Shown here: positions 1 to 64,000 of the stretch, piece after piece
Layout: every line of letters starts with the position of its first letter
Numbering within the stretch: position 1 is the first letter of the stretch
Assembly: GCF_002113885.1 (NCBI RefSeq)
Contig: NW_018405342.1
Coordinates: forward strand, 2,095,303-2,159,302
Source of the DNA: Mizuhopecten yessoensis
Lineage: Eukaryota
Length of the DNA: 64,000 bases
Direction of reading: 5' to 3'
The notes under the pieces: generated by a model
What the model was told of the DNA's origin: nothing
Seen by the model: only the letters and a program-made list of their open reading frames with translations
Databases searched by the model: none
Program-made: the position numbers and the translations under genes

Positions 1-2320
1 ATGACTATATACAGTTGAACAGTTCATCTTTTCAAGTTTAGCCACTCTTAGTTACTTTTACCAGCTAGTTTCCCTTCCTTCAATTCCAATGAAACAAAAT
101 ATTTGATTTTGATTAAAAAAAATTGGGATCAGAAATGTCTTTCTTTCAAAATTACACTTTGGCAAGATTCTAATACATTGGGTGTGTACGTATCTAACAA
201 CAATATTACTAATATACCTACTTATATATCGATTTATATAATGATACAAAAGTATCTATATCACTATCTATTTCATATATCAAACATAGATTTTCAACAC
301 TATTTTATCACGGTTTCGTTCATTACCATTACAATACGGTGACCAGCTATCAACATGTACCCTCTATTGCTCAGAATGTTTTTCTCTCTCTGCATAACAT
401 AAATGTAAATACCGTGGCACCCAGATATGTTGTACGCAAAGTTATAGACACACACAAGTGAAATTATCTTATAACCATTGTTGTAAATTTTGAAAGTGCA
501 AGGGTTTACTATTAAAGGAATCACATGGCGATAGAGGGTACATGGCTGGGACAGTGCTATCATCTCTATACTAATTAAGTACCTCGCTAAACACTAGTTA
601 GAACTCACCAACATTAACAATCCTCAACACACAGATACAGATCTTTTTTTATAAATGTAACATGGAATGGTCACAAGTCAGATGAACATTGAAGATAAAT
701 GAGTATTATTACATTTGCTAGGACTCATTCCAACTGGAAGCTGAATTATCTCCCCTTATATATCATTATATAAAAAAAAGTTTATCAAATATGAACATCA
801 TGAAGTACATTGTATTTCAATTTGTGGTAAAATACGCTGTTGACTATTTTTCAATTTTTTGGTCTTGCATATATTATGAAAAAACTTTAAACACAAAATG
901 TATCTTTTCATCTAGAAATTGAAGAAATGTCAAAAAGAACTATAAACTCCCTTTAGGGCAAAGCTGGAATAGCACATTTTCAGAAAATGTTTTTACCGGT
1001 CAAGTTAAGTGCATGATAAACATCAACCTATCAAATCTTTAGTACGGCAGTGCCATCACTTGTGGAACAGCATTACAACAAATTTACTCATGCAAAGTCT
1101 TTTTAATTCGTTTCTTTGTCATTTCTTAACATACTCCACAGGAGTCAGTTGTTTTTTCCATGAAATTTATGCACATGGATGTCTTACTTGTCTAACTACG
1201 AGTAAACTCTTTTTGATTAAAGATGAACCAGGGATGAGATAATAAATGATAAAAGTTTATAAATAATATTCAGAAACATCTGTACTTGTTAGAATTTACT
1301 TCATTCAAAACCTTCTGATTGAGGAAATGAAAAGAAATGTATTTAACCATTATTTTATTAAAAACATTCTTGTAGAATTCACAAGAAATTTTACTTGGAC
1401 AAGTCTTAAATTTGAGTGAATTTACATTTTGACCCCCAACAGCCACTTAGAACCCGAGGTCTTTCCTTCTAAATGAAGCGAATGACTGGACTATAGTTGT
1501 TCCAATTATATCTAGGGACATCTCAGATTTGAATATTGAAAATACCTGACCTACGGAACCTCAATAACTTTATTGAAATCTGATAATCTTAATTAACCCT
1601 GGAATTCTGGACGTTTCAACACAATCAAGCCCATTCAAAGTCAGTGCTCTGCTAACGAGCTACGTTGGAAACAATCAATCCTTTCATCACCAATGATAAA
1701 ACCACTTTGTGCAGGAATTAATGAAGCAATGTATCGTCACGTAATTTCAAATAACAAATTTCCTAGTATTAAAACTAATCTAGAAATTTGACATAATTCT
1801 GAAACTGAAATTTTCAGATTATAAACTATAAACTAATGGGGGGAAATTTCTAGTAAGAAGGGACATTTTTAGTTTCAAATACATCAACAAATCTGTGCCT
1901 AAATTACATATTCCATATCCTTTTTCTGTAACTTAAATGAGTACTTGTTTATTCATGGAAATTTAAGAGGACACAAAATTTTGGATAATTTGTGAATATT
2001 TATCATTATAAGGCATTGTTGTTGCAACAAAAAACTATTGGGGAGGAAATGTACTGCAGGGATTCGTTATAATTTTGTGAGCTTGTGTGTATTTCACAGA
2101 CAACTGTGATCTCTGACATTGGAAAGGAGCTGCAGTCAGCACAGGTATCGGTGATGTGACGTCCATGAATCTTGCATAAAACTGTCTTCATTTCTCATTG
2201 TCTCTTTGTGCTGTTTCTGTTGATATATCAGCTCTATTTGTCCTGAATGAGTACCCACGGATCCGTAAGAGTATGTACTGTTGTGATCTGTGGGGCGTAC
2301 GTCCCTGTCCACGTCCCGCG

Positions 2321-2433
2321 TTACGACAACTCTCTAGCATACTGTGCGGGGAAGAGACCTTCACAACCGTTTAGTTTTCTCCCCTTACACCATCCAAGCT
2401 CATCCTCCATCTTGATCTTGATAAATTTCTCAC
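2321..2433 (-). CDS. PACSIN: PACSIN last coding exon (GEKFIKIKMEDELGWCKGRKLNGCEGLFPAQYARELS*)
   Basis: TGTCCAG|GT acceptor, TAA at 2323-2321; SH3 Trp and GxxPxxY motifs. Confidence 0.94.
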
Positions 2434-5400
2434 CTGGACAGAAATCACAAAATCATTTCACTGGGGTTGAGAAAGATCTCTGCCATAAAACCAACTTAAT
2501 GCTCTATATCATCTTACATAATAAACTTGTTATTTTTGTTAGGAAGTTATCTCCCTTTTTTATTGATGTTGGTGGGGTTCGGGCAAAGGGAGAGTTGCCT
2601 CCCACCCCCTAATATTTTCATGCTTAAAATTCTACAGCTTCTGGAGGGATTCTCCTCCTTCTGAACAGCCTTACATGGGCATTCCAATCTGGACCCCTGG
2701 TTCAATTAGGCCTCAAGCAATGGCCTTAGGTTTGTATGAAAAATTATGATAAAGAAGGTGGGAATAATCCTTGAAAATTAAATGTGATGATATATTTGAT
2801 GCACTGCTTTCACAGACATGGTGTTTTTCAAAAAAGTTTTTTTGTGATTCATATAGGATCGTACCAACCTAATGTCAGGGTGAGTTCGTCGTCATCCTCA
2901 GACTTCGGTATGTAGTCGTACAGAACCTCCATTTCTATATGACATTCTGCACCGTCTTCCTCATCCTCAAAGGGGTTAGGTGTGCTCGCAGTCTCTAACC
3001 TCACCTGCTCCGGGACGCTGATAAAGGGAAACAAACACATAAAAGATTTACACTGATGGTAATGTGAATAAAACATCTCAAAGATGTGAATAAAGTATCT
3101 CAAATATTTAGACTGATGGTAATGTGAATAAAGTATCTCAAAGATTTAGACTGATGGCAATGTGAATAAAGCATCTCAAATATTTAGACTGATGGTAATG
3201 TGAATAAAGTATCTCAAAGATTTAATCTGATGGTAATGTGAATACAGCATCTCAAAGATTCAGACTGATGGCAATGTGAATAAAGTATAAAGTAAATGAA
3301 ATTTCATAATGGACTATTCGTTTGAATTGGAAGAATTCAAATGTGTCTTCAGGGGTGAATGAGTTAAAGACAGTATCACAGGAGTAATTACACCAACTTC
3401 AGAAGCATATACTACAGAGTTGAGTGATCCAGAAGCTGACAGTAGCAACTGAAGCTGGACAAGGTCCTTGTTCAACAAAAAAGTCAACTGAAGCTGGACA
3501 AGGTCCTTGTTCAACAAAAAAGTCAAATACTAACTCAAATTTATCAATAGCATGTTGTCTATATTACGCAAGCAAAAACATTCTGAAAATTGTATACAGA
3601 CAGAAATAATTAATGTATAACCATTGTTTGTCAAATAGTTCGGTAAGTATCATAATTAATGCATATTAAAATACATCATACCATGTATAGTGGTGATCTA
3701 ATATGCTATATCGGAGGTCAGAAATCAGGAAATTGTAGTACTCATGCAGGAATAGATCCAAACAGTTATTCAAGGCCTGAACTAGACATTAAATCTTAGA
3801 TGTAATACTACCTAACATTGTTACTTGTGATCATATGCCCATGCATGGACAGCATAACCTAAGTTAGTTAATTAGTACTAAGATAGGGGTTACAGTTTAG
3901 CATCGTCATAACATCATTCTTTTGAATAAATGAAGAAGAAAAGCAATTAATCACATCTTGATGCTGAAGAGTCTGTTCAAATACAAAAAGTGCTTAAAAT
4001 TCTCAAACAGCCACAGTCCACTGCAAGGTCTAGGGTGTCCAATCCACAGGGTCTTGAAATAACTGTGCAGTAGTGTTGTTTCAATAAATCAATCTAATCA
4101 ATGATAAATAATTTTATCTTTGACTATGACTGACTTAACAAACAGTTTAACCTTAACTCAAGTCAAGTTTTACCATAAACTCTGATCAAAACAAATCCTG
4201 CCAAAAACTAGGTCTTAACAAAATTATTCATCACATTATACCCATTTTGGTGAATGCCTCTCAATTTATTTCCCTTTTATTTTATGATCGATCAATGATC
4301 AATCTTCGATCGTTTGAGAAATATTGACGACTGATCTTGAATTTTGAAGTGATTCTCAACACTACTGCACAGATGTTGTACATCTCAGAGCAAGCTTTAG
4401 TAAATCATCACTTATTAAACTGGTATATGAATGCGTGTGATGTAAAACAAAGAACATATGGACAGATAACTGTGTGAATTCACCATAAAGACTTCAATTT
4501 TTAAAGAAATTTCAATATAACCCTGTAATATTTAATTACAATGACATGGAGGATGAATAAGTTTGGTTCCAGATATGAACTCTATCTGTAAAATTGATAT
4601 AAAGGGGGTGGGCTTATTACCGGTAAAACATAGGTATCAAATAGGTTTCTTAATTACTACATCATAATATCTTATATTTCTACTGAACTGTTACAGAAAG
4701 TGTACATAAGTTCTAATTGAAGTCGTTATTGTAGCAATTATGGTAGTGTATCGCATACATGTAAATGAGAATGTTCTAGAAATCTGTGGACAAAATACAT
4801 AGGAGTGTAAATAGAGTTTATGGCAATACAAAGAATTACGGGAATAAACGATGTATATAGTGTAACAGTGATTACAGATAAAAATGTAGAAATTCAATAC
4901 AGTGGGGTTTTAGGTAAGCAGATTTTTGTAATATATTTTTGTGAAAAAAAGGGATCCACAAATTTAATTAGGCTATATGACTGAAATGCTCTGAAGAAGA
5001 ATAAATACATAAATATGTTATCTTTAAGACAATGTGATATGTGATCTATGTTCTTAACCCTTTCACCCCTATGAAACTTTAGTAGACTCTACCATGCATT
5101 GATCTGGATGAGTCCATTATAGTCTACAGTGTTTAAAGGGTTAACAGTATGTAATGGGAACATATTTACATCTTCTAGGCATGGCTACATAGTAAAACCA
5201 CCTTATAATGCCATTCTTTTTATTGTCGCTTTGGACGATTGGGTCTCTCAAATCAAGAAAAAATAACTCTAAAAAGTCTCTCATTAATCCTTTTGTAACA
5301 TTATAAACCATTGCCTAACCCAATAAAACACTGTATATCTACTGAATAAATGATGGCAATATAACCGGATCCTACTGCGATACACAATGTCAGCTAGGTC

Positions 5401-8400
5401 CTAATATTCATTAAAGTAAGTCGGTTTTCTAAGATAATGGTAGAATGGCTGACAGGCAAAGGAAGAATATCGTCATTATCATTTAAGGAGTCAAAAATAA
5501 CCAGCAATCAAACTTGCAAATTGAAAATTTATAGAGAAAAGAAATTATCTTCGAAAATTGCATTTTATTTATGCAAAATGATTCCCCTTCAATACAAAGT
5601 GGCATGCCCCTGAAAATATTATCAATAAGACAATTTCACAAGTACTGTCAAGTACTGTTGTTTTGTTAGACTTGTACTGGGTTTGGAATAGGGTATGCAT
5701 ACAGTAGTTTTGGTGGTTATTTCATGAACTCCCAAAATATTGGAAACGTTAACATCATGGTATGATTATAGTTATTTATGCTCGTTATAACTAGAATCCA
5801 CAGTTTGTTCGTAGCCATATGTTACACCATTCTTATGGACAAAAGACAACATGTTTACTGATTGGTCAATAACAAAGAGGTCAGTAGATTTCAAGAGGAA
5901 CTCATCGGTCATTTCAGAGTTTACATTGCTGTATGATACATTTCCTGGACATTTCTGGAAATATTATCTTCATCAAAAATTTCATTTTTTTTTTACCAGA
6001 CTTATGTCTGTGAACTTGAACATCAATGTTTGGAACAATCAATGACAGCTACCAAACTCACTTTTGCAGTTGAATCAGGGTTTTTTTAAAAGAAAAGTAT
6101 CTTTCGACTCTTCTCATTAAAACGCGATCAACATTTTGTCTTCTGTGCAAAAACTAAATCAAAAATGCAATTAACATTCACTAAAAAGATGAACATTCGC
6201 AAATAAATAAAAATGCTTTATATATATATTCACAGATGAACTTCTTTCAATATTCAGCAAAACGTTATCCTTGAACTCACCCCTACAATTTTATACTGGA
6301 CCTGCCCAGTCATTGATTTGGTAAGGTTCAAATGTGACTTTAGGGGTGAATGGACCAGCTAAACCTCATCATACTACTACAGCTTCTGGTAGGCCTGTTG
6401 ATACTGTATCAACATAGTGCCTAAAGCTAGGGATCTATATTTTGTTTTTCCATTTTCTGATTTTTTTGATGTGTTAACTTGTAGCAATGCTTTCTTTCAG
6501 TATTACATGTAGTCATGTACTGAAAATTTGAAGTTCATATATAAATAATATGCAAACCTTAATTAAACATTCCAATTAAATTACTGAAAACATTCACAAA
6601 ATGCAATAATAATAATAATAATATAACTAAGAGTGGGAGGTTCAACAGAAGATAACAAGCCCATTCTAAACAATGCCCTGATGCAATATATACAAATACA
6701 GGTCTAAACTGGTTACGTTTGTTTGGTTGGTGTTTTACTTGAGAGCCGATCTCCTCCCAAGTCTGTGTCATCATCATCATCTGAACCAAACGGATTTAAT
6801 TTCTCGTCATAAGACTTTTTCCTGGTAGATTGGAAGCGAGAAATTGTCATTGCACAGGTGTTTTGTACATCGAAATTAATGAAGACATTTCGAAAAAATA
6901 TTGATTGTTTAAAAATAAAAATAATAATATACAAGACGGTTTAAAGAACATAATTATCAAAATTGTGCCTAAAAACGAAATCCCTGTAAGGAAAAAATAA
7001 CATTACCATACTACAACAGTAAAACAATATCTGACAGGAGTGAAATACAACACCACTACAAAACGGTTTCATTAAAATGAATAAATAAAATCATTAAACC
7101 AAAAACTGTATAGTTTCACTAACCACACAAATACAGAATCCAATATACATACATTGGTATCTGACTCCAAAAGTCAAACGGACTGCAAAAATAACTCAAT
7201 TTTGTAAAGCCAGTCAACTTTGTTTAAGAGTTATCTCCCTTTGTTCATATATTAACAATGTTGCTCTACCTCTGTCACACAAATGTTTTACTTGGCTTGC
7301 ACTAGTAGACTCTACTATACATTTATCTGGGTGAGTCCATTATAGTCTACAGTGGTGAAAGGGTTAAATGATGCCCAATTGTGGAAACAAGTAACTCCTA
7401 TTAAAATGATTCAAATGATTTTTCTTTTTTTTTGAAATTTATATTAGCACCATCACGCTTTAGATAATGTACTGCTTATTGAAGTTTCTCATTGTACACT
7501 AAGTAAAAAGCCCTCCAAAGTGCGTGTGCTTAAAACAAATTTGTTTACATTAGTTCACATCTATTAGTGAATTAAAAATACCTAACTCCCAGGTCCAAAA
7601 AAAACGTTTTTCTTACTTTCTACCCATAAAAATTATAATTTTTCGCAGTCTCCCCACTACCTGTCCAATGCTTAACCCTTAACTCAAAACAAGAAATTTC
7701 CCATCCACCCATTCAACAATCACACTTCCAACTCAACCCGACATAACAGATGACACCCAAGTCTTAAAATTTCAGTTTTTCCTTTTTGTCCATCCATGAC
7801 CATTACCATTTCCTTCGAAATCCCTTGACACCTGTCCAGTATATAGGTAACCCTTAATTTAAAACAATTGATTTCCCCCCACCCATCACATTTTCGAGTC
7901 CACCACCACACTTCAGTACTGACCTGCTGACGTCCACCTCGGCCCTCGTCTCCACCACATTGCTGCTGTAGCTGGATTCTTGCTGTGAGGGCACGGGTTG
8001 GTAGGTATCGTTGTGGGTATCACTGTGGGTGTTGGAGGTGTTGGAGGTGCGAGATGTTCGGGGCGACGAATTGTTGAAAGAGTTGGTGTCGGTTGAGGGT
8101 TGGTACACATCACCCTTGTGACGTATACTGGTGATCGTGATTCCGTCCCCGCCAAGCTGCGACTTCTTCTCCTTCTTGGATATGTTTGCCAGGTCGGGAG
8201 AGTATTCCTGTACACAGAATCATCAGTAATACATGTATATGTGTTTACTTTTTCACCCTTTCATATCAAAACTCGTCTTACCCAGTCATTGATTTGGTCA
8301 GGTTCAAAAGGGACTTTAGGGATGAAAGAGTTAGGTTCAAATGTGACTTTAGGAGTGATTGAGTTAAAGATAGAGAATTCCACTTGCAGGGTTATAAATT

Positions 8401-11400
8401 GGAGTTATACCCAATACTCCACTAATGGATCTACTCTGATCATAATCTCAAGAATGGAATATTCCTTTCACAAACAGGTATGAAATAGTCTTTTTCTCTC
8501 AAATTGGACCTTATAAATCATGTCAATTTATGGTGAGAAACTAATTCACTACATATCTCATTCTTGATAGAACCTAAATACTGACTTACAAGCAGGGATT
8601 GGGGCTAAAACTAGCTCCGTTATATTTTTGACGTTTTCTTCTTCACAATTTGGGTAAAATTATTATCTTTTATTTTTCATATTTATTTCAGTATAGTTCT
8701 ACCAAATATATATGAAGCATTTTTATTTTCAAATTTCTAACTTTAGGAGCTGCATTACCTTATACAGACAAAATCATGGCTAGAAATACAAATTATTGAA
8801 GAGGTGGTCAATGTGAGATAAATGTAAAGTTGTAGGATACATCACAAAAAGACATGGTCCGTACCTCAAATGTGGGCCAATTCATGGGCATGTCAGCACC
8901 GCTCTTCTGAGACCACCAGGCTAGGTCACTGTCTGAATCCGCCTTACTGATCGTGTCGTGTAGATCTGAGTATAACTTGGAAAACCTACAACAGGTCATA
9001 GGAGGTTACAATGAGTTTATTTTAGACATAACACATTGCTTTTTCATGATTTATCTACATATACCATGTCTGATGTTTATAGCGAACGCCAATGGTGGCT
9101 GGGAGATGCTCCGAAAACTTAGACGGATGGACAAACACAAAACACACAAGGTGAATACTAAACATAATCTTTACTTCATTCCATTAAGGCAATAATAACA
9201 TGGAGTTTATTAAGACCCCCTGCATACTAACAACCAGGCCAACAGTTTATATCAGTTCACATATTTTGTTTCATATTTGTGAAGATAAATAAAGTTTATA
9301 TGTATCTAAAATAAATTCACCTACCTGGTAAATTACAGAACCCAGCAACCATGTATATATAAATTCATTGTTCCATGAAACAATTACAAAGTTCAGGATG
9401 TTTTCCAATAATTAACACGTACACCACAAAGAAGAGGGAAATTACATTAAGAGCCTAGGACTGTGGATCAATAGAAGGAAGTATCAACATTTATCAAAAT
9501 AAATTTCCCGAGGCAGTGAAACAAACAATACACACTTCCACCAGCTGTCACGGAAATCATAAAAGGCAGTCAATTCAAAATTGAACTTCTTATAGTTCCT
9601 AGAAGCTGAACATTTTTATCCTCAGCTCTCATCCATATATATTTTTTGTAATTTTTGTACCATCTTCTTTCTGAATTACTATTGAACACTACAGGATTTT
9701 TAATGAAAGGTACCTACTTATTACATATACAAGGAAGGGCATTTCTAAAAACTCTGATAACATGGGCCACCTTGATGTCTAGGGACACAGGCAAGTCATA
9801 TATAAGGGAGATAACTCATATAAATCTGTAAATTTACCTGGGTTCTGACGACAGGTCCAGACACTCGTGAAGCACAAACATTGTTTTCTTGAAAAATTCC
9901 ATTCTTTCCCTCTCAAAGTTTTGGCATTTTTCAAATACCTAGTTAAAGATATAACAATTTTAGTCATTAACATGTTTACTACATAACCATGCTATACAAA
10001 TGTAAATACGAATATGAAGACAACGGTAACGAGGTGTCTGCTGTCTCTAATGATCTCCCTTGTAGGTGTTAAGTATTATATCTCTTGCTTAAATAACACT
10101 GAACTGCTTTTCCTTGTATGTATATTCCTATATCACTAAGTGTATATAAATTGTTCTATAATAATTATTCAATTGATAAAATGATGTGAAGTTGTCTCAC
10201 TTTGGTCTTCATAATGATTTTTCATTTATCGATATTTGATTTTTTGTCAATGAAATATATTGACATCAAAATATAACTGTCTATGCCTCTAATAAATTCC
10301 ACTTAAATTATCTGCATTATTTGTACAGCTGAAGTTGATTCCCTATTTACTATTTCCCTTGACGACAGACAATATCTGAACCATTCAAAATCCATAATTA
10401 AATTTGCCTTCTTAAACTTCAGTTTATCTCCCTTGGTTGTTATCTCCCTTGTCCAGATATTTTACCTCATTCATGTCCTCTATATACTTTGCGTTGTAAC
10501 CGTTTAGATCATTCAAGCAAGCTTCGTATTTATCCTTGGACTGTTCTACATCAGCCTGGTATTTTCGTAATTTATCTTGGATCTTTTTCAACTGAAAATA
10601 TACAACATAATATTTATGATTAATGTTTATTGAAACTAAATGTCACAGTACTTGAACTGAACAAATATGCTGTATTGACAGTAAAAATTCTATTAGAAAA
10701 TATTGGTTGTGCGAGCAAAAATGTTCAAATATGGCTTCAGAATTTGCTGAATTTGCAAATTAGTATTGTACACTTCTGATATGAACATGACTATAGAGTA
10801 TATATGAGTTAATATTATCTTAATACAGCTTCACCTGAAAAAAACAGTCAATCAATTACTCTAAACACAGCTGTAATATCAAATCTCATTGGTATATTGA
10901 TTAACTCTAATATTATTTAAGAAACTGTTTTATCAAATTTCTTTCTTTTATATATTTTTATTATATATGTATATATCAATTCCTTCACATGGACATTTAA
11001 TCCTTTTTTATTACATATTTTACTATATACATACTATATATATATTTTTACTATATAGATATTTTGCCTGTGCCTTATGTATACACATATACATTGCATG
11101 AGCAATGTTTAACCGTTAATTATTTAAAGCAGTTAACAGCTGCTTTTGACAGAATGGAATGGAGGATGACTCAGCTACATTTCTAACAGCAACACCCAAG
11201 GTCTTTCAACCAGACGTGAGTTCGTCCGGTGCAGAATGTCACCGAAGCAAAAAATTCCTTCTGATCTTGCAGGGAAAATGTCAGGAAATGCCATAATATA
11301 TTAATGTTTAGATAAATTGTCTACTACTTGGATAATAGCCGTGCCAGACTTCCCAAAAACAACATTTATGTTCAAGTTCAAGGAACGCTCTGTTACACAC

Positions 11401-14400
11401 TGCAAACTTGTATTAGAGGACTAGAAATACAAAAATCTTCCAATATAGATATCCATGAAATATATACAACGATAAACAGCTTTTTAGAGTTTATGTGCAA
11501 AAAGGTTTACAGTGAAATGTTTATTTAATTTGTTCATTTTCTGTACTTTAAAATGCATTAAACTAAAGTAAAATCAGTCCACATGTAATTTAAGCATACC
11601 AGAAATAGTTTCATACAATAATATTTTTTTTTAAATGAGTCAACTTATCAATTGTCATCATAAAATCTAGTCAACTTTGAGATGTATACTGCCTTTTGTA
11701 TATATTCTGTGACATGGAGACTTGAAGATGTATGCTACGGTATACATATTTATTACATACTTACTAATAAATACGGGGATTTTGTATATGCGATACGACA
11801 CAATTGCTCTAACCCATATCAGCCCTCGCCGTATCACACCCCAAAACCCGTATCAGCCCGCAAAACCCATATCACACCCCTTTTGGAAAAAAAATCGTTT
11901 TTCAATATTTCAAAAATAAAAATAAAGCATAAGATAGTAGTTTTTATTAGTAATTATGTAATAAACAGAATAAAACACGCCTTTTTCCATATCACACCCA
12001 GTATCAATCCTCGACCAATATCAGACCTCCGGCCTTCGGCCCTTGGGCTGATATTGCAGTCTCGGGTGGATACTGGGTGTGATATGGAAAAAGGCATGTA
12101 TTATTCTCTATATATTATGTGATATGGAGACTTAAGTATGTATGATACCTTATACATATATATTATGTGATATGGAGACTTAAGGATGTATGATACCTTA
12201 TACATATATATTATGTGATATGGAGACTTAAGGATGTATGTTACCTTACTGTGACAAGGAGTCACCTAAGGATGTATTCTATCTACCTTACATATATATT
12301 CTGTGACAAGGAAACTTAAGGATGCATGCTACCTTACTCTGACATGGAGACATAAGGATGTATTGTAGCTACCTTACATATATATTCTGTGACAAGGACA
12401 CTTAAGGATGTATGTTACCTTACTGTGACATCGATACTTCAGGATATATATACTACCTTACATATATTCTGTGACATTGAAACTTAAGGATGTATGCTAC
12501 CTTACTGTGACATTGAATTGTTCAGGATGTATGCTACCTTACTGTGACATTGAATTGTTCAGGATGTATGCTACCTTACTGTGACATTGCATTGTTAAGG
12601 ATGTATGCTACCTTACTGTGACATTGCATTGTTAAGGATGTATGCTACCTTACTGTGAGCTGTATTTCCTACACAGAAGAGTTCCACATTAACTGTAAAG
12701 TATTTTCTATATATGTTAATTTTGACCGGTTTAAGACCTGCATTAGGTTTAATTTTGGGTGACTTTTATTAATGTATATGGACATCTATAAAACCACTTG
12801 TCAAATAAGATAAATGTTAGCTTCAATTCACAAGGTCTTTATTCACAAAAATTATTATACCTGTCTAAAATGACCACTTATGGAGACCATGTCCAGTTTT
12901 TAATTCTCAGTTGGGTGACCTAATATAGCAAATTATATATACAGTGGTACCTATCTAAAAAGCATCTATTAAAACCTAATCAGCCTTTATTCTAACTTAC
13001 ATTGGGTGGTCTTAATTGACAGAGTTTCTTGGAACTGCAACAATACCATACTGATACATATTGAGTTTTGTAAAACAAAACAAAAACAAAAAATATTATG
13101 TAGTTATACAACTTCGATTTTGTCAATTTTGCTGTACATATACCTATATTATGTATACATGCTACTTTAAAAGACAATAGCAGACATCGCGATTCCACAT
13201 TTAAAATTTTCTGGGGAGAATTTATTAACACCATAAAGTCTGTTATAGTATAAACACCACACACAGCTGTTGTGTTTACTTACACTACCTACAACAGGAA
13301 AGTCTGATTATGATCACATGCTGCACATGCTGATGTTTAAACCTGATGACAAATGTGTCTGTAAATACATCCTGCTGTGTGCAGGCCCCTAAGCTCTGTG
13401 ATATTAACATCACGCTCTGTAATAAGCCCACCCCTTTTTTGAACAGATTTTTACACTTTTAGGTTTACTGCAGAGAAACTCAATTGTAAGTTGCAAGTTT
13501 ATAATAAAGTGTATATAAGAAGTTCCATTGCAACCTTATGGGCCCCCTACTTCCTGGATCCACCATAGTGATGTCGCTGGATACAAATGTATACATACTT
13601 AGTGTTGGCACTAGTCTTCTTACAATCAGCTCAGATCATGAGCAGATAATAGCATTAATATCATCTACATTATTGTATGTATTGTAATTAAGTCATGGTT
13701 TTATTATATATAAGTACATGTCTACATGTTTCAACATTTGACGTTTAAACTTGTTAAGAACCTACAGCTAATACACAGGAAGTGTTTCTGGATCATTGCA
13801 TAAGAATTTGGTAATTATTGTGCTGTAAATGTTTGTCTGAATGGAATGTTTTTTTCTCACCTATTTAGCTTTGGCGTATTTTTATACAACATACTTGCAT
13901 CAGGTTCAGGGAGAGCAGAGGAGGAGTAGGGTGGGTCTAGTGGGTGACTGGGATGGAAGAATGGTGGGTATAGTTGGGTTGCAATGAGGGGTGCATGGGT
14001 GTGTGCTGGGACTATCAGGTTTCAGGTGGAAGGTAAACAGACCAAGGTTGACACAACATAGTGTGGTCAGGTGTGGGAGTGTCTGAGTGTTTGTGTATGC
14101 TGTGGTGGGAGGTTGAATAGTCAGGTGTGGGGTGGGGTGTAATGGTCGGGTGTGGGAGAGTCTGAGTGTTTGTGTATGCTGGGGTGGGATGTTGAATAGT
14201 CAGGTGTGGGGTGGGGTAGTGGTCAGGGGTGGGAGGGTCTGAGTGTTTGTGTATGCTGTGGGGGGATGTTGCATAGTCAGGTGTGGGGTGGGGTAATGGT
14301 CAGGTTTGGGAGAGTCTGAGTGTTTGTGTATGCTGGGGTGGGATGTTGAATAGTCAGGTGTGGGTTGGGGTAATGGTCAGGTGTGGGAGTGTCTGAGTGG

Positions 14401-17400
14401 TTGTGTATGCTGTGGTGGGATGTTGAATAGTCAGGTGTGGGGTGTGGTAATGGTCAGGTGTGGGAGTGTCTGAGTGGTTGTGTATGCTGTGGTGGGATGT
14501 TGCATAGTCAGGGGTGGGGGGGGGTATTGTCAGGTGTGGGAGTGTCTGAGTGTTTGGGTATGCTGTGGTGGGATGTTGGATAGTCAGGTGTGGGGTGGGG
14601 TATTGTCAGGTGTGGGAGTGCCTCAGTGTTTGTGTATGCTGTGGTGGGATTTTGCATAGTCAGGTGTGGGGTGGGGTATTGTCAGGTGTGGGAGTGTCTG
14701 AGTGTTTGGGTATGCTGTGGTGGGATGTTGGATAGTCAGGTGTGGGGTGGGGTATTGTCAGGTGTGGGAGTGCCTCAGTGTTTGTGTATGCTGTGGTGGG
14801 ATGTAGCATAGTCAGGTGTGGGGTGGGGTATTGTCAGGTGTGGGAGTGCCTCAGTGTTTGTGTATGCTGTGGTGGGATTTTGCATAGTCAGGTGTGGGGT
14901 GGGGTAATGGTCAGGTGTGGGAGGGTCTGAGTGTTTGTGTATGCTGTGGTGGGATTTTGCATAGTCAGGTGTGGGGTGGGGTATTGGTCAGGTGTGGGAG
15001 AGTCTGAGTGTTTGGGTATGCTGTGGTGGGATGTTGGATAGTCAGGTGTGGGGTGGGGTATTGTCAGGTGTGGGAGTGCCTCAGTGTTTGTGTATGCTGT
15101 GGTGGGATGTAGCATAGTCAGGTGTGGGGTGGGGTAATGGTCAGTTGTGGGATAGTCTGAGTGTTTGTGTATGCTGTGGTGGGTTGTTGAATAGTCAGGT
15201 GTGGGGTGGGGTGTAATGGTCAGGTGTGTGAGTGTCAGTGTGCTGGGGTAGGGTAATGATAAGGTGTGGGGGTGTCAGTATGCTGGGTTGGGGTAATGGT
15301 CATGTGTGGGAGTGTCAGTATGTTGGGGTGGGGTAATGGTCATGTGTGGGAGTGTCAGTGTACATGTGCTGTGGTGTGATGTGGAATGGTCAGGTGTGGG
15401 ATTGTGCTGAGGTAGGTTTGGGTGGGTTGTGATTAGGTGTGGGGGGGTGTTTGAAAGATGTAGGGTTGTGCTGGTGATATTTGACATACTCATGATATAA
15501 ACTTGAAGTAAACTAGAAAGGACAATAAAGACAATACCAGTTTGACAACATTTGTTAGATTTTAACCAACAATATAGGTGTGTGTATAAGTATTGTGAAA
15601 GTGCAATAAAAACAGAAGGTAGCTGTTTGAAGTCCACAATGATTTCTGAACTTTCTCACAGCTGTGAACTACTGCAACAGCTGTAAAACAATGACTGATC
15701 GGTGTGGAAAAAAGATACATGTTATTGCATTTTGATTGGTTAAAATAGGATGCATGATCTGATTGGCTGATTAATAATTGATAACGAAATGAGATAACAA
15801 AGGTATGAAATTAAAACAGGAAGTGTATCACCTGTTTCGTGTATAATTTCCAATAGATTTCCTAAAGGGTTGATGAATGTGAGGTCTGACAGATAACTTA
15901 AATATTTTCCATTTTTTTGAAAATAAGTTATGTTTTTAAATGACCAATTGTTGATGTGAAAATGACTTCATGACTTCTATGATTATTTTTTTTATTTCAA
16001 TAATTGTATTTTGTTGATATTTTACATTTGTTAAGCATAGAAATTGATCTCTTAAAATAAACTTGATATAAATATTGAATGAACAAAGCCTACAATGTGT
16101 ACTAGGTATAATCAGCAATGTGGACATTCAACCCAAAAGTTTAGAATTTGGATCAGAAGCGAGTCTTTGCCTGCGAGTCTTTGCCTGCTCCCGTACCTGT
16201 GAACCTCATGCCTTCAGTTGGGACCTATCTCTGGCTGTATATGATGAACAAACTTTCCTCGCTTTATCATTAAATCCTAAAGAAACTAGAAGATACCCAC
16301 AGGAAGTTATCACATGCATGCACTTTAAAGATGATAACTGCACCAAGACCCATAGAATACATCAAAACACTTGGCCTCCGACCTGTCTGCTTAAAATCTG
16401 TTTAAACACAATAATCTGTAAACCTATACTGCTAAGCTTGCAGGGATATATGTTTCTTTCCGTATAAGGTAAAACCCTAGTGCAAACTATTATTGATTGG
16501 TCAGATATCTCCTAAAGCCACACACAAGTGTGCCTGATTATACATCCTATAGGTCCTGTAAGAGGAAATCATGTTCTCCCTGAGGCAGGAAACATTTATT
16601 TGGAGCTGCACGGCCGAATTGATCATGTTTCAATCTAGTGATCTGGTGTAGGGGGAGAAAGCGGACTCCAGCATACACCATCAGTCCACTTGAGTAGCCA
16701 GCTGATGTACGAGATCAATAGCCTAACTTACAAGAAGGAAGAAGATGAATAGCATATACTACGGCGATATTGCGGTCATTTATACAACGTTCACATAACA
16801 TTGTATCCCACAGCCTACACACAAAAAGGTCCCCGTCAGTATCTATGTTTTATAGCCGAGATAAACAAAGCTTGATATAGTGGCCACTAACAATGCACAC
16901 ATCAAGATTAATAAACGAAATCATTCATAACTTCGGTCAAATTGTCCGTGTTCTTGGGATCTATATCGGTTACTATAATGAATGTTCCCCTCAAGGTTTA
17001 GATGAATATAATATATATGATTTCTGTAATGAATTCCTCCCACAGGTTTTTTTAATGGATACAAGCTGATTAATTAATTATTTACATCTCTCATTTCAAA
17101 CTCATCGTAGCCAGCTGAAAATTTGGTAATACAATCCTCAAAGGAATAAATTTGTAAATTGAAAACTATATCTGAAACGACAACGTGTCCTGTAAGTTCT
17201 TCTATGTCCTTGGCTTGACCTAATCAACAAGCACACATACAATTACTACATCATGAATATATAAATGTACATATACTGATGTAGAGTCGATGCTGCCGAG
17301 ATCATCAACACGGTCCATGGAGGCTAATTATTGAGACTATAAGGCAAACAATCTCTGACTTTTTCTATTCCAATATCACTAAAGACAAAAGATGCTGAGT

Positions 17401-20400
17401 GCCATGAAAACACACATGTGACCTTCAAATTCATCCTCACACTTGCCAACCTCTGTGCCATTAACACCAACTCACATAAAACAGACGTTTTCAAAGTCCT
17501 GAATGGCTCATAAATTCAGAGCGAAATGTTCAAACTTGTCACATGATGTTTTTTCAGTTGAAAATCAGCAGTTTAGTCTGTAGAATTTTGAAAGAAATCA
17601 GGTGTGATGTTTTCAAATAATATAAATCAATTCTTTTTTTCTATTTTGCAGAAAATTTTCCACACTTTCTGCAGATATTTTGCATGTACACTCTGTAGAA
17701 CATTTCAGTTAACATTGCACAGGACTTCCCGTTATTTTCACCACCAAATTCTACAGATTGTCATTAACACTGTCAATTCACTGCAGGCGTTAATTGTTTC
17801 AGTAGGAAACAATACTGTATCAGGGATTTTTTTTAACTCTATTTCATTGTTTGATAAACCAGCCTTAACATTTACATACTGAACATAAATATGTATAGAC
17901 TTGCGATGCAATCAAATACATACATTTCAGCATTGCTGATGCAATAATTTCCACATGCACACTGCAAAAGGTTTGAACAGTCGAAATCAATCATAAAAAA
18001 CTTCTACATGCAAAAGATAGTCATTCAACATTATTTGAATTAATCAATGTGACATTCTAACACAGTCAAAATATAAAGCTGAAGACCTTTGCATAATTTT
18101 AGCACAAATTCCAACATGTGTAAACTTATGTAAGATTTCTTTCTTAACATTAAAAGATGCCTGTTATTTTTACAGATACATTCAAGACTTTTAATCGAGG
18201 TTTTTCAAAATTCATTACCACAATTAATTAATAAATGTGAAAGTCTAAATATTATCATAATACAAGAATTTTTTTTAAGAAATATTACTAAAACTAAACA
18301 CAATAGGGAAGGTTTTAGAGACAAAATTCCTTAAAATGACAGCAAAATAAGGATATAAAAAAACTACAAACTCTGGGCATACATATAAAATGTATCAAAT
18401 TAATTCATTAACAGACTAATAATCATCAACAACTATTATACAGAGAAAGCCATGCATTCATTCATGATCAGTGTAAAATGATCAGTTTTATTATTATTTC
18501 AGTCACATTCCAAAATAATTCTAAAAGATCAACAAGCTTTATAAAAACAACACAGTGGAATGTTACGACCAATCTCAAATTCATCTGGGCTTTTTTCCGT
18601 TAATTTTAACAAATTGACATGCAAACTGTCTGTCAACAAACTACTTACAGTGTTGTGGTCTACTGTTTTCTAAAAGTATATAAGGCATTCAGATTTTACT
18701 ACATATTTTTGTGATAGAATAAAATGAAACAAATACTATTGCTTAGTCTGAGGTCTATATATCAATGGGAAAACAAAACTCCCTTACACATACTCATGGC
18801 AATCCAAAATACACATACAAATTGTCATTTTAACAAGATAAATTGTTCCTAACTCATTTGATAGTTTGCATCTTTATCATTGTAACAGCCAATTATGGTT
18901 ATAGAAGACACCTTGTTCACAGATGATTGGTTCTGACCATGACAGCCTCCTTTAAAGTGTTGTCCCACTGTAATGTCATACCTGGACATGATGGTAGCAT
19001 AAATATTAACATACAGCAAGTACCTAACAAAATGTGTATCTTGCATCTAAGAATTCTTGTTTGCCTATCCTTATTTCTGAAGTAAGCGTTCTCTGTATAG
19101 CCATCGTAGTATACTCCTTACTAAATCTGAGAGAGCTTCCTCTGTAGCATTTTCCTTACTTCTGAGGTAAGCATTCTCTGTAGTGTTCTTAAGTTCAGCC
19201 TGCTTTTACTTCTGAAATAAGTTTGCTCTGTAGCAGCCGTAGCATAGATACACTTTACTTATGAATGAAGCCTCCTCTGTAGTGGTCTATCCTGCTCTTA
19301 TTAAGTAATCACCCTCTGTAATGGTCTATCCTGCTCTTATTAAGTAATCACCCTGTGTAGTGGTCTATCCTGTTCTTATGAAGTAATCACCCTCTGTAGT
19401 GGTCTATCCTGCTCTTATTGAGTAATCACCCTCTGTAGTGGTCTATCCTGCTCTTATAATGAAGTAATCACACTCTGTAGTGGTCTATCCTGCTCTTATA
19501 ATGAAGTAATCACCCTCTGTAGTGGTCTATCCTGCTCTTATTAAGTAGTCACCCTCTGTAGTGGTCTATCCTGCTCTTATAATGAAGTCATCACCCTCTG
19601 TGGTGGTCTATCCTGCTCTTATTGAGTAATCACCCTCCGTAGTGGTCTATCCTGCTCTTATAATGAAGTAATCGCCCTCTGTGGTGGTCTATCTTGCTCT
19701 TATAATGAAGTAATCATCATCTGTAGTGGTCTATCCTGCTCTTATTAAGTAATCACCCTCTGTAATGGTCTATCCTGCTCTTATTAAGTAATCACCCTGT
19801 GTAGTGGTCTATCCTGTTCTTATGAAGTAATCACCCTCTGTAGTGGTCTATCCTGCTCTTATTAAGTAATCATCCTCTGTAGTGGTCTATCCTTCTCTTA
19901 TGAAGTTATCACCCTCTGTAGTGGTCTATCCTGTTCTTATGAAGTAATCACACTCTGTAGTGGTCTATCCTGCTCTTATTAAGTAATCACCCTCTGTAGT
20001 GGTCTATAGCCCACTCTTATGTATCTGACGTTTAGCATCTTCTGTTACTTCTGAGGTGCATGGAAGCGTCCTCTGTAGCAGGTCCTTTTGATGTGCATTA
20101 GTTTTTTTACGCATTAATAGGTTTTTAACCAAAAAAAACACCCCTCACGGAACTGTTACGAGAAAATAACAATATAAAATATGCAAAATATATTCAACAG
20201 CAGTGTTGTAAATGGGGAAAAAATCAGCGGGACAACCGGGATTTGAACCCTAGACTTCAAATTGGTATACTGTCCCTCTAACCAATTGAGCTACCTGCAA
20301 ACAGAGGTATCTTGGACCAACTGTGCTAAAGTTGTATGAAAACAGAAGTTAAGGGGAGGTCACTGTGTATAGGACAAACCACTATGCAGTGGGACAGCTA

Positions 20401-23400
20401 GGGGTCCTAAGTCCTGATATTTGCTGGTCATGAATTGTAACTCACACCTGAGTTAACGAATTAGAAATCAAAACTGGCATCTTCTCAGATTTCAACTCCT
20501 TTTATACAGCCAAGGTTAAGCTGGGGCCGATCCCCAGGGATAACGCCCAAAAGTGTATCAAAGCCTTATAATAGTACATTGTTCACCTGGTCAGTCAGTG
20601 GCACGTCCTGAATGAAGTGGTCAGTTTAAATTCAGTGTGGTGGACGTGAGTCTTGGGTATACACGTAACTTAAATTCCTTACTGGTCGAGGGTTACTAAC
20701 AATAGATGTTCAGCGGATCACAGACCAGTCTTTCCACCTGTGTGGTTGTACCTTTAATATACTGGGGTTATAAATACACACAGCATACTTACAGCTGATT
20801 TACTTTCCATCCAAGATGGGTTCCCACTACTTTCCTGTATTTTTTAGAATTACAGATGTGTTATTCTTAATGTAATAAAATTATAAAACAGATAAATAAA
20901 ATACAAATTATAGGATACAACTTTTTTCCTGTTTTAATATGCTTGGAAATCCTCTCATGATGAACTACACAGATATAAGTTTACAAGTGGCAAAATGTTG
21001 TTATGTATAGTACAGGATTGGTATACTTTTAAACTAAAGGTTTCTCAGCTTTTACTTTGCAATTTGACCTTTTCCATAAAATGACTGAGCTGTATAGAGG
21101 GTAAGACTGGTGATAGTGGTATCACTAAATGCAGCAACCCATGACAACAATCAGAAAGTTGTAAAACTTTTGCTTTATTACTTTTGCATTTATCTTTGGA
21201 ATTTTCTTTCACTGGTGATGTTTTAGTACAGTATACTCCCTCAGTACTTCTATGATACTGGTAGAACAACCGAAATATGTGTTATTACTACAAAGCAGTG
21301 TGGACCTATCTTTACCCAGTGTGGACCTATCTTTACCCAGTGTGGACCCATCTTTACCCAGTGTGGACCCATCTTTACCCAGTGCGGACCTATCTTTACC
21401 CAGGTTAAAGATCAAACTAAACACAACTTTCACCATAACCAATATTCTTCTCTATCAGACAATCCTAGGGGTTAAACTTAATCCTACCAGGGGATAAAAA
21501 AGCACACACTCGTATTCCAAAATTGGACCATATATACAACCGTGTGGAGAAAAGGATTACTTCAAATCTTTTGTTAAATTGTTTATCACAGCTGTGATAT
21601 TTGAAGGAGGGAACTAAACACATATAATATCAAACCAACCTTAATGCAAGTGAAATACAGTTAAATTCATTCGTTTTTGGGAAGCTCACTAATGAAGCTC
21701 ACTAATGCAGTTCATTAAATTCATCCTTCTATTCTCATTCATCCATATCTTAATCATTGTACCTGCCTGGCCACCCTAGTCATATGTACTGTACCGGAGG
21801 ACACAATACCTTCGTCTCCCCTGGATAGTAAATATTATATATAACCATTACATCCTGGCTCTCTATCTAAAAAGTAGCTGTGTTTATTTCCTCACCAGCG
21901 TAGTCTTTAAATCATTGAGCCTCACTTTCTATCTAATAAGTACTGAGTTTATCTCGTGACCCAGGTATAGATCACACAGGTTATTTCCAGCTCTTTATCA
22001 TCATCTGAAGTTAAAGGTATATATATCTGTAAATGTATATGTATTTTGACTGTATACAGCACCAGTAAGTAATGAAGCTATTATGTGCCACAAAAAACTG
22101 TCAACTTTAATCATTACATGAACACAAGCCACATTAACGAAATGAATATTTTAAACTAACATTACCCCCAAAGTGATAGGTGTCACAGCTGTGTGTTAAA
22201 TAAAATTAGGTTGATTTCCAGGTATAAAATCTAGGTCAGTGAAATCAACAGTACAGGCATACACAAGTTTAATCCTCTACCTCGTCGTAAGCAAATGGAA
22301 GTGTATAATACAACTATAAATACACATGTACATTGTTGGCTAATGGATGGGAATAACATCAATTCGTTTTTTAGAAAAGAAAGACCTGCCGATCGAGATT
22401 TCCCTACTCTTACCGTACAGACCTTAAATACCTGAATCTTTATACAGGTAAATCACAATGTGGTCATCGAGGCGAATCGTGAAGATCTGTTTTCTGGTGA
22501 GATTCAGGTCATTTTATGGGCAACGGAGGAAATAAAACTCAGCGCATTTAACATCACAAACCTTTCAGAAATATTTTTAGGATTGGCAATGCTCCCGAAT
22601 ACCTCTCTACCAGAAATACAAAAATGTTTAAATAACATTTGTCAGAATTACAAATTTCACTTTTTCTATTTCTCTTCGTTTTTTGAAATGGTAATTTACA
22701 TATATAACAACATGGAAATATATTATGTACATAGCAATGTTTATGAATATATTACATCTATAAACATTCCTATGGTGTGTGTAGTGTTAAAGCCCCTCTG
22801 TTTATTTGTACAATCCCAATGTGTGCACCTATACCTGCACTTAGCCACGCCCCGTTCTACCGGTATTTCGTACCGGATGTGGATTGACTTGCCAATTCCA
22901 AGCTTCAATACAGATAACTGTATCTATAGACTGAAGCATATACTTCACTTGTGAATTTATCTACGAGTGTATCAACATACCTAGTTGTCTAGGACAGAAA
23001 CTATCAGAACATGCTATAGCTACAGTATATAGCTGCACGTAGTCAACCTGACCCATTAGTCTGTATGGTACCCAAGATAAGATCAGGCTCCGAATAAGCC
23101 CACCCTCTTCTTCAACAAACCTTACTGATAAGTGTCGTAAATACAACAGATGGAAAGGCTAATACAGGTATAAAGTCAAGATCTCAAAGTTATTTTTTTT
23201 AATCTTTTCTATGTGAAAAATAACAAGTCTGCATTGCACTAAAATTCTGAAAAAGGTTGAAATTATTTTTAAACAAGAGGCCCATGGGCCTTAACGGTCA
23301 CCTGAGTCTACAGTATTTTTTTTTTTGTTGAAATATGTACCAATTTGAGTAAAAAATAGTATAATGTTAACTTAACTTTGTCAGGACCATGAGCTGATCA

Positions 23401-26400
23401 TTCCTAGACCAATTTTAAGTGAGATCGGCCTATTAGAATTTAGTAGCAAAATAGCGGCCATGGCAGCCAAATTGTATTTCTGATTGACCCGAAAAATAAC
23501 AACACTTTGTCAGGACCATGAGTCGATCATTCCTACAAAGTTTCAGTTCAATCGGCCAAGTAGATCTTTACTTTAAGTTTGAAATAGTTTACCAAAATGG
23601 CAGCTGTGGTGGCCATATTGGATTTCTGATCGACCTGAAAAATAACAACACTTTGTCAGGACCATGAGTCAATCATTCCTACAAAGTTTCAGTTCAATCG
23701 GCCTAGCAGAACTTGACTTTAAGTTTGAAATATGTTTTCAAAATGGTGGCCGTGGCGGCCATATTGGATTTATGATTGACCTGAAAAATAACAACACTTT
23801 GTCAGGACCATGAGTCGATCATTCCTACAAACTTTAAGTTCAATCGGTCCAGCAGAACTTGACTTTAAGTTTGAAATAGGTTTTCAAAATGGCGGCCGTG
23901 GTGGCCATATTGGATTTCTGATCGACCCAAAAAATAACAACACTTTGTCAGGACCATGAGGCGATCATTCCTACCAACTTTCAGTTCAATCGGCCCAGCA
24001 GAACTTGACTTTAAGTTTGAAATGTAAAATGTTAACGGACGACGGACGACGGACGACGACGGACGAAAACGGATAGCAATAGGTCACTTGAGCTAAAGCT
24101 CAGGTGACCTAAAAACTGAAAATGTTCATCTGCGATACAACAAGTCAAACTCCAAGCTCTACAAAGATTCTTTAAAACTTTGCCTACAGGTATGAAAATT
24201 AAGACAGTTGATAGCATCAAAGTTTCTTTATTCCATAGTTTATCTAGGTACTGTAGGTGACAAGCTACAATTAGGGAATGGCTGACTCCATTAACCTACT
24301 TCCAAACACCTTATGTGTTTACTTCTGTCATTGTCAGCAGATAGGGAAGGAATGTAATGGGTTGAATATCATAGTAAGCTTGAGTCCATCGAACCTACTT
24401 AGATTATTACACAGGTGAGCTGGCCCACATAATATACTACACACAGGTAGACGGCTACACCTGACATACCTGTGGCTGTTCTCATTGTTTTCCTTCGTTT
24501 TCGCTTGGACTCAATGGTGGAGAGGTTTGTTAATGTGGTGACTCAAGTTCACAGCCAACCCAATTCTAGTCTCAGTAAGGCCTATCAAATTCTACCTGTT
24601 TCAATTCGGGTAGGTCAAGTTTCAAATTGTTTTACGAGCAGTGTCGCACACATTTCGTCTTTAGTGTATCATATAGCATGATATGAAACGAAAAACAAGG
24701 AATTCAAAAAGGCCTCTGAATTCCAAATATGTTTCTTCCTTTAAAAGAAAATATCATCGTGTGATGCATCCTACTATATACCAGGTAACTACAAAGGGAT
24801 AGGTCGCAACAATGGCCCATCCTTTCACAATTGTGTACGTACATGATAAATACAGGTGTATTATACACAAAATTACAGGTTTTCCCAAAAGTTGTTAGAC
24901 AAACCTTGTTTGCGCCAATATTTTAAACAATAATTTTTAATTTCCTTATTATCTTTTCACAGTTGACTGAAGCAGATAATGCACCATATGCCATGCAAAC
25001 TGTTGGGTATCCAATTTCCTTAATTCATAGACATAGCTAGGTACATGTAAGGTTACTGAAAACAGACATTAGACATGAATTATAAAGATAAAGAAAAAGA
25101 TAATTCTGCTTCCTTATGATATCTGCATGTATGTTTTATTTGATTGATAAAAACATCGTCAATAATATTAAAATAATTTCTTCAAGATCAGATCATGAAA
25201 AAAAACATAACTTTTTATAATTTTGAGAATAAAAAAGAAAAAAAATCCTTCGTAATCGCTAGGGAGAAATAAAACTTATAAAATAAAGGTAGAACCAATC
25301 TTCGGACAAATACATTACTTGTCATCAAAACTTGATTGCTATCAATAACAGGAATTTATTATTTAAAAAACAAAGCAAATCCATACTGATTTATATTTTT
25401 TACCTTTCAGTCTTCACCCTATAAGACACACAATTACACAAGGACTGGCCTGATATTTCTTTCTATTGCAGGTGGTGAATCATTAAACAATTAATACTTT
25501 TCAAAAGTTACTTGAGATGCCCTCCCTGGTGAGTTGTTGCCGTGGTGAGGGTTTTGGTGTTAAGAAGTAGATGTGACAGGGGTATAGGGGTCTACTAGTT
25601 CCCAAACACTGTATTTTTCTCAATCTAAATCCTGTTTTCCTTCACACATATACACCCTAACAGAAGTACCGTATATTACAGGTTGTATGCCCATGTTTGA
25701 TATTAACCCATTCACCTCTAAAGTCACATCTGAACCTCACCAAATCAAAGTCTGGGCAAGTCCAGTTTAGTTGTGTAGGGGTGAATGAGTTAAGAATGAG
25801 TGAGAGATCATACCCCGTTTTTCTTAGTCATTATTTTTTGGTCCAGACTGGCTGTTGATTTCTATAAATCCTAAATAGGAAGTATATCTAATATGTTACT
25901 TGTTTATGTCGAATTTGTCCATTAGGTAAAAAACATTGCTGACAAAATTGTTTGGCAAGAAAGGTAACAGATTAAGATAAAAACCTTATGCCCCATTTCA
26001 ATCAGTCCTAAACTTCTATACTGATGTAGTTAAGGTTGTATGCTACAATACAAATAATTTCTGTAATTTGAGCTAGAGTTATCTACCTTAAAATATTTTA
26101 CTTTCTAACAAAATATAACAGTTCAGAATTACCATAATTACTGTAATTGTAAATTCTGGTAAATTTCTCATTCTCATTCATTTAATAAGTCAAAATTCAA
26201 AAAACGCACTTTCATACAATGGATATATTTAAGTTATGTCCCAATAAAAGGTAGCATGTACCCTTAAGTGGCGCCACATGGGCTTAAATAAATGAACACT
26301 GTGTGTCAGATAATGAATTGTCTAAATATGATGTATTTTATTAAATGATATGTAAATTATTTCACATGGGATGAAATGATACAACTTCCTTGCAATAAAC

Positions 26401-29400
26401 CATCGCATTACATAATTCCCTCATGATTCATCAAATTCAGTATATATATGAAATCATAAAATATTCAAAAAACAGATATCTGTTAATGAGGTTTCGAATT
26501 TGCCTACTCACAATCATATTAAAGTCACCATTCTATAAACATATCAGGGTTCTCCCCAGGCCATTTAGCTGATACGGCTCCGTATCAGCTTCAGTTTGAA
26601 ATCCTCCCTGCCGTATCAGCTTAATTGACCCGTATCACCTTAAACTGTGAACCGTATCACCTTGTTATTTGTACTGAACAGAAGGTGGTCTTTTTACACA
26701 AGAAATTGACACTGATTAAATCACACGGCTGACCCAAGTCCATCAATGACCCCACTGGTCAGTTGCACGATAAGCGTATTGCCACAGGGGGCCTGTAATT
26801 AGTGGGGAGGGGGACCGGACGACAAGCCCACAGGGCACAGGTGTCCGGCAAGCGTGCTCACTGGAGCCTAAAGCAATTACCACCGGATCCTTTTAGCATG
26901 GTCAATAGGTGATTAATTGAGGTACCTACTGTTGGATTAACAAAACAAACACTTATTACATCTATTATAAATTAATTTACTCACATATGATTGCATTTGA
27001 CAACGCTGAAATAGCGTGTGTATTCAGTTAGTGATGGTCGCCATCTTGGATTGTGTAAAGTACAAACCGGAAAGGGGAATGAAATTCCGGATTTGTCGTT
27101 TTTAATGAAGAAGAGCTCAAATAAAAATGCTGTTTTAATCTTTGATCACATTTACTGACAGCAGTATTTAATATAGTTTTAGAGGAAATAAAAACACTGT
27201 ACATTTTATTAAAACATTTTCTCTTACAACAATAAGAACTTTGATATAAACTTGTTCATGTAAGTGTTTCCCCCTATAGCTTTTAAATATTTCTTCTTTA
27301 AATTATTTTTAATGGGGATTAAGTAAGGGATACAAATGTAAAGATAAGAGACAAATGTCACAAATGTCATATCTATTATTCAATGTACAAAACTCATCCA
27401 CCTTTCTATAAATTGTATTTTTTTTCAGAATATATTGCTGAAAATTCAGACATAAGAAACACTTATTTATTTCCTTGGTTTTAATGTTCACCAAAAGAAG
27501 TTTGGTAAATAAAAGTAACTTTTTAAACATTATATTACACCCCCACCCCCCTTAGGTTTGATAAGGTATTATAAGGTATTATATTAGCGTGTCCATCTTG
27601 AATGTTCGTTGCAAATGAAACATATCGGCTTAAAAAAATTCTGGGGAGAACCCTGCATATGTAGTTTGAATTTTAAAACAAGAATAGACCTTTATTTTTC
27701 AAACTTGCTAACTGAATCTCTCTTATAATACAAAATGACTATACAACAAGCAAGTGAAAGAATTTGATAATTTGTTTCTAAATTCACTGAAAGATGTTTT
27801 TCAGCCAAGATATATAGTAAATGAAACCATTCATTATTTTAATGATAATGCACTATCTTATTTATAAATAACATCCAAAATTTAAACAATTTTGCATTGA
27901 AAGATTTGACATATTAAGTGTAACTTGTGGGGTGCTGATTGTACCTAATACAGTACTCAATTGTACAGGGAAGGCCCTTGTCTGGAGGCGCCTTTCTTGT
28001 ACCTCGACCAACCAGCTCCTGTCTGTTATAATGTTAAATGCAGGGCCTGTGAGTGAGTTGGAGACATACAGGCTGTCGCCATCAAATGCAAGTTAACACA
28101 CTTTTTTTCCGGGAATTTTCAAACGTTTAAACTTATCTCTATGTACTTTAGTTCTCTACTGCCATTCACTGGTCTTTCTCATCAAAGTTGGATTTAGAAA
28201 GTTGCAGTGCTTGCAGATGATTGTGAGTTTAAAAGACCCACATGCAAAATCGAGAACAAAATCATAATGATCAGTTTTGTGCTGCCTTTCAGTCCTCATA
28301 CGATTAACGGAGTTCTGCGAGGCATTTAATTATTAAGTACAGAGAAAATCTAACAAAAGGAAAACAAATGAGGATCACGAAACCGTGCAGCTCCTCTAAG
28401 CTATCGGAGACTGTCTCCTGCTAGGAGTAGTAATTAGTTAGCAGGGGAAACCGTAGCACACACAACACATCCACAATTACCTTCCTTCAGCAAATTAAAT
28501 TTCCTCTATCTGAACACATGGTTTGAACAAAAACCCTAAGCCAGCAGTTTTCCTATTGAAGTGGGAAATCCTGTCACCGCCAACCATGTTGTATAAATGC
28601 TGTAAGCATTGCATGTGCACTATGTATTAACCTAGTGAACTAAAAACACTATTTAAATGTAATAATAACCAAGCAGTTTTCAATTCTATATAAAAGTCAG
28701 ATCATAATTCTAAATAACGAACAAGTACATTGGGTACGTTCCTGTGAACGACTTCATGTACATACTCCGTCATTTTACTTCCTGTTTTATTGATCAGTGG
28801 CCTAGAACAGTTAAATCCTAGTATTATTACATATAGTGCAACAAGCTTGCCTCTTAATTCATCTGTGTCTGGACTTATGTATTTGGAACTTAAGTGTTTG
28901 TCAAGTGTAGGTTATGAATGTTGTGGTTGACATGATTATTCACACATCCTAAGAAAGGACTTTAAACACCACTATATACAGTGGCTCAGTGACTGGTCCT
29001 GCTCACTGATCAATTATACATGTGTTCTAATGTAAAACCTACACTGCTGCTTTTCTTTAAAACATAAAAATATGTTAATTATAATCCTAACGTATACACC
29101 ACTAACCTATAGCAAATATCTCTAAATTAAGAATACCGAACAACAACAAAAGATTATGAATGTCTCATGACTATTTCCTTTACTGACAAAGTTTTTGGTT
29201 CTCCTTTGATATTTTCGTGTATTTCTAAGACCAAATTCCTTCTTATTATCAATCATTTCATGAAGGGTCACATCCTTAACATACTTTATGGTCCTGAACT
29301 ATTCTCATTGACCTTTACTCATTCAAGGGTCAGGATCTTTACACAAAGGGTGCAAGACCTTCACACATTCAAAGATAATGACCTTTAATATAAACATTCA

Positions 29401-32400
29401 AAGATCATGATAACATGACCTTCACACATTTAAGGGTCATGATCATGAACTTACACATTCAAAGGTCATGACCTTCACACAATCAAAAATCATGACCATA
29501 CACATTCAAAGATAATGACCTTTAAACATTCAAAGATCATGATAACATGACCTTTAAACATTCAAGGGTCATGACCTTCACACAATCAATAATCATGACC
29601 TTACACATTCAAGGGTGAAAGACCTTACATTTACTCATTCAAAGATAATGAACGTAAACATTCAAGGGTGATGACCTTAACACATTCAATGATAATAACC
29701 TTTAAACATTCAAGGGTCCTGATCATGAACTTACACATTCAAAAATTATGAACTTACATATTCGAAGGTCATGACTTTCACATATTCTAGGGTCATGACC
29801 TTAATTATACATTTCATTCAAAATATAAAACAAGTACTTTTTTATATACTTGTACTAGCTATCGACCTTAAAGGAAGCCTACCGTATGTTCATGTTTATA
29901 CTGCTGTACACAAAGCGACTACAAAACCCAACAGCATAAAGCCATCAATAGCTTCACTGTGAGGCTTGGCAAAACATCACACATAACACATTCTTTTTAC
30001 CTCAATCAATCAGAGCTTTCATAGTCTTTTATGTACATCATTACAGATTATAAATCGTTACTCTACTGGCACAGTGTTAGGTACCTTACTTATCCTAGAG
30101 GACAACCTTCAAAATCTATCTGATGCAATTTTCCTGATGACAGTGACTAATAATCAATAGATGACAGAGTTGTAGGTTAATGACTGTTATGAATAGGAAC
30201 ATAGAAATGAAAACGGGTGTTTAATCTTCATGTGTAGGGTAAATATGGTGTAGGGTAAATATGGTTTTGTAACTATATTTTAGAAATGAAGATGGGTGCT
30301 CTTTTCCTGTGTAGGGTAAATACGGTTTGACATCATGTAGTGGAAATGAAGATTGAAGACTTCTTGGATTGTATGGTGAATATGGTTCTGAAACTATGCA
30401 GGATAAATGAAGATAAGCATTCTCTTGGAGCCAGGATAGGCTAATGGCAATGACGCCAAACATGGAGCAGAAATGAAGATACATGTAGTTTTGGACAATT
30501 TTGGTAATTACAAAATGCATGGAGAAATAAATGACGATGGGGGTGCTCTTTTGGATTGCAGGATAAATGTGAAAATGACACTACAGTCCGAGCAGAAATG
30601 AAGAATTGGGTGCTCTCTTCCTATTTAGGATAAATATGGCTATGACCTTTGACTGTGATCACCTTGTTAGAGAATGATGAAATACTGGTGACTAATCTAG
30701 TTTGATGTCCGGGAAGGAGGGTTCAAAGACCTTGTCACATCTGATCACCTATTACAGAATAACCACAAGGAAGAATGGGGCACTGTATGTAACCAATAGT
30801 CAAGGATTGTGACGATGACAGTTTCATCTATGCTAGAGTACCAACCTTTTTAAAAGAAAGGTCTCAATCAAGTTATACTATTGGTACTGAATAGATGTAA
30901 GACATCTGTCATATATTTGGAAGTGCCCTAAATTAAATTTGTTTCAATTTTCTCTTCTTGGGGAATGCGTCAACATGAGCACTGCATTATTTCATTTCAT
31001 CACCCAGAAAGACATACTGATATTATTCGTAATAGTCTTGAATGGCAGATGAAATACACAGTGTCAGAACATTGATAACCCAGACCTCTTTGTATTAAGA
31101 ACATTGATAACCCAGCCTTCTTCGTTCTCAGAACATTGATAACCCAGCCTTCTTCTGTCTCAGAATGTGTGGCCAAACTGCATCAAAACAGCTAGATTAC
31201 CAAGACAGTTTGTATAAAAAAGATTCTATCCTACTCCCCTAAAACACTGGCTGACTTTAGCAGGAAACACACTAAAAGTGGCGGCTACATTGATGAGATC
31301 TGACTACATACTAGTAGATATATAGCAAACTGAAGCCTAAAGTGGCATTGGCAATGTTATTTACAAGCTGCTACATTATTATGATTGATTGATGGTCAGC
31401 TTGACCTTTAACCTTACATTGGCTGTATAGTACCCAATATTTTCACCACCCTGTTATAGACAATGCCACTTTGGTCAGTGGCCCAAGTATAGTTGGTCAG
31501 TTATGACCATGTCACAATTACATCGCCATATTTACATATAAGGCTTTCAGCGATGAAGGTCAGTGGCCCGTCGTGTTAAGACCAGCTTTTTCGTGTAGGC
31601 GAAAATCTTTCGTTAATTAAATTGATCTAAATTGGCGGCAATAAAAGGTTTCCTACAAGCTAATTTACTTGCTACTTGCTGTCTGCTATGTTTGACCTTC
31701 TTGTTTTTTGTTATAGACAGAAGACTGAGACCATACATGACACTGGGGAATAAGACATTTTGTAGAAAGGTAACGAATGCAACAGCTTGGTTCATTCTGT
31801 CTATTGGGACAGAGATACATAATGATGCAGTATACTTTCAACAATTTACTGGAATAAAAATTTCAAAACGTTATATTTACATAATACATCATGCTTTGAG
31901 AATCTTATTATTTTTCTCTGAATCTAATCTATAAAATATTGCAGCGATTGTTTCTTTTTTGTGTTAAATAAAATGACTTACACTGAATGTCTGTTTCTGT
32001 TTTGTAATCAATACAAAGCTGACTGCATCACACTATAGTGTTGAGGAAAAACCATTGTTCACCATCTTAGGCACAACTTACAGGAAATTGTCAATATTAC
32101 TTAACTTACAAGCATCTCCATTGATCATTTTAAGTTATCACAGCAGACAGATCTAGCTCCTCTGGCACAAGGCCTGCGTAACACGAAAATTAATTATCAT
32201 GAACTCTTTTTTTCATTTTCCTCTCCACAATGTGAAATTTCATCTATAATCATTAGTGACAATCATAGTAGCTAGTAATATCCTCGAAAAAGGAAAAAGG
32301 AAATGCATAATTCATGGAGACAGTTTGACCCGTGGTGGGGAGAGAGGTGGGTAAATAATAAATAAGGCTACACTGGAGTAGTCGACACCTCTGACCGGCC

Positions 32401-35400
32401 GACCCTCACACCTGTAACGGCGATTGCGTCGGTTCCCAACAGACAGGCATTATGGGTAAAGCCTTCACTACCTGGGTCATGACACGATAGCATACCGATC
32501 TCATCAACGTCCCGATTCCCTTTTCCTTCATCCTACATCAAGCTTGAGCAGTGGTTTTCTAGCAACTTTTTAATTAACTCTTTTAGGTCACCATATATAT
32601 ATACATATCTGGAGTCTCTGTTCTGATTCATTCTCAACTGATACAGGAAAACATTGTTCAGTTAAAAAATGTTTTCCCTTGTTTTTCAAACTACATTTTG
32701 AAAACTTGCTTTTTGAATGTTTCATTGCGTACCTGATGTACTGACTGTCTGAATACCAATGAAAGCTTTATAAATCCTTGGTTAAACAACATTAAACTTA
32801 CAGCAAATGGTATCTTTTTTGTGTGTGAGAGAACGTTTACTCTTTTTCCTTTGCATCTACTGCTACTGAATATGATTTCTAATACAGTTAAGTTTTTCAC
32901 AAATCTTTGGTTTAAGACAGTTCTTATGTAGGATGTTATCAAAATCTGTCCCCAGAAAGATTTTTTTCTTTTTGAATTGTGTGTCTCCTTTCAATACATG
33001 CCAAATGCATCATGATCCTGTTGTGGCAGCCGTATACTTAGAACATCTGATTCATTATCAATGGTAAAAGTACATATATAAAACCCACTTCTTGCAAGAC
33101 CATGCAGCAAGCCTCATCTTATGTCAATATTGTGAACGTGACAAAATACCAACAACATTTCAAATAGCTCACACCATTTCCCTAAACATAAAACTTACTT
33201 CTTTAAATCGATTTAAATAAATCATGTATATATATACTGCAGCCTCAAAAAGTCTATGACTGATGTATGTGCATTACCTGGTCCTGTGAGACCGCCGAGT
33301 CTCCCCGTGCATTGTTCTCCTGGTTGGCAGTGGTTTTTTCGTTTCTACATGCCGTGTGGTACTCTTTTTTGGCAGCTTGTAGCTTTGTATACTTCTTCTC
33401 CCAAGGTTTTTGGGCCTGAAATACACAATGACAGTAATTAAGATACAACCTTTATCTGACATTACCTGTTTAAAAAGACAGTACTCTCTCACAAATATCT
33501 CGCCAATACTCAAAATATTCCCTTCTCACGGAATCCATGGGATAATTATCTCCCCTTGTCGTTTCTTATTCAAAGCATTCTCCTACGATGAACTTTATTG
33601 GAGATTGAGTCCATGCCATTCATTAAGTACCCAGGGGAAGGTCTGTACAAATATATACAATACTTGACATCATAATTAAGGACACTTGGTGCTTGTAAAT
33701 AACAAGTGCAGCATCTTTAAAAAGACACAGTTTACTTCAAGCAACATATACATAAACCTCATAATTTGACCTGCATCCCACCCTTGCAGAAATGTAATGG
33801 TATCCTATTCCCCTCTGAATTAATTTCCCAGTCATATAACTGTTAACCTTTCTAAGTGAATCGATTATTTCAATGTTACAGAAGATAACATTCCAGTGAA
33901 GATCAAATTAAGTCCTGTTACAGCACATTTCCGTAGTGGAATCTCAGTAATTTACAAAACAAAACCGACAACTTTCAGAAATTATGAAATAGAGCACAGA
34001 AAATAAAAGAGGAGCATTCAAGTTGTATCTTTAAAATCACTGGGGTCGACTTCATAGGAACAGGTAAAATTATTATATCAAATACGGTACATACCTCATC
34101 TTGACAATTTATAACACTGTAGATATATACTCAACACAGTACCCTAACAAATTATCATAGGCTATGTTTACAAACTGCCATATTGACCTCCAAGTCTTGT
34201 GACCGTTAATAAACCTCTTACATGACTCGTCCCAAGACCTATAATATTATAAAAGTTGCTGCTACATTTTGTATGTGTAGACATTGTATATCTCTGAGAC
34301 GTATTGTATACACCCTCTAAATATACTACCGGGCCAGTCAACTGACACTATTCATATACTGAAAAGTTGAAAGAATTTATTTCCATATCGTATTTATTTT
34401 TATCTTTTGTTTTCAATGATATATACTCGGCACAACTACTACTATCCCAATGTTTACCATGTGGCCCTAATGTATTGCCTTGTGTAGATGGATCGTTATG
34501 ACTTAACAAATTGTTAACTTCGCAAATCTGTTGTTGGACAAATTCACATGAAAGTTATGACTGATAACGATTTACATCCATTTGAGAAAGTTCATTTTAA
34601 CACAATCACCCCTTAGATCACATTTGAACCTTACCAAATCAAAGACTGTGCAAGTCCAGTTTAAATATGTAGGGATGAATGAGTTAAAGTATAATCTAAA
34701 AGCTTCCATGGGTAGATAATCATATTATTTGAGAATTGTAAGATAAGCTTGGAAGAATACACATAAATCAATAGATATATCATTATGTGTCTATAAAATG
34801 TTATAAATCTTAATTTATCAACGTCTATAAAATGATACATTAAATTTGTATAAAAATATTTCAGTTTAAAACATTTCTATGTATATCCCTAATGTTTATG
34901 GTATGTCTAACAATGTGTAGTGGAGCTAGATATAAAAACTTTCTAACGACTTTATGATGTCCCTAATGGTTGACATTTCCTACACAATATTATGTGTGCT
35001 CGGCCTGGTCAGTACACAGATCTACGTGATCGTGTGTAGGCTCTCTTTACTTACATTACAGGACTGGCTAACTACATCTTGTCAGATCTATCTATAAACA
35101 GTAGTACTAAGTGAATCCCTGAGATCTAGTTTAGCCTCGGGGACAGACATACAATCGGTACACCACTGGAATCTTGTCCATATTGCTCCCTATCATAAGG
35201 CTTTCTGTTTCTCTGTCTTACATCCCTTAGGAATATTTTCTGTTGCTGTTTAACTTATTCACCCCTATAATTTCATAATGCACAAGCCCAACCTTTGAAT
35301 TGGAAGAGTTAAAATGTGTTTTAAGGGGTGAATGAGTTGTGCATCTTGTATAATAGCTATATATGCATTTATGTACATGTAATTATATAAATTGCTAAAG

Positions 35401-38400
35401 GGATTTTTTAGTGTCAGTGCAGTAACATCAGTTTGAGGGTATATACATTTTAAAAAGAATAGTATACAAAACTTAACATTGTCTATCCCTGAGGACCGAA
35501 TCTATTTATTCATTTTTTTTTGTTTTGTTTTAAAAGCATTTGGTATCCTTTTTCTCTTGAGGCAGCATACACATGCTACTTTGAAGAATCTATTATAGAT
35601 TTATCGATATCATTGATTCTACCAAACAACTTAATTGTGAAGTGGTCCACAACCATCAGAAAAGCATGGACCAAGGCTAAAAAGTTGTTGTTTTTTTGTC
35701 AACTGAAAAGCTGGGAGACTGACTATGGGTTGTAGAATGATCTACATTTACTGCAAATGGGAACAGCATCTTGGAAAGTAAATTATCAAAAGACTGAAAA
35801 ATCTCCCTCCATGGGACTGCAATCTTATATCATCATTTCACTAACAGCACTAGTACATATACTAAAAAACACTGGCTATGTGGACAACTAGAGCTCTGAA
35901 ATCAGGGTAAATTCTGGCTTTATGGGTCTGACAATGACTGAGAAACCAGGACAAGTTCTGGCTATGTAGGCCAGTATATGACTGAGAAACCAGGAAGCAC
36001 TGGGTCTATGGACCAATGACTGAGAAACCAAGACCAGTACTATAGAAAAACCAGGAAGCACTCAGGGTCTATGGACCAATGTACTATAGAAAAACCAGGA
36101 AGCATTCAGGGTCTATGGACCAATGACTGAGAAACCAAGACCAGTACTATAGAGAAACCAGGAAGCACTCCGGGTCTATGGACCAATGACTGAGAAACCA
36201 AGACCAGTAATATAGAGAAACCTGAAGCACTGGGTCTATGGACCAATGACTGAGAAACCAAGACCAGTACTATAGAGAAACCTGAAGCACTGGGTCTATT
36301 GACCAATGACTGAGAAACCAAGACCAGTTCTAGATCTAAGGCCCGGTCATGGTTACTTTGAAACCTATGGACTAATTCATCAGTACAGCTGAAGCCTAGA
36401 GGATTACTACAAATCAGGTAGAGTCAAATGGCTGAATAACCTTCAGGGGTGTAAAATTCCATACAAACCTCAGACACCCAGGGCTATAGTAGATTTTATG
36501 TCATGGATAGCCAAAATTTACAATGTTTACAATAAATATATAGGTAGGGCTAGCGCTTGTAAAATTCTTCAAAATCTTCCTCTGGGCTTATGCTCTCTAA
36601 ATATGAAATTGTACACTTCTGACCTTCAAGCTTAGGAACTCCTTGTTAAATTTACTGATATATAATATTAATAGATTTTTGTTGTAACCATCATCTTCCT
36701 GATACTAATGGCACTGACTGACAGGTATATTGAATTTCCCATAACTCTTACAGAAGTGCCTCCTCTACTTAAATCATTCTGAAAGATTTCAGGAGAATTT
36801 GGTGCATGGAGACCTGCCATCAACCAGCCTCCATAAAAGCCATTTTCCACAAACTGCCAAGTTTAACATTATCGTGTGGCATTTTGAAGTTCTACCAATA
36901 ACCTTTTAAACATTGATGTCCTGTATGAATCTTCATTAGCTCACAGGGGATTTTCTAAACCATTTTGTAGATAGAAAAGTAGGCATAATTTTCTCCATAA
37001 ATGAGCTAAAATTTCCTCAAATTTGTAAGGGTAAATTCCAAAATTGTTTCTGAGATATAATTCTAGTGCTGAGAAGATTGTTTGTTAGATTTTATTTTTG
37101 ACAGTGTCCACAAAAAAATATCACCTGGAAATGGAAATTAAATAATAACTATAGAAATATGTTGGTAAGACACCATTGCCCGGTTTGTATACCAAACTTC
37201 AGAACTAAAGCAAGGTCATTGAGGCCAAGGTCAAAGGTCTAGGTTAATAAAAGTAGCAAACACACTGCACTCAGACAGAAGCATTGCCATGTAGGGTTGT
37301 GTGGCTCTAGCTCCAGTACTTGGTCCAGTTAACTTACCTAAATGAATTAAAAACTTAACCAAGGTCAAAGAGGTAAAGATCAAAGGTCAAGATCACAGAA
37401 ATGTCATGTGTATATGTGATGTTGCACGACATAAATGACCTAAACAAAAACTAACCCAAGGATAGGGTAACCACTAAGCACCACCACATCATGGCTGGGC
37501 ATACTAATTAAAGTATAAGCTTTACAGAGACCCAAAAGTTTGATCTACATGGAGGGTAAAATTCACATGAATTGTAGACGAGCTATATAGTAAGGTCAGG
37601 AGATAAATTACTTCAAAGATATAAAAATCATCATCTCATCAGTAATTAGCATAATGGGAAAACAACAAGAACTAATCACACCCTTTCTTAACTTCTATCA
37701 CAAAAACATCCATATACATACACAAATTACACAGCATGAGGTATATATGTTAGAAGTAGATTTCTCAAGCCAAGCATGTGAATCTTCCTGGGGCTAAAAA
37801 GTTCAGCATTAGGAAGTGTTAAGAGTATTTGTATGTATCTATACAGGAAGTACAGTGAAACTGTCTAATCTGGCACCCAGTGGAAAATATTTGTTAGATG
37901 AGCCTGTCTGATATGACACCCTGTGGGTATATTTGTTAGATCAGTCTGTCTAAACCGACACCCTGTGGGAAATATTTGTTAGATCAGCCTGTCTAATCTG
38001 ACACTATGTAAGAAACACATATCGGTTAGATAAGCTCGCCTAATCCGACACCCTGAATTCCACCTTTCTTTATCCATATGCATATTATTTCACCAAACAT
38101 GGCTATTTACTGTTTAAATTTTAAAATGTGGCACTATTTTAAGCATGTGAAATGTAGGAATTTGTTGCATGGTAACTTTCATGTGAAATGCAAGAATGTG
38201 TTGGCTGGTAACTTTCATGTGAAATGCAAGAATGTGTTGGCTTGATATTTTTTAGACTTCAGAAATATTGCACATTGTGTGTAGCTGGTATATACACTAA
38301 AGACACACATAAAAGGTATAAAATTCCCTTCTGTGGAGAAGTTGAGGCCCATCAGTACTTAACTTTCCACCTGAGTTTTATTGAACCATTGAATATCTAA

Positions 38401-41400
38401 AGTTTCAGTCAAGATTTATTAATCCAGTCACTGAAATTAATATGGGTGTCTTGTGCCAATATCCAGTTACCACTAATCCAGTTGTCCCAATTATATAACC
38501 AGGCACCCCTAGTCTAGTTGTCCCAGTAATATATATCCAGGCACCCCTAATCTAGTTGTCCCAGTTATATATATCCAGGCACCCCTAATCTAGTTGTCCC
38601 AATTATATAACCAGGCACCCCTAGTCTAGTTGTCCCAGTAATATATATCCAGGGACCCCTAATCTAGTTGTCCCAGTTATCCAGTTACTACGAATATAGT
38701 TGCCCAGATATATATCCTGGCACCCCTAATCTAGTTGTCCCATTATCTTGTCAACACAAAACTGGTTATCCCACTATCCAGTCACCACTTAACTGGTTGT
38801 CCCACTATCGAGTCACCACTAAACTGGTTGTCCCACTATCTAGTCACCACTAAACTGGTTGTCCCACTATCAAGTCACCACTAAACTGGTTATCCCACTA
38901 TCCAGTCATCACTAATCTAGTTGTCCCATTATCTTGTCAACACAAAACTGGTTATCCCACTATCCAGTCACCACTAAACTGGTTGTCCCACTATCCAGTC
39001 ACCACTAAACTGGTTGTCCCACTATCCAGTCACCCCTAAACTGATTATCCCTCTATCCAGTCACCACTTAACCGGGGTATCCCACTTTCCAGTCACCACT
39101 AAACTGGTTGTCCCACTATCCAGTCACCACTAAACTGGTTGTCCCACTATCCAGTCACCCCTAAACTGATTATCCCTCTATCCAGTCACCACTTAACCGG
39201 GGTATCCCACTTTCCAGTCACCACTAAACTGGTTGTCCCACTATCTAGTCACCACTAAACTGGTTGTCCCACTATCCAGTCACCACTAAACTGATTATCC
39301 CTCTATCCAGTCACCACTTAACCGGGGTATCCCACTTTCCAGTCACCACTAAACTGGTTGTCCCACTATCTAGTCACCACTAAACTGGTTATCCCACTAT
39401 CCAGTCACCACTAAACTGATTATCCCTCTATCCAGTCACCACTTAACCGGGGTATCCCACTATCCAGTCGTCACTAAACTGGTTATCCCACTATCCAGTC
39501 ACCACTAATCTGTAGTCCCACTATCCAGTCACCACTTAACTGGTTATCCCACTATCCAGTCACCACTAAAATGGTTATCCCACTATCCAGTCACCACTAA
39601 ACTGGTTGTCCCACTATCTAGTCACCACTAAACTTTTTGTCCCACTATCTAGTCACCACTAAACTGGTTGTCCCACTATCCAGTCACCACAAAACTGGTT
39701 ATCCCACTATCCAGTCACCACTAATCTGGAGTCCCACTATCCAGTCACCACTTAACTGGTTATCCCACTATCTAGTCACCACTAAACTGGTTGTCCCACT
39801 ATCCAGTCACCACTAAACTGATTATCCCTCTATCCAATCACCACTTAACCGGGGTATCCCACTATCCAGTCACCACTAAACTGGTTATCCCACTATCCAG
39901 TCACCACTAAAATGGTTGTCCCACTATCTAGTCACCACTAATATGGTTATCCCACTATCCAGTCACCACTAAACTGATTATCCCACTATCCCGTAACCAC
40001 TAAAATGGTTGTCCCACTATCTAGTCACCACTAAACTGGTTGTCCCACGATCCAGTCACCACTAAACTGGTTATCCCACTATCCAGTCCCCACTAAAATG
40101 GTTGTCCCACTATCTAGTCACCCCTAAACTGGTTATCCCACTATCCAGTCACCACTAATCTGTAGTCCCACTATCCAGTCAGCACTTAACTGGTTATCCC
40201 ACTATCTAGTCACCACGAAACTGGTTATCCCACTATCTAGTCACCACTAAACTGGTTATCCCACTATCCAATCACCACTTAACCGGGGTATCCCACTATC
40301 CAGTCGTCACTAAACTGGTTATCCCACTATCCAGTCACCACTAATCTGGAGTCCCACTATCCAGTCACCACTTAACTGGTTATCCCACTATCCAGTCACC
40401 ACTAAACAGATTATCCCACTATCCAGTCACCACTTAACTGGTTGTCCCACTATCTAGTCACCACTAAACTGGTTGTCCCACGATCCAGTCACCACTAAAC
40501 TGATTATCCCTCTATCCAATCCCCCCTTAACCGGGGTATCCCACTATCCAGTCACCACTAAACTGCTTATCCCACTATCCAGTCACCACTAATCTGTAGT
40601 CCCACTATCCAGTCAGCACTTAACTGGTTATCCCACTATCTAGTCACCACTAAACTGGTTATCCCACTATCCAGTCACCACTAACCTGGTTGTTCCACCT
40701 ACCTGTATCTTAGGGGATAGATTTTCCTTCTATATAGCCAACTAGTGTTAAGAGGATATATTGTCCTTTTTATTCAGATTGTTCTAAAAATCCAACTTTC
40801 TCATAAATTACACAACCCAGTCACAGTCCCTGAAATGGACCAATGTGTCCACTCCATTTTATATTAACTAGAAAACATATAATGAATTAATTAATCAAAC
40901 GTTTCCACCACAATTTATAGTTTAAATTATACACATCATTGATGAACTGAAAACCAAATAATCAGCATATAGATTCAAATAATATTTTTTGAATATAAAG
41001 TATCAATTTGTTTGCTTTGTAAGGATTTCTTTTTTATGATTTATGATAATGATTAATGTAATATACAGAGATCCATTGACCTCACACAGGTATGTATGTA
41101 ACCATTGCAGATATATCTCCCGACAGCCCAGGCAATCTGTAGAGTCAGCATTATAGACTATTATATGCAGCTTTGTCTCTGTCACACTAAAACTCTGTGG
41201 AGAAGAAAATAAGTGAGCACAGCGATTCAGATTCCAGTGAATTTAACAGTGACGAGGGAATTCCCTATCACTAGTCTGTCAGGGGGTATTGATCTTTACC
41301 AGAACTCCCAATTAAATTAAATCAAACAAATAAGCACGTTCAGGATCCATCAAAGACAACAGTATGATTTAACCACACAAACCCTACTTCATCAAAATCA

Positions 41401-44400
41401 ATTACATTCTGGGTAAATCAATATCATTTCCTTTTCGACGACACATTGCCCATTTTAACCCAAAGTGCTTGGACCGTGAACAAAACCCCCCACATACTTT
41501 ATACCTATTATGAGAAAGCACTCAGTAATAAGCCCACCCCTTTGCTCATCATATTTTACAAATGTAAGGTCAAACCTAAAGACATTTCCTGCACTTAAAT
41601 GATCTGGAATTCTCAAAATAAACCTGGTTTTAATGTTACCATTTTCCTTAAAGGATATGATATAGGGCTCTCTGGGTTTATCAGCTGTCAAATATCACAT
41701 GTACAAATGTAGGTGTTACCACTGCAGGAACTGATCAGATACCAGAGAGTTCATACCAAACAGTGCTAAATTCTGCCTCTCCCTAGCTACTACTCATGTT
41801 AAAAACACATGCAAAATGCTCTTCCATTTCTCTGACTCCTCTCTATCGTAAATCTGTCACCTGTTTTTCTCTCTCTAGCAATGTCTTAAGATTGCTCACA
41901 AACATCAAGACCAGAATACTTATGTATAGACTTTTACTGGCGATATATAATTTTCGGAATAGATGATATGAAGATTTTTACCAGTTATTTCTGTAATTTA
42001 TATATGAAAAAATCTTCAGTTTTTTGTCCACTTTTTTTTTTAAGTAGTCAGAGTACTTACTGCAATATTATGGTACACACGTACATATATATACAGTATA
42101 GCACTTAACTACCATAAACAATCGCTCCATTCTATTAGCAAATCAATTAAAACAAACTGCGTGAAAACAATGCTTTACAATGCAATCTGTCCAACTTTAT
42201 TTAAGCCCTGCCTTTTTACGACAGTTCACTCCAAAGATTTATTGACATTAGAATATAAAGTTCATAACATGCTTTCATGTCAAAATTTGTTAAGCCCACT
42301 CCCTACTTTGAGTTATAGATTACGTGCTGGCCCTTTTGGGCTTTTGTAAAATAATTATGGTAACATTCCCCTACCCCACCTCCCCTTCTACATTTTGATT
42401 TTTTTTTAAGTCTTGTAAATTATCCAAGCAAATCTTGATTCGTCAGCCTTAACCTATCGTCATCTGTACATGTAACTTAACTCATTCACCCCTGAAGACA
42501 CATTTGAACTCTTCCAATTCAAAAGTAGGAATAGTATAATGAAAATTTCAGCGGTAAATTAGTTTATCACATTTTCTAGATCTTGATAAGCTACTGTTCA
42601 CATTATAAATCACTAAATCTGATAAATGTCACAATAGATAGATATATATCTTATTCCTGACAGATTTCCCTAGTGAGAGACAGTGTGACCGAGCTACAGA
42701 TATCTGACATTGTAATTGCCTTTTTGTATCAGAACTAAGAATTGAAAAGGAAAGATGAAAGCTCTTGGGTCAAAGCAATATAAGTAAATTTTTTATGTCA
42801 CTGGCATTGACCCTTTCACCACTGTAGACCATAATGGACTCATCCAGATCAATGCATGGTAGAGTCTACTAAAGTTACGTAGGGGCCAAAGGGTTAGGCT
42901 TAATCAAGACTGGTACAGCATATCTCCAGTTTTATTCTTACCTCAGCAGACTCATCCAACAGTTGAATCCAAAGTTTAATGATCTAATCAGTATCTCAAT
43001 GGTCTATTACCTATCTGAAGGCTAGGTATAATCTGTGTATTCATAAATGGCTTCATCTGTATGTCACAGGCTCATAATCCTTATCTCACAGTCAAAGACT
43101 CTGTCATACTTCAAGGGTTAATATCATTTGTATTACAAAAGCTTATAATCCTTATCTCATGGTCAAAGACTCTGTCATACTTCAAGGGTTGGTCTCATTT
43201 GTATTACAAAAGCTTATAATCCTTATCTCATAGTCAAAGTCTCATTCATACTTCAAGGGTTGATCTCATTTGTATTTCAAAAGCTTATAATCCTTATCTC
43301 ATAGTCAAAGGCTCTGTCATACTTCAAGGGTTGGTCTCATTTGTATTACAAAAGAATACAAAAGCTTATAATCCTTATCTCACAGTCAAAGTCTCATTCA
43401 TACTTCAAGGGTTGGTCTCATTTGTATTACAAAAGCTTATCTCACAGTCAAAGTCTCAGTCATACTTCAAGGGTTGGTCTCATTTGTATAACAAAAGCTT
43501 ATAATCCTTATCTTACAGTCAAAGACTCATTCATGCTTCAAGGGTTGGTCTCATTTGTATTACAAAAGTTTATAATCCTTATCTCACAGTCAAAGACTCA
43601 TTCACGCTTCAAGGGGTGGTCCCATTTGTATAACAAAAGCTTATAATCTTTATATAACAGTCAAAGACTCTGTCATACTTCAAGGGTTGGTCTCATTTGT
43701 ATTACAAAAGTTTATAATTCTTATCTAACAGTCAAAGAATCATTCATGATTCAAGGGTTGGTCTCATTTGTATTACAAAAGCTTATCTCACAGTCAAAGT
43801 CTCAGTCATAGTTCAAGGGTTGGTCTCATTTGTATAACAAAAGCTCATAATCCTTATCTAACAGTCAAAGACTCTGTCATACTTCAAGGGTGTGTCTCAT
43901 TTGTATAACAAAAGAATACAAAAGCTGATAATCCTTAGCTTACAGTCAAAGACTCAATCATGCTTCAAGGGTTGGTCTCCTTTGTATAACAAAAACTTAT
44001 AATCCTTATCTTACAGTCAAAGACTCTGTCATACTTCAAGGGGGTGTCTCATTTGTATTACAAAAGTTTATAATTCTTATCTAACAGTCAAAGAATCATT
44101 CATGATTCAAGGGTTGGTCTCATTTGTATTACAAAAGTTTATAATTCTTATCTAACAGTCAAAGAATCATTCATGATTCAAGGGTTGGTCTCATTTGTAT
44201 TACAAAAGTTTATAATCCTTATCTCACAGTCAAAGACTCATCCATACTTCAAGGGTTGGTCTCATTTGTATTACAAAAGAATACAAAAGCTTATAATCCT
44301 TATCTCACAGTCAAAGTCTCATTCATGCTTCAAGGGTTGGTCTCATTTGTATAACAAAAGCTTATAATCCTTATCTAACAGTCAAAGACTCTGTCATACT

Positions 44401-46412
44401 TCAAGGGTGTGTCTCATTTGTATTACAAAAGTTTATAATTCTTATCTAACAGTCAAAGAATCATTCATGATTCAAGGGTTGGTCTCATTTGTATTACAAA
44501 AGTTTATAATCCTTATCTCACAGTCAAAGACTCATCCATACTTCAAGGGTTGGTCTCATTTGTATTACAAAAGCTTATTTAATCCTCATCTTACATTTAA
44601 CTATCAATGGTCTCATCCAAAGCTCACCGCTCTCATGCAAATCAGAATGTACAATGTATACAGGACTCTGATAAATTACACATGTAACCAACTGGTCATC
44701 TATTTCCCAAGTAACTACATATACACTAGGAGTTCAGGACTACAGATTAGTCCAGTGCTACAGCAAAATGGAAATATTCTTTAGCAAAGTCTGTAACAAT
44801 TGCAAGTGACCAGATAGTTCAATAACGTGAGAAACTCTCCCTCTATATAAAGGCTGAATCCTGACACCTGCCACAGCACACCCATGCATGTTTGTGAGAA
44901 CAGGATTAAAGAATTATCGTAAAAAATACCCTGGAGTGCTTATGTTAATGTGGTCATTTAATCACTATGATTCCAACCCAAGACTAATTTACCAGTGCTC
45001 AACCAACTGAGCTAAGGCCACAACGAAAATTACTTGTGTTTCCACTATTATCCTCAGAAAAATAAAGATAGGTAGGTAGGCAATTTTTATTTATTCTTGA
45101 AAACATGTTTACTATGCTTATATAAAGCATGAGTCCTCACTTACACAGTGCATATCACTAAATGCCAATACAAACATTATGGTAGGTAGGGTTAGCCAAA
45201 ACACAAGACTTTTTATTTGGCCTAAAGGGAAATCCTCTCCAGCAGAGTCAGTAACAAGTAACAGCACTATGATACAAGACAGTTAGGACTACTGTACCTT
45301 CTTGAAACCATCTTCCATCTCTTTTGTTTCCTTGAAATGCATCAGAGATTTGTGGTAATTGTCCTTCTGCCATTGTTTGATGTCTGCGTAAGCCTTGGAC
45401 ATGAGATTCTCCCCGACCAGTGTGTGGAGGTTTGCCACACTATCAGCCTCTTCTAGCAATCCTCGCCATGCTCCTTGTGTTGTGGCATACTCGGGTCCTA
45501 CACGCATATAGAAAGTCATTATTAAATAACCATTCTTCCTAAACTTTTACATAACTTTGGATTGGGATTCTTTATATTCGATGCTTCACATGAGTTAAGC
45601 TGTTTAGATTACTTTTTTAAGGTTTTCAGATACAAAACAGTTTTAAATTTAACCCATTTTAAATATGTTTATGATAAATATATTGCATCACTCAGTAAAA
45701 AAGGAAACAGCAGCCTTGAAGCTCCTGGAGTTACACTCTTTTGTGTTCTCTGCACCACTGGATTATGTCGAGGGTAATGTGGAAGCCACACGGCTAGCTA
45801 TTTGATTGGTTTCAGGTGAGCTAAAAACCGACCAATTGCTAAGCTGATACCCGTTCTTTGAAGAAAACAGTGGAACAGGACCTGACCAGATTTCAAAGCT
45901 TGTCTATTTTACAATTATGCCATGAGGCGTGATTTTCTTGATGTACATAGTATACCAAAGGATCAATCTAGTCTTCTTGTATCATCCCAAAGTGGGGCAC
46001 ACTTAGCCCTCAATTTTGTCATGACATGTTTCAGGGATGCAGAGAATGTAAGTGAGCATGGCTCCTGGAGTATTGGATGAGGAAATGACAAACTAACACT
46101 TTCTAAATTAATTGCAAACTGAATTTACATGTTAAATATATCTAAATTTCAACCTTACCAATTGAATAAAAAACAATTGTGTGAGAGGAGACAATTTTTG
46201 GTACCTTTGTCTAAGTATTCGTTCCACCTTTTAGTCCACTGTGAGAGCTGTTTGGCATAGTTCTTTTCTATCTCGCTCCTCGACTCTATGAGACTTCTAA
46301 GGCTTTCACACATTTTGTGTCCATTGTCAACACGCTTCACTGTCCGCTGGTACTTGCCCACCTCCCAAAAGCTATCGCTAGAGGGCTGAATCGATTCCTC
46401 ATAGTTTGTCAT
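2321..46412 (-). CDS. PACSIN: PACSIN/syndapin (protein kinase C and casein kinase substrate in neurons), spliced CDS join(46412-46205,45497-45298,33415-33278,10591-10466,9938-9838,8985-8865,8207-7924,6821-6717,3017-2869,2433-2321), 514 aa
   Basis: All 10 exons have AG/GT boundaries and matching phases (intron phases 1,0,0,0,2,0,2,2,1); total 1545 nt. PACSIN signatures: SDSFWEVGKYQRTVKRVDNG, GPEY, WQKDNYHK..FKETKEMEDGFKKAQKPW, AKKEYHTAC, YIEDMNEVFEKCQ, GADMPMNWPTFEEYSPD, two NPF motifs, and a C-terminal SH3 with EDELGWCKG..GLFPAQY. Confidence 0.96.
2869..3017 (-). CDS. PACSIN: PACSIN coding exon 9 (second NPF motif and first half of SH3: PNPFEDEEDG...VLYDYIPKSEDDDELTLTL)
   Basis: TTTATCAG|C acceptor, TTAG|GTTGGT donor; 149 nt, phase 2-1. 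Confidence 0.92.
3043..3287. repeat. 38-bp minisatellite, about 6 copies (AGATTTAGACTGATGGTAATGTGAATAAAGTATCTCAA)
   Basis: CTGATGG recurs every 38 bp between about 3111 and 3263. Confidence 0.9.
3446..3526. repeat. 39-bp perfect tandem duplication
   Basis: CAACTGAAGCTGGACAAGGTCCTTGTTCAACAAAAAAGT x2. Confidence 0.9.
5054..5144. mobile_element. 91-bp TTAA-bounded MITE, subfamily A (also 42807-42897 inverted, 7303-7367 partial)
   Basis: TTAACCCTTTCACC...AAAGGGTTAA; shared core AGTAGACTCTACCATGCATTGATCTGGATGAGTCCATTAT. Confidence 0.8.
6717..6821 (-). CDS. PACSIN: PACSIN coding exon 8, symmetric NPF-containing exon (KKSYDEKLNPFGSDDDDDTDLGGDRLSSKTPTKQ), candidate cassette exon
   Basis: ACCAG|G acceptor, AC|GTAACC donor; 105 nt, phase 2-2; NPF followed by an acidic run. 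Confidence 0.8.
7924..8207 (-). CDS. PACSIN: PACSIN coding exon 7 (EYSPDLANISKKEKK... S/T/N-rich linker)
   Basis: ACAG|GAATAC acceptor, CAG|GTCAGT donor; 284 nt open frame, phase 0-2. Confidence 0.9.
8865..8985 (-). CDS. PACSIN: PACSIN coding exon 6 (FSKLYSDLHDTISKADSDSDLAWWSQKSGADMPMNWPTFE; end of F-BAR)
   Basis: TGTAG|G acceptor, GAG|GTACGG donor; 121 nt; DLxWW..G..M.MNWPxFE motif. Confidence 0.95.
9838..9938 (-). CDS. PACSIN: PACSIN coding exon 5 (VFEKCQNFERERMEFFKKTMFVLHECLDLSSEP)
   Basis: CTAG|GTA acceptor, CAG|GTAAAT donor; 101 nt, phase 0-2. Confidence 0.95.
10466..10591 (-). CDS. PACSIN: PACSIN coding exon 4 (LKKIQDKLRKYQADVEQSKDKYEACLNDLNGYNAKYIEDMNE); absent from the ORF track
   Basis: TTTTCAG|TTG acceptor, GAG|GTAAAA donor; 126 nt; matches the PACSIN YxEDMxxVF helix. 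Confidence 0.95.
11750..12112. mobile_element. Non-autonomous palindromic element (Crypton-like) inserted in a minisatellite
   Basis: 22-bp inverted repeat at 11750-11771 and 11943-11964 (21/22 identical), then a 140-bp hairpin at 11967-12107 centred on GGCCTTCGGCC. It is CpG-rich relative to its flanks, and the same minisatellite unit lies on both sides. Confidence 0.65.
12110..12657. repeat. 37/49-bp minisatellite (TTACTGTGACATTGAATTGTTCAGGATGTATGCTACC and longer variants); a detached unit lies at 11680-11750
   Basis: Repeated AGGATGTATG.TACCTTAC core. Confidence 0.9.
14062..15400. repeat. G-rich ~76-bp minisatellite, about 15 copies, with ~40-bp degenerate units at the right edge
   Basis: TCAGGTGTGGGAGTGTCTGAGTGTTTGTGTATGCTGTGGTGGGATGTTGAATAGTCAGGTGTGGGGTGGGGTAATGG repeated. 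Confidence 0.95.
19274..20020. repeat. 39/41-bp minisatellite, about 18 copies (CTCTGTAGTGGTCTATCCTGCTCTTATTAAGTAATCACC)
   Basis: Direct tandem periodicity; degenerate units at 19060-19270. Confidence 0.95.
20210..20296 (-). mobile_element. tRNA-derived SINE head
   Basis: Minus strand GGTAGCTCAATTGGTTAGAG (A box) ... GGGTTCAAATCCCGG (B box), followed by non-tRNA sequence. The acceptor and anticodon stems pair poorly, so it is not a tRNA gene. A weaker relic lies at 44965-45017. Confidence 0.65.
21296..21402. repeat. 21-bp tandem repeat x5 (CAGTGTGGACCTATCTTTACC)
   Basis: Direct periodicity; explains the repetitive ORFs on both strands. Confidence 0.95.
23271..24115 (+). mobile_element. Non-autonomous Helentron-type (HINE / DINE-1-like / pearl-like) element with internal ~146-bp satellite repeats
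   Basis: 5' AACAAGAGGCCCATGGGCC..GGTCACCTGAG; about 4.5 central repeats (AAAATAACAACACTTTGTCAGGACCATGAG at about 23492, 23638, 23785, 23931); a (GACG/GAC)n microsatellite; 3' hairpin AGGTCACTTGAGCTAAAGCTCAGGTGACCT followed by an A run. Confidence 0.88.
25703..25793. mobile_element. 91-bp TTAA-bounded MITE, subfamily B (also 34597-34687, 6271-6353, 8244-8367)
   Basis: TTAACCCATTCACC...GGGGTGAATGAGTTAA; core TCACATYTGAACCTYACCAAATCAAAG.CTGKGCAAGTCCAG. Confidence 0.8.
26545..27655. mobile_element. 1.1-kb non-autonomous TIR DNA transposon with 5-bp TSD (CATAT)
   Basis: Perfect 15-bp TIR CAGGGTTCTCCCCAG / CTGGGGAGAACCCTG; subterminal CCGTATCASCTT x4; no transposase ORF. Confidence 0.88.
29300..29802. 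repeat. Degenerate ~22-30-bp tandem array (ATGACCTTCACACATTCAAGGGTC)
   Basis: Recurrent CATTCAA and ATGACCTT motifs. Confidence 0.85.
30203..30645. repeat. Highly degenerate ~60-bp tandem array
   Basis: AAATGAAGATGGGTGCTCT...AGGGTAAATATGG recurs about 7 times. Confidence 0.6.
31064..31165. repeat. ~31-bp tandem repeat x3 (AGAACATTGATAACCCAG...)
   Basis: Direct periodicity. Confidence 0.8.
33278..33415 (-). CDS. PACSIN: PACSIN coding exon 3 (AQKPWEKKY...AVSQDQ)
   Basis: TTTCAG|GCC acceptor, CAG|GTAATG donor; 138 nt, phase 0-0. Confidence 0.95.
35930..36330. repeat. ~60-bp minisatellite, about 6 copies (GGGTCTATGGACCAATGACTGAGAAACCAAGACCAGTACTATAGAGAAACCAGGAAGCACT)
   Basis: Direct periodicity; source of the repetitive ORF 36106-36321. 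Confidence 0.92.
36444..36621. mobile_element. 178-bp MITE with CAG termini and 5-bp TSD (ACCTT)
   Basis: CAGGGGTGTAAAATTCC ... GAAATTGTACACTTCTG imperfect TIR; ACCTT immediately on both sides. Confidence 0.65.
38460..40695. repeat. 31-bp minisatellite, over 60 copies (TCACCACTAAACTGGTTGTCCCACTATCCAG), with a 125-bp higher-order repeat
   Basis: Direct periodicity; the variant unit CCGGGGTAT occurs at 39072, 39197, 39322 and 39447. Confidence 0.97.
43065..44578. repeat. 71-bp minisatellite, about 21 copies
   Basis: ATAATCCTTATCTCACAGTCAAAGACTCTGTCATACTTCAAGGGTTGGTCTCATTTGTATTACAAAAGCTT repeated; explains the ORFs at 43341, 44173 and 44407. Confidence 0.97.
45298..45497 (-). CDS. PACSIN: PACSIN coding exon 2 (GPEYATTQGAW...EMEDGFKK, includes wedge loop)
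   Basis: TGTAG|GACCC acceptor, AAG|GTACAG donor; 200 nt. Confidence 0.95.
46205..46412 (-). CDS. PACSIN: PACSIN coding exon 1 (F-BAR N-terminus, MTNYEESIQPSSDSFWEVGKY...WNEYLDK); the exon itself starts at 46500 with 5' UTR
   Basis: ATG at 46412, acceptor TTTTTCAG at 46501, donor AAAG|GTAC at 46204; 208 nt. Confidence 0.95.
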
Positions 46413-47710
46413 GATGAACACTTTTGTTTTACTATTTCCTAAAGTTTGTATTGACTTTAAATTCTTCAATTGCCGTTTCTGGAATTACCACATCAGAAGT
46501 CTGAAAAATGAAATGATAGTTTGAAACTGAAATATACATTTTGGTAAATCAAAGTTTATTTTTTTATTACGTCACTGTGTATTTTTTCCTTAACCTTGGA
46601 TGGAAAGTTGTTGTATTTTTAAATGTGTACCTTAATTAATAAAACTAACCTACCAAAAGATTTGGAGTGATAAAAAGATAAACATATATATAGCCCATAG
46701 GCCTCATTACATACATACATGTATATGTATATGATCACAAGTCCAGTGAGAGCTATATAGTAATGTACTATGTACATTATTACGTACAGGTCAACCAGGA
46801 TTGGGTAGTAATTTAAAGCTACTACTCAAGGTCAATGTTTAAGTCAACATTTCAGCAAATCTCAGTAAACATTTCAACTATCCCCAACACTTAAACATGG
46901 TACATATTCAGTAAATAGTCTACCAACTACCCAGGGATATCAAATGCTATTGAATTAACAATACATGTGTATAATCAAATCTACTAATTTATACGTACAT
47001 AACACAGGTATAGTACCCAGTCTCCGGCTATATTACAATCTGACCACTCCATATAACGTCATGACAACTGTAGCTTTCAAACAAAGCTCAAACTGCTAAG
47101 TCACGATAAAGAATATGACCAGTATTTCAATTTAGTGTGATCCATTAGCAGCTAATTCATTGAAGGATGTGTGTCGTACTCCATGTGTAATGCATGACAG
47201 AAATATAAGTAAAGATAGGATACAAATTGTTCTAACTGTTGCAATTGGATTTTTTCCACACATTGTCACCAATTATGCACTAATATATACACTGTCATAT
47301 TCCACAATAATATGGCATATATATATATATATATATATAAGGAAGAATATTTAGCCTGGTATAAAAGGGATGAGTGCTAATTCATGTCTATAGAGTGAAT
47401 ATGCAAAGCATGTAAGTGATACATATATATATATATATGTGTTTTTAATTTAAAATTTTGAAAATTTACAGTAACAAACAAAACAGTATTTATATCAAAG
47501 GTTACATAAAGAATGTGCATGCATTACATTGATATTATTTAATCATGTTATAAATACACTTTGTAGAATTATTGACAAGTATAACATATTATTGACATAA
47601 ATGTTGACATATATAATGGGATAGCTATATACATGTAGATCCAGTACCATCAGGCATCAGATGCAGTTACATATCAATAATAGCAGCAATAACTGATTAC
47701 CATTATCAAT

Positions 47711-47802
47711 TTAAACTCGTTTACCCTTGAAATTTCATAATGAACTATTTCAACCTTTGAACTGGGAGAGTTCAAATGTGTCCTCAGGGGTGAATGATTT
47801 AA
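47711..47802. mobile_element. 91-bp TTAA-bounded MITE, subfamily C (also 35250-35340, 42477-42566 inverted, 3297-3367 partial)
   Basis: Core AATTTCATAATG...CCTTTGAATTGGAAGAGTTCAAATGTGTC and the same AGGGGTGAATGAGTTAA terminus. Confidence 0.78.
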
Positions 47803-48559
47803 TGTACACATGCTAAAAAATATACACTACATATCCAACAGAAAGGTATAAATTATATACTTTTACGGCTCAGACAATACCTATAGCTAATAGCGTACAG
47901 CTTACAAGCAAGCACAAATGGTACCTGTTATAGAAATACTTGAACCTATAAATAGATCTTTAAAACACTCCTCTATTGACGTAACTGCATTTGTTGACTT
48001 TGCAGATAAAATGACTATAATATATACAAATAAATGTTATCTTAAAATTTAACTTGAAATGTGATACTGTACTTTGTGCATCCCTCTATTACATACATGT
48101 ACCATGTCCACTTGTCATATCTTATAATTATTAATCTAAAAATTTTGAGTAGGCAATGATAACAATATTGAGATATGTTATGAATGTGTATATTAATCTA
48201 TAGTCTCATTGATAAATTACAGGTAGCAGTCATTTTTTCACTTATCATACTACAGGTATATCCAGATAATCCAATATGCTTTCATACTAAGAATTCCAAG
48301 GAGTGGCTCTAACTATCCCTATTAAATTTTACATACTCGTCATGTTTCCTCTCCTCTCCCTACTCCGGAATTTTCACCCCCAGTTTTTAATCTTGAACCT
48401 GTCTGCTGTATCCCAATACCATATTCATGAACTTCAATACATTTTATTGATATTATTAATAAATTTAAATGACAGTATTTCTATTTTCAGAATTTCGGTT
48501 CATCAAAATACGAAATGAATTGAAGCTACTGTAGTGACTGTTTTTATTAGACATATGAT

Positions 48560-48715
48560 CACAAGAGTCTGAAATTCTGCCAAAATTAATAATAACAGTA
48601 ATACGGACTAATACAAAAAAAACACTATAATATGCCTAAAATATTTTTTAAGGATAATGTAGTGTTTTTTTTGTATTACTGTTATTAATTTTTGACAGAA
48701 TTTCAGACACCTGTG
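48560..48715. mobile_element. 156-bp foldback MITE flanked by 7-bp direct repeat ATATGAT
   Basis: CACAAGAGTCTGAAATTCTGCCAAAATTAAT... / ...ATTAATTTTTGACAGAATTTCAGACACCTGTG; palindromic over almost its whole length. Confidence 0.8.
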
Positions 48716-49714
48716 ATATGATGATGTAAACAAACATCCTTGGCAAATTCAGTATTTTATAACAATAAACATTGTACCTGAGGCATACTGTTAACTATTT
48801 GTTAAGATTGAAATCAACCACAACAGTTCAATAAGCATGAGGTCATAACCCTCCGAAGACCTACTTTGTATAGGTAATCTGTATCCACAGTATATATAGT
48901 AAGTTCAATGAACCGTGCTAAATGTTTACTTTCTCGGTTATAATGTTGTTCCCAGACAAAAAAAACACATAAGACATTGACAATATATACCTTTACCATG
49001 CTAGATCTATAAACATGGAACCAATTTACCTGGTCACTGAATTAATTTACCAACATTAGGAGACATACGCTAACGGTAGATTGTCACCCAACCCTCCCAA
49101 CATAGGGCGTAGGCCTCTCATTCATGTAACCCAATAGGGCCGACTGCCAATTTTCCTTGTCCAAGATTGATATGCTGAAGGCTGGCGGTCGTTAGACAAA
49201 CGTATCGCACATATACTTTGACTGGACATGCAATATTATATAGCTGTGTGTAATTGCGTTATTAGTGATAATGTATTAGGGCCCCTGGACACAGTTAAAT
49301 GACCCACGTTCGGTGTACACACCCCAAGGTCCAAGACAGGTGTGCAAGTTTTCGCACCTGTCAGATATCTTGAGCGGGTCATACGTTTGTCAACACCACA
49401 CAAGTACTACTTACCAATACACAGGTGTGTAAGCGGAAATAAAACCAAATGTTTTAAAATTATGACCTTTGAGCGCCATTATATTGATATTTTCCACAAA
49501 TGAAGCTGAAAGTCCTATGTTCCTTAGATTCCAGGTTGAATACACTTCGAAGGGGGATCACTCGACCTCAACGAAAACAAGTTTTCCGTCCGTGTGCTTA
49601 TCTGACACAAGATAAAATTACCTGCATAGATATTTTAATCCATTTCTGGTTCGTCGTAATATCAAAATCCAACAGAAAGTGCCTAGGAAATGTAGTTAAT
49701 CCAGGTTTACTTAC

Positions 49715-49835
49715 CAAAGTTTACTTCACCCGGACTTTCCACTGGGCTATCTTCCGGAGATTCCAAAATGGCTGATATTGAAGGGGTGTGGCTACAAGTC
49801 TGTCATCTTGCAACGAGCAATTTGATTGGCTGATA
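49715..49835 (-). promoter_or_regulatory. Probable PACSIN promoter and non-coding first exon
   Basis: Minus strand reads CAGCCAATCAAA (CCAAT box, 49821-49832), GCCACACCCC (Sp/KLF, about 49783-49792), GCCATTTTG (YY1, about 49764-49772), CCGGAAG (ETS, about 49751-49757), then a strong donor TTG|GTAAGT at 49715/49714. The region is locally CpG-rich. Confidence 0.65.
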
Positions 49836-50639
49836 AAAGGTCTCATTCAGGCCATGCAAAACACTTTTTACAAGTGTGTGTATTGCAGGACTAGGCCTAC
49901 CTTCCTTGAACAAAACTAAGACCAATCTCAGGATATGATATCATGTGTCGAGAAACTGTTGACATTTTTATAGCAATAATTCATATATTTTGTTTATTTA
50001 TTTAAGTCTAAATAAATAAAAAATATGAAATATTTCATAACAAAATTAAGGAGGCTGTAGAAGCTTATATTTTGTAATTATAGTAAAAGGACAACACTGT
50101 GCAGGGGTAATTGTAAGAAAAGTTAAAGTTAAAGCACTAAAAACATACATTTAGTTTAATTTGTTGCACTATTTGTTCAAGAAACAAAATCCGTAAATAT
50201 AACAATTGTACACTGTCATGTGGCAATATTAAGATTTTTTTTTAATTCCTGCATAGACGATGTAATTTATACCCGGGTCCTGTATGCTCCTTGCTGCCAT
50301 GAGCCAATACTTATGCTTGTGCTGTGTAGTTTATACTGCATTGAACTCTTACCGTGTACTTAACACTGGTGTTATGTGTTTTAAATTTGTGCTGTGTAAT
50401 GTATATACCCGAGTCGTGCATTTTCTACTCCTTGCAGGCTCATTATACTTGTGCTGTTTAGTTCACACTTGTGCTGTGATATTTATACTCGTGCAGTGTA
50501 ATTTACAATCATGTAATTTAAATCCATGTCGTGAAATTTATACCCGTGCTAGATCATTTATACTACTTCCGTGTATTAAATACTACTGCCACGGACTTAG
50601 ATGGTTAATCTAGTTCCGTGCTGTTATTGAGTAATCTGC

Positions 50640-51552
50640 ACTTTTGTACTGTGTAATGTTCACTCGTGTTTTAATTCACCTTTTTACTGTGAAATGTTCA
50701 CTCGTGTTTTAAATCAGTTTTGTACTGTATAATGTTCACTCGTGTTTTAATTCAGTTTTGTACTGTGTAATGTTCACTCGTGATTTAAATCACTTTTGTA
50801 CTGTGTAATGTTCACTCGTGTTTTAATTCAGTTTTGTACTGTGAAATGTTCACTCGTGTTTTAATTCACTTTTGTACTGTGAAATGTTCCCTCGTGTTTT
50901 AATTCACTTTTGTACTGTGTGATGGTCACTCGTGTTATAATTTAATTTTGTACTGTGAAATGTTCACTCGTGTTATAATTCACTTTTGTACTGTGTAATG
51001 GTCACTCGTGTTATAATCCAATTTTGTACTGTGTAATGTTCACTCGTGTTTTAATAATTTTTGTACTGTGTAATGTTCACTCGTCTTTTAATTCACTTTT
51101 GTACTGTGTAATGTTCACTCGTGTTATAATTCAATTTTGTGCTGTGTGATGTTTGATTCACTATTGTACTGTGTGATGTTCACTCGTGTTGTTTAATTCA
51201 CTCGTGTGCTGTGTAATGTTCACTCGTGTTGTTTAATTCACTCGTGTGCTGTGTAATGTTCACTCGTGTTGTTTAATTCACTCGTGTGCTGTGTAATGTT
51301 CACTCGTGTTGTTTAATTCACTCGTGTGCTGTGTAATGTTCACTCGTGTTGTTTAATTCACTCGTGTGCTGTGTAATGTTCACTCGTGTTGTTTAATTCA
51401 CTCGTGTGCTGTGTAATGTTCACTCGTGTTTTAATTCACTCATGTGCTGTGTAATGTTCACTCGTGTTTTAATTCACGCTTGTGCTGTGTAATGTTCACT
51501 CGTGTTGTTTTAATCACTCTTGTGCTGTGTAATGTCCATTGGTGTTGTTTAA
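50640..51552. repeat. 38-bp then 40-bp minisatellite (TGTACTGTGTAATGTTCACTCGTGTTTTAATTCACTTT); degenerate units from about 50260
   Basis: 38-bp period at 50647, 50685, 50723; six perfect 40-bp units at 51181-51420. Confidence 0.95.
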
Positions 51553-53879
51553 CTCATGGAAATGTTGCTTCTCTGATACACAATATATGCAACAATTTAT
51601 GATACCACGCGGTAAAGAAAAGTTTGATCGCAATACCAGGAATATTAAAACTTTGAGAAAACTTCTGCTTCGGTACTTGTAAAATTGATAAAGAACTAAA
51701 TATTTGGAAATTTTGAAATTCTGAAGGTACTAAATAACCCCCAAAAAATGCCGTTTCTTCATCAAATCGAGGAGACTTTATTTGTTCACGTACATAACTG
51801 CTGTTATCAAGAGAATTCACATACCGTGTGCCAAATAATTGGCAAATAAAATTGTAAGAAAAGCTTAATATAATCAAGTAAAAATCTTCAATGCCACGTT
51901 TTAATATCCAAGTATGCGGATGATACTAAACTTATTATAGATAGTTTGCAAATCAATCTTTTAAACAAGACGATAGAAGAATGAAATAATATTGTGAAAA
52001 TCTCTGGATTTGAAATATATCTATTTGCATTCTCACATTTGTAGTTTTGGAAAAAGAATAAGATTTTTGTGGATTTTTTTGCAATACATCCGTATTTCAC
52101 GTACTTGACTTCATCCAATACCTATGTGCTGAAGTAGTGGTGTTATCATCTTCAATGTTGCAGGTTCCAGAACTGTTTTTTATTCAAAAGCAATTTAAAC
52201 TTAATATGTAAAGTAACATTAGGAAAATGTTATTTTCTTTCTGTTTTGGACCCAAGCGCTCATGTATACTAGCATCCCCTCTAACAGGAATACCACCTGG
52301 GCAATCTTTCAGAGATAGCATTGTAAAGTCTTTTTAACAGAACATTGAATCCCTTATCCAAATTGATGTTTCACATCAAATTGGATTAGTTTCTGTTAAA
52401 CCGTATAGAAGGAATAGTATTTTTTAATTCCATTTTTTATACTAGACCTACCCTAAAGAGACCAAACATTATATTTTTTACCAAACTAAATCTACAGTGT
52501 AGAAAAATATTCAAATTGAATAAAAGGACAGCTCTATACATTAAGTATATACAAGAAGAAAAAAAGAAACTAAAACCCTAACAATATACCACTTTCTAGG
52601 ACCGAACGCATCTGCAACCAAGATGACTGAGTACGCCTTCAAACAAAATTAAATTCCAATTTTGATTGGAATTGACATGATTCATTCTAAAGTAAGTTGA
52701 TCGTTGTCGACTCATAATTGAGGAGTTCTCTTTTAAAGATTTTCTTTGACACAGGGATGCGTCACACCAGTTAAAAACTCCTTTGTCGTTCTAGAGAAAT
52801 AGACTTCAAAATTAATATGATGGACGCCGCGTCACGGCATGAACTGAACTATAGGTATGGCGAGTTAATAAGTAATATGTCTCCCATATTTATCATTTCC
52901 TCTAATATCCCAAGTTAGTCAATATGACGTCACATAGTACTGTTAATTTACATTCAACAACAGGCTCTAGAGGCTACTGATTACCAGACAATTGTCTTTA
53001 TTTTTTTTTCACAATTTACCATTCATCGGAAGGCAAACCTAATGTCCGAGAAATTATTTTCGAAGAAAAAAAGGCCCCCATTTGAAATTTAGTTTATCAA
53101 GAAATATATTTGATTTTATATAAAACCACGGGATTGGTCTCCGCTCTACAATCAAGAGGCTATATATTAAGGGGTCGAATATCTCGTCGCAAAGAAGATT
53201 TTATGAAAACAGGAATCAAAATATTTCTCTTGTTTATAACTCTGTGCTATAATGAATGGCCAATCAACTGAAAGTGAGAAAGAACTCTTTATCGTTGAAG
53301 ATATTGCCGGAAATGTAGCAAAATGATTGGACATACCATTACGTGATTACAACACTGGTTACGCTTTCTCTCCACAAATAGTAACAAATATAATGACAAA
53401 CAAAGTAGACGCACCAAACCTTATCTATATGAATTAAAAGTTTACAAGTCTCAATACTTACAATCTATCGCTGATTATAATAAAATGTTCACATTTTAGA
53501 ATATTTCCACGTTTATAAGTCTACGGAGTAAATATTAACATTTAGTGTATTTAAACTTTGAAATGATGAACTTGTTCATGCATATATACTTGTATATCTA
53601 CTTACTTTTAGTCTCGAATAACCAGTGTTTAAAATGGCGAAGCAAATACTCTGACATTCCTGTGTGTATTAAAGTTCATAAGAAGAAATCCGTTTCTTTT
53701 CACTTTTCACTAAAACAAAGGTTAATAAGATATGCCGTAACAACCAAGTGTAGACAATAAGCTTTGCAGAGTTATCTTTCTTTGATTTGTTGTGCGAGGT
53801 TTTGGGCAGCTAAGAAGGATAACTCGTACGGACTTTAACCGGCGGTTTCGACAAAGACCTTGAGCCTAGGCGTTCGTTT

Positions 53880-54430
53880 TTAAGGTAGAGAAGGACACTA
53901 GAGGCCAAAAAAATCAAGTCAATGATTTTTTTTTTAATTTCGCATATATTGTTCTTAGGGGTGTACTTAACAAAATATCAAAATTTGAGAATAGGTTTCC
54001 AGGCTTTTTTAAAAAATATTCTTTGAAAGAGTTACCCCCTCTTTGAAGTCCGAAAAATGTCACTTTTTTGCCCTTTTTAAGTCATTAAGGTACCCGCCAA
54101 AAATGCATATAAATTGTTTTGGAATTTATCTGAGTACAATATGATAAATGAATATTTTGAAATATTTCAGACATAATATTTTAAACAATTGTTTTTTTTC
54201 AAAATGGCTACCCTTTTTTTGCAAAAAAAAAATGATTGTAAAGTCGAATAAAAAAAATTGTGTCAATGAATTCTTTTTCAAATTGGTATATAAAATAACC
54301 TATTACCATGCTACAAATCATGAAAAAAATAAAGATATGTTTCCAGGGAAAACAAAAAGTTAGCGGGTTAGAACGACACCCTGTCATCACCATTTTATGC
54401 AGATTTCATGAAAAATGTCCAATTTTTTAA
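53880..54430. mobile_element. Probable truncated TTAA-targeting DNA transposon fragment (Kolobok-like end)
   Basis: TTAA-GGTAGAGAAGGACAC start followed by A/T-tract-rich subterminal-type sequence; I found no matching second terminus. Confidence 0.35.
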
Positions 54431-54946
54431 ACTCTTTTAACTAAAGGTGCGATTGATTCTTAATTTTGCATTGGTTTTGCAGCAGTCATATTTTTGTAAT
54501 ATTAATTTATCCTTTCAGGTAACCTTCTTCAGGTTTAAAGGAGGTTGCATTTGTTTTGAATATTCAAGAAGTTGGTATTTGACCTCAATCAACAATAATT
54601 ATTAAAAACAATATTTCATTTTCGAGTATAAATATGCAGGCTCTTCAAGGCTTTGTCAAGGTTCGCCTGAAAGTAGCTTCAGATTACTGGGTCCGACCTT
54701 AAATCCTTGTCGAACAACTCTGGTCCACAGGGACCTGAGAATTTGTAACAGCTATATTTGGACCTTAGCTAAGGTGCTCAGAGTAATTTTACATGGTTTA
54801 GGGGTTTAAAGTAAAAGTGACACCCCAATGATCTTATAGAGGAGAAGCAGAGGGGTAATTCCTCCACTATATGATCATTGAGAGTGTCATTTTTACCGAA
54901 AGTCGATCTAAACCCCTAAAACAGGTAAAATTGAGCTCCTCCTCTA

Positions 54947-55130
54947 TTCTGTTTTAGCGTATTGCAGAGTTATCTTCTCTTGGGAGCAGGTATTGATTGT
55001 TACGTCTTTGGTCTGTGTGAGAAAATTACGTCGTTTTCTCAAAAAATGATGACGTTTCTCACAAACAAGTGACGTAACAATCAATACTTGCTCCCAAGAG
55101 AAGATAACTCTGCAATACGCAAAGACGGAA
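54947..55130. mobile_element. 184-bp foldback MITE with TA TSD (Tc1/mariner-like)
   Basis: TTCTGTTTTAGCGTATTGCAGAGTTATCTTCTCTTGGGAGCAGGTATTGATTGTTACGTC and its reverse complement at the other end; TA on both sides. Confidence 0.85.
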
Positions 55131-56575
55131 TATGATCATTGGGAGTGTCAACAGCCCAACCGTTTGGATCGCGATAAACAAATGCGGTCCTGCACCACTG
55201 GTCTCCAGTCAAATTTGGCAGAAAATGTTTTGTTAAATAAAAACAAGTAACAGCAGGTTTATTTTTCCTTGGTCAGCGTACAAAGTCAGCGTGGTAGCAA
55301 CGGAGACAGTCAAAATATAGTGAAATACGTGTAAAGTATGTTGATTTCCCGATAGAGAGGTAAAACATAAAGTATCATAACATCAAAATTTATTCAAAAT
55401 GTCAACAGATATATAACAGGTAGGCTATGTTCAGCAGATATATTTATACACAATCATAAACACTTGTATCAGCCGTTTACTTGAGACTCACTTAAACTAT
55501 ACATAATATGTGTTAATTTTAAGAACATATGAATTATTTTATGTTAAGCATCCCTTCATCGCTGCTGACAATAACAGTTGATTAGAGCATCCGTATTATT
55601 TTAATTGTTGTTTATTTCATTGTTTTTATCAAAGCCCCGTAAGGAATGGATTTCCTTTCAAAAATATTTTATTAGATTTATTACCATGCTGATAAAAATT
55701 CCATTTTATAGTTACGGTTTTTGATAGTGGTACGGGGATCCTTAAAAGTTCAAATTCAGAGACAAGTATTACAGAGGGTACACTAATACTGCATCACACC
55801 AAATACAGCTTTCACAGCTGTCAACAAAATACTGACACGATATAAATCATCGTAAACCTACAACAAAACATATCACATCGAGGACGTTTTAAAAATACGT
55901 GTTCGTCCTCTTCTCCTTCTCTCAATCATTTTCTTCTTCAACTCTTTCCCCTGCTCTCTTTTTCGTTCTATCCAATTGCCCCTCATTTCTTTCCTCCTCC
56001 ACCCTCCCTTAATTTTTTTTTATCTCTCAATCCCTGCTTAGGACACCTTCTACCATCCCTCTACTCCGCATCTTTTCTTTTTCTCTTCAATTTACTCTTC
56101 CTTCCTTTTTAAACTTTTCAACTATGTGAAGGTGTGGTATTGAACTTGGTGTTGTAAGCAAACTAAACTCTATTTTAGTGCACTGTCACAAAAAAGTACA
56201 CAACTTAAACAACAAGAATCAGATGCTCCAACGCTTAGTTTATATCTAGCAATAATATGAGATATTAAAATTCACCACAATGTACATCTTATTTAGCAAA
56301 CGAAGATAGAAAATGCATACCAGATAAATAAAACTAAATGCAGTTTAGTAACAAAATAAACAGATTCATATATATATCAAAGTCAGATATCTTCTACAAA
56401 AAAGAGATATTCTTAAACACTTTTCATTTGAGATGTGCCCCCCCCCCCCTCCCCCTGATTGATAAGCAATATATTTCACCTTATAACAGGTGGCCTTTTG
56501 TATACATTTACTGTACATGTCAAGGCTAGTTAAAGCTGAGAGCATGAAATGAGATCTGTCCAATATAACTCACAC

Positions 56576-56811
56576 CACAGGGACCTGAGAAATTGTTACA
56601 TCTATATTTGGACCTAAACTATGGTGTTCAGAGTTATTTTACATGTTTTAGTGGTTAAGATCGACTTTCGGTAAAAAATAACACCCCAAATGATTATTGA
56701 TTACGAGTCATTTGTATCGGAAGTCGATCTAAACCTTTAAAACATGTAAAATTACTATGAACACTTAGTTAAGGCGCAAGTATAGCTGTTACAAATTGCC
56801 AGGACCCTGTG
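56576..56811. mobile_element. 236-bp foldback MITE with CACAGGG termini; second, truncated copy at 54726-54935
   Basis: CACAGGGACCTGAGAAATTGTTACATCTATA ... TATAGCTGTTACAAATTGCCAGGACCCTGTG; no clear TSD. Confidence 0.78.
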
Positions 56812-57735
56812 AGCCATCCTGATGGGAGTTTAAAGTGTTTCTAAATGAAATGAAATTAAATTGTATACAAAAACATGTCAACAATACTCAATTTGATATA
56901 ATATGGCAGATAAAATATTTGTTAAATGCATTTGGTTTTCAGCTGGAAAGGCTTACAATAATCTTGTAAAACAATATAACCAGAATTTGGATTCGCGAAC
57001 AGAAAGCTATATAGTACATACCCTGTTTCTCGTCTTACTGGGGTGGGATAAAATAGTCGTAATAATATTAATTCCCCGAATGAATAGATTACAGCTCGCT
57101 TATAAACATACATGTATTATAAATACTATTATTTGTACTTTTATAAATTTATTGGGATTTCAAACTTTCTCTGTGTCCGCAGATATATCCCTAACTTTTT
57201 ATGAAAAAAATGGTCACTGCATCATTTTTTGAATTTATTGCTATTCTTCCCATACATTTCTAATCTCTTATATCAAGTAAACGTTCGATTGCACTCAAGT
57301 TTAAATCGGAATTACTGAAATAAATCATGAAGAAACTCATATGGACATGTTAACATACAAGATAAATGACTCTTCTTGTTGGAGAGGGCATGGAAAATGA
57401 ACAAATTATACATCAGAAGGCACCGTCTCTCACGAAATGGACCAAGCAGTCTGTATAAAGATATTGATGCGTACTAGCTATCTGGTCACCAAACTGGCAT
57501 ACACAAAGCAGCAAGTGTTGCAGACACAATATAAAGTACCACGTGGAACATACCTGTATGTATACAAAACCCACCGACAAGAACATATATATAGTAAACT
57601 GCCAAAAGAGCAATGTAAACAATTATCAAATATAGTAAGAAAAATTCTATCCACAACACCTTATTAACATACAGATTTTGTTTTTTTTCTTTATAGTAAA
57701 AGTCTGTCTTTAAATCACGTGCTGATCGTATGGGG

Positions 57736-57810
57736 TTATGTGCTGGTCATCAGTTCGATACCCTCATGTTGTCCATTCCCATTCTCTGCCGGAGCATCAC
57801 CATTAGCAAG
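57736..57810 (-). CDS. DRAM: DRAM-like terminal coding exon (LANGDAPAENGNGQHEGIELMTST*)
   Basis: TTTCGTTTCAG|CTT acceptor, phase 0, TAA at 57738-57736. Confidence 0.75.
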   Translation of the reverse strand, partial: LANGDAPAENGNGQHEGIELMTST

Positions 57811-60800
57811 CTGAAACGAAAACACAAGTTATATAATAAATTATAATTCAGTGGAAATGCTTACAGATGACAGAAGAAATATTTTGCTGAGGTTAAACAC
57901 ATAACCTTTGTGTTATTGTGACACACATAGCCTTTGTGTTATTGACCCACACATAACCTTTGTGTTATTGTGACACACATAACCTTTATGTTATTGTCCC
58001 ACACATAACCTTTGTGTTATTGACCCACACATAACCTTTGTGTTATTGTGACACACATAGCCTTTGTGTTATTGACCCACACATAACCTTTGTGTTATTT
58101 TGACACACATAACCTTTGTGTTATTGACCCACACATAACCTTTGAGTTATTGTGACACACATAACCTTTGTGTTATTGTGACACACATAACCTTTTTGTT
58201 ATTGTCACTGACATTACCTTCGTGTTATTGACCCACACATAAAAAGAAGTTTAGTTGAAATAGTGATGTTTAAGATCCGACATTTTATGTAAAGGGGGAT
58301 GTTCAGGACCTCCAACCCTCTACCCCATCCCCGGGGCCGCATCTCAGTGGTGATACTCACATGGGATGATAAATGAGTGGAAGTAATCCCCGAAATATTA
58401 TACAATTTTTGTCCTGGTTGTAGAGAAACATGGTTAATCTCTGGAGAGGATACGCTAGCGGGAATACTTACATGAGGCGAAATGAAGTCAATTTCGATGC
58501 GCGTGTGAGAAAACATGCGGAAAGCTGGTATGAAGGTAAGAAGGAACAGAGTTACGGAGATGGTCAGCAGCCACTCCGAGATCGTAGACACCAGGAAAAT
58601 GGGACGCAATGTGTCCTGAAAGCAAGCGAAGAAAACATGGCCAAACGGTACCGTCTTTTGGTTATTTTGCTTTCTGCTTATTTGTTTGCATTAGTTAGCA
58701 TAATTCTAAATAGTCCTAAAAAATTGAACGAACTTCTGTCTTGCATAATTCTTTTCGTTGAAATATTCAATCTAAAATTTGTTATATAGTTTTTTAATAA
58801 TTTGAAATGAATAAAGTTATATGTGACCTGCAAAATACATGTATCAGTAAATAGCATAGTCTTGAACGTACGAAGTTATCTCCCTTCCTGCGTTAAATCG
58901 ACATTAAACGGATTTAAAAAAAAATAATCTTGTAATAAAATTTATTTCACATTTCTGACAACAGGAATAAATCTGTATCTTTGTTAAACTAAATCTGCCG
59001 TGGGATGGTCAGGCGACTGACCTACATATACTCACCCATTTGGTACCCAGACCGGCATCCCGACCCTTGTTGTACATAGTCTTGGAAACCGCGACTGATT
59101 GTGTGTAAAGGAATTATCTATATACTTATAAATAACTGAACATGACATTTTATGTATGCCTCTACAAGAAAATGAATCGAGTAATGTGATTGGTTACACA
59201 TGTCACCAGGAAATGTATCGAGGATTTTGATTGGTTAGACGTGTCATCAAGGAACTGTATCGGGGATTGTGTTTGGTTAGACGTGTCACAGGGTGACTGA
59301 CATTGACCCTCGTTTTCGTGAAGCGGTTTTCGATTGGTTATGAATAGCGATAGTTTATTCCCAGATATATCGGACGACTCCATATATTTTAACCAATGAA
59401 GAGATATTGAGAACAAGGTATATATGTGTGATCAAAAGCCGTCCTTGTGTATTTTCCATGAAGATTTTTTGGAGTTATTTTATAGATGTTTTGTATTTTT
59501 ACATCGAGACATTGATGATGATTTAGCTACTATTTCTACAGGTGTACGTTTGATTAGTAATTACAAAGACATTGGCAATCTTATTTATTTTAAAGTCTTT
59601 TTTATTATAAATATTGATCAGATACGGCCAGATTAGTGACCTTCCCGTAAAGGATACATGTGAAAAAAAGTACCGTAGACATCACACTGTTGACAATCTG
59701 ACAGATCTGTGTCACAAAGAACTCCGTCCGCCTACTTTGCTGTTTGATGACATCAAAATGACGTATTTTCCACGTGATGCCGACTTGGACCCATGCGTAC
59801 CCCATAGCAAACCCAAAACACATGAACGCGCCTGCGTAGTGAGGAGGTTTCATCGTGTCCACCTGCAGAACACCAGTATTTAATTGGTTGATGACAACTT
59901 ATAGAAATAAATAAACAAATAAATAATAAAAAAGGAAGAAATACAAAGATCGCTAATATGCTACATGTACGTACATGGCTATTTTTGATGCGTATCATTT
60001 GCCCAGTGGAGTTGATATGCTATGTAATATCTGATGTTCAGAACGGGACCTTAACTTCACTAGGGTATCTACTACAGTAAGTTACTTAAATTGACATGTC
60101 ACACTTCAAAAAGCACTAATATTAGATAAAAACAATACCATTTAAACGTTTCCATGAACCAAATCATGGAAGAATCAATTTAACTATGCTACTTCGTTTG
60201 AATTGTTTTTGGCAAAGGGATGAAATGTAGCACATGCCTTTCAGACCAAGTTACCTGGAAACAAGCTACAAACAGCAAGCCTAAACCAGAAATCATTCCA
60301 AGAGACAGCCCGGCTCGATTGATGTTCCGCCATTTTTTCTCAGGGCTATACTCGTTAAACAGCTTCTTGATAAATAGGTACTGCATCTCGGCATTAGCGG
60401 CCACTATCGACAGAAATAAATTAAACAGATCATATAACATGTATTGCCTTTGTTGTTGGTAAACACGACTATTTATTTCCCGGAGATTTAAAATGTTTCA
60501 CGAGGGCGAGAGGAATCTTGAAGAACCCGAATCTTCATAAAACAAAATATTTCCCTTTCACGTGATCAATATAATCCAACCAGACACGCTGTTACATAGA
60601 AGAGGTATACTTGTATATGTTAAATCATACAAATGACCACTCAATAATATGTCTCGGGCGACTCCTTCTTACATTACAAGGTTGGTGTGCAGTTGAACCT
60701 GGGAGGTGGCACTTCAAAGAATGTCCTTTTTGTAATTGTTTAGATATCCTATCAAAACTATTTACATACGGAGAATGCAAAATTGGTAGAGAGACTGGTG

Positions 60801-61968
60801 GTACCTTCAAGCGTGGACTTGAAAGAAGATAAATCCTCACTAAGGGCCAGTGACGTTGGTAAAGACTTCCAGGTGATAAAAGAGGAAGAGGGAGGGGGGG
60901 GGGGGGGGGGGGAGAATTTGTAGACGTCTTTTGTGTAGGTATTGCGTTTAGTTTATGTGCCCCCTGGTTCGACTGTCACCTGATGTCCAGTAAGATGATG
61001 GATCAAGGATCAATTTGAGTCAATCGTTACATAAAAAAATCTGATGACCAATGTCCAGTATGGACAATGGAAAAATGCAAAACCTACGGTTACTGATTGG
61101 TGCCATTTCGTTGTTTCGTCTTTTCGGGCGAAAAGACGAGATTAAGTAACTTTTAAATTTCGCTGTTTGTCTTTTCGGGGCGAAAAGACCAAAGAACGAT
61201 ACTAAGGGTTTGTTGATTCTCGTCTTTTTGGTGCGAAAAGACTAAACAACGAAATGGCACAATTCAGCCAACGTACCCACCACCCTCCGCCGCTCTATAT
61301 GTCTATATACGCGATCGAAATGTTGTGAACAACTCTATCTATGCGCACCATTTGGTCAAGCTAACTCCTTGGAATTTCACTCTGATCAGGACGCATGCAA
61401 ATAAATTAAACCGTTCTTTAGAAAATACAAAATGGATACATGTACTTCGTATGAAAACCTCGTGAAATCTGTCTGATTTAGTGAAAGGAAATTTCGTCAA
61501 TATACTCACAAAATACAGCTCCAATAGCTATGGTGATGGTGAAGATTCCTTGCTCCGGGGGCTTTATTCCAGTGTAGCTAAACCAAATCATATCCAAATT
61601 AAAGGGACATAACTCTAAATAATACCAGTTTATCGATTCTGTAATTTTACAAGAGCCCGATCTTATTTAAATATCAAATTAACAATATTTTAGCGCCAAT
61701 TCTTTAGTCTTACGGAACAATACATCTTTAGGTAAAATTGCATATATAATATACAAAACATTTCCACTAAGACTTTATTATGCTTACATCATTAAACTTA
61801 ATCATTCCAGATGTGCACTGCCAAGAAGAAAACAGAAGAAAAATACAATCATTTTTTTTTTATGGATAATAAGTGGTGAATCCTGTGTAAAACCGTACGT
61901 CAAAGACAACCCACCTGATGTACGGGAAATCTGGAAACGTGTGATTGTATGCCACGGCAATCCCGTAC
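57736..61968 (-). CDS. DRAM: DRAM/TMEM150 (Frag1/DRAM/Sfk1) family multi-pass membrane protein, 5'-partial, join(61968-61915,61577-61510,60403-60255,59862-59658,59094-59036,58615-58472,57810-57736)
   Basis: Phase-consistent splicing gives YGIAVAYNHTFPDFPYISYTGIKPPEQGIF..., N..GL.LG..S.LGL..VACFQ, HYAGAFMCFG...YAWVQ, STISEW. These match the DRAM-family PYIS.TG..PPE, GL..VA.FQ, H..GA..F and S...EW motifs; about 250 aa recovered. The orthologue (DRAM1/2 vs TMEM150) cannot be resolved by eye. Confidence 0.9.
57895..58243. repeat. 25/26-bp palindromic minisatellite, about 13 copies (ACACATAACCTTTGTGTTATTGTGAC), in the last DRAM intron
   Basis: Direct periodicity; each unit has a CACATAAC...GTTATTGTG inverted repeat. 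Confidence 0.95.
58472..58615 (-). CDS. DRAM: DRAM-like exon (DTLRPIFLVSTISEWLLTISVTLFLLTFIPAF...ISPH)
   Basis: TTTCAG|GAC acceptor, CAT|GTAAGT donor; 144 nt; alternative in-frame donor at 58361. Confidence 0.88.
59036..59094 (-). CDS. DRAM: DRAM-like exon (FAVSKTMYNKGRDAGLGTKW)
   Basis: U12 branch site and ATCAG|TC acceptor, TGG|GTGAGT donor; 59 nt, bridges phase 1 to phase 0. Confidence 0.85.
59095..59657 (-). other. U12-type (minor spliceosome) GT-AG intron
   Basis: 5' site GTATCCTTT (consensus RTATCCTTT); branch site TTCCTTTAC at 59113-59105, ending 8 nt before the terminal AG; no polypyrimidine tract. Confidence 0.9.
59658..59862 (-). CDS. DRAM: DRAM-like exon (VDTMKPPHYAGAFMCFG...TVLFFT)
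   Basis: CTGCAG|GTG acceptor, U12-type donor T|GTATCCTTT; 205 nt. Confidence 0.9.
60255..60403 (-). CDS. DRAM: DRAM-like exon (LAANAEMQYLF...GLLFVACFQ)
   Basis: GATAG|TG acceptor, CAG|GTAACT donor; 149 nt. Confidence 0.9.
61087..61273. mobile_element. 187-bp MITE with TA TSD
   Basis: TA-CGGTTACTGATTGGTGCCATTTCGTTGTTTCGTCTTTTCG ... CGAAAAGACTAAACAACGAAATGGCACAATTCAGCCAACG-TA; internal GTCTTTTCG.GCGAAAAGAC palindromes x3. Confidence 0.82.
61510..61577 (-). CDS. DRAM: DRAM-like exon (YTGIKPPEQGIFTITIAIGAVF)
   Basis: TTTAG|C acceptor, T|GTGAGT donor; 68 nt. Confidence 0.9.
61915..61968 (-). CDS. DRAM: DRAM-like exon (YGIAVAYNHTFPDFPYIS)
   Basis: TTTTTCACAG|G acceptor, CAG|GTGGGT donor; 54 nt, phase 2-2. 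Confidence 0.88.
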
Positions 61969-64000
61969 CTGTGAAAAATCAGTCAAAATTAATTTCATTT
62001 TCAATAAAGATATATTTTTATGGCACATTGATACAACTAGGTCATTCTTTGCCAAACAGCAGAAAAAAATTAACGGCGAGTGCCCGTAATTGGAAAAAAA
62101 TAAGAATGTAATACCTCAGTGGCCCAGCGGGTGTGCTGAAATAAACAAGTGCCAGCGGACAAAAAGTCAAAGAAACCAAGAACAAAAGACAACCCGACAG
62201 TGGTATGGTATGGTAGACCTTATAAACATGTCTATGGACCTGTGCCACACAAAGCGCTGTGGTCCTTCATCGTAGACTGAGCTAGAAGTTTTTACTGAAA
62301 GCTCACGAGGAAGAGACACTTTCTGTCGTTGTTGTCAGTCCCATTCAACGTACAGGGGGGGATTGTTTGGTGGCATATTGTCCCAACCTTCACAGGTGTC
62401 TCCCCCTTTAAGCCGGAAAATGTCAGCTTGTCTAGGGGGAGATAGCATCGTGCAGAATGGCGCGATCTAAGTCAAAACAATAGTATGACGTCACGTCAAC
62501 AGTGTAGCAGACCATGGAAGACAACTCTGGATTTGCTTGGAAAACATGCAATCAACGCTTATATTTCATGCAATCATGCACCGCTTGTCGGCCGATTAAC
62601 AATCATCCATTGAGCAAGGTAGGGAAAGATTATGAAAGGCTTGTATTCACGAAACCGTTGTTTAACTCAGGTTTTGTTCTCAAAACCGTTGTTTTGGCGA
62701 CGAATTGATTAAAATTCACACGTCGTCAACAATTTGGAAAACATTTGGAGAGACGTGAAGTTACATACCGACTCCAGTTTTTACACTTGACCTCTCGGCC
62801 TCGTCGTATGATTTAAGCGAGTTACAAGAAAGTTGGTTTGAGCACAGTATGCATGCTTGAGCACGTTAACAGTTCAAGAAAAAGAGCCTAGGTGTAAGAA
62901 AGGGAATGTAACGGATTAAGGATGTGAAACCACGAGAGAAAGCCACAGGAAAAAGCGTGATAAATCCCTCATCCATGTTGGTCACAAACTGGGGAGCGGA
63001 AAGTGAACTTGGAAAGCTGATGTTTTTATACAATACAGAATTAACGCTGAGGCCACATACTAGTACGCTCAGAGCAATCCCGACACCTCATCCCCATAGA
63101 GCTCACCATATCACGGGAGGAGTGTGAAGATTATATATACTGCTAGGAAATCCACGGGATGAAGAAAGTATGGTATTGAGAAAATAAATAAACACAAATG
63201 ATGGGCTCGAACTAAGACGAACTTTCAATCTAGGAATGACCAAACCAAGCCCTTTTACTGCGGTGATCGGACTAGTAACATTTGATTACACGTCTTTGTT
63301 CAAGATGGAATACAAGATGGAATGCAATGTTCCAATTTTGAGGTAAGAGCACATGTCTGTTACACTTTTTGGAGAATAAAAAAGTTTCATTGGATCAATA
63401 ATGATTCAATTCAACAGTCCAAAAATTCGCACCTAAATGCGCTGTATGACAAAAACGCGTTTATAGCTTGGGAAACACATGTTTTATTACACAATGTCCA
63501 CAGTAGCAAATCTGACGACATGTAAAATAAATGTACGGCACAAATCTAAGCTTTTTTCCTGATTTAATACGGACACGAGGATATGATTTAATTCTGTTAT
63601 CGGCTCATAACATTAAAAAAACTGACGAAAGAACTACTTTCGATCGGAAGAACTGTAAGAAGCATTTTGATTGGATGATGGAAACAGTTTCGTTATGACG
63701 TATTGATTTTTAATTAATTTTGTGTATTGTATCATTTGATGCACGATCTATCAAATTAAGTGTTTGAAAATATTTAATCGTTTTTTGTTTTTTGGTTTCT
63801 TTAATTTATATCAGAATTAAATTATAAGTATAAATTTGAATGATTTCTTTTTACGTTATTGAGTCATAACATGAAAAAAAGGAGTGTACTCTTTTCAAAA
63901 ACCACTATCCTTAAATACTAGATCAAAGTTAATCTAGATTGATAAATTTGGCGAAATAGAAAATAATATTTTTCATTTTACTATTGGTCACGTTTATTAT

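Follow-up and report, generated by a model that had tools for sequence, protein, structure and literature searches.

A 91-bp piggyBac-type MITE family with a bias towards CpG-poor DNA in the scallop Mizuhopecten yessoensis

The genome of the scallop Mizuhopecten yessoensis harbors an abundant family of piggyBac-type MITEs, 91 bp in length, whose copies are concentrated in CpG-poor DNA, whose subfamily A matches at both of its ends a now broken autonomous piggyBac element of the same genome, and which decay neutrally after insertion. The CpG-poor compartment likely corresponds to methylated gene bodies, and with a probability of roughly 0.55 we suggest that the element has reached these gene bodies through an insertion preference of its partner transposase.

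The family came to notice in a stretch of 64,000 nucleotides (hereafter the window), for which the original prediction named 11 copies. An HMM built from nine copies recovered family members at all 11 positions together with a twelfth piece that had been missed, a duplicated 38-42-bp right end of subfamily B (8326-8367, + strand, 34/42 identical to consensus) in tandem with the copy at 8244; the window contained no further match at E<0.01. Subfamily A is represented by copies at 5054-5144 (−, 87/91) and 42807-42897 (+, 86/91) and by a truncated one at 7299-7367 (−, consensus positions 1-69, 61/69). Subfamily B copies are located at 25703-25793 (−, 85/91), 34597-34687 (−, 83/91), 8244-8334 (+, diverged, 74/91) and 6268-6358 (+), the last with damage at both ends. 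Subfamily C accounts for 35250-35340 (+, 79/91), 47712-47802 (+, 82/91), 42477-42566 (−, 82/89 with two gaps) and 3296-3367 (+, 68/76), the left end of the last having been lost beside a 38-bp tandem array. The five copies predicted to be exactly 91 bp long (those starting at 5054, 25703, 34597, 35250 and 42807) do have this length and align without gaps to their own consensuses, as does the 91-bp copy at 8244-8334, and the two predicted to be of nearly that length measure 91 bp (47712-47802) and 90 bp (42477-42566). The copies placed at 3297 and 7303 are truncated, that placed at 6271 has damaged ends, and TTAA is retained at both ends in only 3 of the 12 window pieces (5054, 25703 and 34597). 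The terminus said to be common to the copies is, in its full form, exact at only four copy ends in the window.

All window copies are intronic, with both orientations present, in a PACSIN-like gene (F-BAR plus SH3) on the − strand, whose body (2324-49744) has a CpG o/e of 0.34 versus 0.82 upstream. The coding sequence ends in an SH3-coding exon at 2324-2452 (domain match), the FCH domain matches 46158-46484, and the exon in which the F-BAR (FCH) domain begins lies at 46204-46500. RNA contigs splice position 46500 to 49715, placing the 5' exon at about 49715-49744 and the copy at 47711 in the first intron, and CpG depletion stops at about 49-50 kb. As predicted, copies are absent beyond the PACSIN promoter, none being found from 47.8 kb to the contig end, 31 kb past the window; two more lie 0.9 and 2.0 kb to its left. 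The statement that all copies are within PACSIN is thus true of the window but is a window effect, the family being genome-wide, and a PACSIN-specific element was rejected because sites with perfect ends are spread over the genome.

The existence of three sequence classes (A, B and C) was borne out. Their consensuses are all 91 bp in length with TTAA at both ends and 83 bp in between, and none of them contains a CpG. The ends are nearly constant, and the cores are identical at 21-30 of 44 positions at the best offset. Gap-free alignment at the same offset, as had been claimed, applies to B and C (70/91 ungapped) but not to A, whose core sits one base out of register, with gaps that compensate. 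Likewise, the description as palindromic applies only in part, with self-complementarity of 29-53% in register-true full copies. The TIRs comprise 13 bp inside the TTAA, beginning with CCCT in A and with CTCA or CCCA in B and C, a start variant also present at the ends of the genome's own piggyBacs. Among end-to-end copies, a set selected partly by its ends, 114 of 119 have TTAA on both sides, and 360 of 408 TTAA positions were intact in blindly chosen copies. As to whether the TTAA is a target duplication, the joined flanks of two copies align across the junction to uninterrupted repeats, though these are only 67-75% identical.

The original assignment to piggyBac is supported by an autonomous partner with matching ends in the same genome, a broken 2.6-kb piggyBac encoding a DDE_Tnp_1_7 (Pfam) transposase. 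Only four large copies (L131, L132, L046 and L133; G000 C4544, C1832, C5465 and C4476) and two pieces on tiny contigs were found; two translated full-length copies are frameshifted and a third is 5'-truncated. The left end of subfamily A matches 22 of 24 bases of the partner 5' end and its right end 25 of 28 bases of the 3' end, while the crossed combinations give lower scores (20 and 19 of 30, versus 23 and 25). The two have the same terminal 17 bp, followed by another 7-11 bases that are end-specific. Bivalve piggyBac transposases are the closest named proteins (60-61% identity), full-length homologues being available at 60-66% identity, and Pfam detected no chromatin-reader domain in the scanned 516-aa part, the N-terminal part being read by eye. 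Unlike the MITE, the partner carries internal direct repeats at either end, and no origin of the MITE core from the partner was found, the A and C cores not being detected in it and that of B being marginal (5/200 shuffles). The ends of B and C match the A partner at 15 of 17 positions; in another family (L037, L276, L277) they match a single end at 16 of 17 with nothing beyond, and no exact partner for them was found among the 46 of 123 transposase matches examined (30 + 16). The 5' termini of Kolobok elements inside the TTAA are purine-purine and those of Sola3 are GAG; a Kolobok or Sola3 element was rejected because the termini here are C-C/T-C and match a piggyBac instead.

Blind sampling of 753 kb yielded 44 copies, or 58 copies per Mb, and the whole family amounts to roughly 50,000 copies. 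Genome-wide searches for perfect ends returned 1832 sites at which both 16-bp ends are intact and, in a second search, 1476 matches, with copies spread over hundreds of contigs. The strict length conservation that had been proposed holds for the three consensuses but not for all resting copies: among blind full copies, 35/51 are 91 bp and 44/51 are 90-92 bp in length, and 16/51 have undergone a net length change. A geometric limit on end synapsis, offered as a reason for this length, gains a little from the chance of joint zero net length change between subfamilies, which is about 0.04 and rises to 0.18 with a tolerance of ±1 bp. A family with the same ends in another animal exists as 100-, 101- and 102-bp variants, about one helical turn longer, and this single comparison makes the spacing of 91 versus 100-102 bp suggestive of helical phasing. 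Using patterns that detect A-type ends but miss the CTCATT ends of B and C, we found 110 off-length sites in the 97-127-bp range and 104 in the 54-84-bp range; by eye, 47 and 48 among the first 50 listed of each class were indel derivatives of A, and no amplified off-length subfamily was seen in the genome with these patterns. Among the first 50 listed short sites, 15 were 81 bp, six were 82 bp and one was 80 bp in length. This 81-bp excess was rejected as support for helical phasing because microhomology in the A consensus peaks at a 10-base lag (8 sites versus 0-4 at other lags), because the deletions are scattered, and because no matching peak was seen at 101 bp, with three family copies among the first 50 listed long sites.

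Gene-body confinement, originally noted for PACSIN, finds support across the genome, beyond what the window could show, though it is not specific to that gene. On the home contig (195 kb), 14 of 14 matches lie in the CpG-poor domain and none in the approximately 140 kb outside it. Blind 10-kb stretches with o/e<0.6 (26/59 stretches) contained 26 of 28 copies, and in a replicate of 20 blind stretches 15 of 16 copies were in the nine CpG-poor ones. Pooled, 41 of 44 blind copies reside in CpG-depleted stretches, at about 17 times the density elsewhere (stretch-level Fisher p=4e-5). CpG-normal DNA has no shortage of TTAA sites (8.5 per kb versus 7.4 in CpG-poor DNA), and total repeat cover is similar in the two domains (8.9% versus 10.5%). 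Other piggyBac elements of the genome are unbiased (7/16 CpG-poor). All four copies of the partner family have a CpG-poor flank, one of them together with a CpG-normal 5' flank (0.88; n=4). The term gene body here denotes the CpG proxy plus two RNA-checked loci, both of them introns, the second being a spliced intron of another gene with two copies inside. In oyster, methylation is described, in the part of the source available, as mainly intragenic, intronic and in housekeeping genes, and as tracking CpG o/e (PMC3840415). Other repeat families likewise favor one CpG domain or the other, some in each direction, so the bias of the MITE may be a genome-wide property.

We reasoned that a transposase supplied in trans would cut and paste the element at TTAA, and that low CpG o/e would mark germline-methylated bodies of constitutively expressed genes, as the oyster precedent and the two RNA loci suggest. 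The bias would then be set at insertion and not by later loss, through a host feature of transcribed gene bodies that could be 5mC, H3K36me3 or the elongating polymerase. The consensuses would be free of CpG because each new master copy arose from methylated DNA, and masters may be held at 91 bp by a need for helical phase between the ends of such a short DNA, this last being the weakest step of the proposal. More tentatively, the piggyBac lineage could be tethered to methylated, transcribed gene-body chromatin, with the CpG-free 91-bp MITE marking housekeeping introns throughout the genome and minimal piggyBacs of different animals falling on a helical length ladder (91, ~101 bp).

Random TTAA insertion followed by fast selection against copies outside methylated gene bodies, for example owing to regulatory disturbance in open chromatin with methylated introns as a buffer, seems to us an unlikely source of the bias. 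It would accord with the suppression of intragenic TE activity by gene-body methylation that the accessible text on Nematostella describes (PMC13345969). Moreover, no empty allele was found among the listed joints of three DNA runs (15/302; contigs only), even for a consensus-identical copy. All tested copies appear to be present in other individuals, so even the youngest have already passed through selection, and since no new or polymorphic insertion was seen, targeting and fast selection are not directly separable. However, older copies are no more biased than young ones: flanks are below 0.6 for 36 of 36 of the youngest copies (<4% from consensus; background 43% of 166 windows) and CpG-poor for 24 of 28 of the oldest. 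In addition, CpG-normal DNA is about equally rich in repeats and holds other full-length piggyBacs in proportion (9/16), and the element has no CpG to silence. An explanation without any specific tether, by which precise excision, repair or accessibility in germ cells differs between compartments or copies hop locally from donors in transcribed genes, strikes us as quite improbable. It draws on the clumping of copies (up to seven per 10 kb, some being local duplicates), on the absence of copies from half of the CpG-poor stretches (18/35 blind), and on piggyBac excision, which according to the available portion of PMC2872659 is usually footprint-free, so that removal would leave no trace. Distance-based hopping nevertheless does not predict that the distribution breaks off sharply at the start site of PACSIN and again just beyond its 3' end, and copies occur on hundreds of contigs.

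Reverse causation, in which the elements draw methylation that then depletes the surrounding CpG, would find a parallel in cnidarians, where intronic transposons are argued, in what the source makes available, to drive gene-body methylation (PMC8857917). We give it very little credence: the element itself has no CpG, the youngest copies already sit within fully depleted DNA, and the CpG-poor domain of PACSIN follows the gene limits, spans 17 kb without copies (8.4-25.7 kb) and stops at the start site. It is similarly hard to credit that copies are retained for a function of a pre-mRNA hairpin in splicing, editing or small RNA, even though the consensuses fold as long hairpins (−37 to −47 kcal/mol) and the inner inverted repeat of the C core exceeds chance (z −2.6 and −2.9). 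One of the original suggestions, selection on a hairpin RNA, is largely contradicted for resident copies by the equal decay of terminal repeats and core in the blind sample (0.084 versus 0.086) and by net length changes; the A and B cores are not clearly better folded than shuffles (z −0.9 to −1.7), and both orientations occur within PACSIN. RNA contig depth across the copies is uninformative about expression.

As a type, the element is ordinary. MER75 and MER85 are piggyBac/TTAA MITEs, likewise non-autonomous, TTAA-flanked and with short piggyBac-derived TIRs. The closest described kind of element is CMITE, a coral piggyBac-like MITE (Wang et al. 2010, PMC2872659), which, in the portions of that paper available, resembles the scallop family in its uniform size of about 100 bp, in having TTAA ends and TIRs of 13-14 bp that begin with CCCTTT, in the match of its ends to a single autonomous piggyBac, and in a core of unknown origin. 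Including both TTAAs it is 100-102 bp long compared with 91 bp, it is CpG-rich whereas the scallop consensuses are free of CpG, and within those portions its conservation is higher in the core than at the ends, the reverse of the scallop MITE, its copies number about 1,600 against about 50,000, and no gene-body bias is reported (PMC2872659). Homology to the CMITE core was rejected, A, B and C scoring no better than shuffles (878, 701 and 736 of 1000 as high). In the accessible account, laboratory piggyBac from Trichoplusia shows a preference for active loci, start sites and CpG islands (PMC4588226), the opposite compartment to that of the scallop MITE, which shuns DNA of normal CpG content upstream of the start site and is packed into CpG-poor gene bodies. 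HIV-1 directed by LEDGF shows a bias to H3K36me3-marked transcribed genes similar to the mechanism proposed here, but there a retroviral integrase has a known tether (PMC4588226, as far as available), whereas a tether for the scallop MITE is putative. A precedent for a piggyBac-derived transposase imposing 10-bp size periodicity on short substrates is given, in the part of the source available, by PiggyMac and the IESs of Paramecium, which are under direct selection for excision in each generation (PMC3464196); by contrast, the comparison here comprises only two lengths (91 bp in the scallop, 100-102 bp in the other family), and the long off-length scallop copies show no +10 peak.

Literature coverage, which did not extend to Repbase, Dfam or most subscription journals, yielded no description of this family or of any gene-body-confined piggyBac MITE, and given its abundance the family is likely present, unnamed, in de novo repeat libraries. 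Whether transposons in methylated gene bodies are aimed there, tolerated or causal is a question of invertebrate epigenetics (PMC8857917, PMC13345969, as far as these sources are available). The absence of CpG, tens of thousands of datable copies and unbiased sister piggyBac families put it within reach of resequencing and methylome data that already exist. If the bias resides in the transposase, this would be a natural DNA transposase whose integration is directed to introns rather than promoters.

Tandem arrangement of the scallop MITE was limited to one partial case (8244 + 8326) and one adjacent pair (L215/L216), with no whole-element tandem array seen. Two patterns gave no match in viral contigs. 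In metagenomes, 54 stretches with the 16-bp ends of subfamily A carry the CMITE core, and in CMITE-type copies the CpG count was uncorrelated with flank o/e (rho 0.19, p 0.19, 48 sites). Three matches in GTDB, all from one bin, were also CMITE-type and likely represent host DNA.

An HMM search of the window, which spans G000:C2015:2095303-2159302, is 36% GC and carries numerous minisatellites, recovered 11 copies and a duplicated right end at 8326-8367, and every one of the 11 coordinates in the original prediction holds a member of one family. The 91-bp length proposed there held for seven copies across their full extent; of the other four, one spans 90 bp, one is damaged at its ends and the remaining pair are truncated. 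TTAA, given as the boundary of the element, is kept at both ends in only 3 of 12 pieces. The host gene is PACSIN-like and lies on the minus strand, as do its FCH domain (46158-46484) and SH3 domain (2324-2452). Contigs from two RNA runs join 46500 with 49715 and 45496 with 46204, splice junctions that place the PACSIN start near 49.75 kb, the former also placing copy 47711 within intron 1. Subfamily A has two further copies outside the window, some 2.0 kb (G000:C2015:2093297) and 0.9 kb (2094442) to its left; both are downstream of the PACSIN stop and remain within the CpG-poor domain described below.

In the 988 Mb searched, 1832 sites match a pattern with both 16-bp ends exact (control, 0), and a second pattern, of A type, has 1476 strand matches. 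A blind sample of large contigs, 79 stretches of 10 kb that amount to 753 kb once N is excluded, holds 44 copies, or 58 per Mb, which very roughly gives a genome total of 40,000-70,000 if the sampled contigs are typical. Three consensuses, each 91 bp and CpG-free, take 156 of 157 distinct copies, and blind copies diverge from their own by 8.8%. The cores are related (shuffles scoring as high: A-C 1/1000, B-C 0/1000, A-B 108/1000), but the predicted gap-free alignment is true only of B and C, identical at 70 of 91 positions ungapped, while the A core is shifted one base relative to either.

A Pfam search in which 116 of 260 candidates were scored returned at least 123 matches to piggyBac transposase, and the ends around 46 were examined. 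Among these was a partner of subfamily A, a broken autonomous family found only as four large copies plus two pieces on tiny contigs. Both full-length copies (2592 and 2623 bp) are frameshifted, a third is 5'-truncated with an open frame of 516 aa, and the nearest named relatives of the transposase are bivalve proteins. Counting inward from the tip, 22 of 24 bases at the left end of A agree with the partner 5' terminus and 25 of 28 at its right end with the 3' terminus, each match being end-specific. The MITE is without the internal direct repeats of the partner, in whose sequence the A and C cores were not found. Given this end-specific match and a piggyBac/TTAA MITE anatomy, the piggyBac assignment was borne out, and the element is almost certainly a piggyBac MITE of ordinary type; TTAA can weakly be read as its target duplication. 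The B and C ends agree with the partner ends in 15 of 17 bases and with a single end of another family (L037, L276 and L277) in 16 of 17, and the ends around those 46 transposase matches yielded no B/C partner. A different piggyBac family (L027-L032, on contigs C2206, C2392, C3514, C3628, C5325 and C5555) has flanks in both CpG domains, and was probably active recently, as its six copies score identically and it has a 591-aa open frame.

Among described elements the nearest is the coral piggyBac-like MITE, CMITE, which in the available part of its description shares size class, end type, ends-only partner match and orphan core (PMC2872659). Identity with CMITE was excluded by comparison of the cores against shuffles; thus our element works like CMITE yet is not one. 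In the literature searched, with Repbase and Dfam outside the scope, neither the family nor such a gene-body bias is described, and it is the CpG-poor residence, not the element type, that is worth pursuing.

The family resides almost exclusively in CpG-poor gene bodies, a bias that is specific to it and well measured. CpG content in this genome forms a mosaic. Within 195 kb of the home contig all 14 matches belong to a single CpG-poor domain, which begins about 4 kb outside the left edge of the window and ends at about 49-50 kb; the other ~140 kb hold none. The PACSIN body has an observed/expected CpG ratio (o/e) of 0.34 and a TTAA density of 8.8 per kb, the DNA upstream 0.82 and 10.1 per kb. 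Of 28 copies in a first blind sample, 26 (3 of them local duplicates) lay in stretches with an o/e under 0.6, a class that accounts for 44% of the DNA, and in a second, with the threshold unchanged, 15 of 16 did; pooled, 41 of 44 copies are in CpG-poor stretches (123 versus 7 per Mb), and 17/35 CpG-poor stretches are occupied versus 3/44 others (Fisher p=4e-5). Flanks of genome-wide matches were below 0.6 in 25/25 (one being the window's own copy) and 26/29 cases, against 43% of 166 background windows. By divergence, in a set mixing blind and end-selected copies, CpG-poor flanks numbered 36/36 at 0-4%, 45/56 at 4-8%, 29/32 at 8-12% and 24/28 above 12%. As far as the accessible text of one study goes, methylation in the oyster lies mostly within genes, is pronounced in introns and in housekeeping genes, and correlates with CpG o/e (PMC3840415), by analogy with which we infer that the CpG-poor domains here are methylated gene bodies. 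The predicted gene-body confinement is thus supported genome-wide through this CpG proxy, and more directly at a second locus (L291), where spliced RNA contigs span two copies.

Targeted insertion is the likeliest cause of this bias (probability about 0.55). CpG-normal DNA is open to insertions, with a repeat cover of 8.9% versus 10.5% in CpG-poor DNA. Among 16 full-length piggyBacs of other families (one end assumed for 2), 7 are flanked by CpG-poor DNA, the proportion predicted by chance. Each of the four copies in the partner family has CpG-poor DNA on at least one side (0.53, 0.48, 0.24 and 0.20), and in one of them the opposite flank is at 0.88. That the bias is absent in other piggyBacs and complete in the youngest copies favours a family-specific insertion preference. 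It falls short of proof because all copies checked appear fixed, other repeat families are also sorted by domain, and Pfam found no reader domain in the scanned part of the partner transposase. Three repeat families are confined to CpG-normal DNA (0/8, 0/7 and 0/5 stretches low). Across the blind stretches L056-L129 and the window, two others lean CpG-poor (7/9 and 5/6 stretches), the latter itself CpG-rich with GGAC repeats and presumably Helentron-like. Laboratory piggyBac, according to the portion of a report available, has its preferred targets in CpG islands and at start sites (PMC4588226), from which a family residing in CpG-poor gene bodies would differ.

The original prediction ascribed the constant length to a geometric limit or to selection on a hairpin. 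Resting copies carry 47 indels to 708 substitutions, and 91 bp is found in 77/112 end-to-end copies (partly end-selected), 35/51 blind copies and 40 of the 50 first-listed exact-end matches, the other 10 being 87-96 bp. Zero net length change has a chance of 0.24 for B-C and 0.16 for A against the others. The joint chance for the three 91-bp consensuses is about 0.04, and 0.18 with +-1 allowed, which gives the geometric limit weak support. At lengths of 54-84 or 97-127 bp, no subfamily with A-type ends was seen to have amplified. The 16-bp ends of A surround a CMITE core in 54 metagenome-contig stretches (48 distinct sites: 18 of 100 bp, 16 of 101 bp, 8 of 102 bp), and 100-102 bp is about one helical turn above 91 give or take 1 bp. 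In the part available of a study on Paramecium, IES lengths follow a 10-bp periodicity imposed by a domesticated piggyBac (PMC3464196), which makes helical phasing of the MITE length plausible by analogy; two lengths do not make a periodicity, and we consider such phasing a tentative reading, somewhat against the odds. An 81-bp excess was rejected as helical phasing, since microhomology in the A consensus accounts for it; short self-matches there are in excess at a 10-base lag, leading to repeated independent 10-bp deletions, and this periodicity may reflect bending or repeated binding sites. Hairpin selection in resting copies was not supported, ends and core decaying equally; the C core has an inner inverted repeat (z about -2.7) that may matter for the mobility of masters.

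The CMITE-type elements (L160-L213 and L299-L301) are 100-102 bp, some in tandem arrays, on metagenome contigs and in one bacterial bin, DNA that is likely of animal hosts; their flanks are below 0.6 at 32/48 distinct sites, a count with no background to compare against. Inverted-repeat elements distinct from the MITE, with arms of 33-76 bp, occur in two groups upstream of the PACSIN start (54721-56816 and 61085-61275) and in intron 1 (48539-48736); the family at 54.7-56.8 kb occupies both CpG domains (2/5 stretches low). Dense minisatellite arrays, mostly in PACSIN introns, lie at 3024-3290, 12100-12520, 14055-15350, 19070-20100, 23447-24170, 38460-40680, 42906-44640, 50450-51590 and 57819-58293, with units of 26, 31, 38, 39, 40, 71, 76-77 and 146 bp; one array truncates copy 3297 and another begins 9 bp past copy 42807.
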